Notes under the pieces: generated by a model | Told to the model about the DNA's origin: nothing | The model's input: only the letters and a program-made list of their open reading frames with translations | Database searches by the model: none | Part shown: positions 1 through 64,000 of the stretch, in pieces | Numbering within the stretch: the first letter of the stretch is position 1 | Layout: every line of letters begins with the position of its first letter | Program-made: the position numbers and the translations under genes | Assembly: GCA_030614915.1 (NCBI GenBank) | Contig: JAUXAG010000004.1 | Coordinates: 77,065 to 141,064 of the forward strand | DNA length: 64,000 nucleotides | Direction: 5' to 3' | DNA from: Actinomycetes bacterium | Lineage (GTDB): Bacteria; Planctomycetota; Phycisphaerae; JAACET01

Positions 1-141
1 ACAAACTATAACATCACCGAGCCCTGCGGTTCGACGGGTGTATTTTCCGCGAGCAGTGGAGCCGCGAAGGACCTTAATACACTGGGCGACCTTAGCCCCG
101 GAGTTGTCGGCAATAGTTATTCTGGTCTGCATCTGAATCAC
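1..141 (-). CDS. rplN: 50S ribosomal protein L14, 5' part (runs off window)
   Basis: Manual translation from GTG at 141: [47 protein letters not shown]; ADNSGA motif; follows rpsQ. Confidence 0.95.
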
Positions 142-172
142 AGTAAAACCTCAAGAACACGGCAATTGGTGT

Positions 173-360
173 CTAGAAGCCATCCCAAAACCCCAATTTC
201 TGCTGCGAACGGCCCTTTTCACGCAGTGATGCTACGCATTGTCGCCTGTCTGCGTCGCTCAAACTCAATATATTCTCCAAATATGCATCGTTTTCGCTTC
301 TTGCCAGCCGCCAAAATTGCTCGTTCTCGCTACGAAAGCAGGTTTTGGGATGACTTCTAG
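173..360. mobile_element. MITE-like element with 16-bp TIRs and CTAG target duplication
   Basis: CTAG-AAGCCATCCCAAAACC (173-192) and GGTTTTGGGATGACTT-CTAG (341-360) are inverted repeats with 1 mismatch; no credible ORF. Confidence 0.75.
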
Positions 361-642
361 CTACTCCACAGCCTCGGGTCGATTGATCAACTTGAAGACT
401 CGCCAACTCTTGGTCTTGCTGATGGGCCGACACTGAGCGATCAGGACGGTATCGCCGCGCTGGACGGAGCCGTTGGGGTCGTGCACCTGAAAACTAGTGG
501 ACCGACGGATGTATTTACCGTAGCGAGGGTGCTTGAAAAGTCGAGTGACGGCAACGGTGACGGTTTTGTCAGCCTTGGCGGAGACTACCGTGCCCAGTAG
601 GGTGCGAACTCTGCCTCGTCTTTGTTGGGCGGTATCAGTCAT
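361..642 (-). CDS. rpsQ: 30S ribosomal protein S17
   Basis: GTVVSAKADKTVTV...HPRYGKYI...CRPISKTKSW; ATG at 642 preceded by GGAG. Confidence 0.96.
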   Translation of the reverse strand: MTDTAQQRRGRVRTLLGTVVSAKADKTVTVAVTRLFKHPRYGKYIRRSTSFQVHDPNGSVQRGDTVLIAQCRPISKTKSWRVFKLINRPEAVE

Positions 643-677
643 AAGAGTGACGACTCCAAGGTACAAATCAAAGTTTC

Positions 678-887
678 TTACTCGGCAGGCGAGGGACTCT
701 GGCGAGCCCGCTGGGCCATTACAGTTTTTATTCGAGCGATGTCGCGTTTGGCTTGTCCCAACAAGCTGGGGTTCTCGAGCTTTTCGGTAACAGCCTGGGC
801 GCGAATATCAAAGGAGTGGCGTTCGAGACGTTCCAACTCGGCGGCCAATTCCTCGTCGGAGAGGGCTCTGATCTCGGCAATTTTCAT
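678..887 (-). CDS. rpmC: 50S ribosomal protein L29
   Basis: LENPS...KRDIARIKT; operon position. Confidence 0.95.
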   Translation of the reverse strand: MKIAEIRALSDEELAAELERLERHSFDIRAQAVTEKLENPSLLGQAKRDIARIKTVMAQRARQSPSPAE

Positions 888-906
888 TGGCTACTCCGCG
901 GCTAAC

Positions 907-1326
907 CTACAAGGTATGACGCCGATGAAGGAAGCGACATCGTACAGGCATTTTGTGGGCAACTCGTCTTAGGGCCCGCTTGGCCAAGTCCTCGGGGACA
1001 CCGGCGATTTCGAACATAACGCTGCCGGGCTTTACACAAGCGACCCAGGTGTCAGGCTCGCCCTTGCCTTTGCCCATTCGGGTTTCCAAGGGCTTGGAAG
1101 AAACCGACTTGTGGGGGAAAATTCGGACATAAACACGACCCTCACGATGTAAAAAGTGAGTGGCGGCGACTCTACCGGCCTCGATCTGCTGGGTGGTAAT
1201 CCAGCCGGTGCCCAAGGACTGCAGGCCGTACTCGCCAAAGGCTACGGTGTTGCCCTTGGTGGCGTTGCCCTTGATCTTGCCGCGCTGGGACTTCCGGAAC
1301 TTAACTCTCTTGGGCATCAGGGCCAT
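907..1326 (-). CDS. rplP: 50S ribosomal protein L16
   Basis: MPKRVKFRK...RMGKGKG. Confidence 0.98.
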   Translation of the reverse strand: MALMPKRVKFRKSQRGKIKGNATKGNTVAFGEYGLQSLGTGWITTQQIEAGRVAATHFLHREGRVYVRIFPHKSVSSKPLETRMGKGKGEPDTWVACVKPGSVMFEIAGVPEDLAKRALRRVAHKMPVRCRFLHRRHTL

Positions 1327-1985
1327 TATGCTTCCTCCTGGTCAGCTTCACCAAGAAGGCCCTTGTATATCCAAACCTTTACGCCAATAGTTCCGTAAGT
1401 GGTGCGCGAGGTGGCCACGCCATAATCCACGTCGGCCCGTAAGGTGTGCAAAGGAATACTGCCGAAGATCAGCTTTTCAGAGCGAGCGATCTCGGCTCCG
1501 GACAAACGTCCGGAACAAATTACCTTAATGCCCAAGGCACCGGCAGACATGGCGCCCTCGCAGCGTTGTCGCATAGCTCTACGGAACGAGGCCCGGCGTT
1601 TGAGCTGCTCGGCAATACCATCAGCAACAAGCTGGGCATCGATATCGGGCTTTCTGACCTCGACGACATTGATGCTGACGACTCGGTGAGTTAGATCCTC
1701 CAGTTCGCCTTTGACCCTGTCGATCTCAGCTCCGCGGGCCCCGATAACCACGCCGGGCCTGGCGGTGTAAATAGTGACCTTGACTTCCTCACGGGTGCGT
1801 TCGATCTGGACGGAAGAAATGGCGGCATAAGGCATCCGGCGGTTCAAGCTGGAGTCGAGATAGCCCCTGATCTTCTGGTCCTCGATGAGGAATTGTCCGT
1901 AACTGGCCTTGGGGGCATACCAGCGAGATTTCCAGTCCTTAGTGATTCCCGTTCGAAAACCGATTGGCGAAACCTTTTGACCCAT
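1326..1985 (-). CDS. rpsC: 30S ribosomal protein S3
   Basis: [11 protein letters not shown]...[10 protein letters not shown]...[12 protein letters not shown]. Confidence 0.98.
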
Positions 1986-2019
1986 ATCAAACTCCATGAT
2001 CCAGGAGAAAACTCGGCGT

Positions 2020-2364
2020 TCACTCAGAACGAGCGGTTCGCTCCTCCACTACCAAGGTAATGTGACTAGTGCGTTTGCGAATAAGATGATAACGTCCCCG
2101 ATCCTTGGCTCGACCTCGTTTGATGGTCGGCCCCTGGTCAACCCTGGCATCCTTGATGAACAAATCCTCGGTGTCGGCGGCGGCTTCGTCGGCACTGGCA
2201 ATGGCAGCCCGGAGGATTTTGTCGACAAAGACAGCGGCCCGCTTGTTGGTGAACTTCAAGAGGTCGAGGGCCTGGGCGGCATTCATGCCGCGGACCAAGT
2301 CAACGACGAGCCTGGCCTTTCTGGGGGCGATGCGGGCGAATCTATGTGACGATTTCCAAGCCAT
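2020..2364 (-). CDS. rplV: 50S ribosomal protein L22
   Basis: [16 protein letters not shown]...KRTSHITL. Confidence 0.97.
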
Positions 2365-2418
2365 CAAACACCTTTTTACTAAAAACACTCCGGCCGGCTA
2401 GCCTAAGCCAGCGAGGCT

Positions 2419-2703
2419 TCAGGACACGTTAGTTCTACTCCTGCTGGAAGAGCTGTGTCCGCGAAAAGTTCGAGTGATACTGAACTCGCCGAGCTTGTGG
2501 CCGACCATGTCCTCGGAGATCAACACTTTATTGAAGATCTTGCCGTTGTGTATCAGGAAGGTCTGGCCAACAAACTCCGGAACAATGGTACTCCTGCGGG
2601 ACCAGGTTTTGATAGGGTCCCAAACGTTGGCCTCCTTCTGGCGGATGACCTTGCGCAAGAGCTTTTCGTCGTAATAAGGTCCTTTTTTTAGCGAGCGTCC
2701 CAT
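2419..2703 (-). CDS. rpsS: 30S ribosomal protein S19
   Basis: MGRSLKKGP...MVGHKLGEF. Confidence 0.98.
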
Positions 2704-2725
2704 AAGGGCTTTCCTTTAGAGGTAA

Positions 2726-3577
2726 CTAAACAACGGCAAGCCCATATCTTTTGGACTTTCGGCGACGAATAATCCTTTTTGAAGAAGGCTTTCGCCGGGA
2801 ACGGGTTCTTCCGCCTTTGGCTAACTTTCCAGTAGGCGAACAAGGATGACGTCCACCACCGGAGCGGCCCTCTCCTCCGCCCATAGGATGAGCGACGGGG
2901 TTCATGGCCACGCCGCGAACGTGTGGGCGGCGACCACGATGCCTGTTTCGTCCGGCCTTGCCGATACGAACATTCTGATGATCCAAGTTTCCGAGCTGAC
3001 CAATAGTGGCCCGGCACTCCAAACGAACCATTCGCAACTCACCGGAAGGCAAGACCAAATGGGCCCAGTGACCATCCTTGGCGGCCAAGCGGGCGACGCC
3101 GCCAGCGGTGCGTACCAACTGGCCTCCACGTCCGGGAGTCATTTCGATGTTATGTATTTCCATTCCCGAAGGAATAGCGGCCAAGGGCATGGCATTTCCG
3201 AGCTTGGGTTCGACGTGGGAACCGGAGAGGACCTCGTCGCCAAGCTGTAAGCCCAGAGGAGCCAAAATATAGCGTTTCTCACCGTCGGCATAGTGCAAGA
3301 GAGCAATATGGCAGGAACGGTTAGGGTCGTATTCAATAGAGGCGACCCTGGCTGGCACGGTGTCCTTGTCACGTTTGAAATCGATAAGGCGATAAAGACG
3401 TTTGTTTCCACCGCCGCGATGTCGAGAGGTAATTTTGCCGGAATGGTTGCGTCCGCCGGTCTTTTTGAGAGGCCGCAATAAAGACTTGGCGGGCTTGGTG
3501 CTGGTCAACTCAAGGTAATCGTTGACGCTGGACTTTCGTCGCCCGGCAGAGGTGGGTTTGTATTGCTTGACCGGCAT
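2726..3577 (-). CDS. rplB: 50S ribosomal protein L2
   Basis: EYDPNRS...[17 protein letters not shown]. Confidence 0.98.
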
Positions 3578-3605
3578 GAGAAACTACTCCCGAGTGGGGC
3601 TCCTG

Positions 3606-3884
3606 CTAGAAGAGGTCAATGTGGAAATCAGGGTCGAGGACAACTACGGCCCTTTTCCAGTGACTAGTAAGGCCCCTTTTGAATCGGGTTCGGCGAGGCT
3701 TGCCCTTGCGGTTGGCGGTGCGAACCTCGCGGACCTTTACGTTATATATATGCTCGATGGCATTCTTAATCTCGAACTTATTGGCCTCAGGATGGACCTG
3801 AAAAGGATAAGCGTTCAGGGTAGCTGAGGTGCGGGTGCCCTTTTCGGTGACCAAGGGACGAATAACCACCTGGTGCCAATCCAT
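3606..3884 (-). CDS. rplW: 50S ribosomal protein L23
   Basis: PLVTEK...ANKFEIK...WKRAVV. Confidence 0.96.
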   Translation of the reverse strand: MDWHQVVIRPLVTEKGTRTSATLNAYPFQVHPEANKFEIKNAIEHIYNVKVREVRTANRKGKPRRTRFKRGLTSHWKRAVVVLDPDFHIDLF

Positions 3885-4513
3885 CAGGAAATCTCCTTGC
3901 GGTGAGCCAGCAATTCGATGGCTTCGCGTGTGCAGAGCATCTTTTGCTTGGAACAGATGTCCAAGGCGTTGAGCTGCTCGACAACAGTAACATCCAAACC
4001 GGGTATGTTTCGGCTGGACTTCAGGACGTTGGGGTCATGGCCAGCTAAAGTAAGCAGGCAAGAACGGTCGAGCTTGAGGGCTGCGAGCAGGGCGACCATG
4101 TCCTTTGTGCGGGGCTGATCAATGCTGAGCTGGTCAATAACCATCAGGTCCTGGTCCTGGAGCTTTGCCAAGATAGCGGAGTTTCTGGCCAGGCGCCGAG
4201 CCTTTGCGGGCAAGCGCTGATGAAAAGGTCTGGCCAGTTTGGCAAAAGTCCGGCCGCCGCCGCGACGGATGGGATTGCGACGGGGCCCCACACGGGCATT
4301 GCCGGTGCCCTTCTGGCGGAAGAGCTTTTTGGTGGAGCCGGCGATCATGCCGCGGGACTTTGTGCGAGCTGAGCCCTGGCGGCGATTTGTGCGGTAGGTC
4401 ATCAAGGCCTGCTTGAGCAAGGGCAGACGGACTTGGGATCCGAAGACGGCCTCGTCCACAGATATGGTGTCAACCTGTTCGCCGTGCTTATTGTAAACGG
4501 TTAACTCTATCAT
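3884..4513 (-). CDS. rplD: 50S ribosomal protein L4
   Basis: RQKGTGNARVG...RGGG...SRNIPG. Confidence 0.97.
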   Translation of the reverse strand: MIELTVYNKHGEQVDTISVDEAVFGSQVRLPLLKQALMTYRTNRRQGSARTKSRGMIAGSTKKLFRQKGTGNARVGPRRNPIRRGGGRTFAKLARPFHQRLPAKARRLARNSAILAKLQDQDLMVIDQLSIDQPRTKDMVALLAALKLDRSCLLTLAGHDPNVLKSSRNIPGLDVTVVEQLNALDICSKQKMLCTREAIELLAHRKEIS

Positions 4514-5217
4514 TGGTTTCTGGCTCGCTCGACAACAATGTAGGCTCCGTTGGGTCCGGGAACGGAGCCGCAGACCAAGAGGATATTATTTTCGGGGTCA
4601 ATTTTCAGGAGTCGATGATTCTTACTGGTAACGCGTTCGGAGCCCATGCGTCCGGCCATCTTCTTTCCTCTCTTGACAGTCTGGCCGGTGCCGGCATTGC
4701 CGCTGCCGCCGATGCCGCCTGGTGCGCGGTGCTTTCGTTCGGTTCCGTGAGAAGCGGGAAAACCCTTAAAGCCGTGGCGTTTCATAACGCCGGCAAAACC
4801 CTTGCCCTTGGTCAGGCCGACAATATCGACGCGTTGGACATCGTTGAAAGTCTCCACGGTGAGGACGTCTCCGGCGTTGACCTGCGGGTCGGGCTGCGTG
4901 TGGACCTCACGAACAAACTTCATGGGCTGGGCATCAACTTTGGCGGCATGTCCAACAGCGGCCAGAGCAGCACCGCGACGACGGTTGTAGGTCCTGGTGA
5001 GCCCTTCGGAGCCGTCCGGGCGTTTGCGCTTGCGGACGCCAGGGGTCTTGAGAGGGTCAAGGCCGATTTGAACGGCCCAGTAACCGTCGGACTCAGGAGT
5101 CTTCAACTGCAGGACCGTACAAGGGCCAGCCTGTATGACTGTAACCGGGGTGATAACACCCTGCTGGTCATACACTTGAGTCATACCGATCTTTTTTCCG
5201 AGCAAAGCGGGTAACAT
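4510..5217 (-). CDS. rplC: 50S ribosomal protein L3
   Basis: LGKKIGMTQ...KGKGFAGVMKRH...KKMAGRMG. Confidence 0.97.
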   Translation of the reverse strand: MLPALLGKKIGMTQVYDQQGVITPVTVIQAGPCTVLQLKTPESDGYWAVQIGLDPLKTPGVRKRKRPDGSEGLTRTYNRRRGAALAAVGHAAKVDAQPMKFVREVHTQPDPQVNAGDVLTVETFNDVQRVDIVGLTKGKGFAGVMKRHGFKGFPASHGTERKHRAPGGIGGSGNAGTGQTVKRGKKMAGRMGSERVTSKNHRLLKIDPENNILLVCGSVPGPNGAYIVVERARNQ

Positions 5218-5251
5218 AACTAGCCCTAAATAAAGGGCCTGAGCACAAGAC

Positions 5252-5560
5252 TCAGGCCTTGATCTTTACAAAAACGCCGGCCGGGACGACCAGCTTGTTT
5301 AGAGCCTCAATGGTCCTGGCAGTAGGATTGGCGATGTCAATAATGCGTTTATGGGTGCGGATTTCAAACTGCTCCCGGGATTTTTTGTCAATGTGGGGCG
5401 AGCGAAGCACGGTGTATCTCTCGATCCTGGTGGGCAGGGGAATCGGGCCGTATACCAAGGCATTGGTCCTGCGAGCGTGATCAACAATTTCGCTGGCAGA
5501 GGCGTCCAAGGCCTTATGGTCGTAGGCCTCCATTCTGATTCTTATACGCTCAGTGGGCAT
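5252..5560 (-). CDS. rpsJ: 30S ribosomal protein S10
   Basis: GPIPLPT...[14 protein letters not shown]. Confidence 0.98.
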
Positions 5561-5626
5561 GTTTTCGTCAACTCCTGCCTTTACATAGTGTTACGGCAAT
5601 AGCCCTTATATTTCTAAAGACCAGTA

Positions 5627-5654
5627 ATGATAACAGCAAAGGGGAATCCGTCAA
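5627..5654 (-). promoter_or_regulatory. sigma70-type promoter of S10 operon
   Basis: TTGACG-16 nt-TATCAT with extended TG on minus strand, upstream of rpsJ. Confidence 0.55.
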
Positions 5655-5745
5655 GGAAAAAGCCCCTGCAGAAGAAATATTTTGGTTTGGGGGCGATTTT
5701 TCTGGTCATCTTCACTCCAAAGCAGCCAAAAAGATATAAAAGCAG

Positions 5746-7824
5746 CTAATAGGAGAGCTCCAAGATGTCCCTGGCCAGGGCCTGGGGCATAATTCGGTAG
5801 GCCAAGGGTTCCATGGTGTATGTGGCCCGGCCCTGGGTGAGGCCGCGAATGGCGGTGGCATATCCGAACATGTTGGCCAAAGGGACCTGGGCATCAATTA
5901 TTCGGGTCCGGCCGCGAATCTCCGTGTGGGTGATCATTGCCCGGCGAGAATTGAGGTCGGCCTGGACCACTCCGAAATAGGTGTCGGGCACGACCACCTG
6001 CAGGGACATAATTGGTTCGAGCAAAGCAGGCTTTGCCTTGGAGAGAGCGTCGATGAAGGCCTTGGCGGCGGCCATCTCAAAGGCAACCGGTGAAGAATCG
6101 ACCTCATGCTCCTTGCCGTCGAGGAGAGTGACCTTGACGTCAGAGACGGGGAAATCGCCCAAGGGCCCGGAAGTGCGGGCATCTAAGACGCCCTGCCTAA
6201 CGGCAGGTATGTACTGGGCAGAGATGACGCCGCCTTTGATGCTGGACTCAAAAACGACCTGCTCATCAGGATGCTGGTGCTGGAAAGGCTCGACCCGCAG
6301 GGTAACGACGGCAAATTGCCCGCGGCCTCCGGTCTGTCGAACAAAGCGGGCCTCGGCCTCGGCGGCGGCGGTGATCGTCTCACGATAGGCGACGAGGGGA
6401 TTTCCCACGCGGACGGGAACCTTGAGGTCCTCGCGGAGCTTGCGGTGCAAGACCTGTAGATGTAACTCGCCCATGCCGGACATGATGGTCTGAGAAGTCT
6501 GCTGGTCATAATGATAAGTAAAAGTGGGGTCCTCGCGAGCCAATAGAGCCAAGGCCTGGCCCAGTCGGGCGCGGTCAGCAGAAGCCACAGGCTCAACGGA
6601 CATGGAAATAACGGTTTCGGGGAACTCGATTTTTTCCAAGACAATTGGGGCCTTTTGGTCGGCAAGAGTATCGCCGGTCAGGGAGTGCCTGAGTCCGACG
6701 ACGGCACAGATATCCCCGGCCTGGGCCTGGTCCAAAAGGAGGCGTTGGCCGGCATGCATTCGCCAGATGCGGGAGACTATCTCCCGCTTGTCGCGGAGTG
6801 GATTGTAGAGGCGGGAGCCGATCTTGAGGGTTCCGGAATAGATTCGCAGGAAATAGAGGTCGCCATGAGTATCGGCCTGGATTTTGAAAACCAAAGCGGC
6901 CAAGGGAGCCTTTGGATCAGGCGGGCGGGATAAAATTTTGTCGTGATGTTTGGGGTGATAACCCTGTACGGGGGGCAAATCCACAGGTGCGGGCAAATAG
7001 GCATTCACGGCATCGAGGAGGGGCTGAATGCCCTTGTACTTCAAGGCGGATCCGCAAAGCACGGGCTGTATGGCACAAGCAATGGTGGCCCGGCGGATGG
7101 CAGCGGCCAAGATGTCGGCGGGGATGTGGTGGTCGTGGACGTAAAGGTGCATGAGCTGCTCGTCGGCCTCGGCGACCTTTTCGAGTAAGTCATGCTGCAG
7201 CCGGCGGGCCTTATCGAGTAAATCAGCGGGGATGTCGGTGAGCTCAAAGGAGGCTCCGAGCTTTTTTTCATCAAAGACCATAGCCTGCATGGAGAGCAAA
7301 TCAATCACGCCCACAAAGCCAGCGTCCTGTCCGAGAGGCAACTGCAAGACGACCGGGTTGGCCTCGAGCATGGAAAACATCTGCTGGACGACGCGGTCAA
7401 AGTCGGCGCCGACGCGGTCGAGCTTATTGACAAAACAAATGCGAGGGACATGATAGCGGTTGGCCTGACGCCAAACGGTTTCCGACTGAGCCTCGACACC
7501 ACCGACGCCACAAAAGACCATCACGGCACCGTCAAGGACGCGGAGCGATCGCTCGACCTCGGCGGTGAAGTCAACGTGTCCTGGGGTGTCGATGAGATTG
7601 ATGGTGTGGTCTTTCCAGGGGAGCGTAGTGGCGGCGGCAGTGATGGTGATGCCGCGGGCCTGCTCCTCGGGCAGATAGTCCATGACCGCGGTACCGTCGT
7701 GGACCTCGCCCATTTTGTAGGTCTTGCCACTATAATAGAGGACACGCTCAGTGACGGTGGTTTTGCCGGCATCAATATGGGCCATGATACCGATGTTGCG
7801 GATTTTTTTGAGGTCCTCAGCCAT
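5746..7824 (-). CDS. fusA: Elongation factor G
   Basis: [21 protein letters not shown] motifs; 692 aa; after rpsG. Confidence 0.97.
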
Positions 7825-8106
7825 GGCGAGTCAACCAGAAACATAGGTTCAACGAATAGGCTATAGATTCGCCCGCGGAGTGGTTAGAAACTCCTGCGGG
7901 CGTGGTCATCTTTGGTTGACCATCGGCTCGGTAGAGAGCCGAGTGGCAAAATGACACGTAAAGTAAAAACGTCTGCTGAGGCAGACTAGGGTCTCGAAGC
8001 TATCGGGCCTTGATTAGTTATCGGTCAGACGCGGCATGAACCTTGGCCGTAAAGCAAGTTTTTCGCAGGCATGGCCCGCCCAAAAGAGACGAGGGGAGGG
8101 GGGCGG

Positions 8107-8586
8107 CTATCTCCAGGCAAAATGGGCAAAGGCCCTGTTGGCCTCGGCCATGCGGTGCATGTTCTCGCGACTGGTGATGGCGGCGCCTTCCTTGCGGTAA
8201 GCAGCGGAAAGCTCCTCAGCCAAGGCGGCGGCAGTGGGTCGTCCAGACTTGTCTCGGACGGCCTGGATAATCCATCGAAAAGCCAAGGCCTGCTGGCGTT
8301 TGGCCTGAATCTGCATGGGCACCTGATAATTGGAGCCACCGACGCGGCGGGAACGCACCTCAATGCTGGGTTTGACGTTGGCTATGGCGTTCTCGAAGAC
8401 CTCCAAGGGAGAAGCATCCTTGACTCTCTGGCTGATGATGTCCAAAGCTCGATAAAACAATCGCTGAGCGACGGATTTTTTTCCGTCCCACATGAGGCAG
8501 TTTATGAACTTGCTGGCCAACTTCGAGGCGCAACGGGGATCGGGCTTTAGCTGTTGAGCAGAAGCTGTCCATTTTTTATAGGCCAT
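8107..8586 (-). CDS. rpsG: 30S ribosomal protein S7
   Basis: DGKKS...[11 protein letters not shown]...[10 protein letters not shown]. Confidence 0.98.
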
Positions 8587-8655
8587 GAGATATTCCTTCG
8601 CAAATCTTCCTAATAAATAACCGTACGTGAGTACGCATCACAGACGGAATGGCCT

Positions 8656-8681
8656 GGATTCCCGCTTTCGCGGGAATGACA
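8656..8681 (+). repeat. ATTCCC-N8-GGGAAT-GACA palindromic repeat
   Basis: GGATTCCCGCTTTCGCGGGAATGACA; related copies at ~36874-36899 and ~37199-37224. Confidence 0.7.
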
Positions 8682-8701
8682 ACAAAAAAGCTGGTGCTTT
8701 T

Positions 8702-9073
8702 TTATTTTCCTTTCTTTGTTCCATAACAACTGCGACTCTGCTTTCTGCCGTCGACACCAAGGGTGTCGAGGACGCCTCGAACAATGTGATAGCGAACACC
8801 AGGCAGGTCGCGAACGCGCCCGCCGCGGACCAAGACAATGGAGTGCTCCTGAAGATTGTGGTCCTCACCAGGAATATAGGCAGTAATCTCGCGACCATTC
8901 GTCAGACGGACGCGGGCGATCTTGCGCAAAGCGGAGTTGGGCTTCTTGGGAGACATGGTGCGGACACTAAGGCAGACCCCACGTCGCTGGGGGCATCCCT
9001 CCAGGTCCACGGTCTTCCTCTTGGAGGTTACCTTCCGGCGTGCGCGTCTGATGAGTTGATTGGTGGTGGGCAT
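8702..9073 (-). CDS. rpsL: 30S ribosomal protein S12
   Basis: [10 protein letters not shown]...[10 protein letters not shown]. Confidence 0.98.
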
Positions 9074-9088
9074 AAAGAATACTCCGTG

Positions 9089-12000
9089 TTAGACCTTGCT
9101 GACGGCATCGGCCAAGGCCTGCTCGGCGGCCTCTTTGGGGACCCGAACTTCGCGGGGCTCGGGTGGCTCGGCGAGGTGCTTTACACTCATGTCCATATAA
9201 GGCTTGAAAGCAGTGCCAGCAGGGATGAGATGTCCCATGATAACATTTTCCTTGAGGCCCCGCAAGGGGTCCTCTCTTCCGGCCAGGGCAGCTTCGGTGA
9301 GCACGCGGGTAGTCTCCTGGAAACTGGCGGCAGAGACAAAAGACTCACTGCGTAAGGAGGCCTTGGTAATACCCAGCAAAAGAGCGGTAGCGGTGGCGGG
9401 CTTGGCCTTGCGTCCCTTGGCCGGCTGATGGTCTTCCTCGGCAAGGGTCTGATTGATCTGGTTCAACTCACTAGTCAAAATGATCTGGTCGGCCTGGAGC
9501 TGACTGTCGCCGGGATCGACAATTCTGACACTTTTGGCTAAGCGCTCATTTTCGAAGCGGAAGTGGAACCTGTCGATCTCAGCTCCGGGCAGGAAGGAGG
9601 AGTCACCGACAGATTCAATTTTGACCTTGCGAAGCATCTGGGCCAAAATGACCTCGGGGTGCTTATCGTTAATCTTGACGTCCTGACTTCGATAGACGTT
9701 CTGTACCTCCCTCAAGAGGTACTGCTGGAGTGCGTCTTCGCCCTGGATTCTCAAGATATCGTGGGGGACACGGGGGCCATCGGTCAGGGCGATTCCGGCC
9801 TCGACGTAGTCACCAGTGTGAACCTGGAGGTGCTTGTTGTGGGCGACGTGGTGCTCCTTTTCCATACCACTGGCCGAGCGAATGATGATGGTCATCTTTC
9901 CGCGTCGTCTGTCGGAACGAATTTCGACATTGCCGGAGATTTCGGCCAAGACGGTAGGGTCCTTTGGCTTTCGGGCTTCAAAGATTTCGGTGACCCGCGG
10001 CAGGCCGCCGGTAATGTCCTGAGTGCCAGCGATATCTCTCGGCTGGCGAGCCAACAAGTGTCCGGGCTCGATCTGCTGTCCCTCCTCGACCTCGATTCGA
10101 GCCTTTGCGGGCAAGTAATGGAAGCTTTGAATCTGGCCTTGCTGGTCCTCAATGATGATCCGTGGATGCTTCTCTCCCTTGTGCTCGACAACGACCATAC
10201 GTCCGGGCACACCCTTGCGGTCGGCTTCAATCCTGACGGTTTCTCCTTCCTCAATGTCCTCAAAACGGACGATGCCTCCGGCCTCGGCCAAGATGGAGAC
10301 ACGGTGTGGGTCCCAGGTGGCCAGGCGAGTGCGAGGTTCAATCTTCTGTCCATCCTTGACCCTCAAATAGGCCCCGTAAGGAACCCCGTAAGACTCGATC
10401 TCACGGTCCTTAGCATCGAGGACGGCGATCTCGCCATTGTGCTTGAGGACGACCAAGACTTTATCGCCTTCCTGATCTTTGGCGGGCATGGGATTGAGGT
10501 CGCCAAACTTGACCGTTCCTTTCCGTGTACTTTGTACCTCGGAAGTAACAAGCTCTCGGCTGGCCACACCGCCGGTATGGAAGGTTCGCATAGTCAACTG
10601 GGTTCCGGGCTCACCGATGGACTGAGCGGCCATGATTCCGACGGCGAGGCCCTCCTCGACGAGCCGGCCGGTGGACAAATCCACGCCGTAACATCTGGCG
10701 CAAACACCAGTGGGAGACTCGCAAGTCAAGGGGGAACGAACGCGAATAGACTCCAAACCCAACTGCTCAATCTGCTCAGCGATGGGTTTGGTAATAATGT
10801 CGTTCTCAGCGACCACGACCTGGTCAGTAACGGGATTGACGATAGTATCGCGGGCCACGCGGCCGACAATGGAAGTTCTTAGTGGGACTTCCAACTCGTC
10901 GCCCTTGTACAAGGCGCTCTTGCTCAATCCGTTAACCGTTCCACAATCCGGCTCGCAGACAACGACGTTTTGAGCGACGTCGGCGAGTTTACGGGTCAGA
11001 TATCCGGAATCGGCAGTCTTCAGGGCGGTGTCGGCCAGACCCTTTCTAGCCCCGTGAGTGGAACTGAAGTAATCGAGGACGGAGAGTCCCTCTCGGAAAT
11101 TGGAGCGAATAGGGGTTTCGATGATCTCTCCGGAAGGCTTGGACATAAGGCCCCTCATCCCGGCCAACTGGCGGATCTGATCGACGGAACCTCTGGCCCC
11201 GGAACCACTCATCAAGTAAATGGGATTGAGATAGGGCTGGCCATCACGAGTGTCGTTTTTCAACTGTTCCATCATGGCGGCGGTAACTTCCTCTCGAGCC
11301 CGTACCCAAACGTCCAAGATCTGATTGTGTCGTTCGCCCTCGGTAATGATTCCGCGGCGAAATCCCTGCTCAATTCTGTCGACCTGCTTCTGGGCCTGGT
11401 CAATAATCTGGGGCTTTTTGGCAGGGACGCTCAAGTCGGTTATGGCGATGCTGAGTCCGGCGCGGGTGCTCCAACAGAAACCGATGTCTTTAATGGAATC
11501 GAGCAGATCAATAGTGGCGGCGCGTCCCAGAGCCCGGTGACAATCACTGACCACGCGACTGACGCCGCTTTGTCCGAGAGGATAATTGTAGAAAGGCATT
11601 CCTTCAGGGAGGATGTCGTTAAAGATGCATCGGCCTACGGTGGTGGTTATCTTTTGGGGATTGGGCTCGGAGCGGTCCTCGAAAACGAGTTCCTGGCCGG
11701 GAGGCAATTGGAGAACAATTTCAGCGTGGATGTCGACCTTTCCCAACTCATAAGCAGTAATGGCCTGGTTAATGGAGGTAAAGAGCTGTCCTTTGCCCCG
11801 GTCGGAAGGATGGGCACAAGTAAGGAAATAGACGCCCAGAATGATGTCCTGACTGGGAGAAACGATGGGCTCTCCGTTGGAAGGTGAAAAGATATTGTAA
11901 ACGGACATCATCAGGACGTGGGCCTCGACCTGGGCCTCGATGCTGAGGGGCAGATGGACGGCCATCTGGTCGCCGTCAAAGTCGGCATTGAAGCCCCTGC

Positions 12001-13345
12001 AGACCAAGGGATGGATTTCAATGGCGTTTCCTTCAATCAAGACGGGCTGAAAGGCCTGGATGCCCATCCGGTGGAGAGTGGGGGCGCGGTTGAGGAGGAC
12101 GGGATGCTGAGTGATGACCTCCTCAAGGATGTCCCAGACCTCCTCGTCCTTGCGTTCGAGCATTTTTTTGGCGGACTTGATGGTGTCAGCCAAACCTCGT
12201 TCCTTGAGTAGACGGATAATGAAGGGCTGGTACAACTCGAGGGCGATTTTTTTGGGCAGGCCACACTCGTAGAGCTTCAACTCTGGTCCGACCACAATGA
12301 CTGAACGGGCAGAGTAATCAACGCGTTTGCCGAGGAGGTTTTCGCGGAAGCGTCCCTGCTTTCCCTTAATCATATCGGCAAGCGATTTGAGGGGCCGATT
12401 GGACGAGCCGACGACGGGCCGACGACAACGACCGTTGTCAAAGAGAGAGTCAACGGCCTGCTGAAGCATGCGCTTTTCGTTGCGAATGATGACCTCAGGG
12501 GCATTGAGGTCCAAAAGTTTCTTGAGCCTGTTGTTGCGGTTAATGATGCGTCGATAAAGGTCGTTCAAGTCACTGGTGGCGAAATTTCCGCTTTCGAGCA
12601 AGACCAAAGGGCGAAGATCCGGGGGGATGACCGGAATTCCCTCGACAACCATCCACTCGGGATGGTTTTCGGAGTTTTTGAGGGCTTGGACGGTGGCCAA
12701 GCGTTTGGTGAGGTCAATAACCCTCTGCTTTGAACCAGTTTTGTCAAGGTCCTGGCGAAGCTGCACAGCAAGGGCGTGCAAGTCCAAGTTGAGCAGGATG
12801 TCGCGGATGGCCTCGGCGCCCATAGCAGCTTTGAAGGTTTCGCCGTACTTATCTACGGCGGCGCGATGGTCCTCCTCGGAGAGGACCTGTTTTAGCTTAA
12901 GGGGGGTATCTCCGGGATCGGTGACTACGTAATCCTGGAAATAGATGATCTTCTCGAGGTCGGAATTTTTCATGCCCAGCAGTGAAGCCAACCTGGAGGG
13001 GGTGGCTTTGAAAAACCATATATGGACGACGGGGGCGGCGAGATTGATGTGGCCCATACGTTTGCGGCGGACTCGCGAATGGGTGACCTTGACACCACAG
13101 CGGTCACAAATGATGCCCTTGTGCTTAGTGCCCTTGAATTTTCCGCAGGCACATTCCCAATCGCGTTCTGGACCGAAGATTCGTTCGCAGAACAAGCCAT
13201 CCTTTTCGGGCCTGTAGGTGCGGTAATTGATGGTTTCGGGCTTTTTTACTTCGCCGAAAGACCAGGCCCGAATGTCAACCGGGCTGGCCAAACGGATACA
13301 CACCGAACCATAATCGTTGATACGGTCGTAAATGGCTTCTACCAT
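9089..13345 (-). CDS. rpoC: RNA polymerase beta' subunit
   Basis: NADFDGD catalytic motif, Zn-binding CxC...Cxx[14 protein letters not shown]. Confidence 0.99.
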
Positions 13346-13415
13346 CGCTGGAATTTCCTTTCGCCAAACGGCGGATAAGGGTGCGGGCTGCTCGCGGAGA
13401 TCGAAGAGGGTATTT

Positions 13416-16400
13416 TCAGCTAATCCTCTTCTTCTCCAACTGAATGTTCAGACTCAAGCCTCTGATTTCATTACAAAGGACATCAAAACTAATAGGTGTA
13501 CCAGCTTCTAACGTGTTGGTGCCCTTGACCATGGATTCATATATTTTGGTGCGTCCTTCAACATCGTCGCTCTTGACGGTGAGTAGCTCCTGGAGGAAAT
13601 AAGAAGCGCCGTAGGCTTCGAGACCCCAGACTTCCATTTCTCCGAAGCGTTGGCCACCGGTACGAGCCTTTCCGCCCAGGGGCTGCTGGGTAATCAGAGA
13701 ATAAGGCCCGGTGGAGCGAGCGTGGACCTTGTCGTCGACCAGATGGTGCAACTTCATCATATAGATGTAACCAACCGTAACATTCTGCTCGAAAGGCTCA
13801 CCGGTGCGACCGTCGTAGAGGGTGATCTTTCCGTTGGGGGGGAGTCCGGCTTCGGTGAGGCAGTGACGTACCTCTTCTTCAGTGGCCCCGTCAAAGACAG
13901 GACAAATGGCCTGGAAACCAAGCAGGCTTGCGGCCCAACCGAGGTGGGTTTCGAGGAGCTGTCCAAGATTCATACGACTGGGAACGCCCAAGGGATTGAG
14001 GAGGATGTCTATGGGGGTGCCATCGGCCATGAAGGGCATGTCCTCCTCGGGGCCGATGCGGGCGATGACGCCTTTGTTTCCGTGGCGACCGGCAATTTTA
14101 TCGCCGACGGACAACTGCCGGTTGGTAGCCACATAGACCTTGACCATTTCCAGGACGCCAGCAGGCAATTCATCGCCGCGTTTCATCTGAGCCAAGCGGC
14201 TGTTGCGTTCGGCCCGAATTTCCTCAAGCTGGGGCCATAATTCATTGTAGACGTCCTGGCCGGCCTTCCGCTTGGAGGAGGTGCCCTTGATCCAGTCCAC
14301 GGAAAAGGTGTCAAGCTGCTCAAGGAGGATCTCAAGAGAATCGGATTGGCCGACCTTCTGCCTGGTAGCAGGGTCAACCATGAGCGAACCAGTGGCTGCG
14401 TTGATTTTCTCGCAGGTGTCCCTGAAGAAGTTGACCATGCGGGTATTGTAAGATTCCCGGACGGCTTTCATCTGCCGAGAGTGCTCCTGCTTCTGCTGGT
14501 CGGTCATGTGAGCGCGTCGAGAAAAATGCTTGGCCCCGATGACGATGCCCTCTTCTCCTGCGGGCAACTCCAGAGAGTCATTTTTTACGTCCTCTCCAGC
14601 CCGGCCGAAAATGGCGTGCAAGAGCTTTTCCTCAGGGGAGAGTTCGGTCTTGGACTTGGGAGAAACCTTGCCGACAAGGATATCACCGGGCTTGACGCGG
14701 GTACCGACGCAGACAATGCCGTCTTGGTCCAGGTTGGCCAGGGCCTTTTCGGAAACGTTGGGTATGTCGCGAGTGAACTCTTCGCGTCCGAGTTTGGTTT
14801 CGCGGACTTCGACCTCAAAGTCATCAATATGAATGCTGGTGAAGGTGTCTTGCTTAACCAACTTTTCGGAAACAACAATGGCGTCCTCGAAGTTATATCC
14901 GTCGAAGGTCAAGAAGGCGACGAGGATATTTCTGCCCAAGGCCAATTCGCCGTCAACGGTGGCGGCCCCGTCAGCAATGACCTGACCTTTTTTTACGCGC
15001 TGCCCCTCGATAACGCAGGGCTTTTGGTTGAGGCAGGTTCGTTCATTGAGGCCGACAAACTTGCGGAGGTCGTACTGGTCCGCATCTTCCATGAGGATAG
15101 AGTCGGCATCGACATAGGCTACGCGTCCGGCCTTGGCGGTGCGAATGACCATGCCGGAGTTTTCGGCGACGGCCCGCTCGACACCGGTGGCTACGACGGG
15201 GACTTCACAGGTTAAGAGGGGGACGGCCTGTCGCTGCATGTTAGAGCCCATCAAGGCCCGGTTGGCATCGTCGTGCTCCAGGAAAGGAATCAAGGCGGCG
15301 GAAATGCCGACGGTCTGCTTGGGGGAGACGTCAACGAAGGCCACCTGGTCAGAGTTTATCTGTCCGACCTCGCTGCGAATGCGGGCGATGACCTCTCCGG
15401 GGCGAACACGCTTGTTGGGCACATCCAAGACGTCAGGGGGTGCGAGCATGGTGGCCATTTCTTCGTCGGCTCGCAAATAGCGGATTTCGCCGTTAACTTT
15501 GCCGTTGGAAACTACACGGTAGGGAGTAATCAAAAAGCCATATTCATCAATAGTGGCGTAGAGACTCAAAGAAGCAATCAGTCCGATGTTGGTGCCCTCG
15601 GGGGTTTCGATGGGACAAATGCGTCCATAGTGGGAGATGTGGACGTCGCGGACCTCGAATCCGGCCCTCTTGCGGTTTAGTCCCCCGGGTCCCAGGGCCG
15701 AGAGGCGACGCTCATGATTGAGCTGGCTAAGAGGATTTGTCTGGTCAACGACCTGGGACAACTCGCCGCGGCCGAAGAAGAAGTCAATGGCTGAGGAGAC
15801 GCTCTTGGAATTGACCAGCTCGGAAATGCGACCAAGCTCATCAGGATTTGCCAGACTCATGCGTTCCTGAACGGTTCGGCGGAGCTTTAGAAAACCCTTG
15901 CGGAGTTCCTCGGTGGCTAATTCGTCAATGGTTCTCAGGCGTCGATTGCCGAGGTGGTCAATGTCGTCGACCTGGAAGGCCAAGTCGCCACTGCGAAGCC
16001 CGAGGATGTACTTGAGGCAATTGAGGAAGTCCTCGGCCCGGAGAGTCATCATATCCTCGGGGGTATCCTGCTCAAATTTGCGGTTGATACGGAATCTGCC
16101 GACGCGGCCGAGGCGGTAGCGATTGCTGTCAAAGAATTTGTCCTTCAAAAGCTGCTTGGCCTTTTCGAGCTGAGGAGGATTGCCGGGGCGAATCCTCTGG
16201 TAGATTCTGAGCAGTGCCTCCTCGTGAGTAGTGGTGGGATCCTCGGCCAAAGTGCTGAGCAAGAGAGAATCACTGATGCGGTCGACGACGAGTACTTTTT
16301 TTATGCCGGCCTCGCGGAGCAGGGGAGCGGAATCGCCAATCTGAGTCCCGACCTTGAGAAGGACCTCGTCAGAAGCGGGGTCTACGACGGTCTGGGCGAG

Positions 16401-17093
16401 GTACATGGTGGGCTCAAGGTCATCAATAGTGAGGGTTTTGGTGTCGTAGAACTGGGAAACGATGGCGGAGGAGTCGGCAAAATCAGTACTGAGGGCCCGG
16501 AGGAACATGGTGGCGGGCATCTTGCTGGATTGATCGATGCGGACCATCAGGACGTCTTTTTTGGTGACATTGATCTCAATCCAGGAGCCGCGTTCGGGAA
16601 TAATTCGGCAGGCGTGGAAGAGGCGGTCGCCCTCGGACGAGTCGACGATGAAGTCGACTCCGGGGGAGCGGTGCAACTGGGAGACGATGACCCGCTGAGC
16701 ACCGTTGATGATGAACTCTCCGCCGCCCATCATGACGGGTATTTCACCAAGGTAGATGGGCTCTTCCTTGATGTCGCCGGTATCCTTGCGCAGCAAACGG
16801 CAATGTATGCGCAAGGGCATACCGTAAGTCAGGCGCAAGTCCTGACAGCGTTGGGGCGTGTAGCGAGGTTTGCCCAGCTCGTAATAGCAATACTCAAGAG
16901 ACAACTGCCCGTCGTAGCTTTGGATGGGAAAGATCTCGCGGAGGAGGCCTTCCAAGCCTTGGTGTTTTCTGCGGGTGGGGAGGGTATCGGCCTGCAGAAA
17001 GCGGGCATAAGTGCGGCGCTGGATGTCCACGAGGTCGGGCAGGGGCATGGCGTCGCCGATCTTGGAAAAGTTGCGAACTTGAGTCAGTTGCAT
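13416..17093 (-). CDS. rpoB: RNA polymerase beta subunit
   Basis: [28 protein letters not shown] motifs. Confidence 0.99.
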
Positions 17094-17206
17094 ATGATAA
17101 CTCCCGGCGAAGTAGGAAGAAGAGCTAAACCATTCGGCTTGAGGCTAAATTCTTTCGCCTCTCTTTGTGTCTTCGTCCCTTTGTTGCAGCTCTAGGGCCT
17201 AGAGAA

Positions 17207-17623
17207 CTACTTTATCTCAACCTCTGCACCGCTGGCCTCGAGCTCTTTCTTTAGGGCCTCGGCGTCTTCCTTACTGAGACCTTCCTTAACGGTGGTCGGG
17301 GCCTTCTCGACGAGTTCCTTGGCCTCTTTAAGGCCCAGTCCGCTGGCGGCGCGAGCAACCTTGATGACCTGGATTTTCTTGTCACCAATAGCCTTGAGCA
17401 CAACGTCAAAAGCGGTTTGCTCCTCCTCGACGGGAGCGGCTTCGGCGGCTGCGGGTCCTGCGGCGACGGCAACGGCAGCGGCGGCCGGGGCAATGCCGTG
17501 GACCTCTTCGAGGTAATCACCGAGCTCCTGAGCCTGCAACAAAGACAGATCGACTATCTTGTCGCCAATTTGCTTGATCTTCGTAGACCACTCGCGAGTG
17601 GTTTCTTTTTCTTCTTCAGCCAT
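17207..17623 (-). CDS. rplL: 50S ribosomal protein L7/L12
   Basis: KKIQVIK...[10 protein letters not shown]; Ala-rich hinge; GGAGG before ATG 17623. Confidence 0.97.
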
Positions 17624-17694
17624 TTGTGCACTAACCTCCGTTTCATTTGTCATTGGTCATAGTTTCGACAGGCTCACTACAAGTCAGCTATTAT

Positions 17695-18405
17695 TCATTT
17701 ACCATCGGGTATGTCTTTGGGAGTCCCTTCTTCCTTTGCAGGTCGTGGGGGTTGTGTTGGTTCATCCGAGGCAGAGCTTTCGGGTTTGGGGGTCTCTTCG
17801 GTCTGGACGTTTTGTTCTTCTTCTTTCTCTTTTGTCGCAGGTTCGGGGGGTTGGTCCTGCTGGGCGAGCTTTTCAGTAAGGGTCTTGATGGAACCGGCAA
17901 TTCGACTGCCCAGAAAGCTAAGGGTCGAGGCAATGCGTCCTGCGGGACTGACGATGAGGCCGGCTAGCTGAGCGAGAAGCTCAGACCTGTTGGGCATGGC
18001 TGCGAGTTTGCGGACCTGCTCGGCGGAAAAGAGCCGGCCTTCGAGAAAGGCCCCACGGATGCGAAAGACGTCAACCTTCCTGGACCAATCCACGAGCTCC
18101 CGGGCGATGTCCACCACGGATTCACCGCCATAACAGATGGCGCTGGGGGCATCGAGGAGCTGGGCGGCAGGAGCCAAATCCAACTGGGCCAGGGCCAAGC
18201 GGGCAACAGAATTCTTAACCACGGTCATTTTTATGTTCTTGGAGGTGAGGGAGGCTCGCAACTGATTGGAAACAATGGCATCGAGGCCTATTGGACAAAC
18301 GACTACAAAGGCCTGCAATCCCTGCCAGTTATCAACAAGCTCTTTGACCAAGAGAGTCTTGATGCGGGCTGGGGCCTTGGCTCCGACTGTTGCTTGGGCG
18401 ATCAT
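17695..18405 (-). CDS. rplJ: 50S ribosomal protein L10 with long acidic/Pro-rich C-tail
   Basis: VVKNSVARLA, LAAMPNRSELLAQL motifs; between rplA and rplL. Confidence 0.93.
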   Translation of the reverse strand: MIAQATVGAKAPARIKTLLVKELVDNWQGLQAFVVVCPIGLDAIVSNQLRASLTSKNIKMTVVKNSVARLALAQLDLAPAAQLLDAPSAICYGGESVVDIARELVDWSRKVDVFRIRGAFLEGRLFSAEQVRKLAAMPNRSELLAQLAGLIVSPAGRIASTLSFLGSRIAGSIKTLTEKLAQQDQPPEPATKEKEEEQNVQTEETPKPESSASDEPTQPPRPAKEEGTPKDIPDGK

Positions 18406-18427
18406 TTTTTGTTCCGCTACTATTAAT

Positions 18428-18470
18428 TAGCCACAGATTTCACAGATGAACACAGATTGCAAGAAATACC
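18428..18470 (+). repeat. CACAGAT-type short tandem module
   Basis: TTAGCCACAGATTTCACAGATGAACACAGATT; near-identical copy at ~45304-45336. Confidence 0.7.
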
Positions 18471-18475
18471 ATTTC

Positions 18476-19156
18476 TCATGAAACACTCACGGGAACGGCT
18501 GGGCTCATAGAGCCGGAGAGAACCATCTTCTGAATGAAGGTTCCCTTGGTCGAGCTGGGCCGTAATCTGCGAATGTTCTGCAGAAAAAACTCTATGTTGC
18601 TGACGAGGTCTTCCTCGGGGAAGCTGAGCTTGCCCACGACACTGTGGACATTGCCACCGGCATCGTTGCGGAATTCGACCTTACCGGCGGAATAGTCCTT
18701 GACGGCCTGGACGAAATCGGCGGTGACGGTTCCGGCCTTGGGTGAAGGCATCTTTCCCTGGGGCCCGAGTATGCGGCCGAGGCGAGAGACCTTGCTCATT
18801 AGCTGAGGAACAGCAATGGCGATATCGAAGTCCATCCAACCGTCCTGGACCTTTTTTATGAGCTCGTCGGCGCCGGCCTCAATGGCTCCGGCTTTCTTGG
18901 CCTGCTCAACGACGTCGTCAGGACAAAAGACAATGACCCTCCTGGTCTTTCCGATGCCCTTGGGGAAAGAGAGCGAGCCTCGAATCATCTGGTCGGCCTG
19001 CTTGGGATCGATGCCCAGACGAAGCACGCAGTCAACGGTCTGGTCGAACTTGGTATCGGCAAAGGTTTTGAGCTTGGCGACGGCATCGCGAATGCCGACG
19101 GCCTCGGAAGGACGCTTCTGGTCCAAAGCTCGGTAACGCTTACTCCTGCGGCACAC
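18476..19156 (-). CDS. rplA: 50S ribosomal protein L1
   Basis: KFDQTV...[19 protein letters not shown]. Confidence 0.97.
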
Positions 19157-19186
19157 TGTAATAAGAAACTCCTTTCGAGAAGGCAG

Positions 19187-19612
19187 CTAGTCAACGATCT
19201 CCAGGCCCATGCTGCGAGCGGTTCCGGCAATAATCCTGGCGGCGTGTTCGGGGGTGAAGGCGTTGAGGTCTTTCATTTTGGTCCCGGCGATCTCCTGGAC
19301 CTGGGCATTAGTGACCTGTCCAACGGTTTCCTTTCCGGCAAGACCGGAGCCCTTAGCCAGGCCGGCCGCCTGCTTGAGTAAGACGGCGGCAGGGGGACTC
19401 TTGAGGACAAAAGTAAAGGTCCGGTCGGCGTAGATGGTTATCTCGGCAGGAACGAGCATGCCGTTGTAGTGGCGAGTCTGCTCATTGAACTGCTGAACAA
19501 ACTGGCCGATATTGACACCGTGCTGCCCGAGAGCGGGCCCGATAGGCGGAGCAGGGGTGGCCTGGCCGCCGGGGGCCTGTAATTTAATCTTCGCTGTAAT
19601 TTCCTTGGCCAT
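19187..19612 (-). CDS. rplK: 50S ribosomal protein L11
   Basis: [12 protein letters not shown]...GTARSMG. Confidence 0.98.
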
Positions 19613-19619
19613 ATGACAT

Positions 19620-19770
19620 CCAAATCAAATATCAAAATGCAAAATGACAAAGCAAAAATCAAACTGTTAAATAGTCCCAGACACCCAGCAAGTTGTTTTG
19701 AACTTTTTGAATTTTGATATATCATCCCCGCCTTCGCGAGGACAAGCTTTGCTATTTACATTTTTGTTTT
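19620..19770. repeat. Inverted A-rich/T-rich 7-mer repeat arms with an embedded 22-bp palindromic insert
   Basis: CAAATCAAATATCAAAATGCAAAATGACAAAGCAAAAATCAAA then TTTTGAACTTTTTGAATTTTGAT...TTTGCTATTTACATTTTTG; CCCCGCCTTCGCGAGGACAAGC at 19726-19747; the A-rich arm recurs at ~43183-43255. Confidence 0.65.
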
Positions 19771-20322
19771 TCATGTTGGTTCTAGTTGCCAGTATTCCAG
19801 CTCCAAGGGAGTGGCCCGGCCGAAAATAGTAACTATAACACGGACGAGGCCCTTGTCGGGCAAGATGTCGTCAACGGTGCCTTCAAAGTTCTCAAAGGGT
19901 CCTTCGCGGATCTTAACCTGATTGCCCTTTTTGAAATCGATGTTCAAGGAGGGTATATCTTCGGGCTTTTCAGCCTGGGTCAACATTTTATCCACATCAC
20001 TGTCGCGCATAGGTGTGGGCTTGCCCAAGGCACCAATGAAATCACCGACGCCGACGGTCTCCTTAATGGTAAACCAAGGCTTTTCTGGTATGCTTCCGTC
20101 CTCTTCGAGGGCCATTTCCACGAAGACATATCCGGGATAGAGCTTGCGTTGCTGGACTCTCTGCTGGCCACCCTTAATACGTTTTATACGTTCGCTGGGA
20201 ACCAGGATTCTGCCGACATAGTCTTCGATCCCTTCGATTTTGACCTTTTTCTCAAGGGTCTCGCGAACGGAGTCCTCTTTGTTCGAGGCAACCCTGAGTA
20301 CCAACCAGCTTTTGTCTGCCAT
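19771..20322 (-). CDS. nusG: Transcription termination/antitermination factor NusG
   Basis: LYPGYVFVEM NGN; KOW GPFENFEG...IFGRATP. Confidence 0.97.
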   Translation of the reverse strand: MADKSWLVLRVASNKEDSVRETLEKKVKIEGIEDYVGRILVPSERIKRIKGGQQRVQQRKLYPGYVFVEMALEEDGSIPEKPWFTIKETVGVGDFIGALGKPTPMRDSDVDKMLTQAEKPEDIPSLNIDFKKGNQVKIREGPFENFEGTVDDILPDKGLVRVIVTIFGRATPLELEYWQLEPT

Positions 20323-20361
20323 AAGGACTTTCCCACGAGCCGGGCTAACGCCCGGACAAGA

Positions 20362-20742
20362 CTAAAACTGCTGGACGCCGAGGAACTTCATCAACCTCAT
20401 GAAAAACAAATCCACCAAGAAGAGGACGAGGCCCATAAGGAGCAAAGTGACAATAACCACCTTGGTGGAACCGATGATTTCCTTTTTGCTGGACCAGGAG
20501 ACTTTTTTCATTTCGCCTTCGGTGGCGATCATGAAATCGGCGGGCCTTTTACTGTTGACCACTCGGAGGAGAACATAGAAACAGGCGAGCATGAGAATCA
20601 AAGGAATAATGGCCCGGAATAAGCGAAGCTCTGAGGGCAATTCACTCCAGGTGTACCAGGCGCCGATGACAACGAGTATGCCTACGCCCCCAACGGTTCC
20701 TAACCTGGTCCAGCGCCCCTGGGTTTTTCTGTAAATCTGCAT
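20362..20742 (-). CDS. secE: Preprotein translocase subunit SecE (3 TM form)
   Basis: EGEMKKVSWSS motif; between tRNA-Trp and nusG. Confidence 0.93.
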   Translation of the reverse strand: MQIYRKTQGRWTRLGTVGGVGILVVIGAWYTWSELPSELRLFRAIIPLILMLACFYVLLRVVNSKRPADFMIATEGEMKKVSWSSKKEIIGSTKVVIVTLLLMGLVLFLVDLFFMRLMKFLGVQQF

Positions 20743-20796
20743 GAGATCCCTAACAGGAAGGCATTATCTGTATTACTTATTCCAAGCGTCAAACAG

Positions 20797-20870
20797 CAGG
20801 CCAGGAGGGATTCGAACCCCCAACCCCCGCGTTTGGAGCGCGGTGCTCTGCCAATTAGAGCTACTGGCCT
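20797..20870 (-). tRNA. tRNA-Trp (CCA)
   Basis: AGGCCAG acceptor, CCGCG-CT CCA AA-CGCGG anticodon arm, GGTTCGAATCC T-loop; CCA end not encoded. Confidence 0.96.
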
Positions 20871-21052
20871 GTCGGGGTCCGAATCGCGTGCCCAAACAAT
20901 AAGGGCGGTTCGGGCAAATCCAACGAGTCATCAGGCATGTTCCTAGGCGTTCTTCCAAACAGCAAAACAGCCGAGCAAGCGAACAGGAGTACTGAGCTCT
21001 CGGGCCCGACGTAGCAGCGACCGGCCCTGGGGTAACGAGACAAGAGTCTGGG

Positions 21053-21217
21053 TTACTTTTTTCGGCTGATCTTGTGAAGGGTCCTCTTTCGCAACCTGGG
21101 ACAATACTTGAGCAAATTCAACTTCTTTGTACCGGCTTTTACCTGGGTTCTGTAATTCAGATCCCCAGTTTCGCTGCATTTCAACCAGAGCCATTCCCTT
21201 GCTGGGCCTTTAGCCAT
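21053..21217 (-). CDS. rpmG: 50S ribosomal protein L33
   Basis: [24 protein letters not shown]...[12 protein letters not shown]. Confidence 0.93.
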
Positions 21218-21330
21218 TTTGGCACCTCTACACAAGCCGGTCTGAAGAACCCAAGAGCTACTGGGCCTAAAAAACTTTCGAGACAATACACGCGGTGATT
21301 ATACATCCAGCCGTAGGTTGTGATTCATGA

Positions 21331-22548
21331 CTACTCAATCACCTTTACGACCACACCGGCGCCGACGGTGCGTCCACCCTCACGAACGGCAAAGCGCAGG
21401 CCGTCCTCCATGGCAATGGGTGAGCCAATCTGGACCTCCATAACAATGTTATCGCCGGGCAGGCACATCTCAGCTTCCTTGCCACTTTCAGAAACCAACT
21501 TTACAACAGAGCCGGTTACATCAGTGGTGCGGAAATAGAACTGGGGCCTGTAACCGGGGAAAAACGGGCTGTGCCGTCCACCTTCCTCTTTGGTCAGGAC
21601 GTAGACCTGGGCCTGGAACTTGGTATGGGGGGTGATACTGCCGGGTTTGGCGAGGACCTGTCCTCTCCTGAGCTCCTTTTTTTCGACGCCGCGGAGCAGG
21701 CAGCCGACGTTGTCACCGGCCTGGCCCTCATTGAGGGTTTTATTGAACATCTCGACGCCGGTAACAACCGTCTTGCGGGACTCGGCGGCCAAACCAACGA
21801 TTTCAACGTTATCCCCGACCTTTACCATGCCTCGCTCGATGCGTCCGGTACCTACGGTACCGCGGCCTTTGATGCTGAATACATCTTCGATGGGCAAAAG
21901 GAAAGGCAAGTCCGTCTGGCGGGCAGGCTCGGGGATGTAATTATCCAAGGCCTCAATCAACTCCTTGATGGGCTTTTCGGCTTCCTCGTCGCCCTTCATG
22001 GCTCCCAGGGCATTGCCCTTGATGACGGGAACGTCGTCGCCGGGGAATTCGTACTTGCTGAGGAGCTCGCGGACTTCGAGCTCGACAAGCTCGATGAGCT
22101 CCGGATCATCAACCAAATCGATTTTGTTGAGGAAGACTACTAAGGCTGGCACGTTAACCTGCCTGGCCAAGAGGACGTGCTCGCGGGTCTGCATCATCGG
22201 CCCGTCGGCAGCGGAGACGACGAGGATGGCACCATCCATCTGGGCGGCGCCGGTAATCATGTTCTTGATATAGTCGGCGTGTCCGGGGCAGTCGATATGA
22301 GCGTAGTGCCGATTGGCGGAGGAATACTCCACGTGGGCAACGGCGATGGTTAGAATCTTAGTGGCATCCCTTCGTCCGTCCTTTTCCGAGGCCTTTGCTA
22401 TCTGGTCGTAGGTGCGGACGTTGGCTAAGCCCTGCTTGGCCAATACCGAGGTAATGGCCGCAGTCAAGGTTGTTTTGCCATGATCAACGTGTCCAATGGT
22501 CCCGACATTAACGTGGGGCTTGGTACGCTCAAAAACCTCCTTTGCCAT
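21331..22548 (-). CDS. tuf: Elongation factor Tu
   Basis: [21 protein letters not shown] motifs. Confidence 0.99.
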
Positions 22549-22681
22549 GTGACACCAACCTTCCTTTGCTCAGAAGTATTCTTACGGACAGCGAACCCAC
22601 AAAGCGCTTGGGGCAGTCTGCGGGCGAGACATTACGATATTCACGACTCAGCAACAGCAGCACGTCCAGCCGAGAGGCAAG

Positions 22682-22753
22682 AGCTGCTGATGGGGGTCGA
22701 ACCCATGACCCCGTCCTTACCAAGGACGTGCTCTACCACTGAGCTACAGCAGC
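22682..22753 (-). tRNA. tRNA-Thr (GGT)
   Basis: GCTGCTG acceptor, CGTCC-TT GGT AA-GGACG anticodon arm, GGTTCGAC T-loop; upstream of tuf. Confidence 0.96.
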
Positions 22754-22939
22754 GCAGAGAGACATATTCGAGCCGCCCTGGGGGCCTTGAGACCCAACCC
22801 CGTACCGCGATCAAGCGGTAACTATATTACGATAATCAACAGGACAGCAAGCCACATGAGCCGTAACTGTCCTGTACACCTAGCTGTATATATACACCTT
22901 TGCCACGCCTGGCTGACAAAGAGCGATGCTGAATTTGGT

Positions 22940-22969
22940 ACTGTATGATATCTGCGATACTAGTGTCAA
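22940..22969 (-). promoter_or_regulatory. sigma70-type promoter upstream of tRNA-Thr/tuf cluster
   Basis: TTGACA-18 nt-TACAGT on minus strand, preceded by an A/T tract. Confidence 0.45.
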
Positions 22970-23358
22970 TAAAAAATTTACGAAAATTTTTTTCCCAGGC
23001 TTAGCCCGCCCCCAATAATCTAGCACTCCATTGGTTACTAATCGACTGTAAATCCAAGTATTATCAAAAAAACTCGGTTAATCGATTAAATAGACAAAAA
23101 CAGGGGGGAAATGCCGCGAGCTGCCGATTTTTCGGCAGGTATTCCGGACTAGCCGATGGGACAACGATGTTTATGAGTGATGCTTTGCGGGTTCGCACGT
23201 GGATATAATACACAGAACTACACAATTCATATGCACTTATGGATAAATACCCCCGAGAGCCGGTCTTGGGACAACTTGAGATTACTGCTAAAGCAGTGAT
23301 AAGGCCGCGTCGTCCCGATTTATCGGGACACCTCGCAAAATCTCGTGAAATATCCGGG

Positions 23359-26055
23359 CTAGGCGGGCTGGATGCTGACGGCGCAGACCTTGAACTCGGG
23401 GATCTTGGCGATGGGGTCGAGGGCGGCGATGGTCAGGCGATTGGCGGGGGCTTCTCGATAGTGAAAAGCTAAAAAGACCGTGGCGGGGGCAACGCGGTCG
23501 GTCAGGCGGGCGGCGATCTCGATCTGCCCCCGGCGTGAGGCGACGCGGACGTTTTGGCCGTCGGCGATGGCCAGACGATCGGCATCGGCGGGGTTGATTT
23601 CAATAGCTCCGACGGAAACCAGTTCGTCGAGGACTTCGGAGCGGCGGCTCATGGTGCCGGTGTGGAAGTGCTCAAGTATTCGGCCGGTGCTCAGAAGGAA
23701 GGGATAGTCCTGGTCGGGAAGTTCCTTGGCAGGGATGAACTCGACGGGGTGGAATTTGCCCAGGCCTCTAGTAAATCGGCCCTTGTGGAGGTAGGGGGTG
23801 CCGGGATGATCGGCGTCGGGGCAGGGCCATTGCAGGGATTGGTGGGTGAGACGGTCGTAGGTGATTCCGCCATAGATGGGGGTGAGCGAAGCGATTTCGT
23901 CCTGTATCTGCGAGACGTGGTCGTAGGAGACTGGATAGCCCATGCGGCGGGCGAGATCGCAGAGGATGTCCCAGTCGAGGCGAGATTGGCCGGGAGGCTC
24001 CAGGCCGGCTCGGAGCATTTGGACGCGGCGCTCGGTGTTGGTGAAGGTCCCGTCCTTCTCGGCAAAAGCAGTTGCGGGCAGGACGACGTCGGCCAGCTGG
24101 GCGGTCTCGGAGAGGAAGATGTCCTGGACGACGAGGAAGTCGAGGTTTTTGAGGGCTTTTTCGACGTGGTTGACGTCGGGGTCCGATAACATGGGGTTTT
24201 CGCCCATGATGTAGATGGCTTTGAGTTTGCCTTGGGCGGCGGCGTTGATGATTTCGACGACGGTGAGGCCTGGCTTTGGCGAGAGCTTGGCGGCCCAGGC
24301 TTTTTCGAACTTGGCCTGGAGGTCGGGATTGTCAACTTTCTGGTATCCGGGATAGACGTTGGGCAGGGCGGCCAGGTCGCAGGCGCCCTGGACGTTGTTT
24401 TGTCCGCGGAGGGGATTGACTCCGGCGCCGGGTTTGCCGAGGTTGCCGGTGAGCATGGCCAAGTTGGCCAGGGAGAGGACGTTGTCGGTGCCGGTGGTGT
24501 GCTGAGTGATGCCCATGGAGTAGACGATGGAAGCGGCTGGGGCCTGGGCATAGATGCGGGCGGCGCGGATGATGTCGGCAGCAGGGACGGAAGTAATCTT
24601 CTCGGCGAACTCGGGAGTGTAGGGCTCGACGGCTTTGCAGAGCTGGTCGAAGTCCTCGGTGCGTTCGGCAATGAACTGTTTGTCGGCGAGGTCCTCGGCA
24701 AGGATGACGTTCATCATGGCGTTGATGAGGGCTACGTCGGTGCCGCCTTTTTGCTGCATGTGGATAGTGGAGAATTCGGTGAGCTCGATGGCACGTGGGT
24801 CGGCGACAATGAGCGGGGCGTTTCGCTGAACGGCGGCGCGCTTGATGGCTGAGCCGATGATGGGATGGCACTCGGTGGTGTTTGAGCCGATGACGAAGAT
24901 GCAGTCGGTGACTTCGAAGTCCTCAATGGAATTGGTCATGGCTCCAGAGCCGAAGGCCCGAGCCAGGCCGACAACGGTGGAGGCGTGGCAGAGGCGGGCG
25001 CAGTGGTCAACGTTGTTGGTGCCGATCACAGCCCGGATGAATTTCTGGAAGATGTAGTTCTCTTCGTTGGTGCACTTAGCCGAGGCCAATCCGGCGATGG
25101 CGTCCGGGCCGAACTGATTTTTGATGGTCAAAAGTCGCTGAGCAACGAGATCGAGGGCCTGGTCCCAGGTTGCAGGGACAAGTTTTCCGTCGCGGCGGAT
25201 GAGCGGGGCAGTGAGGCGTTCGGCGTGGGAGATAAAATCGATGCCGAAGCGTCCCTTGACACACAAAAGGCCCTTGTTGATGCCCAGGTCAGGATGAGAA
25301 GTGATCTGGACAACTCGATTCTTGCGGATGTTCATGAGAATGGTACAGCCGCAGCCACAGTAGGGACAGATGGTGGGGACGGTTTCGAGTTCCCATTCTC
25401 GTCCGGCACCTTCGGCGGCGGCATAGGACATGGCCCCTGTGGGACAGACGTCGATGCAGTTTCCGCATTCAGTGCAAACGGATTGCTCGCGGGATTGTCC
25501 AGGGGGCAGGGAGATGCGGGTGTCAAATCCTCGGCCGAGGTAATCAATGGCTTCGCTGATCTGAAGATTCTGGCAGATTTGGACGCATCGGCCACAAAGG
25601 ATACACTTGCTGCGGTCGTAGACGATGGCTGGGCCGTCCTGGACGGGCTCGATGGGAATGGGGTCAACGGGAAAGCTAGGCTGCTTTACGCCCAGTTGGT
25701 AGGCGTACTTTTGGAGGTCGCATTTGCCGGCCTTATCGCAGGTCAAACAGTCGTGCGGATGGTCGGAGAGCAAGAGCTCAATGACCATGCGGCGGGTCTG
25801 GCGGAGCTTTTCAGTGTCGGTACGAACGACCATTCCCGCAGCGGCAGGATGGGAACAGGAAGGCACAAGGGATCCGGCAGCTTCGAGCTCGACGAGACAA
25901 AGCCGACAGGAACTGGTGGGGGGTAAGCCCCAAGCAGGGTCGTAGCAAAGGTGGGGGATGTCGATACCGGCATTGAGGGCGGCCTGGAGTATGGTAGTAC
26001 CTTCCGGTACGTTGACTTGGGTGTTGTCGATGGTAAGTGAGATTTCTTGGGGCAT
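23359..26055 (-). CDS. fdhF: Formate dehydrogenase alpha subunit (Mo/W-bisPGD, Cys ligand) with N-terminal NuoG-like Fe-S domain
   Basis: 2Fe-2S N-terminus, HxxxCxxC, two CxxCxxCxxxC, CPYCGCGC, NNVDHCARLCH, RGQNNVQGACD. Confidence 0.93.
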   Translation of the reverse strand: MPQEISLTIDNTQVNVPEGTTILQAALNAGIDIPHLCYDPAWGLPPTSSCRLCLVELEAAGSLVPSCSHPAAAGMVVRTDTEKLRQTRRMVIELLLSDHPHDCLTCDKAGKCDLQKYAYQLGVKQPSFPVDPIPIEPVQDGPAIVYDRSKCILCGRCVQICQNLQISEAIDYLGRGFDTRISLPPGQSREQSVCTECGNCIDVCPTGAMSYAAAEGAGREWELETVPTICPYCGCGCTILMNIRKNRVVQITSHPDLGINKGLLCVKGRFGIDFISHAERLTAPLIRRDGKLVPATWDQALDLVAQRLLTIKNQFGPDAIAGLASAKCTNEENYIFQKFIRAVIGTNNVDHCARLCHASTVVGLARAFGSGAMTNSIEDFEVTDCIFVIGSNTTECHPIIGSAIKRAAVQRNAPLIVADPRAIELTEFSTIHMQQKGGTDVALINAMMNVILAEDLADKQFIAERTEDFDQLCKAVEPYTPEFAEKITSVPAADIIRAARIYAQAPAASIVYSMGITQHTTGTDNVLSLANLAMLTGNLGKPGAGVNPLRGQNNVQGACDLAALPNVYPGYQKVDNPDLQAKFEKAWAAKLSPKPGLTVVEIINAAAQGKLKAIYIMGENPMLSDPDVNHVEKALKNLDFLVVQDIFLSETAQLADVVLPATAFAEKDGTFTNTERRVQMLRAGLEPPGQSRLDWDILCDLARRMGYPVSYDHVSQIQDEIASLTPIYGGITYDRLTHQSLQWPCPDADHPGTPYLHKGRFTRGLGKFHPVEFIPAKELPDQDYPFLLSTGRILEHFHTGTMSRRSEVLDELVSVGAIEINPADADRLAIADGQNVRVASRRGQIEIAARLTDRVAPATVFLAFHYREAPANRLTIAALDPIAKIPEFKVCAVSIQPA

Positions 26056-26078
26056 ATCTTATAACCTTGGCTAAATAA

Positions 26079-29000
26079 TCACTCCAGGTCGCAGCGGAGA
26101 CAGCGGCGGGCCTCGGCGCAAGCGGCCTGTAGAGAATAGCCCTTGAGGACCTCTTCGAAGTTTCCGCGGCGTTTGGCGGGTGAGAGGGCGCGAACGGGGC
26201 GGCGGGGCATCTCGGCCTGCTCTTCGTCGGGTTTGGCGCGGGAGGCGAAGCCGGTGTCGGGCGGAAGCTCGCCTTTGCCTCCGAGAAAGACGTCGATGGC
26301 CTGGGCGGCGCGCTGGCCGGCGGCAATAGCCTGGATAATGGTGGCCGGTCCGGTGACGGCGTCTCCGCCAGCGAAAACGTCGCCCTGCCCCGAGCGCTGG
26401 GTGAGGGGGTGTACATCAATCCAACCCCGGGAGACAGCGAGTTTGCCGTCGGTGGCGGCGAAGCTGAGCTCGGGGCCTTGGCCAATGGCTACGATTACGT
26501 GGTCGGTTTCGATAAGGACTTCGCTGTCGGGTTTGGGAATGGGGCGGCGGCGTCCGGATTCGTCGGCGTCGGCGAGTATCATCTCGGTACATTTTACGGC
26601 CCGGACATGAGAGTCGCCCTGGATCTCGATGGGGGCAACGAGGAAGTGCATGTCGATGCCTTCGGCGAGGGCTTCTTCGATCTCCTCACGAATGGCGGGC
26701 ATCTCCTCGCGGCTGCGGCGGTACAAGAGGGTTACGCGGTCTGCACCAAGTCTAAGAGCGGCACGAGCAGAATCGATGGCGGCGTTCCCACCGCCGATGA
26801 CGGCGACCCGGCCGGAGATGTCCTTGATTTGGCCGAGATTTGCCTGGCGGAGGAAGGCCAAGGCGTCGTGGACACCGTCGGTCTGTTCGCCGGGGATGGC
26901 GAGGGTGCGGCTTTTGTGGGCCCCGACGGCAAGGAAGATGGCATTGAAGCCGGCGTCGCGGAGCTCCTGGAGGGATTCGATTCTTCGAGAAGTTTCGATT
27001 TTCACGCCGGCGCGGCAGATGTAGTCAATGTCTCGCTGGAGGGCTTCGGGCGGCAGGCGATAAGAAGGGATGCCGGTGGCCAAGACTCCGCCGACGACGT
27101 CGAGGGCTTCGAACACCTTTACATCCCGGCCCATGAGGGCAAGGAAATAGGCAGCGGTCAAGCCAGCGGGGCCGGAGCCGATGACGGCGACTCGGCCCTG
27201 ACGAGGGCCTTGCCAAACGGGTGGATTGGCGGGGCGCTTCTCTCTGTCGGCGACAAATCGCTTGAGATGGCGGACGGCGATGGGTGAATCGAGGTCCCCG
27301 CGACGGCAAAAAATCTCGCAGGGGTGATCGCAGGCCCGGCCGCAAACCGAAGGAAATGGATTTCTCCTGCGGATAATATCGAGGGCCTGGGCGAATCGGC
27401 CCTCGGCGATGAGGGCGACGTATTCGGGGACATTTACGTGGGCTGGGCAGGCACTGGTACAGACGGTGGTAACCAGGGCTGGGCAGGCGTTTGCGGGGCA
27501 GCGCTTTTCGATGATATGAGCTTCATACTCGTCGCGGAAATAGCGGATGGTGGAGAGGACGGGATTGGGCGCGGTCTGGCCCAGGCCGCATAAGGAGGTC
27601 TCGGCGATCATTCGGCCGAGTTGGACGAGGCGGTCGATGTCGGCCAACTCGCCCTGCCCCTCAGTGATGCGGGTGAGGATTTCCAACATTCGCCTGGTGC
27701 CGACGCGGCAGGGGACACATTTGCCGCAGGATTCCTTCTGCACGAAATCAGTGAAGAATCGAGCGATGTCGACCATGCAGGTGGCCTGGTCCATGACGAT
27801 GAGGCCTCCGGAGCCCATGATGGCCCCGATCTGCTTGACGGAGTCGTAATCGAGAGGGATGTCGAGGTACTGAGCGGGGACGCATCCGCCGGAAGGCCCG
27901 CCGATCTGGGCGGCCTTGAACTTTCTTCCGCGAGGAATGCCACCGCCGATGTCAAAGATGATTCGGCGTAAGGTGGTGCCCATGGGGACTTCGACGAGGC
28001 CGGTGTTGTTGACCTTTCCAGCCAAGGCGAAGATTTTTGTTCCCTTGGAGCCCTCTGTGCCGACGGCGCGATAAGCGTCTCTACCTTTGAGAACAATCAG
28101 TGGTATGTTCGCAAGGGTTTCTACGTTATTAATGTTTGTTGGTTTGCCGCGAAATCCGCAGGTAGCGGGGAAGGGCGGGCGCGGGCGGGGCATGCCTCTG
28201 GCCCCTTCAAGAGAGGCGATCAAGGCAGTTTCCTCACCACAAACAAAGGCGCCTGCGCCTTTATGAATGGTGATGTCAAAGTCGAATCCGCTATTGAGAA
28301 TGTTCATTCCCAAAAGACCAATCTGGCGGACGTGCTGTAAGGCGATGTCGGTATTGCGGACTGCCAAGGGATACTCAGCTCGGACGTAAATAATGCCGTG
28401 TGAGGCCCCAATGGCATAGGCGGCAATAATCATGCCCTCGAGAATCGCGTGAGGGGTTCCTTCCAACAGGCTACGGTCCATAAAAGCGCCGGGGTCGCCC
28501 TCGTCAGCATTGCAGATGATGTACTTCGGCTGGCCGGGGGCGGTCCGGGTGAACTGCCATTTCTTTCCAGTGGAGAATCCGGCTCCGCCGCGGCCCCGCA
28601 AACCCGAGGCCAAGACCTCATCAATGACCTGATCAGGGGTCATGCGCTGCAGGGCCTTGACCGCGGCGGCATAGCCATCTCGGGCGATGTAGTCCTCGAT
28701 GTCCACCGGATCGAGAACACCGTTGAGGCGGAAGACGGCCCGCTGTTGCTTGGCGTAGAAGGGTACCTTATGGTCGCGGGAGATTTTCCTGCCCGTGGCG
28801 GGGTCTACGTAGAGCAATCTTCGGACCAATTTACCCTGAATGATGGTCTTTTCGACGATTTCGGGAACGTCCTCTATCTGCACACTGGGATAGAAGATTT
28901 TCTGAGGAAGGATTACGACAATGGGGCCTTTTTCGCAGAAGCCATGGCAGCCGGTGCGTTTGAGACGAACCTTGCCGTCCAAGCCGCGACGTTGAAGCTC

Positions 29001-29150
29001 GTCTTCAAAGGCTTTTTGAACATCAGGTGAAGCGAAGGCGGTACAGCCGGTCCCTCCGCAAAGAGTGATCAAGGTTTTGCGCGGGTCGAGGGCAACTTTT
29101 AGCTGCCTGTGCCATCGGTGGAAGTCGTCAATGGAAGTTAATCTCTCCAC
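26079..29150 (-). CDS. NuoF/HydB-like flavoprotein fused to a GltD/NfnB-like FAD/NAD(P)H oxidoreductase
   Basis: Thioredoxin-like 2Fe-2S, GLRGRGGAG, NADEGDPGAFMDR, ESCGKCVPCRVG; then CTSACP, VIGSGPAG, VIGGGNAA, YRRS, C-terminal EARRCLRC. Confidence 0.9.
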   Translation of the reverse strand: MERLTSIDDFHRWHRQLKVALDPRKTLITLCGGTGCTAFASPDVQKAFEDELQRRGLDGKVRLKRTGCHGFCEKGPIVVILPQKIFYPSVQIEDVPEIVEKTIIQGKLVRRLLYVDPATGRKISRDHKVPFYAKQQRAVFRLNGVLDPVDIEDYIARDGYAAAVKALQRMTPDQVIDEVLASGLRGRGGAGFSTGKKWQFTRTAPGQPKYIICNADEGDPGAFMDRSLLEGTPHAILEGMIIAAYAIGASHGIIYVRAEYPLAVRNTDIALQHVRQIGLLGMNILNSGFDFDITIHKGAGAFVCGEETALIASLEGARGMPRPRPPFPATCGFRGKPTNINNVETLANIPLIVLKGRDAYRAVGTEGSKGTKIFALAGKVNNTGLVEVPMGTTLRRIIFDIGGGIPRGRKFKAAQIGGPSGGCVPAQYLDIPLDYDSVKQIGAIMGSGGLIVMDQATCMVDIARFFTDFVQKESCGKCVPCRVGTRRMLEILTRITEGQGELADIDRLVQLGRMIAETSLCGLGQTAPNPVLSTIRYFRDEYEAHIIEKRCPANACPALVTTVCTSACPAHVNVPEYVALIAEGRFAQALDIIRRRNPFPSVCGRACDHPCEIFCRRGDLDSPIAVRHLKRFVADREKRPANPPVWQGPRQGRVAVIGSGPAGLTAAYFLALMGRDVKVFEALDVVGGVLATGIPSYRLPPEALQRDIDYICRAGVKIETSRRIESLQELRDAGFNAIFLAVGAHKSRTLAIPGEQTDGVHDALAFLRQANLGQIKDISGRVAVIGGGNAAIDSARAALRLGADRVTLLYRRSREEMPAIREEIEEALAEGIDMHFLVAPIEIQGDSHVRAVKCTEMILADADESGRRRPIPKPDSEVLIETDHVIVAIGQGPELSFAATDGKLAVSRGWIDVHPLTQRSGQGDVFAGGDAVTGPATIIQAIAAGQRAAQAIDVFLGGKGELPPDTGFASRAKPDEEQAEMPRRPVRALSPAKRRGNFEEVLKGYSLQAACAEARRCLRCDLE

Positions 29151-29677
29151 TATTGCCTCTCTTGGGATATAGATCCTTCGGCCTTGATGCTTTTGAGGAC
29201 ACTGTCGATGCGTCGGGGAGTGGCCTTTCCAATGTAGGTGGAGTCAACCATTACAACCGGTGAAAGAGCACAAGCACCGAGACAGGCCACAGTTTCAAAA
29301 GTAAACATCATATCTTCAGTGGTCTGGCCGTCATCGATACCCAAGTTTTTGCGGATGGCATTGATAACCATTCTTCCGCCCCGAACATAGCAAGCGGTTC
29401 CGCGACAACAGCGGATGGTGTGCCGGCCGCGGGGAGAGGTATAGAACTGGGCGTAGAAGCTGACTACGCCGTAGATTCGACTGAGAGGTATTCTGGTGCG
29501 GCGACTGATCTGGACAAGTGCGGGGGCGGGTAAGTAGCCGAAGTGGTCCTGGAGTTGCTGGAGTAGGCCAATAAGGTTGCCGTCGGGGCAGGGTTTGAGC
29601 TCGTCAAGGAGGGCCTGTATCTGATCGTGGGAAGGTTCGGCGGCAGGCGAAACGGGGAGGGTGTTGGTTTGATCCAT
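29150..29677 (-). CDS. NuoE/HydC-like 2Fe-2S subunit
   Basis: YGVVSFY, CRGTAC, CLGACALSP. Confidence 0.92.
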   Translation of the reverse strand: MDQTNTLPVSPAAEPSHDQIQALLDELKPCPDGNLIGLLQQLQDHFGYLPAPALVQISRRTRIPLSRIYGVVSFYAQFYTSPRGRHTIRCCRGTACYVRGGRMVINAIRKNLGIDDGQTTEDMMFTFETVACLGACALSPVVMVDSTYIGKATPRRIDSVLKSIKAEGSISQERQ

Positions 29678-29861
29678 GCCTTCGATGCCTCAAACAAACC
29701 GCATTTTCATAGGGTAGCTTACAGCGTGGGCCGACGCTTGGCCAGAAGAATTACAGACCGTCGCGGCAGGAGATTCAAGGTTTGGCCAAGGGCGGGGCTG
29801 GAGTGGAAGGATGCCCGCAAGTGGAAGCAGTAATAATTTTGTGGGCGAGATAATCATCAGC

Positions 29862-29904
29862 AAAGAGGCGGCCGGCCCGGGTGAACGGGGCAAACCGCCT
29901 CTTT
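29862..29904. terminator. Probable bidirectional hairpin terminator
   Basis: AAAGAGGCGG...CCGCCTCTTT downstream of the prepilin-type gene. Confidence 0.5.
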
Positions 29905-29986
29905 CTCAAACATCTAAGAGCGCCCGCTGCAGGTGCATTGGCCGGCACTGGTCCATGCTGACGGCTGGCTATCGAACTGGCCAGCC

Positions 29987-30805
29987 CTACCAGGCCACGT
30001 TCGCCGAACTACTAATCAGATAGGTGTCGTCGGTAGTGGTATTATCACTGTAGATGTTGTCACCCAACTCGCCGTCGGAGTAGCCGACTATGCACTTATC
30101 CTTCATGGTGCCGGTGGTTTCGCTATAGGCCACCACGGAACCGTGTGCTCCTCCAAGAACGTTCTGCATAGCCGGGAGCATGGGATGGTTGCCGCCGGCA
30201 AAGTCGGTGTATGCGCCGGCGTCGTTGAGTTCGCCGCGGTCGCCAAAGACGGGCCAGTTTCCTGTAACATCGGGGCCGGGCTTATAGTTGCCCCGCTTAC
30301 GCGTGACAGTTGCGCTAGGATCCTCAGCAGCAGTAGGACGGGCACCGTCGATATCCTGGTAGGCGTAGTGGAGATACTTTTCCACGGCCGCATCTTTGTT
30401 ACCGGGATAATCACCGCCGATACCGATAAAGGCCCACTGATCTTCGGCCTCTCGGCCGCCAATGGTGGGACAGAGAAACAGCTTGAGAGGCAGATAGTTC
30501 AAGTGAGCCATCAAGGCCCAGCTGTCCTCGGGAGTAATGTCGTCCCTGCTGCTGTCATACGGTCTCCACTCACCAAGATTAGCGGGGTCCTCTATGTGCT
30601 CCCAACCGATGGGATATCTGTCCTTGTGGGCGTTGGAATACAGATAGGCGCTATTATCGGCGCCTTTAAGCCTAGTGCCACAAATGGCGCGGTTGGCCTG
30701 CTCTTTGGCCCTTTGCACGGCGGGGACGAGGATGGCTACTAAGAGGGCAATAATAGCCACGACAACCAACAGTTCGATAAGCGTAAAACCTTTGGGCCTT
30801 TTCAT
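29987..30805 (-). CDS. Prepilin-type N-terminal cleavage/methylation domain protein (DUF1559-like)
   Basis: [28 protein letters not shown] class III signal; LFLCP motif; AGGAGG RBS. Confidence 0.88.
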
Positions 30806-31231
30806 AGGGTCCTCCTTTCGGAGACTCCAGTCAAGCCAACCGGTAACAGGCCGCCCGGACCAACGGAAAGACGTGAAGAATTATTTCGGCCAGAACTTCA
30901 GAAGTCCAGCGAAGTGGTCCCGGAACAAGCGACCGTAGTGAGGGTCGACTACACTGAGAAAGCCTCCACAAAAGATATAAAGAAAAACGAAACAAAAAAA
31001 CTTACACAAACACGCGTATGCAAAAACCTCCTGTTGTGCCCGCTGCAACGGCCCGGCCAGCAACAACCGGAAGGGTTCGGAACAAAGCGCGAAAGGGCAC
31101 GCCTCCGGTCGAGTTCCGCAAGTCAGGGTACGGTTTTAGAGGATGACAGCCAGGCAGGAATATAATAAGAAAGAATGATAGCTGCCCGAATCTAACTAGG
31201 CTCTCGCCTCCGTAAACAACCGTCCTTTAAT

Positions 31232-31260
31232 ATACTATCAGTTATGCGGGGCAGAGACAA
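31232..31260 (-). promoter_or_regulatory. sigma70-type promoter ~420 nt upstream of the prepilin-type gene
   Basis: TTGTCT-17 nt-TAGTAT on minus strand. Confidence 0.45.
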
Positions 31261-31458
31261 GAAAATTTTTTCCTTTTCTTGAAAGAATTTGAGCTCCTGG
31301 GCGTGGCCCGTGGGTGGCCGTGGTGGTATAATCGCCGGTGAGCCAGGCGTTTACGGCATGTAAGGTCTTGTTGTTACGTCGGTTACGGTTTAGGGCGGGT
31401 ATTCGAGCGGCGACGGCGTCTGGAAACCACTACGAGGGGCCTTTTTTGGGAGTTTCTC

Positions 31459-31911
31459 ATGGAAATCAGGCCGGCCCGGATGGGCGACATCCCGGCGATG
31501 GCTGAGCTGATAAACTACCATGCCGAACGAGGGCGTATGCTGCACCGGTCCCGGGCCTACCTCTACGAACGGGTACGGAACTTCTGGGTTTGCCAAATGG
31601 ACAGCTGGATAGTCGGCTGCTGTGCCCTGGAGCCGGTCTGGACCGATCTGGGGGAACTGAAAAGCCTGGCGGTGCAGGAGGATCTGCGAGGACAGGGGAT
31701 AGGCAGAGCCCTAATCGAGGGGTGCCTGGAGGCGGGCCGACGCATAGACATAAAACGGGTGTTCTGCTTGACCCGTGAGGCAGCCTTCTTCGAGAATTTC
31801 GGCTTTGCCCGTCTCGAACGTAATAAACTGCCGCATAAGGTCTGGAGCGATTGCGTCAACTGCCCGGTAAAAGACAACTGCGACGAGATTGCTCTGCTGC
31901 TGGATCTTTAG
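31459..31911 (+). CDS. GNAT N-acetyltransferase (short ArgA-like amino-acid acetyltransferase)
   Basis: ELKSLAV...RGQGIG acetyl-CoA motif, LPHKVWSDC..CP. Confidence 0.88.
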   Translation: MEIRPARMGDIPAMAELINYHAERGRMLHRSRAYLYERVRNFWVCQMDSWIVGCCALEPVWTDLGELKSLAVQEDLRGQGIGRALIEGCLEAGRRIDIKRVFCLTREAAFFENFGFARLERNKLPHKVWSDCVNCPVKDNCDEIALLLDL

Positions 31912-31944
31912 GTGGCCATATAAGTGATTATTTGACTGTGTGTT

Positions 31945-31979
31945 AAAAAAATATAGCGCCGCCTTTTGGGGCGGCGCTA
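31945..31979 (-). terminator. Intrinsic terminator
   Basis: TAGCGCCGCC-CCAAAA-GGCGGCGCTA followed by TATTTTTTT on minus. Confidence 0.75.
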
Positions 31980-32074
31980 GAGGAGTATAGAAGAAGACGC
32001 CGGCCAGACCTTCCGGGGTCAATGCGGGCGGGCTTTCGACCGATGGTTACCTCTATGAAGCCCGCTCGGCGGCC
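31945..32074 (-). ncRNA. Candidate ~130-nt small RNA
   Basis: Own promoter TTGCCT-17-TACACT (32109-32081), internal stems, intrinsic terminator with U-tract only on the minus strand; both flanking genes are on plus. Confidence 0.55.
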
Positions 32075-32190
32075 AATGAAAGTGTACAATAAAATCACGT
32101 AAAAGGCAAATCGCAGGGGGCGGAGATTGGGCAAAAAATTATGAGCAAGCGAGGAGGACGTAGCGTCCCTGAAGCAAGGATAAGAATGGT

Positions 32191-32742
32191 ATGGTGCTAA
32201 AACCCCAAGACAATCCACCGGTGGTGTATCCGGAAGGCGCGTTGATAGAAGAGATAGAGGGCAGATGGTGGGTGGCTCACACCAAAGCCCGCAACGAAAA
32301 GTCGCTGGCCTGGGACCTGCTGAAAAGAGGGACATCGTACTTTCTGCCGATGGTGGAGAAGGTGCGGGGCGGAGGCGGACGTAAAGTCAAAAGCATCCTG
32401 GTGCTGTTTGCAGGGTATTTGTTCTTCTGCGGCAGCGAGGACGAACGCTATGGGGCAATGACGACTAATCGTATAGCCTCGACCATAGAGGTGGCGGATC
32501 AAGACAGACTAATCAGAGAGCTAAGCAGTATTCAAACGGCTATGAGTGGGCCAAAACAATTGGATCCCTTCCCTTATCTGCAGGCAGGGCAAAGATGCGT
32601 GGTGACATCCGGGCCGTTGAAGGGTATCGAAGGGCTGCTGGTGCAGCGGAAAAACGTGGACCGCCTGGTGCTGCAAGTACAGGTTCTGGGTCAAGCGGTG
32701 TCCACTGAAATCGATGCCAGTCTATTGGAGATAATCGATTAG
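32191..32742 (+). CDS. NusG paralogue (RfaH/UpxY/LoaP-like antiterminator)
   Basis: WWVAHTKARNEK, LFAGYLF NGN; KOW GPLKGIEG. Confidence 0.9.
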   Translation: MVLKPQDNPPVVYPEGALIEEIEGRWWVAHTKARNEKSLAWDLLKRGTSYFLPMVEKVRGGGGRKVKSILVLFAGYLFFCGSEDERYGAMTTNRIASTIEVADQDRLIRELSSIQTAMSGPKQLDPFPYLQAGQRCVVTSGPLKGIEGLLVQRKNVDRLVLQVQVLGQAVSTEIDASLLEIID

Positions 32743-32744
32743 AG

Positions 32745-32832
32745 AAGAAACTCCGGGTAAAGAGAGGCACAGAGGCACAAAGTAAGAAAGGCACGAAGTA
32801 AGACAAGGAAGACCGCCGGTGAAACCGGCGGA
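32745..32832 (+). repeat. Intergenic repeat module (AGGCACAGAGGCACAAAG) plus hairpin
   Basis: Same module at ~45217, ~49615, ~51516; hairpin CCGCCGGT-GAA-ACCGGCGG at 32813-32831. Confidence 0.6.
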
Positions 32833-32837
32833 GAGGT

Positions 32838-34133
32838 TCATCTGGGCAAGAACTGATAATAGAAGGCCTGCTGTTGAGATATGGGCGGCAGGGATGCTGG
32901 GGGCTTATCGGGGAGGTTCTCCACGACCACGTTGGCCGGGCTAGCCGAAGCGGGGCCAGGCCTGGCGACGGTAAAACTATCGATGATTTCACCGTCGGGC
33001 TGCTTGACGAGGACGGCGACGCTGTCCGGGGCGACAGTGAAAAGACAATAATGATGAACGGATATGCCGATGCCGTGGGCCAAGAGAGGGCTGGGCTTGG
33101 CGGAATAGAGGGGGGCACCACCTCCGCCACTGACGATGTGCTGAATGACGGAACCGTTTGGGCTGCGAATGGGACAGATGCGCTCGTAAAGATGAGAATG
33201 GCCGGCGAGCACGAAATCGACACGGGCTTCCTGCAAGAGCGGTAAGACGTCGTCATGGCCCCAGTGGCTTCTGTTGCCGGCAATGTTGAATATGGGCTCG
33301 TGGAGCATGACAAATAGCCAGGCCTGTGGGCGGCGAAGTCGCAATTCGGTCAGATGGTTCTTGAGCCAATGTAGCTGGGCTCGGTGCTCGGCGTTTTTCA
33401 GATTGCTGTCGAGGATGATGAAGGTAGCCGAGCCACAGTCAAAACTATAGTAGAGTTCGTTGCCGGGCAGTTCGAAGAGGGCCCGATATAGAGGGCCTTG
33501 AGACTCGTGGTTGCCACGAGCGGGCCAGAGTGGCGTATCGAGCAAGAGCTGGACGGCAGGATTGAAAAACTGGTGGGCCCACTGGTCAAATATGCGACCG
33601 TCAGTCACATAATCTCCGGAAGAGAGGACAAAGAGTGGTTTTTCGGCGGCAATGGCGTCGGCAACTTTTCGGTGATCGTCCGGAGCGGTGCGATGATCGC
33701 CATAAAGGGCAAAAGTGAAGTTTTGTTCGGGCGACGAGCTGAGAGTACGGAAATTTCCGCTTAGCTGCTCATCGCCGGAACGGATGGAATAGGTATAAGA
33801 GGTGTAGGGGGCCAGTCCGTCGGCCTGGACAAGGTAGAGGAAGGCCCGGACGTAGGGGATGGGCTTGAGAGTGGGGCGAAATTGCCTGGAAAAGGTTTCG
33901 GTCTGGATAGTAACCGTGGCGGGTAGATCGCTGCTGGTGCTGAGCCAAACAATCGCGGCCCGGTCAGAACCAACAGAGTTGAGGTAAGGACCGGCGAGAA
34001 AAACGGAGGGCGGGGCAGGGGCGTCGGCTGAGTCGGTGGCGGCGTTGTGGGTGTAAATAAGTACGGCGGACAGGGCCAGCAAGAAAATACAAAGCAACAG
34101 CCAACGAACTCGAGCGGCCTGCGGTGAATTCAT
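32838..34133 (-). CDS. Secreted/membrane-anchored metallophosphoesterase (purple acid phosphatase-like, FN3-like N-domain)
   Basis: GDH, GDYV, GNHE, GHSHLYER motifs; N-terminal hydrophobic segment. Confidence 0.87.
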   Translation of the reverse strand: MNSPQAARVRWLLLCIFLLALSAVLIYTHNAATDSADAPAPPSVFLAGPYLNSVGSDRAAIVWLSTSSDLPATVTIQTETFSRQFRPTLKPIPYVRAFLYLVQADGLAPYTSYTYSIRSGDEQLSGNFRTLSSSPEQNFTFALYGDHRTAPDDHRKVADAIAAEKPLFVLSSGDYVTDGRIFDQWAHQFFNPAVQLLLDTPLWPARGNHESQGPLYRALFELPGNELYYSFDCGSATFIILDSNLKNAEHRAQLHWLKNHLTELRLRRPQAWLFVMLHEPIFNIAGNRSHWGHDDVLPLLQEARVDFVLAGHSHLYERICPIRSPNGSVIQHIVSGGGGAPLYSAKPSPLLAHGIGISVHHYCLFTVAPDSVAVLVKQPDGEIIDSFTVARPGPASASPANVVVENLPDKPPASLPPISQQQAFYYQFLPR

Positions 34134-34176
34134 CCAAGTCTACTCCAAAGAAGCGGATCGGATAAAAGCAGAGAGG

Positions 34177-34881
34177 TTATGTTTTCCGCCAGTTCCAGAC
34201 GGCACGGGCGACAAGAAGTCCGATGAAAACGGAAGCAACGACATCGGAGAGCCAATGGGCCCCAAAGATGATGCGATGAGCTCCGCAACCGATGGCCAGG
34301 GCATAGAAGATCCATCGGGCCGGCGGATACAGCGCTGCCAAACCGACGGCAAAGGCAAAGGCTGTGGCGGTGTGGGCTGAGGGAAAAGACTGCTTTTGCG
34401 AAGCCCGCAGTGGCTCCGTGACAACGATCTTCTGCTGCTTGGGGAGAGGACGTTCGAGAGAAGGAGGTTGAGGATTTTGGCCGAGGAAAAAACCCAGGCT
34501 CAGGACGGTGTCATAGCCGCTGGTGTGGCGTGGCCTGACACGATGGACAACAAGCCTGATGGGGTAGACAAAGGCCAGCGGCAAAAGAATGCAAATTATC
34601 AGGCGAAGCAGCTTGGAGCGTCGAGGTTTGTCCAGAACGAAGATAAGCAGGCAGGCAACGACGATGGCGACCCCCTGGCCGAATTCTTTGAAAGACTCGA
34701 AGGTGCGGACGACATCGCCGGACATGCCATCGACGTTGGCCCGACGGACCAACTGGAGTATCGGCCGATCCAGGCAAAAGGAAATAATCATGGAGACAAG
34801 AATAAGGATGGCCCAAAAGAGCCAAGGTCGGCGAACATTGCGCTTCAGGGCGGAGGGCAAATTGGTTATACTTTCAGGCAT
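34177..34881 (-). CDS. PAP2-family membrane phosphatase
   Basis: RVRP, SFPSAH, HRIIFGAHWLSD motifs; several TM helices. Confidence 0.87.
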   Translation of the reverse strand: MPESITNLPSALKRNVRRPWLFWAILILVSMIISFCLDRPILQLVRRANVDGMSGDVVRTFESFKEFGQGVAIVVACLLIFVLDKPRRSKLLRLIICILLPLAFVYPIRLVVHRVRPRHTSGYDTVLSLGFFLGQNPQPPSLERPLPKQQKIVVTEPLRASQKQSFPSAHTATAFAFAVGLAALYPPARWIFYALAIGCGAHRIIFGAHWLSDVVASVFIGLLVARAVWNWRKT

Positions 34882-36829
34882 GAGAAGTTTCCATTTGGCA
34901 AGTCATAAACAAAAGGCCAACCATTATCTTTTGCTGGCCGTGGTGCTGGGGGCGGCGGGGCTGGTATATCTGCTGGGCAATGACAGAATTGCCCTGTGGG
35001 ACCGGGACGAGCCACGCTTTTCCCAAGCCGGGCGGGAGATGACCCGGGGCGAAGATTTCATCGTTCCCTATTTTAACGGCGACTACCGTTTTGACAAGCC
35101 CATTCTGATTTACTGGCTGATGACGGTGAACAACTGGCTATTGGGGGTGGGGGATTTTGCGGCCCGATTGGGGTCTTCAGTAAGTGGGGTGCTGGCCTGT
35201 GGGTTGATGTACCTGGTTGGTCGGAGGCTGTTCAATCGGCAGGTGGGGCTTATGGGAGCGGCGATTTTGGCGAGCTTCCCACTGTTCATGGTAGAAAGCA
35301 AGCTGGCTACGGCAGACGCTCTGCTGGCGGTGTTTATGGTGGCTGCCCTGGGCCTGTGGCTGGGCATGCAAGGGGGGCAAAGGCGGTGGTATTGGGCGGT
35401 GTTGCTGGGGTTGGCGTTGGGGCTGGGGACACTGACGAAGGGCCCGGTAATCTGGCTGTTCATCTGGGCGGGTTCGATGGCTACGCTGCTGCTGGAGCTG
35501 CGACGGGGTCGTCGGTGGGGTATCTGGCTGGTGGCAGCAAGCGTTGTGGGGCTGGCGGGGATGTGCTGGTGGTCGGGGCCGCCAAAGACCGTGCAGACGG
35601 GCGCGGAAATAGCGGAGCTTTTGGCTTGGCTGGGCGGAGGGTTTCTAATAATCGGCTTGCCCATAGCAGGAACGATTAGCCTGGGGGGTAATGAACGGAA
35701 AGGGGCCGGCTGGAGGAGACTGTTCAAAAGCTATGGGCTGGTGCTGCTGGGAATGGTAGTGGCGGGGGCGGTATTTTTGCCGTGGGGACTGGCGGCGGTG
35801 ATTCGGACAAACGGAGCGTACTGGAGCGAAGGGGTGGGCAGGCACGTGGTGGAGCGCACTGCGCAAAGTCTTGAGGGGCATTGGGGGCCGCCGGGATATT
35901 ACCTGGCGAGCTGGATAGTGTGCGCATTTCCGTGGAGCGTGCTTGGGCCTGTGGCTATCTGGCAGGGGTGGCGGATAAGCAAACGGGATCGGCGAGTGGC
36001 GGGGCTTCTGGGTTGGGTAATCGGCCCCTGGCTGGTGTTGGAAGTGGTGCAAACGAAATTGGTGCATTACGTGCTGGGATGCTATCCGGCCATGGCCCTT
36101 CTGATCGCGGTAGCGCTGTATCAGTGGCGGAACAAACTGAGCAAAATAATGGTCGGTAAAAAGCTGGGGAGGATTGCTCTGTCAGGGTTGTGGATCATCG
36201 GGCTGGTGGTGGCGGTAGGAATGACAATAGCAGTGGGCGTTTTAGCATTAGGGCCCATAGCAGAGCTTGGTGAGGGAGTATCGGGCAGATATAGGCTAGT
36301 GCTTGGGGCAGGCTTGGCTGGGTTAGTAGTCATAGCCACGGCGCTGGCGGTGCGGGGGAGTCTGAAGAAAGGCTGGGGCCGAGCTGGTGTGGTGAGTGGA
36401 TTCGTGGGAGTGATGATCTGCGGGGCAATTGCCGGGGGCTGGGTGGCGCCGCGTATCGGCAGTTACCGGATTAGTCGCAGGGCAGCAGAGGCGGCCAGGG
36501 AGATAAGTCCAGGAGGGACGCGGTTTGTGCTGTTCGGGTTCGATGAGCCGAGTGTTATCTGGTACCTGGGTGCAGATAAGCCGGTGCTGATAGTCAACAG
36601 TGTCGAACAATTGGCTGAGATTTGGGCAAAAGAAGAAAAAGTCTGTGCAATCATCAGCAAAAAAAAGATGGAGAGGTTGAAAGTTTCAGGATTTGAGCCG
36701 AGCGACGTCGGCAGATGGGTCGAGGGGGTTTATCTGGGCAAATGGCGGAGAGAAGAACTGTGGGTGGGGGTGAATAAAGAAGGCTTGAGGCAGAGAATAC
36801 AGAAAGAAATACAGAGTATTAGACGCTGA
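34880..36829 (+). CDS. ArnT/PMT-like (GT83/GT39) lipid-carrier-dependent glycosyltransferase
   Basis: DRDEPRF, FDKPILIYW, LTKGP, TKLVHYV motifs; many TMs; first in-frame ATG outside the PAP2 gene is at 34880. Confidence 0.87.
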   Translation: MRSFHLASHKQKANHYLLLAVVLGAAGLVYLLGNDRIALWDRDEPRFSQAGREMTRGEDFIVPYFNGDYRFDKPILIYWLMTVNNWLLGVGDFAARLGSSVSGVLACGLMYLVGRRLFNRQVGLMGAAILASFPLFMVESKLATADALLAVFMVAALGLWLGMQGGQRRWYWAVLLGLALGLGTLTKGPVIWLFIWAGSMATLLLELRRGRRWGIWLVAASVVGLAGMCWWSGPPKTVQTGAEIAELLAWLGGGFLIIGLPIAGTISLGGNERKGAGWRRLFKSYGLVLLGMVVAGAVFLPWGLAAVIRTNGAYWSEGVGRHVVERTAQSLEGHWGPPGYYLASWIVCAFPWSVLGPVAIWQGWRISKRDRRVAGLLGWVIGPWLVLEVVQTKLVHYVLGCYPAMALLIAVALYQWRNKLSKIMVGKKLGRIALSGLWIIGLVVAVGMTIAVGVLALGPIAELGEGVSGRYRLVLGAGLAGLVVIATALAVRGSLKKGWGRAGVVSGFVGVMICGAIAGGWVAPRIGSYRISRRAAEAAREISPGGTRFVLFGFDEPSVIWYLGADKPVLIVNSVEQLAEIWAKEEKVCAIISKKKMERLKVSGFEPSDVGRWVEGVYLGKWRREELWVGVNKEGLRQRIQKEIQSIRR

Positions 36830-37296
36830 TTGCGCAGATTGCGCAGATAATACAGAAAGAAATACAGAAAGATGGACCCCTGCCTCCGCAGGGGTGACAG
36901 AAAAGAGACCCCCAGGATAAACCTGGGGGCTAAACGAGGAAACCCCGGGTAACGCGTAGCGTCCTTCGGAAACCCGGGGCTAAATATGGGTGGGGGTGAA
37001 TAGTAAAGAAGGCCTGAGGCGTGCTCGTGCTTCCAGCCTTCGCAGTGCCTACTCCGCCGAAGTGGCTACGAAGGCTGGAAGCTGCTACGGAGAACGGATC
37101 GCAGAGTAGTAAGGCCTGGGACTTGAGGCGGATAATACAGAAAGAAATACAGAGTACTCACCACGAAGGCACGAAGTAGGAAAGAAGGATAAAAAGATGG
37201 ATCCCCGCCTTCGCGGGGATGACAATAAGGTGGGGCAAGTGGTCAGTCCGGGCTGGCGAGCCTACTTCGCCGAAGTAGCTTCGGCTACGAAGGCTG
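36760..37296 (+). repeat. Composite intergenic mosaic of short repeat modules
   Basis: CCCCCAGGATAAACCTGGGGGCTAAA (36909-36934), 17-bp unit (36953-36969), GCTCGTGCTTC...GAGTAGTAAGGC, ATACAGAAAGAAATACAG, CACCACGAAGGCACGAAG, palindromic ...GATGACA units. Confidence 0.85.
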
Positions 37297-38091
37297 AAGG
37301 GTGAGGATTTGGTTGGCGGCGGTGAGGGCTTGGGAAAGGAACTCGGCGGGGTCGGTTACAGGCGAGTTGGCCATGGTCGCTTCAAGAGTCAGATAGCCGT
37401 TGTAAGTTTGCCAAGGAAAGGCTCGGACGAAGGCGGAGAAGTCAATTACACCTTGGCCGGGAATCAGATGGTCGTCGGATTGGCCGAGGTTGTCGTGGAT
37501 GTGAGTGGTCAGCAGACGGTGGCCCCAGCGCCGCAGGAGGTTGAAGGTTTGGCCGGGGATGAGCTGGTCGTGGCCGGAATCGTAACATAAGCCGACGGTC
37601 GAGGCAGGGAATTGGCTGAGAATCCACTCGAGCGGAGCAATACTGTCTAAAGTGTTCTCGACGGCTAGGAGGATGTTGGCACTGACGGCGGCCTCTATCA
37701 GCTCGGTGAAACTGCGCCGGCCCAGGGCAGAAAGCTGCGGCGGAGCTTCTCCGCGATGAGCATGGATGATAACAACAGGGATTTGCAGCTCGAGGGCGTC
37801 ATTGATGGCGAGCTTGAGGCGATCGAGGGCTTTGGTTCTAAGGGAATTGTCCGGGCTGGATAAATCAGTAGTCAACTCAAAGGGGGCATGGAGAGATCCG
37901 AGAACCAGGCCGTGGACGTCTCGGGCGGCGCGGAGGAACTGCTTGTAATAGTCGGGCATGGGAGCAGTGCCGGGGTCGCCGGCTCCCCAGACGGTAATGG
38001 CCTTGAAGCCGGAGCGAATAATGAGCTCGAAGACCTGCTCGGGGGGCAAGTCAGGATTGAAATAACTGCAAATGGCGGGTTCAGGGAACAT
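37285..38091 (-). CDS. Sugar phosphate isomerase/epimerase (xylose-isomerase-like TIM barrel)
   Basis: LHAPF, LAVEN, CYDSGH, HIHDN..DDH.IPGQG.IDF, TLE motifs. Confidence 0.85.
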   Translation of the reverse strand: MFPEPAICSYFNPDLPPEQVFELIIRSGFKAITVWGAGDPGTAPMPDYYKQFLRAARDVHGLVLGSLHAPFELTTDLSSPDNSLRTKALDRLKLAINDALELQIPVVIIHAHRGEAPPQLSALGRRSFTELIEAAVSANILLAVENTLDSIAPLEWILSQFPASTVGLCYDSGHDQLIPGQTFNLLRRWGHRLLTTHIHDNLGQSDDHLIPGQGVIDFSAFVRAFPWQTYNGYLTLEATMANSPVTDPAEFLSQALTAANQILTLQPS

Positions 38092-38123
38092 GGAAGTTAT
38101 GGCCTTCAGTTACGAAGTCCGAA

Positions 38124-39446
38124 TCAATAGCGAATGACGTCCTTGGGGAGTTGGCCAGTAGTGGCCAGGGAATCGAGGTAACGAATTCGTCCGGCGACGA
38201 TGGTGGCGACGGCCTTGCCGGTGAGGGTTCGGCCGATGAAGGGGCAGTTACGGCTGAGGCTGTGAAAGGCTTCGGGGCGGACGAGCCATGTTCGGCGAGG
38301 GTCGATGAGGGTCAGGTCGGCAGGGCAGCCGGGGGCGATGCGGGGCCTCTCGAGGCCGAGGACGGCGGCAGGGTTTGTGGTGAGCTTTTGTATCAGCTGT
38401 GGCCAGGTAAGCAGGCCAGGGACGATGAGCTCAGTGATGTAAACGGCCAGGGCGGTCTCCAAACCAATCATGCCGGCGGGGGCGGCGGCGAAATCGCGGG
38501 CTTTGTCGGCAGGAGTGTGGGGTGCGTGGTCGCAGGCCAAGCAGTCGATGGTGCCGTCGGCCAGAGCAGTCTTGAGGGCGGCAACGTCGGCGGCACTGCG
38601 CAAAGGTGGGCGGACTTTGTAAAGAGGATCGAGCCCGCGACAAAGCTCGTCGGTCAGGGATAAGTGGTGGGGGGTGGCTTCGGTGGTGATGCTCAGACCT
38701 TCTGATTCCAGCAGGGAGAGAACTCGCACGGTGTCGGCAGATGAGACATGAGCGAGGTGGTAGCGGCAGGACGCGTCGGCAGCAGCGAGCAATTCGACGT
38801 CTCGAACGAAGGCTTCGGCCTCGGTTTGGCCGGATGAGCCGGACAGGCCGGTGGCGTCGGCGACAGGGCCGGCGTTGAGGTCGCCGCGTCCGTTGGCGGG
38901 GTCTTCGCAGTGCTGAATTATGGCGAGGTTCAAGGCGGCGGCCTGGTCGATAGCCTGCTGCATTAGTTGACGGTCGGATAGGTAGTCGCCGTCGTCGCTG
39001 AAGGCGAGGGCGCCGGCTTGGGCCATGGCGGGCAAGTCGGCGAGTTGTCGGCCCTGCCGGCCAATGGTAACGGCTCCGACGACATATAGGCGGCAGAGGT
39101 CGGTCTGCTGAGCGTGGTCGGCGACGAAACGGACCATCTCGGCAGTGTCGATGCAGGGAGTGGTGTTAGGCATGGCAGCGACGGCGGTAAATCCGCCGCA
39201 GACGGCGGCCCGCGAACCGCTGAGGATGGTCTCGGCCTGCTCGCGGCCGGGCTGGCGGAAGTGGACGTGGATGTCAATCAGGCCGGGAGTTATCAGCAGG
39301 CCCTGGGCATCGATGGTGATGTCTGCTGTGCTGGGGACTTGGCCAAGGGCGGCTATTCGGTCGTCCTCGATGAACAGGTCTGCAGGGACAGCGGGGCTGC
39401 CAGCGGGGTCGATAGTTCGGCCGTTTTTGATTAGTACTGAATTCAA
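38124..39446 (-). CDS. pyrC: Dihydroorotase
   Basis: PGLIDIHVHFR, MPNT, HCED, EATPHH, DHAPH motifs; follows pyrB. Confidence 0.93.
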   Translation of the reverse strand: MNSVLIKNGRTIDPAGSPAVPADLFIEDDRIAALGQVPSTADITIDAQGLLITPGLIDIHVHFRQPGREQAETILSGSRAAVCGGFTAVAAMPNTTPCIDTAEMVRFVADHAQQTDLCRLYVVGAVTIGRQGRQLADLPAMAQAGALAFSDDGDYLSDRQLMQQAIDQAAALNLAIIQHCEDPANGRGDLNAGPVADATGLSGSSGQTEAEAFVRDVELLAAADASCRYHLAHVSSADTVRVLSLLESEGLSITTEATPHHLSLTDELCRGLDPLYKVRPPLRSAADVAALKTALADGTIDCLACDHAPHTPADKARDFAAAPAGMIGLETALAVYITELIVPGLLTWPQLIQKLTTNPAAVLGLERPRIAPGCPADLTLIDPRRTWLVRPEAFHSLSRNCPFIGRTLTGKAVATIVAGRIRYLDSLATTGQLPKDVIRY

Positions 39447-39482
39447 TAGCTAAACTCAGTGTGGTCGTAGAGAGCTAAACGC

Positions 39483-40529
39483 TCAGTGATCAAGAATGTC
39501 CTTGTCTACGGCGAACATGTGAGCAATGAGGGCGGCCCGGATCCACATGCCGTTCTCGGCTTGGTCGAAATAGACGGCCCGGGGATCAGAATCGATGGCG
39601 GTTTGAATCTCTCGGCGACGGGGCAAAGGATGCAGGATGTAACAGTGGGGCTTGAGGGTTTTGAGGTGCTGAGCCTGCAGGCCGAGGCGGCTGTAGTCCA
39701 TGGAAATCTTGGCGCCCTGGTCCCATTCGTCCTGGATGCGGGTCATGTATATGGCGTCGACTTCGGCAAGGTGGGCGTGAATGTCGCTAGTTTCAATAAA
39801 GGCAGTGGAGTTTTGGCGGAGGTGAGCTTTGATATCTTCGGCCATGGCCAGGTCGTCGGGTGCAGCAAAGATCAATTCGACGCCTGGATAGTTGGTGAGC
39901 AGATAGGCGAGGGAGCGGGCGGTTCGGCCTCGCTTGAGGTCGCCGACGAGCATAATTTTTTTGTGGTCGAGACCGCCGACGTCGGCGAAGCAGCGGTGGA
40001 GGGTGTAAAGGTCGAGCAGGGCCTGGGTGGGGTGCTGGTCGGTTCCGGAGCCGGCGTTGATGATGGGTTTTCGGCCGGGCCAAGATAGCATCTGAAAGGC
40101 CATTTTTTCGCAGAAGCCGGCTTCGGACTGGCGCATGATGACAAGATCGTGATAAATGGAAAAGATTCGCAGGGCGTCCTGCCGGGTTTCGCCCTTGACT
40201 TCGGAAGAAGTGCTGGGGTCGCGGACGTCTGCAGTGCTCATGCCCAGGATGTGACAGGCGGCGGCAAACGACAGAAAGGTGCGGGTGGAAGGCTGAGTGA
40301 AGTAGAGCATGGCCCGGCGGTCGGGCAGGAGGGCGCGGAGAAAGAGCCGGCCTTGGCTGGTGTGGCTGAGGGTGCGGACGGCGTCGGCCAATCGGAAGAG
40401 GTCCTCCAAGAGAGGTCGATCAAACTGCTGGGCATAGACCAGGGCCAAGAGGCGGTTGTTCTCGATGAAATATTGACAGCGTTGGCTGACTCGCAGAGCT
40501 AGGAATTCGTCGAGACTGACAGTGGACAT
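39483..40529 (-). CDS. pyrB: Aspartate carbamoyltransferase
   Basis: PSTRT, HPTQALLD, YMTRIQ, HPLP motifs. Confidence 0.93.
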   Translation of the reverse strand: MSTVSLDEFLALRVSQRCQYFIENNRLLALVYAQQFDRPLLEDLFRLADAVRTLSHTSQGRLFLRALLPDRRAMLYFTQPSTRTFLSFAAACHILGMSTADVRDPSTSSEVKGETRQDALRIFSIYHDLVIMRQSEAGFCEKMAFQMLSWPGRKPIINAGSGTDQHPTQALLDLYTLHRCFADVGGLDHKKIMLVGDLKRGRTARSLAYLLTNYPGVELIFAAPDDLAMAEDIKAHLRQNSTAFIETSDIHAHLAEVDAIYMTRIQDEWDQGAKISMDYSRLGLQAQHLKTLKPHCYILHPLPRRREIQTAIDSDPRAVYFDQAENGMWIRAALIAHMFAVDKDILDH

Positions 40530-40581
40530 GGGCTCACCCGGAACTCGGCATATTCTCTGCCGTAGGTTACGCTGACAGATC

Positions 40582-40663
40582 TAATATAACAGGTCATCAG
40601 AATTTGGGCAAGTGCAAGCCGTGGTCAAAAAGCTTGCCAACGCGTACCGGATTCTGCTATATT
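40582..40663. promoter_or_regulatory. Divergent sigma70-type promoters for pyrBC (minus) and tRNA-Ala (plus)
   Basis: Minus: TTGCCC-17-TATATT with TG; plus: TTGCCA(40634)-18-TATATT with TG. Confidence 0.55.
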
Positions 40664-40677
40664 GGTCAATGCAGAAT

Positions 40678-40748
40678 GGGGACGTGGTGTAACGGGAGCA
40701 CGCCGCGGTCGCATCGCGGAAATGGGGGTTCGATTCCCCTCGTCTCCA
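40678..40748 (+). tRNA. tRNA-Ala (CGC)
   Basis: GGGGACG/CGTCTCC acceptor with G3:U70, discriminator A, CCGCG-GT CGC AT-CGCGG anticodon arm, TTCGATT T-loop. Confidence 0.92.
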
Positions 40749-40781
40749 GTCTTCGTTCACCGTGAGGCGGCGGACTACTCT

Positions 40782-41312
40782 TCACAATGCGGCGGCGGCG
40801 CTTTTGTCGGCGTAGGCGGCGAGGACTTGGCCGAAATAGACGCGGTGGTAATCACCCTGGGGGTAGCATTCGCTCTTGACGGTGTCGGAGAGCATTTGAG
40901 GGAGGATGTCGGACGAGCCGAGGACCTTGCACTCGTAGTTGATGGGACAGGCCTGGATGACGCCGGAGGCGACCTTTCGGGCGGAGTCGACGGCGAGGCT
41001 GAGCTTGGCGAGCTTGTCCTGATCCCGGCCGGAATGCGTGCCACAATAGGTGACGGCGTCGGTGAGGTCGGGGCTGGGGACGTTGACGGTGAAATCGCCA
41101 GCCTCTTCGATGAGCTGATAGGTGAAACGGCTGGGCCGAACCAGGACGGTCCAGGTGGGCTTGCCCCAGGTGACGCCGAGAGAGCCCCAGCCGATGGCCA
41201 TGGCGTTGGTGGGCTTGTCGGGCGAGCCGGCGGCGAGCAACAGGCCAGTAGAGCCGAGGATTTTGTTGACTTGTTGGAAGTAGTCGTCGTAGGCGATTTC
41301 TTGCTTGGGCAT
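40782..41312 (-). CDS. Flavin reductase-like (flavoredoxin family) protein
   Basis: NAMAIGWG, VRPSRFT, CGTHSGRD.DK, YECKV, HRVYFGQV. Confidence 0.85.
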   Translation of the reverse strand: MPKQEIAYDDYFQQVNKILGSTGLLLAAGSPDKPTNAMAIGWGSLGVTWGKPTWTVLVRPSRFTYQLIEEAGDFTVNVPSPDLTDAVTYCGTHSGRDQDKLAKLSLAVDSARKVASGVIQACPINYECKVLGSSDILPQMLSDTVKSECYPQGDYHRVYFGQVLAAYADKSAAAAL

Positions 41313-41449
41313 TTTGAAGGCTCCTTGTGGATTGAACGAGAAACTGGACTATGGTGGTAATCTACTAAACTTTGAAGGATTTTTGTAATAAAATCGGGGT
41401 AGAATCGACTAGTAATACGGGGGCAGCTGTCCGAAAGGGTGCCCAGGTA

Positions 41450-41968
41450 ATGACAGACTGGGAAAGAATTGTCGGCCGACATGGTGCGGCGGTGTGGCAG
41501 ACGGCGTACAGGCTGCTGGGCAATCGCGAAGAGGCAGCGGACTGCTATGGGCAGACGTTCCTGGCGGCGATAGAGCTGTCGCGGCGTCAGAAAGTGCGGA
41601 ATTACGGCGGGTTGCTGAGGTGGTTGTGCACGTGCCGAGCTATGGATCGGCTGCGACAGCGGGGTAGGCAAGCGGGGCGAGAAGAGGGCTTGGCTGATTG
41701 GTCAAACGTGGCTAGTACGAACCCTGGGCCAGTAGAAGAGGCGCAGGCAGCGGAGTTGTCCGAGCGATTGCGAGGGGCGCTGGCGGGATTGCCGAGCCGA
41801 GAAGCGGAGGTCTTCTGTATGCGGTACTTGAGTGAGTTGAGCTATCGGGATATCGGCCGGCAGTTGGGACTAAAGACTTCAGCAGTGGGCATGCTGCTGC
41901 ACAGGGCGCGGGGACGGTTGCGGGAAATGCTAGGTCAGCCTGATGGGGCTGGGGATGCGGAGATTTAG
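41450..41968 (+). CDS. ECF RNA polymerase sigma factor
   Basis: Region 2 (AYRLLGNREEAADC) and region 4 (LSYRDIG...LHRARGRLR). Confidence 0.9.
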   Translation: MTDWERIVGRHGAAVWQTAYRLLGNREEAADCYGQTFLAAIELSRRQKVRNYGGLLRWLCTCRAMDRLRQRGRQAGREEGLADWSNVASTNPGPVEEAQAAELSERLRGALAGLPSREAEVFCMRYLSELSYRDIGRQLGLKTSAVGMLLHRARGRLREMLGQPDGAGDAEI

Positions 41969-41970
41969 AG

Positions 41971-43176
41971 ATGAATATTGAACGGAATAATCCTGGCCAG
42001 GATAAAGAGAGGGTTGTGGACGAAGCTGTTCGGGCGATTCGAGAGGTCCGTGTTCCCGAAGGTCCGCCGGGGGAAGTTGTAGAAAGAGTACTGGCAGCGG
42101 GCAATCAAGAACAAAGCAAATTTGAAAAAGGGAGGTTTAATAAGATGAATCGGATAATGAAAATAGCAGCGGGGATTCTGATTGTGGTGGGCATAGGAGG
42201 CCTAATCGCCGTATTAAACCCAGGCAGTGGGGGAAGCGGCGTGGCCTTTGGCGCTGTCGCCCAGCAGTTTCGCAATGCCCGCACCGTTACTTATACAATA
42301 ATCACCGATACAGCGAGTGAAGTTATACCGACTATGCGGATGGAGGTCTCATACAAACCACCGGCATACTTCCGAATGACGGCGCCGGGCGGTGTCGTCT
42401 CGATTATGGACGGTACGCAAAAAAAAGGGATTCTGATCATCCACTCAGAAAAGCAGTTCAGGGAAATGGATTTCTCCGATTTGCCACAGGACAAACCCGA
42501 GATCGATTCTCTTGAAATGTGGAGAACGCTTCCTGACCGGGCGGACGAGGTGCTCGGGGAAAAGGAAATGGACGGCCGAAAGGTCCAAGGGTTCCGTGTG
42601 AGCGAAAACGGCATGATCGGCACTTTCTGGATTGACACTAAGACAGGGGATTTGACTCGCGTGGAAATGGAATTCCCGAACGCTCCCGGCAGTCATGCGG
42701 TTATGACTGATTTCCGGTTTGATCTGGAACTGGAAGACTCGCTCTTTAGTCTGACGCCGCCAGAAGGATATACGCAGGGCTCCCAGATTGACACGTCCCC
42801 TATCAGCCAGGACGATCTGATCAAATTTCTGCGATGGTGGTCAACGCATAATCGGGATGGCCTGTTTCCTCCCAGCCTTGATCCTGCAAAAATGGCAGAG
42901 GCAGTTATGGAGATGAACCGAGCTGGCAAGTTGTTAAAGGATCAGGAGACCTCGAAGGACAAAACACAAAGCGAAGCCATGCAAGCAACACGGGGGCTGA
43001 TGTTTGCGATGCAGATGAAGCTCGAAAGCGACTGGCACTACGCTGGCAAGGGAGTGAAGCTCGGCGACGCCGATACAGCCATCTTCTGGTACAAACAAGA
43101 AGGCTCGCAAACGTATCAGGTGATCTACGGGGATTTGAGTATTAAGGAGTTGGCGGAGGGGGATTTGCCGAGATAG
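41971..43176 (+). CDS. Putative anti-sigma membrane protein with LolA-like extracytoplasmic domain
   Basis: 2 nt after ECF; short N-domain, one TM, then FWIDTKTGD...DSLFSLTPPEGY LolA-like motif. Confidence 0.7.
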   Translation: MNIERNNPGQDKERVVDEAVRAIREVRVPEGPPGEVVERVLAAGNQEQSKFEKGRFNKMNRIMKIAAGILIVVGIGGLIAVLNPGSGGSGVAFGAVAQQFRNARTVTYTIITDTASEVIPTMRMEVSYKPPAYFRMTAPGGVVSIMDGTQKKGILIIHSEKQFREMDFSDLPQDKPEIDSLEMWRTLPDRADEVLGEKEMDGRKVQGFRVSENGMIGTFWIDTKTGDLTRVEMEFPNAPGSHAVMTDFRFDLELEDSLFSLTPPEGYTQGSQIDTSPISQDDLIKFLRWWSTHNRDGLFPPSLDPAKMAEAVMEMNRAGKLLKDQETSKDKTQSEAMQATRGLMFAMQMKLESDWHYAGKGVKLGDADTAIFWYKQEGSQTYQVIYGDLSIKELAEGDLPR

Positions 43177-43179
43177 TGG

Positions 43180-43480
43180 AAGAAATATCAAAAATCAAAA
43201 TGCAAATAGCAAAATTACAGAGCAATGCGTAGCATCCTGTGGAAATTCAAAAATAAGAAAGACGAAGAATACTAAGAAATACAGAAAAAAATTAGACGCT
43301 GATTCCGCAGATTACGCTGATGAATGCAGAGAATACAGAGCCCCCCGGCGCAGAGCCGGGATAAACCTGGGGGCTAAACAAAGAGCCCCCCGGTGGGCCC
43401 CCCAATCGCGAACTATCGCGATTGGGGACCCCTAAAACCTGGGGCTAAATACGCCCAGACGTAACTGGGGGGCTTTTTTA
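43180..43480 (+). repeat. Composite intergenic repeat mosaic ending in a terminator-like hairpin
   Basis: A-rich 7-mer arm with 17-bp insert (43226-43242), CCGGCGCAGAGCCGG, CCCCAATCGCG...CGCGATTGGGG, GGGGCTAAA x2, hairpin+T-run at 43453-43479. Confidence 0.82.
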
Positions 43481-43498
43481 TCGCCAGGAATAACAAAA

Positions 43499-44557
43499 CT
43501 AGTTCGGTAGGGGGGTGAGAAGGTAGTCGTTGAAGCCGGTGGAGGTGTGGAAGGTGGGGGCGTGGGGAGAGCCGGTGATCAGCAGGGCTTCGGTGTGGGG
43601 GATTTTGTTGATGAGCTGGAGGGCTTCGGCGACGGGGAGTACGGAGCAGGCAGTGGCCAAGGCGTCGGCGTCAGCGGCCGTGGGGGCAATGATGGTAACC
43701 GAAGGGGTCTGGCTGACAGGCTGGCCGGTGCGGGGATCGAGAATCTGAGAATAGGAACGGCCCTGGATGGCGAAGGTCCGCTGGTAGTTGCCGGAGGTGG
43801 CAACGGCGGCATCAGTGAGGGCGATGATGGCGAGATAAGGGCCGCCCATGGGATCAGTTGCGGGCTTGAAAGGGTCCTGGATGCCGATGTTCCAAGCGGG
43901 CCGGGCGGGCGGCTGACCGAAACAGACGACATCTCCGCCGAGGTCAACCAGGGCGGCTTGGGCGCCGGCTTGGCGAATGGCGTCTAAAGCGAGGTCGGCA
44001 GCGTAACCCTTGACAATAGCGTCGAGAGTAATGCTCATGTGGGGTTGGCTAAAGGTGATGGTGGAGGCTTTAGGGTCGAGGGTGATGTTGCGGTAGCCGA
44101 CGGCCTTGAGGGCGGTGGCGATTTGGTCTGAGGTGGGGAGGGTGTCGCGTTGAGCTGCGGTTCGCCAGAGGTTCATTAATGGGCCAACAGTAATGTCAAA
44201 GGCCCCGTCGGTCAGACGAGAATAATAAAAGGATCGTTCAAAAACAGTGTACATTTGGGCTGAGAGGTCCCTGGGCGAGCCAGGTTTTAGGTTGGACAAC
44301 TGGGAGATTTCGCTGTGGGGCTGATAGGTGCTGGCTAAAGCTTCGATGGCCTGAATCTTGGCCAACGCTGCATCGGCGGCGGCTTGTGCAGGGCTTTGAT
44401 CGGTCCGGGTAGCCAGGACCATGCGGCAATAGGTGCCCATGAGCTGATAGGTAAAAGTTGAGGAGGTTTCTTTCCGGCGGTCTGATATGAGAACAACGGC
44501 GGCAATTAGGGCAACGAGCAGGAGTATAATCAGAATGGTAATGAGCGAACGGGACAT
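43499..44557 (-). CDS. apbE: FAD:protein FMN transferase
   Basis: MGT, GAFDITVGPL, KGYAAD, ATSGNY, ILDPRTG, ADALATA. Confidence 0.93.
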   Translation of the reverse strand: MSRSLITILIILLLVALIAAVVLISDRRKETSSTFTYQLMGTYCRMVLATRTDQSPAQAAADAALAKIQAIEALASTYQPHSEISQLSNLKPGSPRDLSAQMYTVFERSFYYSRLTDGAFDITVGPLMNLWRTAAQRDTLPTSDQIATALKAVGYRNITLDPKASTITFSQPHMSITLDAIVKGYAADLALDAIRQAGAQAALVDLGGDVVCFGQPPARPAWNIGIQDPFKPATDPMGGPYLAIIALTDAAVATSGNYQRTFAIQGRSYSQILDPRTGQPVSQTPSVTIIAPTAADADALATACSVLPVAEALQLINKIPHTEALLITGSPHAPTFHTSTGFNDYLLTPLPN

Positions 44558-44688
44558 AGACTGCTCAACAAGAAAAGGAAAATATCCGATATCGACAATA
44601 ACAGGGATTCACAAGGAAATTAGTACAGGGGCTCAGGCGAGCGGTCAAGGAAAATGCCCGGGCGGGGTGAAGGGTTGGGGAAGTTCAC

Positions 44689-44717
44689 TTGACAGGGCCA
44701 GGCGAGACTGGTAAAAG
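44689..44717 (+). promoter_or_regulatory. sigma70-type promoter of STAS gene
   Basis: TTGACA-17-TAAAAG with extended TG. Confidence 0.5.
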
Positions 44718-44782
44718 AACTGGAGGTCAGGAAAGACAAGTCCGGCAAAGCCCGCAGCGATAGAATCAGGAGGATTGGTCAG

Positions 44783-45121
44783 ATGCCGATTCAACAGTGG
44801 TCAGATCAGATAGTAGTGGTGGACCTGACGGACGATCCGCAATTTACGGACGAACTGAACAGCCTGACGGATCAACTGGAACGGGATCCGCCGAAGGATG
44901 TGGTTCTGGATATGCAGGGGGTTACTTATGTCAATTCTTCGAATATCGCCAAGCTGCTGCGGGTGCGCAAGGCGGTGATAGCCCAGGACCGACGGATGTT
45001 CCTGACGGGGATAAGCACTCAAGTGTGGGGGATACTGCTGGTGACGGGTCTGGATAAGATTTTCGACGTAGCGGACGATACGGCCAGCGCCCTGACGTCG
45101 CTGCAGATGAATCGAAAGTAG
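44783..45121 (+). CDS. STAS-domain anti-sigma factor antagonist
   Basis: VVLDMQGVTYVNSS...TGLDKIF; AGGAGG RBS. Confidence 0.9.
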   Translation: MPIQQWSDQIVVVDLTDDPQFTDELNSLTDQLERDPPKDVVLDMQGVTYVNSSNIAKLLRVRKAVIAQDRRMFLTGISTQVWGILLVTGLDKIFDVADDTASALTSLQMNRK

Positions 45122-45360
45122 GAAGAGAGGCTTGAGGAAGAAAGAGAAAGAGCTCACCACGAAGGCACGAAGAACACGAAGTAAGAAAGAAGGGGCAACG
45201 CATAGCGTCCTTCGGAAGGCACAAAGGCAGAAAGGAAGAAAGACGCAGAAAGAAATACAGAAATTAGACGGTGATTGCGCTGATTACGCAGAAAGAAAGA
45301 TAATTAGCCACAGATTTCACTGATGAACACAGATGATACAGAAAGAAATACAGAAACATA
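45120..45360 (+). repeat. Composite intergenic repeat mosaic
   Basis: GGCTTGAGGAAGAAAGAGAAAGAGCTCACCACGAAG also at ~51291-51327; 17-bp unit at 45199-45215; CACAGAT module. Confidence 0.82.
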
Positions 45361-45416
45361 ATTGGGCTCAGATAAAAACGGGGTGGGGTTTGGGGGCAAG
45401 CTAATAAATTATTCAG

Positions 45417-46637
45417 CTAGTGGGAGTCGAACTCGAAAGGCCTTTGGGCGAAGGAGAGCCAGCGGTGTTTGCCGACACTGATGAGCAAGCCTGCGGCGAT
45501 CAGAGAGGCGCAGAGACTTGAGCCGCCATAACTGACAAAGGGCAAGGTCATACCGGTAACGGGGAGCAGGCCGAGGGTCATGGCAATGTTGATGACGGTC
45601 TGGGTGGCCAACATGGCTACGATACCGACGGCGAGCAGACGGCCAAAGGGGTCGTAGTTGGTCTGAGCAATTCTCAATCCACAAGCAAACAAGATCAGAT
45701 AAAGCGATAAAACGGCTGAGGTGCCGACCAGGCCGAACTGGGCAGCGATGACGGCAAAGATGAAATCAGTGTGGTCATGAATCAGCAAATCATGCTCGAT
45801 GAGCTCGGCGCGTCGGAAGGGCTGACCGTATAGGCCGCCGGAGCCTATGGCAATAAGGGAGCGGTTTAGCTGATAGCCGGAAGTGGCCCTAACGGATTGC
45901 TGGCCCTGTTTTAGCCAGCCGAGGATGCGGCTCTGCTGGTAAGGGGTCATTTTCAACCAGAGCACGGGCAGGGATAAGAGCCCAAGCAAAAAGACAGCAG
46001 CAATGTGCCTTTTGCGAGCACCGGCGGCAAAGAGGACGACAATCAAGGTGGGCAAGAACAACAGGCTGGTTCCCAGGTCGGGCTCGATAACGATTAAGAA
46101 CATAGGGACGAGGGCAAAGGCGAAAGGCAGGAGAAATCCCACGAAGGTACGGTGACTTTTTCGGAAGCGCAGGTACCAGGCCAAGGCCAGGATGAAAGCT
46201 ATTTTTGCCAACTCGGAGGGCTGGCCGAGGCGGACGGGTCCGATGACAAGCCAGCGGTGAACCCTGGCTTCGGAGGAAGGTGGGAGCAGGCGAACGACAA
46301 TGAGCAAAATAACAGCGGCCCCAAAGAAGAAATAAGAATATCGGCCAATCCTGCGGTAGTCGAAGACAACAAGGAAAAAAAACAACAGCAGTCCGAAAAG
46401 CAAAAAGGTCAACTGCAGGAGATATCTGTTGGCGAGGATCAGCTTCCAGGGCTGGGAACTGGGGAATGGCTGAGGCGAGGGATGATCGGCGAGGTAAATG
46501 GCCAGTATTCCAATGGCGGCCAAGGCGAGCAGGGAGAGAAAGATGGGCCAGGAAAAACGGCTAAAGAGCTTGTTCAGCAGGTTCTGAAGGCGGCGAGAAG
46601 GGCTGAGGGTAACATTGGAAAAGACTGCTGGGGACAT
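45417..46637 (-). CDS. rodA: Rod shape-determining protein RodA (SEDS)
   Basis: QPSELAK, EPDLGT, AIGSGG, HTDFIF, LPFVSYGGSS. Confidence 0.93.
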   Translation of the reverse strand: MSPAVFSNVTLSPSRRLQNLLNKLFSRFSWPIFLSLLALAAIGILAIYLADHPSPQPFPSSQPWKLILANRYLLQLTFLLFGLLLFFFLVVFDYRRIGRYSYFFFGAAVILLIVVRLLPPSSEARVHRWLVIGPVRLGQPSELAKIAFILALAWYLRFRKSHRTFVGFLLPFAFALVPMFLIVIEPDLGTSLLFLPTLIVVLFAAGARKRHIAAVFLLGLLSLPVLWLKMTPYQQSRILGWLKQGQQSVRATSGYQLNRSLIAIGSGGLYGQPFRRAELIEHDLLIHDHTDFIFAVIAAQFGLVGTSAVLSLYLILFACGLRIAQTNYDPFGRLLAVGIVAMLATQTVINIAMTLGLLPVTGMTLPFVSYGGSSLCASLIAAGLLISVGKHRWLSFAQRPFEFDSH

Positions 46638-46667
46638 TTTCTTTGGCCGTGGGCTAAGGTTCGAGCT

Positions 46668-47429
46668 CTAGAGAAAGGCGGCGGCGATAATGGCCCGATT
46701 GGGCTTGCGTGGTGGAACCAAGAGCCACACAGAATCACCGATAGAAAAGGACTGGGTCAAACGGACCGGCACTACGGTTTTGAGGACGAGCGGACGGCCG
46801 TCATATTCAAAGGTAACGACAATCAGACGAGAAAAGGCGCCTTGAGCAGAGGTTCGGACCTCGACGAGAGTGCCGAGCTGAGCAGGGGCGTTGCAGATGA
46901 CATTGAGCAAGGCACGATAGCGAAGGGCGGCGATGAGCCCGAGCAAGCCAGCGATGACAAGGAAGATAATCTGGACACCCAGCCGCGAGGCCAAGGAGCG
47001 GTCGTCGGATTCGGGGCAAAAGAAATCAGAGGGGTTGGCCGGGTCGTAACGGAGGTCGAGCTTGCTGTGAATTTGCAGCGGGTTGTCCAGATGCATAAAC
47101 AAGCTGCGGAGCCTTTCTCCGACTATGGGCTTAGCGTCGGGAGTGGGGCGAAATTCGAAGGTTACGTATTCGCTGGGTCCGCCACGCTCCTTGCGAGGCA
47201 GACGTTTGGATATTTCGGTGACTACGGCGGTGGCAGAGCGGCCGATGCCCTTTAGCCTGCGAATCCGGGCCCACTGGCCAAAGGGAGCCCGAGCAGTATA
47301 TGCACAACCGAGGATAATGATCAGGCAGGTGAGCAAGAGCATGGAGACCGGTTTGGCGGCCAGGGCCCGAAAGCGCAGAGGCCTGCTAAGCGGACGAGGT
47401 GGTGGAAGGGGTTTTTCAGAAGCAGTCAT
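46668..47429 (-). CDS. Hypothetical 2-TM membrane protein (DUF3592-like)
   Basis: TM, beta-rich segment ending LRYDPANP, second TM, second similar segment ending LLVPPRKP; embedded in mre operon. Confidence 0.6.
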   Translation of the reverse strand: MTASEKPLPPPRPLSRPLRFRALAAKPVSMLLLTCLIIILGCAYTARAPFGQWARIRRLKGIGRSATAVVTEISKRLPRKERGGPSEYVTFEFRPTPDAKPIVGERLRSLFMHLDNPLQIHSKLDLRYDPANPSDFFCPESDDRSLASRLGVQIIFLVIAGLLGLIAALRYRALLNVICNAPAQLGTLVEVRTSAQGAFSRLIVVTFEYDGRPLVLKTVVPVRLTQSFSIGDSVWLLVPPRKPNRAIIAAAFL

Positions 47430-47446
47430 ATATTTCTCCGAGATAA

Positions 47447-49600
47447 TTAGGGCGGCGAAGCAGATCGAAGGGAGAGGTCAGCCGAAGAGACAGTCTTGAT
47501 GTAGCCGTGGTCGATGCAGAGCTGAAGCAACTCAGCAGCCCTGGGTCCGGCGACCTTGGCGCCGGAATCGCCGTGCTCGATGACGACGGCAAAGGCGATC
47601 TGGGGTTTATCAACTGGAGCAAAGCCGGCAAACCAGCATCGCCAATCATCCGTGATATTTCGGTTATATTCGGCGGTTCCGGTTTTTCCGGCAATTCTCA
47701 GGCCGCCCAGGTCGGTGTCGTGTAGTTCACTGATTCGATAGGCGGTGCCCCCGCTCTCATGGACCACGGCCTCCATGGCGTCAATAACGAGCTTGATGTG
47801 TTCGGGGTTGACTTCGAGGTCTATTGAGCCGGCGTCTTGGGCCTGGTCAACAGTCAGACTTGGTGGGACATAGACGCCTCGGCGGGCAATGGTGGCCATC
47901 ATGTTGGCGACTTGCAGGGGAGTAACGGCGATCTTGCCCTGACCGATAGCCATCTGGCGAAGTTCGGCGGCGAGCAGTCGTCTCAAAGGCCCGCCATGGC
48001 TTTGGATGCCGCCTGGAATCATGCCGGGATGTTCCCGAGGCAGGTGTAGATTGGTCGGTCGAGTGAGCCCGATGTTGACAAACCAGGCAACCAAATCCCA
48101 ACTGAGTAATTCAGCGACGGTGGCACAACAAACGTTGCAGGAGCGTTTGATGGCGTCATAGGGATCGACGGAGCCGTGCGGGTGATTGCCGCAACTGGGC
48201 TGGGCAAATCCGTCCTGGTCCGTGGGACAATGATAAACGGTCCGGGGGGTGATTACGGGCGGCTCGGGTTCGGTATCGGCACTGCGAAGACGGGGGGAGA
48301 GCCCGGCGAGGATGACGGCGGGCTTGACAATGGAGCCGGGGGGATAGATGGCCTCGACGCAGCGGTTCATCCAGGGGTAATCACCCTTGACGTGGAAGGG
48401 TGGTTTGGAATCGGCTCGCCCGAGCAGGGGCGTGGAGGCCAGGGCGAGGACTTGGCCGGTGGCGATATCAATGACCACGGCGGCAGCGGGAGCAGCGGGA
48501 GAATCAGGAGAATCGGGAGAAGGTTTGGCCATGGCCTTTTCGAGGTCGGCCTGGAGGTCGATGTCGATGGTCAAGTGAAGGTCTCGGCCTTTTTCTGGGG
48601 GGAGGTTTGAGCCGGGGACCAGATTTCCGAGGCGGTCCTTTTGCTGCAATCCGCGGGAGCCACGCAGGACACTCCAATCGTAGCCTCGTTCGACTCCGCT
48701 GCGGCCGATGATGTCGCCTTCGGGCGCATATCTGCGGCGGGGATCATTGAGGTGAGCTTCGGCGGGGCCCTTTGCGAGGGCTTCCAAGTCGTCCTTGTTG
48801 ACCTGGCCGATAGAGCCAATGAGCTGGGCAGCCACGTAGCCGCGGGGATAAATGCGGCGAGTGGTAGGAATCAGAGTAAGCCATTCTGGGCAGCCCAGGT
48901 CGTTCTGAATTCGTCTGGCAGTGTCGTTGGGCAGGTAAAAAGCGACAGGTATAAAAGACAACTCCTCGCGGAGGACCAGAGAGTCGATCTGTCGGCGAAT
49001 AGACTGGGACTGGGCACTCTCGAGCCAATTGTCCTGGGCTTTTTGAAGGCGCGTTTCATATATACTTACGCTGGTGCTTCGCATCCGCTCGATTCTACGG
49101 ATGGTCTGTTGGCGTCGATCATTAATTAGTTCCTCGATTAGTTCCTTTATTCGTTCGGGATCTTCGATCAAGTTGGCTTTTTCGGTCAGTTCGGCAGGCA
49201 GGGGAATCAGGCTAGGCAAGTCATCCCACATCTTATCGATCTGGGACTTTACCTGCTGGAGATATTCAGGGGGGGTAGGGTCCCTTCTTTTGAGCTTGAT
49301 ACCATTGGCCCGGGCGCGGGCTCTAGCTAGCGTGTCGACGTATTTTTCGTCGAGACTGATGGCTCCGTAATGGATGCCGATATTGAAGCAAGGCTCATTG
49401 GCGGCTAGGAGTTTTCCGTTTCTGTCGAATATTTGGCCACGGACCGAAGGCAAGAGGACCGGAGGGCGTAAAAGAAGTTGCTGGGCATCGTCGAGGTAGT
49501 CCTGGTGGGCATAGACCTGAAGAGCTATCAGACGAGCGAAAATGACAACAAAGAAGATGGAGAGAATCAGAAAGAAAATGATAAGGCGACGATTAAACAT
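47447..49600 (-). CDS. mrdA: Penicillin-binding protein 2 (class B transpeptidase)
   Basis: RGQIFDRNG, R.YP.G, SIVK (SxxK), SCN (SxN), KTGT. Confidence 0.9.
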   Translation of the reverse strand: MFNRRLIIFFLILSIFFVVIFARLIALQVYAHQDYLDDAQQLLLRPPVLLPSVRGQIFDRNGKLLAANEPCFNIGIHYGAISLDEKYVDTLARARARANGIKLKRRDPTPPEYLQQVKSQIDKMWDDLPSLIPLPAELTEKANLIEDPERIKELIEELINDRRQQTIRRIERMRSTSVSIYETRLQKAQDNWLESAQSQSIRRQIDSLVLREELSFIPVAFYLPNDTARRIQNDLGCPEWLTLIPTTRRIYPRGYVAAQLIGSIGQVNKDDLEALAKGPAEAHLNDPRRRYAPEGDIIGRSGVERGYDWSVLRGSRGLQQKDRLGNLVPGSNLPPEKGRDLHLTIDIDLQADLEKAMAKPSPDSPDSPAAPAAAVVIDIATGQVLALASTPLLGRADSKPPFHVKGDYPWMNRCVEAIYPPGSIVKPAVILAGLSPRLRSADTEPEPPVITPRTVYHCPTDQDGFAQPSCGNHPHGSVDPYDAIKRSCNVCCATVAELLSWDLVAWFVNIGLTRPTNLHLPREHPGMIPGGIQSHGGPLRRLLAAELRQMAIGQGKIAVTPLQVANMMATIARRGVYVPPSLTVDQAQDAGSIDLEVNPEHIKLVIDAMEAVVHESGGTAYRISELHDTDLGGLRIAGKTGTAEYNRNITDDWRCWFAGFAPVDKPQIAFAVVIEHGDSGAKVAGPRAAELLQLCIDHGYIKTVSSADLSLRSASPP

Positions 49601-49686
49601 TTTATTTGAAGAAAAGGCACAAAGGCACAAAGCAGATAAAGAAAGGCAGAAAATAAAGAGCAGCCGTTACAATCGGGGCCTAAATA

Positions 49687-50199
49687 TCAGAGGCGTTTGG
49701 GGGAGATGGGAACAGTGAACCATCTCTTTCCGCCAGCCAAGAGGTAATATACGGGAGTAAGGGCGGCGGTGTAAAGGGCGATACAAAAGGAGAGGCCGAG
49801 AAAAGGGATCAAATCGGGGAAGGAGCGTCTGCCTAAAAGACAAGGAACGGCAAAACTGAAGGCGTGAGTGAGAAAAGTCCAGCAAAAGGCCAAGATGATT
49901 CGTGAAATGGGGTGGTCGGGATAGAGGATTTGCCGGGCGGATAGGGTCAGTAGGGCGAGCAGTCCGAAAGAAAAGGCAAACGCGCCAGGGGTCCCTAGGC
50001 CGATCACGTCGGCGGTGAAACCGACAATCCAGGCCGCCAGGGGAGCGTGGCGGCGAGGGGCATAAAGAGCAAAAAAGAGGGCTAGTAAAGCCAGGAAGTC
50101 GGGCCTGACGAGGTGATCGGCAAAGGGGAAGAAGCGGCCGGCGGTAATCTGCAAGACAACGGCGATAAACAAGATCAGGCTGAAGATAGGCCAATGCAT
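49687..50199 (-). CDS. mreD: Rod shape-determining protein MreD
   Basis: RPDFL, GFTAD; hydrophobic; between mreC and mrdA. Confidence 0.85.
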   Translation of the reverse strand: MHWPIFSLILFIAVVLQITAGRFFPFADHLVRPDFLALLALFFALYAPRRHAPLAAWIVGFTADVIGLGTPGAFAFSFGLLALLTLSARQILYPDHPISRIILAFCWTFLTHAFSFAVPCLLGRRSFPDLIPFLGLSFCIALYTAALTPVYYLLAGGKRWFTVPISPKRL

Positions 50200-50235
50200 G
50201 AAGACTTCCGAGAGAAAAAGGCACAAGCGGCCGAA

Positions 50236-51156
50236 CTAATCGCCGTGACGTATGGGTCGAAGTACCATCACAGAAGACAAACGAGTGGTGCGGGCCAACG
50301 GTTCGATGGTCAGGTCAGAAAAGAGCATGCTCCTGGGGCTGGGCTCGACCTTGGTCACGCGTCCAATAGCCAAACCGTCGGGTAGATTCTGCATGCCATC
50401 GGAAAGCACGACAGCCTGGAGGACGTCTTCTGGTTTGCCGTTGGGGCTGAGGTCTTTGTTGGGGACATCTTTGGCAATGAGGCGTCCACCGGCTAAGGAG
50501 CTAATGTGCAAAATCGGGCCCATAGCCGATGGTTCCAACTCGGCCAGAGGCGAATGGATATAAATACGAGCTGACATCGGGGGTTGATTTGGGTCTCCGA
50601 GTAAGCGGACCTGGGCAGTGCGAGGCTGGACAGAGCCGATGCGACCGACCAAAACGGAAGATTCCAATAGAGCTCGTCCGGTGAGCTTGGAATCGTGCTG
50701 GAGGACGGCGACGACGACCCAGAAGCCGACTTCCAGGCCAGCGGTGCTGCCCTGGTCAATAGTGATCACGGTCCGGCCCGGCAGACCGTGGCCACAGACG
50801 TTGGCAGGAATCAACGAGTAACTCTCCAACAGCAGATTCTTGTGCAGATGCTCTCGACGGGCGTAGATATCGGCCATGCGCATCCATTGGCTGTGCAAGA
50901 AAGCGTTTTGCTGTTCCAGGAGGCGGATGCGATCAAGAAGCTCCTGGGTCTGGGCAGAAGCTGCCGGAGGTAGAGGACTCTGGGAGCTGGAGAAATAGTG
51001 CAATATACGGTTGACACCGATGGCTGGGGGGCTGATGAGAGAATTGACGACGGCGCGAAAAGGGTTTAACAATCCGGGGGGCAAGAAAAGGGCCAGGAAA
51101 GAAAGGACCATCAGAATGGTAAAAACGGTGGATGCAGAAAGGTTCAACCGTCGCAT
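50236..51156 (-). CDS. mreC: Rod shape-determining protein MreC
   Basis: TM, coiled coil, ITIDQGS..G, LVGRI, LPDGLAIGRV. Confidence 0.85.
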   Translation of the reverse strand: MRRLNLSASTVFTILMVLSFLALFLPPGLLNPFRAVVNSLISPPAIGVNRILHYFSSSQSPLPPAASAQTQELLDRIRLLEQQNAFLHSQWMRMADIYARREHLHKNLLLESYSLIPANVCGHGLPGRTVITIDQGSTAGLEVGFWVVVAVLQHDSKLTGRALLESSVLVGRIGSVQPRTAQVRLLGDPNQPPMSARIYIHSPLAELEPSAMGPILHISSLAGGRLIAKDVPNKDLSPNGKPEDVLQAVVLSDGMQNLPDGLAIGRVTKVEPSPRSMLFSDLTIEPLARTTRLSSVMVLRPIRHGD

Positions 51157-51184
51157 ATCAAAATGATAGGGCCGGGGGGCTCTC

Positions 51185-51650
51185 AAGACAAGAGACAAAA
51201 AGGAAAGGCTTGCTCGTGCTTCCAGCCTTCGCAGCCGAAGCTGCTTCGGCGGAGTAGGCTCGCAGCGAAGCGCCGCTTCGCAGAGTAGTAAGGCTTGAGG
51301 AAGAAAGAGAAAGAGCTCACCACGAAGAGGGCACCCCAATCGCAATACACTGCGATTGGGGACCCCACGAAGGACACGAAGTAGGAAAGAAGGGGCAACG
51401 CGTAGCGTCCTTCCCGTAGGGACCTGTGGTCGGAAACCCTAAGAAACCCCCGGTAAAACCGGGGGCTAAATACAAGAGCAGAAGTCCCCCAGGATAACGC
51501 GTAGCGTCCTGCGGAAGGCACAGAGGCACAAAGGCACAAAGCAAGAAAAGCAACCCCCAGGATAAACCTGGGGGCTAAATACAAGAGCAGAAGACCCCCA
51601 GGATAAACCTGGGGGCTAAACAAAGAGACCCCCGGTGGGCTAAATAAAAG
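51185..51650 (+). repeat. Composite repeat mosaic inside mre operon
   Basis: Three complete CCCCC(A/G)G..AAA..C(T/C)GGGGGCTAAA palindromes (51447, 51554, 51595), two 17-bp units, nested inserts. Confidence 0.87.
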
Positions 51651-51682
51651 AACAGTAGGGCATAGGATTTAGGGAAGGTTGT

Positions 51683-52747
51683 TCAGTACGTTTCCTGGCC
51701 GGACTCCATGGTTTCCTTCCACTGCTCGAGATGCTCGAGATAGACGCTGGTGCCTCTGGCGACGCAGAAGAGGGGCTCGTCGGTAATTCTGACATCCAGG
51801 CCGGTGGACTGACTGATGACACGGTCAATGCCTCGGAGCAAGGCACCGCCGCCGACTAAAACCACGCCATTGTCGACCAAATCGGCGGAGAGCTCGGGCT
51901 CAATCTTGTCGAGAGTTCGCATGATCAAGTCGACAATCTGGCCGAGGGGGTCTCTTAGACACTCGCGGATTTCCTCGGAAGTAACGGTGGTTTTGCGGGG
52001 CAGGCCGGAAACCATGTCCCGGCCTCGGACCTCCATGGAGAGTTCCTCGTCGAGAGGAGCGGCTGAACCGATTTCAATTTTTATCTTCTCGGCGGTCTGT
52101 TCGCCAATCATGAGGTTGTAATTTCGTTTCATGTGATTTCCGATGGCCTCGTCCATGTCGTCGCCGGCAACGCGAACAGACTGACAGACGGCGATGTCGC
52201 CAAGAGAAAGGACAGCGACCTCGGTGGTACCGCCGCCAACATCGACGACCATGGAGCCGGTGGGTTCGCGAATGGGCAGATTGGCGCCGATGGCCGCGGC
52301 CAAGGGCTCTTCAACAAGATAAACGCGACGAGCGCCGGCGCGTTCGGCAGAGTTGAGGACGGCGCGCTTTTCGACGGCGGTGACCCCGGAAGGAATGGCA
52401 ATGACGACCCTGACGCGAGGTCTGATGAATCCTACGCGTCCGTGAGCCTTGCGGATGAAATAGGAGAGCATGGCCTCAGTGATGTCAAAGTCAGCAATGA
52501 CGCCGTCCTTCAAGGGCCTGATGGCGGTTATGGAACCGGGGGTCTTTCCCAACATTTCCTTGGCTACAAAACCGACGGCCTGGCCGTTCTGGACGACCTG
52601 ATTGGTGCCCTTACGCACGGCTACCACAGAGGGCTCATTCAGGACAATGCCCTGATTACGGATGCAAACAAGGGTGTTGGAAGTACCCAGGTCAATGCCC
52701 ATGTCCACAGAGAAAAAACCAAGAAGTGAATCAAGATTCACAGGCAA
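51683..52747 (-). CDS. mreB: Rod shape-determining protein MreB
   Basis: GIDLGTSNT, RPLKDGVIADF, DVGGGTTE, GGGALL. Confidence 0.97.
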   Translation of the reverse strand: MPVNLDSLLGFFSVDMGIDLGTSNTLVCIRNQGIVLNEPSVVAVRKGTNQVVQNGQAVGFVAKEMLGKTPGSITAIRPLKDGVIADFDITEAMLSYFIRKAHGRVGFIRPRVRVVIAIPSGVTAVEKRAVLNSAERAGARRVYLVEEPLAAAIGANLPIREPTGSMVVDVGGGTTEVAVLSLGDIAVCQSVRVAGDDMDEAIGNHMKRNYNLMIGEQTAEKIKIEIGSAAPLDEELSMEVRGRDMVSGLPRKTTVTSEEIRECLRDPLGQIVDLIMRTLDKIEPELSADLVDNGVVLVGGGALLRGIDRVISQSTGLDVRITDEPLFCVARGTSVYLEHLEQWKETMESGQETY

Positions 52748-52759
52748 ACTCCTATTAAT

Positions 52760-52852
52760 TAGGCTTGAGGCTTGAGGCCTGCTCGTGCTTCGCAGCGAAG
52801 CGCCGCTTCGCAGAGTAGTAAGGCCTGAAGCTTGAGGCCTGAGACTTGAGGG
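52760..52852 (+). repeat. (GGCTTGA)n heptamer array interrupted by a 44-bp module
   Basis: AGGCTTGAGGCTTGAGGCCT-[GCTCGTGCTTCGCAGCGAAGCGCCGCTTCGCAGAGTAGTA]-AGGCCTGAAGCTTGAGGCCTGAGACTTGAGG. Confidence 0.8.
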
Positions 52853-53028
52853 TTCAATTGGGCAAACATTCTACCGCAAGTCCGGAAGATATGGAAGAGG
52901 CAAATCCACCGTGGCGAAGGCAGCTTTGCCAGGGGCAAGGCCCAATCTACCGGCTGAGTAAATCGGGGCCTTGAAGTCCGAGAGGCCCAGGGTCCGATAA
53001 ATGAAGAAGCTTCTGGGTCCCAAGACTA

Positions 53029-53238
53029 TCAGACGAGGGCCAGGGCCAAGGCGGCGATCTCCGGAATTCGCTGTGTAGAGTAAATAGCGCGAAAAAACGT
53101 ATGGGCCCCAAAGGAAGTACAGCCCAGATAAATAAGATATATGGTAGAGGCGAACAAGACCAGCACAGCGACCAGCAAGAGGAAACTGAGCACATCCGGG
53201 GCGGGCTTGGCTGAACTCTGGGGCATCATTTCAGGCAT
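53029..53238 (-). CDS. Small hypothetical membrane protein
   Basis: 69-aa ORF with one clear TM; GAGG upstream. Confidence 0.5.
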   Translation of the reverse strand: MPEMMPQSSAKPAPDVLSFLLLVAVLVLFASTIYLIYLGCTSFGAHTFFRAIYSTQRIPEIAALALALV

Positions 53239-53265
53239 TTTTCGAAGACCTCAACAAAAGATGGA

Positions 53266-53520
53266 CTAACCCGAATATTCCACAAGAGTTTTGGTTTTGG
53301 CCGGCTATTTTGGCCAGCTTCTGCGTTCTCGGCTCTAACTGTCCTCGACGTATATATTTATACGACTCCGGTCAGTTAGAGCCTGCGGCCTTGAATCTGA
53401 GCAAAATTTCTCGGCCAAAACAGTGTGTTACTTCCATCGAGGCCGAAAATGATACTTAACTGATTTATTCTACATAAATTACGGAACACTGTACAAAATC
53501 TCGTGAAATATCCGGGCTAA
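53266..53520. mobile_element. MITE-like element with imperfect ~23-bp TIRs and CTAA target duplication
   Basis: CTAA-CCCGAATATTCCACAAGAGTTTTG ... CAAAATCTCGTGAAATATCCGGG-CTAA; internal palindrome GCTCTAACTG...CAGTTAGAGC. Confidence 0.72.
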
Positions 53521-53540
53521 GCCCAGAGGACTCGGCCCGC

Positions 53541-53849
53541 TCAGTCGGACGGCGAAAAGACGAGCGTATCTCCTTTGGCGAGAATAATTCCGGGACCGTC
53601 CTGGCCGGGTTCGGCAGGCTTGGTGTGGACCTGGTTGGCAGAGACACTAGTGATCTGGCCAATGACGGGCTTGGAACCCAGTCCGTAGTGGCCAATCCAA
53701 AAGCCGACCAGAACGAGAAAGCTAATAAGTAAAATTAGCAGAGCGGCTACCAGGAGTAGATTATAACTGTCAGAGACAATGTCTGCCAGGAGCGAGGGAC
53801 TTTGGGAGCGGTCGAGGGGGACACTAATCTGCTGTTCGGAATCGGCCAT
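53541..53849 (-). CDS. Small hypothetical membrane protein
   Basis: 102-aa ORF with one TM, 34 nt after the upstream gene. Confidence 0.6.
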   Translation of the reverse strand: MADSEQQISVPLDRSQSPSLLADIVSDSYNLLLVAALLILLISFLVLVGFWIGHYGLGSKPVIGQITSVSANQVHTKPAEPGQDGPGIILAKGDTLVFSPSD

Positions 53850-53883
53850 TATCTATTATTACCAAGAAGAGCTGGTCCTGGTT

Positions 53884-54735
53884 CTACTTTAGGGGGCTGG
53901 TGGAGACCTCGTCTCCGACCTCAACGCGTTTGGCGGACATAAGTATGGTACCGAGAGATCGATCGCGAAAGACGCGGGTGATTTCGAGGTTGCCAACATA
54001 ATCATCGTCGTAAATTGTGAGCTTGGTTCCTTCGGAAACGCCGGCAATCGAGCCGACGTTAATGGTGGCAATTTTGGCGTCCAGATCGACGGCAACAACC
54101 TTACCGTTAATTGGCCGGCGAGCCAGGAGAGGAGCCGGACGGACGGGAACAACAACAGGGGCACGTGCGGTGGTCCGGCCGCTGGCTTTGCGAATTTTAT
54201 CCTGTAAAGCGAAGATCTGCTCCTTCTTGCGGCTGACCTCGGTATCCAGGACCATCACATCTCTCAAGAGGTCGGAGACCTGCCTTTCGAGCTGGGCATT
54301 TTCGGTCTTGAGATCGCTGGCGGTGTTCCTGGCCCGGTCGAGCTGGTCGCTGGCGTGGTCGCGAGCCGTCTGGGCCCGTTTCAAGGAATCATCAAAATTG
54401 GCCAACCGCTGGCGAAAGGTATCGTTGTCGAGAGTGAGCTTTCCAAGCTTAAACCGAAGGTTAGTCAGATCAGTGTTTGCCTGGACCAAAAGGCTGCGGG
54501 CAGAGTCGAGCTGGCGCTGGAGGTCCTGCTTTTCCTTACGAAGCTGCTGCTGAGTCTGTGTATTGGCCAGATTGTCGCTCTTGAGCTGAGCCCGAAGGGT
54601 GGCCACATCCTCGGAGCGTTCCAGAGCGAGGGTCTTCCAGGACTGCTGCTGCGAGAGATAGACCAAAAGAACGGCACTGTGGGCGATGGCCAAGACAACC
54701 AGAATGACAACGAGAATTTTAGTGAGAGTGCTCAC
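53884..54735 (-). CDS. Membrane-anchored coiled-coil protein with C-terminal beta-barrel (planctomycete-type hypothetical)
   Basis: GTG start with GGGGAGG RBS; STLTKILVV TM; heptad-rich middle; INVGS..GV..G C-domain. Confidence 0.8.
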   Translation of the reverse strand: MSTLTKILVVILVVLAIAHSAVLLVYLSQQQSWKTLALERSEDVATLRAQLKSDNLANTQTQQQLRKEKQDLQRQLDSARSLLVQANTDLTNLRFKLGKLTLDNDTFRQRLANFDDSLKRAQTARDHASDQLDRARNTASDLKTENAQLERQVSDLLRDVMVLDTEVSRKKEQIFALQDKIRKASGRTTARAPVVVPVRPAPLLARRPINGKVVAVDLDAKIATINVGSIAGVSEGTKLTIYDDDYVGNLEITRVFRDRSLGTILMSAKRVEVGDEVSTSPLK

Positions 54736-54889
54736 GGCAACCTCCCCGGTTACAAAAGAGGATCCAATTTCCAATAACCGCATTGCGGCCCATAGTATAC
54801 AACAGGCCAAGGGGCCCATGCAACAGTAGAAAACCGCAACATTAAGGCCATGATAGGGCCTACGGAACGGCTGTCAAGGACAAAAAAAA

Positions 54890-55120
54890 GGGGCTCGAGG
54901 CTTGGGGCTTGGGGCCTGAGGCTGGAGGCAGATAATACAGAAGAAAATACAGATTATTTGCCACAAAGAAGGCGGTAGCCCGATCGCGAAATGGTGCGAT
55001 TGGAGACACCCGGCGCAGAGCCGGGATAAACCCCCGGTAACGCGTAGCGTCCTTCAGAAACCGGGGGCTAAATACAAGAGCAGAAAACCCCCAGGATAAA
55101 CCTGGGGACTAAATATGGGG
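54890..55120 (+). repeat. Composite intergenic repeat mosaic
   Basis: GGCTTGG/GGCCTGA heptamers, ATCGC...GCGAT hairpin, CCGGCGCAGAGCCGG, palindrome with 17-bp insert (55041-55057), CCCCCAGGATAAACCTGGGG. Confidence 0.82.
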
Positions 55121-55172
55121 TGATCCGCAGAACCTTTGGGCAGTTGAAGGGCAGTTCGTGCAGATTTTGGGC

Positions 55173-56354
55173 CTATCGGCGGAGACGGGCCCGGAGATTG
55201 TCCAAGACGTTCATGAAATTGATGTAGGAATCGTAGGGGGATTCGTAGGGATTAAAGTACTTGTGGACGTCTCCGTCGGCAAAATACTTGGTGCACATAT
55301 AGTAGAAATGGTCTGAAGTCTGCAACCTTCGCCAGTCCCGGAGAATATCGTCATCTTGAGAATCCTTGACCTGCTGCTCGAGACGATAGAGCTCATAAAG
55401 GGCGTTGGACTGCATGGCATTTCCGAGCCAAGCGGAGAGGTCTCGCTCGGTGTCGGCCCAGGAGATCATGTAAGGGACGTCCAACTGGTCGGAGGGCTGA
55501 TAGGCCTGGATGAGCTCGGAAGGTGTTTTGAAGTTGTCGTCAGGATGGGCAAAGATTTGCTCGGGCAAGTGCTCCAGAAAAGTGAAGATGCCGGTGTCGG
55601 CCCATTGGTGCTCGCCAAAAGTTTCATAGTCCATAAAGAGATTGACGGTATAACCGTTTCCGTTGACTTGGTGGATCCAGTCGGCGAATTTTTCGGCGGT
55701 GAGCGGCCATTCGGCCCAGCTGCGCTGGGAAAACCGAAAAGCGATATCGTCGGAAAGACGGTAGTTTTTCAAGAGTAAAGTAGTGTTAGGATCTCCGGGC
55801 GGATGGTAGAGAAAATTCGGCGAACGGTAGCCGAGGATGTGGTCGGCCCCTTCGACCAGGATGCCGCGATAACCCATCTGGGCTACAAAGGCGGCCAAAT
55901 CATTGTTGTAGATAAGCTCGGTGTTGCGAAAGATGCTGGGGCGCTGGTTGAAATGATGCTGGATGAGGTCGGAGTGAAGGCTGATCTGCTCGGCAAACTC
56001 CTGGCGGGAGTGGAGGAAGGCCAGGGAATGGTAGTAGGTTTCGGCGAGGAACTCGACGGAGCCGGTATCGGCCAGGGCATGAAAAGTGCTCATGACCTCA
56101 GGGGCGTAGCGTTCGAGCTGCTCGATGAGCACTCCGGTGCAGGAATAGGCGACCTTGAAACGGCCGGGGTATTTGTTGATAAGATCGAGAATGAGCCTAT
56201 TGGTGGGCAGATAACACTTTTCGGCCACCTTGTGGATAATCTGCTTATTGTGATATTCGTCGAAATAATCGGCGTCGGAATCAAAAATGGTGTATCGTCT
56301 GAGGCGATAGGGCTGGTGGACCTGAAAGTAAAAACATACCGAGGCCATGGCCAT
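55173..56354 (-). CDS. Glycoside hydrolase family 57 (alpha-amylase-like)
   Basis: FQVHQP, ETYYHSL, FRNTEL, MDYETFGEHQ, SWAD.ERD.SAWLGN, QTSDH. Confidence 0.93.
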   Translation of the reverse strand: MAMASVCFYFQVHQPYRLRRYTIFDSDADYFDEYHNKQIIHKVAEKCYLPTNRLILDLINKYPGRFKVAYSCTGVLIEQLERYAPEVMSTFHALADTGSVEFLAETYYHSLAFLHSRQEFAEQISLHSDLIQHHFNQRPSIFRNTELIYNNDLAAFVAQMGYRGILVEGADHILGYRSPNFLYHPPGDPNTTLLLKNYRLSDDIAFRFSQRSWAEWPLTAEKFADWIHQVNGNGYTVNLFMDYETFGEHQWADTGIFTFLEHLPEQIFAHPDDNFKTPSELIQAYQPSDQLDVPYMISWADTERDLSAWLGNAMQSNALYELYRLEQQVKDSQDDDILRDWRRLQTSDHFYYMCTKYFADGDVHKYFNPYESPYDSYINFMNVLDNLRARLRR

Positions 56355-56412
56355 CCTGTAAATCTACAATAGCAATCGCATCTCGAGCACGCCGTTCCGG
56401 GGCGAGAGTCAA

Positions 56413-57762
56413 TCAGGCCGGATCCGCCGAAGGCTCAGCAGAACGTTTCGCCCGGCCAGAGAGCACGGACTGGTAGACCTTTATACACTGCTGGGCGGAA
56501 TCCTGCCAGGAGAGTTTGCGAACTTCAAAGCTTCCGTGCTGGCGAAGGGTGGTCTGCAAGGGGGGGTGCCTGAGGACGGCTACAATCTTGTTGGCCATTT
56601 CATCAATGTCCCAGAAATCAACGCTGAGGACATGAGTGAGCAGCTCGCTGACGCCGGACTGCTTGGAGATGATGACGGGGACGTCATTGCTCATGGCTTC
56701 GAGAGGTGCAATTCCGAAGGGCTCTGAAACGGAGGGCATGACATACAAATCGGCCATTCGATAGACCTTTTCGACGTCCTGGCCTCTGAGGAAACCGGGG
56801 AAAAGGACCTTGTGGCCAATACCCATGGCAGCGGCGAGCTCGATGGTTCTTCGGGTCATGTCTCCGGAGCCAGCCATGATGAACTTGACGTTTTCCATAA
56901 CGCCAAGGACCTTTTTGGCGGCGGCGAGGAAGTACTCGGGCCCTTTCTGCATAGTAATCCGGCCCAGAAAGAGGACGATCTTTTCTCCCTTGGCGATGGT
57001 GATGCGGCGGTCGTTGAGCGGCTGGTGGCCGTTGAGGATGGCATTATAGACCACTTCGACTTTGTCCGCGGAGATGCCGTAGCGGGCAGTACAAATGCTC
57101 TTGGTCAGATGGGAAACGGCAATAACTCGGTCTGCAGCGTGCATTCCCTGTCGCTCAATATCGTAGACGGCCTGGTTGGCGTGCTGGCCAGAACGGTCGA
57201 ACTCGGTGGAATGGATATGAACGACCAGGGGTTTTTTGGTGGCCTTGGCCAAGGCGAGTCCGGCGGGGTAGGTCATCCAGTCGTGGGCGTGAATGATGTC
57301 GAAGGTGTGCTGGCGAGCGAGATCAGTAACCAGGTGGGCATAGCGGCGGACCTCCTTGAGAAGGTCGCCGTGGTAATGGGCAGCCGAGGCAGGCAGGTCA
57401 ACGAATTCTGCGGGCTGCTGTTCTCCGGCCGGTTGGCCGGCCTGCTGGATGGCCTGTAAGTCGGCTAGGTGGCGGGCGTGCTGGGCCTGTCCAGTGTAGG
57501 GCTGAAGAAGAGCGTCAACGGCTTTGATGGTAACGTTGGGCATATCGGTGGGGATGTCAGCCGAGGCAGCGTTGATTGCCTGGAGGTCGGAAGGGCTGAG
57601 TACCTGGAGGTGAGAGCCGGCTTGACCGGCGGCCGGGCGAGGCAAAACAAACAAGACCTGGGCACCAATCTGGCTCATACCCTTGGTCAGGCCATAACAG
57701 GCCGTCCCCAGGCCTCCGGAGATGTAAGGAGGAAACTCCCACCCCAGCATCAAAATCTTCAT
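56413..57762 (-). CDS. GT4 glycosyltransferase (glycogen synthase-like)
   Basis: MKILMLGWEFPP.ISGGLG, HAHDW, SEPFGIAPLEA. Confidence 0.92.
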   Translation of the reverse strand: MKILMLGWEFPPYISGGLGTACYGLTKGMSQIGAQVLFVLPRPAAGQAGSHLQVLSPSDLQAINAASADIPTDMPNVTIKAVDALLQPYTGQAQHARHLADLQAIQQAGQPAGEQQPAEFVDLPASAAHYHGDLLKEVRRYAHLVTDLARQHTFDIIHAHDWMTYPAGLALAKATKKPLVVHIHSTEFDRSGQHANQAVYDIERQGMHAADRVIAVSHLTKSICTARYGISADKVEVVYNAILNGHQPLNDRRITIAKGEKIVLFLGRITMQKGPEYFLAAAKKVLGVMENVKFIMAGSGDMTRRTIELAAAMGIGHKVLFPGFLRGQDVEKVYRMADLYVMPSVSEPFGIAPLEAMSNDVPVIISKQSGVSELLTHVLSVDFWDIDEMANKIVAVLRHPPLQTTLRQHGSFEVRKLSWQDSAQQCIKVYQSVLSGRAKRSAEPSADPA

Positions 57763-57878
57763 GGCCTCGGCCCACACTGAGTCAGCAGAACTCTGACTGT
57801 ACGAGCAACTCGCCTGTCCGTCAGCAACGAAAGCTACTCCGGCGGAAGGATCCGGACAAAAAGAGGAACGAGTCTGAG

Positions 57879-57907
57879 ATTTTATGCTAGGCGTCATAGA
57901 TTGTCAA
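57879..57907 (-). promoter_or_regulatory. Near-consensus sigma70 promoter of GT4-GH57 operon
   Basis: TTGACA-17-TAAAAT. Confidence 0.7.
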
Positions 57908-58239
57908 GTCAGGTTTTGCAGCATCCCACAAAGCAGGCACAAAAAACGTGCAGCTGAATCTGCGACTGCTCCAGGCAGTGCCCAGACGGCCGGGGCCCGG
58001 CTGTGCTGCCGAAATGTCGGGCCAGGCCGGTCCAAGCAACACTGGGTAGGACACTAAGCCATCCGGGTGCAAACCTTACAGTAGAAATCGGTCGAAAAAC
58101 AAGACCGTATTAGCTATGGATAAGGATCGGCGTTCAATTACTACATTTTTTGGAGTCTGGGGGGTGGCTGGGGGTCCGATATATCAGGACCGCTGCCTAA
58201 GAACGTGTAAATAAATAATCTTCCATTTTGCCGCTAAAT

Positions 58240-58410
58240 AAACCCCTACGATAAAGCGGGGATAATCAAAAAGACCCCCAGGATAAACCTGGGGGCTAAA
58301 CAAAGGACCTGGTATCCTGATTCGGCGACACAAAGTGTCCTTCCCGTAGGGAGCTGTGGTCGGAAACCCTAAGAAACCCCCAGGATAAACCTGGGGGCTA
58401 AACAAAGAAC
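58240..58410 (+). repeat. Composite intergenic repeat mosaic
   Basis: Two CCCCCAGGATAAACCTGGGGGCTAAACAAAG copies; TCCTTCCCGTAGGGAGCTGTGGTCGGAAACCCTAAGAAACCCCC nearly identical to 51408-51451. Confidence 0.85.
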
Positions 58411-58473
58411 TCGTGAATTTTGAGCAACTCGACCTTTTTGAAGCAAAAACGAAACCTTATTCATTTACAAGTC

Positions 58474-59259
58474 CTAGACGTGCAATTGGCTCTTGCGGTC
58501 GGCCAACTGATCCTTGAGGCGATCGAGGATTGAGGAGTGAATCTGTGAGACGCGAGACTCAGATAAATCGAGGGTGGCGCCGATCTCCTTCATGGTCATG
58601 CCTTCATAATAATAGAGTGTAATAATCAGGCTTTCGGTGCGTGAGAATCCCTTGGTAATCAAAGACTTGAGGTCGCGGCGATGGGCCTGCTGTACGGGGT
58701 CGCTGCCCTTGGGGTCTTTGAGGATGTCGATCTCCTCGATCTGTCTGGAGCCGTCGCTGTCAAACCACTTGCGATTGAAGGAGACCTGTGAGACGGCGTG
58801 GGCGTCGCGGATAATCTTGTTCAATTCCTTCATGGATACGCCCATGCGCTGAGCAATCTCATTGTTGGAGGGTAGGCGTCCGAACTCAGCGTGGAGGGCC
58901 TGAGTGGTGTTTTCGAGTTTGCGTCCGCGGGCCCGGACTAATCGGGGGACCCAGTCCATAGAGCGGATTTCGTCGAGGATGGCCCCGCGGATACGAGGGG
59001 CACAGTAAGTTTCAAACTTGATGCCCCGGTCAGGGTCAAAGGCCTCGATGGCGTCGAGGAGGCCAAAGGTTCCGGCACTGATAAGGTCGTCGAGCTCGAC
59101 CTCTCCGGGCAGTTTGGTGGCCAAGCGTTCGGCATTGAACTTGACCAAAGGCAAGAAATTGGTCAAGAGGAAGTTGCGAAGCTCCTGGGAGGCGTTTTTG
59201 CGATAATCGTGCCAAACTTCGGCGAGTTCCAGAGCGGCTTTCTGATCGGTAGCGGGCAT
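58474..59259 (-). CDS. fliA: Sigma-28 (FliA/WhiG family)
   Basis: DDLISAG..GLLDA, RIRGAILDEIRSMDWVPR, LSESRVSQIH. Confidence 0.94.
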   Translation of the reverse strand: MPATDQKAALELAEVWHDYRKNASQELRNFLLTNFLPLVKFNAERLATKLPGEVELDDLISAGTFGLLDAIEAFDPDRGIKFETYCAPRIRGAILDEIRSMDWVPRLVRARGRKLENTTQALHAEFGRLPSNNEIAQRMGVSMKELNKIIRDAHAVSQVSFNRKWFDSDGSRQIEEIDILKDPKGSDPVQQAHRRDLKSLITKGFSRTESLIITLYYYEGMTMKEIGATLDLSESRVSQIHSSILDRLKDQLADRKSQLHV

Positions 59260-59325
59260 GTGTAAGCTCCTGTCAGATACAAATCCTCAGATGCGAAGCA
59301 CCGGCGGGAAGACGGTGCGAGTCAA

Positions 59326-60186
59326 CTACAAAAACGAATTGGCGGCCCGGAGAAAAAAGGGCTCCTGGGGCTGAGCCGATCGCAAGGGCGGCTGGGAGTC
59401 CAGCAGGCGTCTGGCTAAACGGTGTACCTGCCGAGCAGCACGGCAGCGTGGAAAACTCCACATGAAAGGACGACGGGCAGTTACAGCTAAGGGCACATGC
59501 CGGTCGTAGAGAAGAAAGCCGGCTAAAGGCAGCTCGAAATGAAGGAACCTGCGAGCGGCGCCGGCAATTCGGGCGTGAACGCTGCGGACTTGGGAGACAT
59601 TTTTGGCCATGTTGACCACCAAAAGAATGCTGGTGAGCTGACGTTCGGTCAGCAAGACCTTGATAACGGCATAAGCGTCGGTGATGGCTGGGGGCTCGGG
59701 GGTGGTGAGCACCAGGACATCATCAGCGACAGCGGCAAACGACAAGACATTGCTGGATAAACCGGCGCTGGCATCGACGATGAGAAAATCAGCAGATCTC
59801 TCCAGAGAATCCAAGAAACTGATGAGCCGAGCCCGGTGGAAATCAGACAGCTCGGCCAGGGCTGTAAGTCCTGAGGCGCCGGGGACTAAACGAAGTCGTG
59901 GCGCAATGTCAGTAGTTATTTCGGCAGGATTGTGGGAGCTCTTTAGTAAAGTCGAAAGATTTGGTCCGGGCGGCAGGTCGAAGAGGATGTCGAGATTAGC
60001 CAGGGCCAGGTCGGCATCGACGAGGACGATGCGTCGTCCAGCGGAGGCCAAGCTAAGGGCGAGATTTGCGGCGAGATTGCTTTTGCCGACGCCTCCTTTG
60101 CCGGAAACCAGACAGACGACGCGAGCCTGGGCCACGGTGGCCTTAGCCAGCCGACGAAGGTGATGGGCCTGGTCAAAACTAATCAC
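59326..60186 (-). CDS. flhG: MinD-like ATPase FlhG/FleN
   Basis: SGKGGVGKS, DADLALAN, TTPEP.AITDAYA; between flhF and fliA. Confidence 0.9.
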   Translation of the reverse strand: MISFDQAHHLRRLAKATVAQARVVCLVSGKGGVGKSNLAANLALSLASAGRRIVLVDADLALANLDILFDLPPGPNLSTLLKSSHNPAEITTDIAPRLRLVPGASGLTALAELSDFHRARLISFLDSLERSADFLIVDASAGLSSNVLSFAAVADDVLVLTTPEPPAITDAYAVIKVLLTERQLTSILLVVNMAKNVSQVRSVHARIAGAARRFLHFELPLAGFLLYDRHVPLAVTARRPFMWSFPRCRAARQVHRLARRLLDSQPPLRSAQPQEPFFLRAANSFL

Positions 60187-61378
60187 GGTGCTCCTCGAGA
60201 ATACGAGCGGCTAAATCGCGGGAAGAAGCTACTTCGATATCGTCGGGGACGTCCTGGCCGGCGGTAATGTAGGAAAGAGGGATGGCCGAAGCATTCATGC
60301 GGCCGGAAGCCAAGCTGGCAAAGACGTTGAGAACCGGAGAAAGAGAGATGACCTCGTCGAGCTTGGTGAGCAATAACTGGTCGATGCCAAGAAGGCTGAA
60401 CTTTTCGATGGCGGAAATCATCTGGGGATAAGCGGTGGTGGCGGCGAGGACGAGCTGGGTCTGATGGGAACCAAGGACCTGCTGAAAGGAGCGGAGCTCG
60501 GCGAGGCGAAGGTGGTCGTTGGGACTGCGGCCGGTAGTGTCGATGAAAATGAGTGAATGGTCGCTCAGGTGAGCGAGCTGGCGGGAAAGCTCCTGAGGAG
60601 TAAGCACGGCAGAAAAAGGCACGTCAATAATGTCAGCGTAAGTGCGCAACTGATCAACGGCAGCGATACGGTAGGTATCAATGGTCAAGAGGGCTACGGA
60701 GGTGTTTCGCTGGAGCTTGTACTGGGCGGCGAGCTTGGCGATGGTGGTGGTTTTGCCGACACCGGTGGGTCCTACGAAACTTACAATTCGGGGTTTTCCG
60801 GGCAGTCCGGGCTGGAGCGGACCAGAGGTGGGAATCAACTTTTCAATGCGGTTAAGGAGAGGATCAGCGTCAGGCTCCGAGCTGAGGTCCAAGCGGCTGG
60901 GCAGGTCGCGGAGAAGTTCGTTGGCTAAAGACTCAGCAATGTGCCTGGCCAGGAAGGACTCTAACAAGGTGCTGATCCCGCTTGGCAGAGGAGTTGAGGC
61001 AGGACTTTGGGCAGGGCGGGCAGAAGGAGTGAGTTTGAGGCGGTCATCGCTTAAAGAAGCGATTTTGCCGGGCGTCTGGTCCTGCTGGAGCCAACCGGGG
61101 ACGTCCGTGGAAGGTAAGCGGACACGGCCGGCGGTTGTGGGTTGGGGCGAATGAGGCTGCTGAGAAGGTGCAGGGGGCGTGGCAGCGTGAAACTCGGCCG
61201 GGCAGGTGAGGGAATCCTCGGCGGCGGTAATCTCGACGAGTTGGCGTCGGGAGCGGCTGAGCAGGCCGCCCTTGCGCAAGGTGCGGGTGTTGAGAATAAG
61301 GGCGTTAGGACCCAGGTGGGCTTTGACCTGGGCAACGGCGGCAGCCATGCTGTGGGCCTGAAATATGTGAGTCTTCAT
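60179..61378 (-). CDS. flhF: Flagellar SRP-family GTPase FlhF
   Basis: GPTGVGKTT, DTYRIAA, DTTGRS, TKLDE, GQDVPDD. Confidence 0.93.
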   Translation of the reverse strand: MKTHIFQAHSMAAAVAQVKAHLGPNALILNTRTLRKGGLLSRSRRQLVEITAAEDSLTCPAEFHAATPPAPSQQPHSPQPTTAGRVRLPSTDVPGWLQQDQTPGKIASLSDDRLKLTPSARPAQSPASTPLPSGISTLLESFLARHIAESLANELLRDLPSRLDLSSEPDADPLLNRIEKLIPTSGPLQPGLPGKPRIVSFVGPTGVGKTTTIAKLAAQYKLQRNTSVALLTIDTYRIAAVDQLRTYADIIDVPFSAVLTPQELSRQLAHLSDHSLIFIDTTGRSPNDHLRLAELRSFQQVLGSHQTQLVLAATTAYPQMISAIEKFSLLGIDQLLLTKLDEVISLSPVLNVFASLASGRMNASAIPLSYITAGQDVPDDIEVASSRDLAARILEEHRD

Positions 61379-63681
61379 GAGAACAACTCCAGGGTCTGCT
61401 GGGCAAGCAGAGCGGGTCGGTCGATCGGGTTCTGGGGCAAAGAGAAACTGGCCAAGGTATGAATCGGGACACTTTCGAGGATTTCCGAACGTGCCAAGAC
61501 GGGCAAGGCCGGGGCTCGTCCAGCCAAGACACGAGCTAGGGCAGGGCGAATCTCTGAGGCAACCAGAAACACTAACGGTTCGGGCAGGACTGGAAGGGCG
61601 TGGAGATAATCAACGATGCTATCAACGAGCTTTGATAAGCAGGCAGTAAGAGACTGTTGGTCAGGTGGGCCGGCAAAGCCGTTAATCCGGGGGCGATGGA
61701 GCAGTTCGTTGAGGGTCCGCTCGGCAGAAGGCTCGAAGCAGAGGCAATGGAGGCGGCCATCAGAGGCGGTGAACTGGCGGGTAATGATGGGGGCCAAGCT
61801 GCAGCGGACGCGGCTGGTCATCTCGGCGGGGTCGCAGGAGACGGCAAGGGCATCGCTAAGGGCCTCGAGGATAGACTCCAAATCACAAATGGGTATGCCT
61901 TGGACCAAGAGCTCCTGGAGGACCTTGTGAATCTGGGCGACGGAAAGCTTGGAGTTGTCGTTTGAGCGATCCGGGCCAAGAGGCTGGTGCCTGGGGTCGT
62001 AGCCGATGAGTTCGGCGACCAAGAGAGGAGCCCGCTGGGCAAGGTCTGCAAGAAGGGCGTGGACGTCCTGACGGGAGAGCAACTGGTCGGCGTGAGTATA
62101 AATAATGTGACGAAGATAACGGGGCAAGACCCAGTCGGAAGAAATGACTGTATATCGGAGTTGTCGAGCAGAGGCTTGGGCACAATGGGGAATCCAAAAG
62201 GCCGGGCGCTGGGTGAGCGGATCGGTCAGAGCCAAGCCGTCAAGGCGCTCGGTAGGAAAACCGGGAGCAACGGCGAGGAGCTTGCCGGGATGGATGCGTC
62301 CGCGGAGAACCTCTAAGCCGCGGACCTTGATGATGTAGTCGCGGGCGGGTATGCGGACATTATCGTGAGCAAAAACACCGGGGACGAGAAATCCCAGATG
62401 GACGGCAAGGTCGCGACGAATAGCCTCGATGCGGGTTAACAAGTTTCCGGGTGCAGAAGTATCGAGCAGGGGCAAGAGAGAAAACCCGAGCTCGATTTCC
62501 AAGGGCTCAAAGCGAAGATAAGCTGAAGGAGCCGATTGGGTCTGGCCGGCGGAAGGGCCGCTAAGCTCCTGGCAAGTCGGCGGAGGTATAAGCATTGGGG
62601 GCTGGCTGGCGTGGTCGGGCAGAGCGGGGGAGTAGGCGGTGGCGGGCTGGGGTTGGCCGGGCTGCTCGGAGCCGGATTTTCGCAGGGTCCAGGTGATGAC
62701 GAGGAGACATCCGCCCAGGATGAACAGGGGGAGCTTGGGCAGGCCGGTGACCAACAAGAGGGCGAGGAAGATGGTGGCGATGACGAGTGCGCCTGGCCGG
62801 CCGAAAAGCTGATCGACCATTTCACGGCCGAGGTCGCTGCGTCCGGTTGAACGGGTGATAATCAGTCCGGCGGAAATGGCAATGATGAAAGCGGGCAGCT
62901 GAGAAACCAGACCGTCGCCAATAGTCAAAGTGGTAAAGACGGCCAAGGTGTCCGAGAGGCTCCAGCCGTGCTGGAGCAGGCCGACACACAAACCGCCAAT
63001 GATGTTGACCAAGGTGATGATGACCGCAGCGATGGCATCGCCACGGACAAACTTAGAGGCCCCGTCCATGGCCCCGTAAAAGTTTGACTCGCGAGCAATG
63101 GTCTGGCGGCGGTCGGAGGCCTGGGTTTCATTGATCAGGCCGGCGTTGAGGTCGGCGTCAACGGCCATCTGCTTGCCGGGCATGGAGTCGAGGGTGAAAC
63201 GAGCGGCGACCTCAGAAATACGAGTGGCGCCCTTGGTAATGACTACAAACTGGATAACAACCAGAATGGTAAAGATCACAAAGCCAACGGCCAAGGAACC
63301 GGAAGTGACGAAATGGCCGAAAGACCTGATAACCTGTCCGGCAGCGGTAGTAGCAGCGATGGGAGGGGCACCATCAGAGCCGGCGGTGAGGATCAGGCGA
63401 GTAGTGGCTACGTTGAGCACGAGGCGAACCAGGGTCGTGCCCAAGAGCAGCGAAGGGAAGACGGAGAACTCGAGGGGGTCGGAAACCTGAATGCTGGTGA
63501 AGAGAATGATGGCTGCCAGGGTGAGGTTGGCCACCAGGAGGATGTCAATCATCCAGGGGGGCAAAGGAAAAAGAACGACGAGGATTAGCCCGGCACATGC
63601 CAGGGGAAATATCAGGCCGCGCTTGCGGTGCAAGAGACTGATCAACGGGTTGGCAGGTGATGTTGTAGGTAGATCAGGCAT
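61375..63681 (-). CDS. flhA: Flagellar export gate protein FlhA
   Basis: FSVFPSLLL, RISEVAARFTLDSMPGKQM, FYGAMDGASKFVRGDA, TIGDGLV. Confidence 0.93.
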   Translation of the reverse strand: MPDLPTTSPANPLISLLHRKRGLIFPLACAGLILVVLFPLPPWMIDILLVANLTLAAIILFTSIQVSDPLEFSVFPSLLLGTTLVRLVLNVATTRLILTAGSDGAPPIAATTAAGQVIRSFGHFVTSGSLAVGFVIFTILVVIQFVVITKGATRISEVAARFTLDSMPGKQMAVDADLNAGLINETQASDRRQTIARESNFYGAMDGASKFVRGDAIAAVIITLVNIIGGLCVGLLQHGWSLSDTLAVFTTLTIGDGLVSQLPAFIIAISAGLIITRSTGRSDLGREMVDQLFGRPGALVIATIFLALLLVTGLPKLPLFILGGCLLVITWTLRKSGSEQPGQPQPATAYSPALPDHASQPPMLIPPPTCQELSGPSAGQTQSAPSAYLRFEPLEIELGFSLLPLLDTSAPGNLLTRIEAIRRDLAVHLGFLVPGVFAHDNVRIPARDYIIKVRGLEVLRGRIHPGKLLAVAPGFPTERLDGLALTDPLTQRPAFWIPHCAQASARQLRYTVISSDWVLPRYLRHIIYTHADQLLSRQDVHALLADLAQRAPLLVAELIGYDPRHQPLGPDRSNDNSKLSVAQIHKVLQELLVQGIPICDLESILEALSDALAVSCDPAEMTSRVRCSLAPIITRQFTASDGRLHCLCFEPSAERTLNELLHRPRINGFAGPPDQQSLTACLSKLVDSIVDYLHALPVLPEPLVFLVASEIRPALARVLAGRAPALPVLARSEILESVPIHTLASFSLPQNPIDRPALLAQQTLELFS

Positions 63682-63713
63682 AAAATAAGTCCAAACTCCA
63701 TTTCACCGGTAAA

Positions 63714-63764
63714 ACCCCCGGCAAAGCCGGGGGCTAAATAGCCCCCCGGACGCAGCCGGGGGGC
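63714..63764 (+). repeat. Two palindromic modules at flhB/flhA junction
   Basis: CCCCCGGCAAAGCCGGGGGCTAAA and GCCCCCCGG-ACGCAG-CCGGGGGGC. Confidence 0.7.
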
Positions 63765-64000
63765 GTTTTTATAAGCTCCTGTTGCAGCAACTCCGCGAGC
63801 TCAGGATACAAACGCAAAGGAACGTAATGATTGACGGGTACGGCTCTGGCCAGGGCGCGGGTCAACTGGGGGTAATTGAAGATGCCAAGGCGGCGCTGGG
63901 CAGCAAGGATGTGAATGCGCCGGGCTAAAGCTCCGCTGCCCTTGATGAGGAGTCTGACGGGGCCGGCGGTTCCGGTGCGGTGCTGCAAGGCGATGGCCAA
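63734..64000 (-). CDS. flhB: FlhB/EscU-family export switch protein, C-terminal part (divergent)
   Basis: AIAL...KG.G.LARRI...L.RAL...VP..LY..LAELL matches the FlhB cytoplasmic domain; directly upstream of flhA. Confidence 0.75.
   Translation of the reverse strand: MAIALQHRTGTAGPVRLLIKGSGALARRIHILAAQRRLGIFNYPQLTRALARAVPVNHYVPLRLYPELAELLQQELIKTPPGCVRGAI

Follow-up and report, generated by a model that had tools for sequence, protein, structure and literature searches.

Why should the intergenic gaps of a bacterial genome be packed with hairpin modules of about 18-40 nt, precisely lodged in each other's loops, and what could have placed them there? The question arises from a stretch of 64,000 nt, hereafter the window, in the draft genome of an uncultured marine planctomycete, a Phycisphaerae (Planctomycetota) metagenome-assembled genome (MAG) of 36 contigs that is 95.8% complete. 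A first-pass annotation of the window had listed nine main and five smaller mosaic loci, all of which were retrieved by a mask of repeated 12-mers, and its module coordinates were all reproduced (Table 1). The window also contains flagellar and mre genes, and the nearest homologs of its MreB are found in Phycisphaerae; a cyanobacterial origin, which the look of the repeats might suggest, is rejected on these grounds. We compared this genome (G000) with two congeners, G001 and G002, both fragmented MAGs (83% and 89% complete) whose contigs often terminate within modules, and with four metagenome runs available as short Logan contigs, which are too short to cross a whole mosaic and from which coverage gaps and depth were left out of the evidence. 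Since a blind 10-mer screen for empty and filled junctions was drowned by adjacent copies of the same repeat, the nestings were tabulated module by module.

Table 1. Module loci in the window and their content
Feature	Position	Strand	Content
Mosaic locus 1	36777..37225	+	Arrays of 12-mers and 9-mers; P 36909-36934; P whose loop carries R18 36943-36984; heptamers; H core bearing inserts at two levels 37024-37111
Mosaic locus 2	43183..43452	+	Palindrome Q 43395-43432 within the loop of a P-type hairpin
Mosaic locus 3	45128..45356	+	CACGAAG and 12-mer arrays; R18 copy 45198-45217
Small module cluster	49613..49648	+	
Mosaic locus 5	51206..51649	+	Between mreC and mreB; H core with I37 insert 51213-51290 (I37 51223-51261); Q in CACGAAG array 51329-51366; R18 enclosing S18 51398-51435 (S18 51414-51431); P at 51447, 51554 and 51595
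AGGCYTG heptamer array	52757..52851	+	Encloses the 39-nt H core 52782-52820
Mosaic locus 7	54890..55107	+	Heptamers 54898-54918; P with R18 in its loop 55031-55072
Mosaic locus 8	58257..58409	+	P 58275-58300; T enclosing S18 58327-58368 (S18 58344-58361); P 58377-58402
Locus	63715..63767	+	P variant 63715-63738, then empty P2 hairpin with CGTT tail 63742-63767
Small cluster	8654..8686	not assigned	Found by the repeat-12-mer mask
Small cluster	18424..18458		
Small cluster	19600..19663		
Small cluster	23278..23362		
Small cluster	32763..32837		

The mosaics have three ingredients: REP-type hairpins, tandem heptamers and mini-hairpin modules of 18-39 nt. The REP-type hairpin, P, consists of an A-rich loop of 5 nt closed by a GC stem of 8 bp, with CTAAA as its unpaired tail; the six intact copies annotated at first were borne out, and a further one was found at 63715. 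The small modules (R18, S18, a 20-nt unit, Q, hairpin V, the H core and I37) comprise one or two mini-hairpins each and lie mostly within the loops of other modules, with a nesting depth of up to three levels. By our reading, 8 of 11 nestings are in hairpin loops, 2 at unit borders of tandem arrays and 1 in a stem. Junction overlaps amount to 0-2 nt except in the loop of H, where a CTTCG repeat of 5 nt is found, and the ssDNA folds predicted for the composites retain the host stems. The insertion points share no common motif, as the A-rich loop of P is entered at TA/AA, R18, T and H after TTC, and S18 within its TGT loop.

The proposal that the modules are discrete units is upheld by their recurrent, precise ends across different hosts. 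Q occurs at 13 loci in at least five kinds of context, including the CACGAAG array and the P loop in which it had first been noticed (loci 5 and 2). R18 is hosted by P loops and by an AAAAATC array, and the H core by P2 loops (7 with perfect arms), by heptamer arrays (9 copies, in the 39-nt form) and by arrays of other organisms; the P2 hairpin, empty at 63742-63767, is occupied by the H core of 31 nt at 7-9 sites elsewhere in the genome. Furthermore, between 4 and 10 contigs per border in the four metagenome runs share a module and part exactly at 51221/51222, 51260, 52782, 52820 and 51441. Several details of the first-pass annotation were refined. The unit in the P loops of loci 1 and 7 is present at both sites but measures 18 nt, with an ambiguity of 1 nt, and not 17; likewise, S18 does split a host in both loci 5 and 8, but the second host is T, which is a sister of R18 and thus no independent target of S18. 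The 44-bp module is, as described, intact at 52781-52824 inside AGGCYTG heptamers and split after TTC in locus 5 by a 37-nt unit with a TC repeat. Its copy in locus 1 indeed contains an insert holding an inverted variant of itself, but the junction is not clean. Moreover, part of the variation within this module is duplication of its own sequence: in the loop of H, 10 nt are duplicated in tandem in the 31-nt form (9 copies), and there is a direct-inverted-direct, palindromic triplication of GCTTCGC in the 39-nt form (9 copies), for which slippage or template switching suffices.

P is the REP element of a class-wide clade of RAYT (HUH-Y1) proteins. Its pattern has 52 copies in this genome, versus none for a reversed control, 9 and 12 in the congeners, and none in 38 same-class genomes outside the genus; 80 P-type hairpins with loops of 5-7 nt are present here. 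In the genus, the RAYT gene sits between inverted P copies and adjoins a 5S rRNA gene: a 163-aa ORF on contig C2 of G002 has P upstream on the + strand and P downstream on the - strand. His99, His101 and Tyr157 are invariant in the 13 sequences of the family, and its profile matches the structures of IS200/IS605 TnpA (E = 3.6e-5 to 0.016). The best NCBIfam model, REP_Tyr_transpos, scores 26 against a cut-off of 80, and Pfam Y1_Tnp reaches 22.7 bits against a cut-off of 23, showing that the clade is divergent. Homologs occur in 147 of 301 genomes of the class, and a hairpin-plus-tail repeat of the P type stands beside the gene at all 12 loci inspected. The stems of these repeats are mostly CCCC..GGGG, with some imperfect copies; their tail, mostly CTAA(A/C) and at a few loci TTAA, stays constant while the stems vary and is neither GTAG nor CGTC. 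Inverted repeat copies also flank the gene at 12 of 12 metagenome RAYT loci inspected, and two metagenome homologs that are 64-70% identical (L136 and L137) are bracketed by P copies that match P of this genome exactly.

The idea of REP elements with a HUH (RAYT) enzyme encoded elsewhere proves true for one family, P, the enzyme being present in G002 and in metagenome relatives. In this assembly, neither a RAYT homolog nor any other intact Y1 gene was found, the sole trace being a TnpA remnant of 28 codons, and the orthologous RAYT site (C12:72626-72811) retains only a decayed hairpin, so that the P population here may be orphaned; the G001 contig stops short of this ancestral site. R18, S18 and H were found neither in G002, the sole RAYT-bearing congener, nor at 80 metagenome RAYT loci, and RAYT is therefore not tied to them. 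The suggestion that the smallest modules are moved by several enzymes, each with its own target preference, gained no support, the TnpA remnant being the only Y1 sequence of the assembly. The window itself had been said to encode no mobilising gene, and indeed no transposase or recombinase family was detected in the 54 crude window ORFs that we scanned. A reverse transcriptase was considered as mobiliser and set aside: the single RT gene (contig C35) is of a defence type (UG17-like), and no modules were seen in the ORFs and repeats inspected for it.

The orientation of the modules obeys a strand rule. The orientation of P agrees with the local GC skew at 44 of 49 loci (p = 7.6e-9); with-to-against counts are 7:3, 16:1, 9:0 and 9:1 for the different arrangements of flanking genes and 3:0 at contig ends; the ratio is 7:3 where the genes predict the opposite and 9:1 in divergent spacers, in which no gene ends. 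Every module family is aligned in the same way (195:30 when pooled, the counts being non-independent), and the skew is regional and not driven by the coding strand. The rule suggests single-stranded DNA at the replication fork, and it fits the earlier inference of an action on single-stranded, hairpinned DNA. The G-rich strand is most likely the lagging-strand template, by a general rule that is applied here to a draft without mapped origin or terminus. IS200/IS605-type HUH enzymes act on the lagging-strand template. The closed genome of a relative (G144) has 11 REP copies, 6 of them in one tandem block, with one in + orientation at 0.47 Mb and 10 in - orientation at 2.9-3.4 Mb, which is too few for a replichore test.

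Are the mosaics mobile? The first-pass annotation had proposed to compare orthologous spacers, and the mosaics are missing at orthologous sites in G001 and G002. Indeed, the mreC-mreB spacer measures 486 bp in this genome versus 36 bp in G001 and is module-free in G002; about 290 bp of locus 8 are missing in G001, which has only 1.5 heptamer units at the site of the array at 52757..52851 and, in the spacer orthologous to locus 7, a mosaic made of different modules. Contigs of related strains in the four metagenome runs also skip mosaics, omitting 45181-45340 in locus 3 and 49600-49683 around the small cluster at 49613..49648, and one of them omits 52771-52857. Between G000 and G001, genes share 85-93% identity and module composites 96-100%. 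Furthermore, H is present with hardly any change in other planctomycetes and on a phage contig; it is 37-40 nt long there, with at most one substitution in its fixed arms, on contigs of 49-73% GC. The H core was not found in PLSDB plasmids and INPHARED phages, nor were P and the R18+S18 composite in IMG/VR.

With slightly better than even confidence, we favor the explanation that the mosaics are pile-ups of several non-coding selfish DNA families, spreading now or recently as single-stranded hairpins at the replication fork. P would be spread as a REP by its cognate RAYT-type HUH-Y1 transposase, and the small modules would enter exposed single-stranded spots of other modules, a process that would generate the branched hairpins of up to three levels that we observe. 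The written strand is probably the active one, judging from the position of all families on the same, G-rich strand. Our best guess for the smallest modules is that a RAYT-like HUH enzyme moves them in trans, and slippage and template switching may contribute the internal duplications. Several observations count against this explanation: no insertion polymorphism of a single module was seen at one orthologous site, whole mosaics differing instead; some junctions are imprecise, such as that at 37024-37111; the H-loop variants resemble replication errors; and the genome richest in P has no RAYT in its assembly. A bolder version, which we consider possible yet doubtful, sees the two-hairpin modules of 18-39 nt as "nano-elements" that look autonomous and are smaller than any mobile DNA observed so far. 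Single strands would be cut and pasted into exposed hairpin loops on the lagging-strand template by a not-yet-recognised enzyme (either a trans-acting HUH protein similar to RAYT or the four-helix-bundle protein of family PF05635 discussed below), phages would carry the modules between distant hosts, and branched hairpins would accrete like the expansion segments of rRNA.

A dedicated enzyme would be dispensable if hairpins on the lagging-strand template caused slippage, snap-back and template switching, making palindromes grow internally, and if recombination or gene conversion at shared short motifs shuffled and copied the composites. The duplication and the triplication in the H loop, the insert that is an inverted variant of its own host, the junction microhomologies (TC, CG and CTTCG) and an assembly without a Y1 gene are all in keeping with such a scenario, with which the GC-skew bias is also compatible. 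We nevertheless regard it as unlikely, given that foreign inserts have identical ends in unrelated hosts, as seen for the H core in P2 loops, heptamers and the arrays of other organisms and for Q in its various contexts, that H is near-invariant across contigs of such diverse GC content, including that of a phage, and that composites are more similar between species than genes are.

It is less probable still that the modules are selected transcript elements, namely, terminators, mRNA stabilisers or small RNAs, whose nesting would reflect the evolution of RNA structure and not mobility. Read on the complementary strand, P is a GC stem followed by TTTCTTT and resembles an intrinsic terminator, 25 of the 32 P copies in co-directional spacers face the way a terminator would, and stems covary between copies and species. 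However, orientation tracks GC skew and not the flanking genes, a test on which the terminator reading of P was rejected; in addition, the congeners' orthologous spacers lack the mosaics, one spacer often holds several tandem copies, and no Rfam family came close to threshold at the mosaics. Finally, chimeric joins among short repeats of a metagenome bin might be suspected in a MAG of 36 contigs, all the more so as congener contigs often end in modules and Logan contigs break at module borders. Such an artefact is highly improbable, since the same modules and nested composites recur in assemblies made independently (G001, G002, IMG/VR contigs and JGI metagenomes), the usual assembly k-mers are longer than the modules, and synteny is preserved in the flanking genes, which are intact.

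The closest known systems are the REP/BIME-RAYT elements and the nested small dispersed repeats of Nostoc. REP super-families are described with a GTAG or CGTC tag in passages of the literature (PMC3733652, PMC6006769, PMC3116915), one of which also mentions some families with long structured loops (PMC3733652). Like REPs, P is an intergenic GC hairpin of 20-26 nt whose unpaired tail is constant and whose dozens of copies are often clustered; a HUH-Y1 gene lies between inverted copies in a congener and in relatives, and each genome has its own stem variant. P differs from REPs by its CTAA(A) tail, which reads TTAG on the other strand, by its strong GC-skew strand rule and by loops that house discrete foreign modules also occurring elsewhere. 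It differs as well by the absence of the enzyme gene from this genome and its ancestral site, and by the arrangement of its neighbors, since none of 29 neighboring pairs within 3 kb is an inverted pair (REPIN doublet) and all 29 are head-to-tail.

To our knowledge, nested repeats of very small size came to light with the work on Nostoc, and we know of nobody who has identified their mover. Elhai et al. (2008, Genome Res 18:1484) reportedly found in Nostocaceae small dispersed repeats (SDR1-8) that lie within tandem heptamers (STRR). These repeats are also treated in passages of papers citing that work (PMC4390886, PMC2884548, PMC3116915). Compared by description only, our modules are like SDRs in being ~20-40 nt long without terminal inverted repeats or coding capacity, in inserting precisely into other short repeats and tandem heptamers, and in forming lineage-specific families with no known enzyme. 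The sequences differ, and the host belongs to Planctomycetota and not to Cyanobacteria, which makes membership in the SDR1-8 families unlikely; furthermore, the modules mostly insert here into the loops of REP-type hairpins. This study also documents a strand rule and a module that crosses taxa, the SDR side being known by description only. Our limited literature search found no nested module mosaics in Planctomycetota; planctomycete REP families may appear among the species that PMC3733652 lists in its additional files. IS200/IS605 elements, for which single-strand transposition and miniature derivatives are described (passages in PMC6006769), share with our modules hairpin-defined ends, the absence of target duplication and an orientation that is coupled to the replication strand, which implies that the lagging-strand template is acted upon. 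Unlike these elements, the modules are, at 18-39 nt, several-fold below any described derivative, they insert into loops and not 3' of a fixed tetra- or pentanucleotide, and a TnpA gene is represented here by the 28-codon remnant only.

The genus offers a testable handle on these questions, with a defined REP-RAYT pair in one RAYT-bearing and one RAYT-less species. Further handles are the clean strand rule that points toward the replication fork, the series of sites that range from empty through filled to doubly filled and have exact junctions, a type of heptamer array tied to one small gene and a module common to a phage. Loop-targeted single-strand insertion, if true, would push the lower size limit of mobile DNA further down and would show structured non-coding DNA growing by accretion.

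The small gene just mentioned encodes a four-helix-bundle protein of family PF05635, with 3, 4 and 5 copies above the Pfam cut-off in G000, G001 and G002, respectively. The unit of the AGGCYTG heptamer arrays is the same as that of the inverted arms of a PF05635 cassette located elsewhere in the genome: GGCTTGA inverted arms border the cassettes at C5:89174-89488 in G000 and on contig C198 of G001. Intervening sequences of 23S rRNA have been described with an S23p (PF05635) ORF, inverted terminal arms and variable tandem heptamers (in passages of PMC4990558). Our cassettes resemble them in having a PF05635 gene between inverted arms of tandem 7-mers, the unit of one cassette filling the mosaics of the window. 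Unlike those sequences, the cassettes lie between protein genes or beside tRNA genes and not in rRNA, and gene-less arrays scattered over about 36 sites host other modules. The link between heptamers and the four-helix-bundle cassette and the spread of one module outside the genus go beyond the first-pass reading. Inverted arms of 7-11-mers are visible at most of the PF05635 copies displayed.

In the 2.56-Mb source assembly (G000; 36 contigs, 54.7% GC), the window spans C13:77065-141064. It carries rpoBC and mreBCD-pbp2-rodA together with flagellar and ribosomal protein genes, and the closest MreB homologs outside the genus belong to Phycisphaerae MAGs (74-77% identity). All the module coordinates of the first-pass annotation were reproduced, and a mask of 12-mers with at least six genomic occurrences recovered its nine main and five small mosaic loci. 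That annotation had also proposed that no mobilizing gene lies in the window, in agreement with our scan of 54 crude window ORFs (39 via Pfam, 15 via NCBIfam), which turned up no transposase or recombinase family. Non-palindromic modules matched the + strand of the window in 27 of 27 cases.

We conclude with high confidence that module P, a REP-type hairpin with a CTAAA tail, is the REP of a new clade of RAYTs (HUH-Y1 REP-associated tyrosine transposases). G000 has 52 occurrences of the P pattern, against 9 and 12 in the same-genus MAGs G001 and G002 (reversed control, 0), and the pattern was not found in 38 of 38 same-class genomes outside the genus. In G002, inverted P hairpins enclose an ORF of 163 aa whose product combines an HUH motif with a C-terminal tyrosine. 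H99, H101, and Y157 are invariant across 13 members of its family, the family profile matches IS200/IS605 TnpA structures, and the top NCBIfam model, with a score under its cut-off, is REP-associated tyrosine transposase. Homologs are present in 147 of 301 class genomes, in one family at several copies per genome. A hairpin-plus-tail repeat of the P type adjoins the gene at 12 of 12 inspected class loci; the stems there are mostly CCCC..GGGG and genome-specific, the tail is CTAA or, at a few loci, TTAA, and not every copy is perfect. The narrow P pattern was detected at 15 of 80 metagenome RAYT loci, within ~110 nt of the gene in 12 of 12 among the matches listed, and two metagenome homologs (64-70% identity) carry the exact P sequence of G000.

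The RAYT gene of G002 is located between a membrane-protein gene and the 5S rRNA. The orthologous site in G000 is gene-less and holds only a decayed hairpin, and the G001 contig stops short of the ancestral site. No Y1 transposase was found above threshold in G000, where the sole trace is a 28-codon 3' remnant encoding the C terminus of an IS200-type transposase, with two GC hairpins downstream that look like a right end. Adjacent to some RAYT genes, the final ~100 nt of the gene recur in tandem together with the REP hairpin, three times in a metagenome locus (L139) and six times, with a period of 126 nt, in the closed relative G144; at these loci, REPs seem to be generated from the 3' end of the gene itself. 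A second Y1 gene of G002 (223 aa; REP_Tyr_transpos, 65.8 bits) has flanking direct repeats with a GGTTCCTGACCCCTTTT-type motif in place of hairpins.

Features and their coordinates, with the loop contents of the 97 G000 hairpins that have a CTAAA tail and exact 7-nt arms, a count that includes 3 artefacts in which the search merged adjacent P copies
Feature	Coordinates	Number
Plain 5-7-nt P loop		80/97
P loop with R18 (18-nt unit)		4/97
P loop with R18 split after its TTC by S18		3/97
P loop with 38-39-nt palindrome Q		5/97
P loop with Q bearing a further hairpin V in its stem		2/97
Insert that is an inverted variant of its host	window 37024-37111	
MITE-like stretch	window 53266-53519	
Stretches skipped by related-strain contigs (four studies)	window 45181-45340, 49600-49683, 52771-52857, 53265-53517, 58200-58478	
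RAYT gene between inverted P hairpins	G002:C2	
Transposase remnant	G000:C28:29182-29265 (locus L005, 1501-1584)	
Tandem RAYT 3' ends	G144:C1:3329684-3330338 (L125)	6
Second Y1 gene	G002:C130:10770-11441 (L111, 1207-1878)	
Reverse transcriptase gene	G000:C35:262090-263574 (L006, 898-2382)	
Array with P and a second hairpin module	G000:C7:1-250	
PF05635, intact	G000:C5:89174-89488	
PF05635, downstream of tRNA genes	G000:C8:52799-53113 (L242); G001:C235 (L246)	

Adjacent P copies in G000 are direct in 29 of 29 cases, and inverted pairs number 0. Contig C7 starts with a tandem array of 59-nt period in whose unit a GGATCC...CTGCGCAGG hairpin module is fused to a P with a replaced 5' arm; a stem-variant of the former module occurs in G001, in the spacer orthologous to window 54.9 kb. 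The unit R18 (ACGCGTAGCGTCCTTCGG) folds as two mini-hairpins, and its 17 genomic copies divide into 9 with and 8 without S18 (CCGTAGGGACCTGTGGTC). The sister module T also hosts S18, at the equivalent position, and in two of its copies S18 is in turn interrupted by a 20-nt unit, the junctions showing no overlap. Sites of the second hairpin family, P2 (loop ACGCAG, tail CGTT), are empty in 5-6 cases and bear the 31-nt H core mid-loop in nine (seven with perfect and two with decayed arms). The ends of this core (CTCGTGC ... GAGTAGTA) are identical in P2 loops and between two AGGCYTG heptamers, and metagenome contigs bearing it diverge exactly at 52782 and 52820. The 13 Q loci comprise six P loops, one array each of heptamers, CACGAAG units, and nine-mers, and four other contexts. 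By our reading, 8 of 11 nesting positions are hairpin loops, 2 are borders of tandem-array units, and 1 is a stem; junction overlaps are 0-2 nt, except in the H loop, where CTTCG brackets most inserts. In single-stranded DNA folds, the host stems persist in the composites and side hairpins are added to them (z-scores, -0.9 to -5.8).

Both congeners are syntenic with window 43.5-60.4 kb, with gene identities to G000 of 85-93% (G001) and 65-79% (G002). The mreC-mreB spacer measures 486 bp in G000 and 36 bp in G001 and is module-free in G002; downstream of mreB, the heptamers-H-heptamers series of G000 corresponds to 1.5 heptamer units in G001. About 290 bp at window 57.9-58.5 kb are extra in G000, and at 54.9-55.2 kb G000 and G001 both have mosaics, of differing module types. 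Module composites are 96-100% identical between these two genomes. The orthologous G001 spacer lacks a window stretch of ~250 bp that contains an internal inverted repeat; one metagenome contig skips this stretch, and G001 has it at three other sites (86-98% identity). Its appearance is MITE-like, and it seems distinct from the mini-modules.

Taken together, we lean slightly toward the view that the mosaics are several families of single-strand-mobilized selfish hairpins nesting in each other's loops, with replication errors contributing to the mosaics. GC skew, taken over 40 kb, is regional, its sign being common to genes on both strands. At 44 of 49 loci, P has its written strand on the G-rich one (p = 7.6e-9), whichever of the four flanking-gene arrangements applies. 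R18, S18, H, P2, the heptamers, and two other array types share this orientation (195 with and 30 against for all families pooled, counts that are not independent). The strand rule argues against a transcription-based role of the modules and for events on single-stranded DNA at the replication fork. As a general rule, the G-rich strand is the lagging-strand template, and it is probably so here. IS200/IS605 elements target that template (PMC6006769). Contigs C13 (which contains the window), C1, and C35 have an unusually strong regional skew (0.1-0.2) to which gene orientation is weakly tied; on C13, the C-rich strand carries 72% of the long genes, among them rpoBC and the ribosomal protein operons.

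Not all nested modules are products of insertion. The H forms among 25 pattern matches, a set that leaves out two deeper nests longer than the search gap, measure 21 nt (1), 31 nt (9), 38 nt (2), and 39 nt (9) or have larger inserts (4); the 31-nt form is a 10-nt tandem duplication and the 39-nt form a direct-inverted-direct triplication of GCTTCGC. A 37-bp module had been described as apparently split by an inverted copy of itself: the insert there is an inverted variant of its host, with an unclean junction. Slippage and template switching at hairpins can produce the H duplications and this self-insert. Nor is RAYT tied to the 18-39-nt modules, since R18 (with or without S18) and H, found in G000 and G001, were not found in RAYT-bearing G002 (89% complete), and R18, S18, and H were not found at the 80 metagenome RAYT loci; RAYT is absent from G000, the genome with the most module copies. 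Among published systems, the nearest to these mosaics are REP/BIME-RAYT (PMC3733652, PMC6006769) and the SDRs that Elhai et al. reported from Nostoc in 2008. The sole reverse transcriptase gene of G000 (494 aa) has generic RT and UG17/DRT as its best PADLOC models, and a perfect 104-nt direct repeat, with copies 416 nt apart, overlaps its start.

Beyond the genus, the H core was found in seven stretches of six IMG/VR contigs (49-73% GC), with fixed arms exact or one substitution away and a variable middle. A phage with a major head protein gene is among these contigs and carries H twice, within P2-like hairpins between its head genes. Of 400 other Planctomycetota genomes, 3 have H, placed at the tips of hairpins with tandem-repeat arms; PLSDB plasmids and INPHARED phages gave no match to the core.

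G000, G001, and G002 have three, four, and five copies of PF05635, the four-helix-bundle protein encoded in intervening sequences of 23S rRNA. The intact G000 copy and one G001 copy are bracketed by inverted GGCTTGA arrays, the same unit that hosts H in the window; the arms of the other copies are different 7-11-mers. Variable tandem heptamers and inverted arms around a PF05635-type ORF have been described for an rRNA intervening sequence (PMC4990558). Two PF05635 cassettes, one each in G000 and G001, lie directly downstream of tRNA genes, and the former, on contig C8, has an in-frame TAG.
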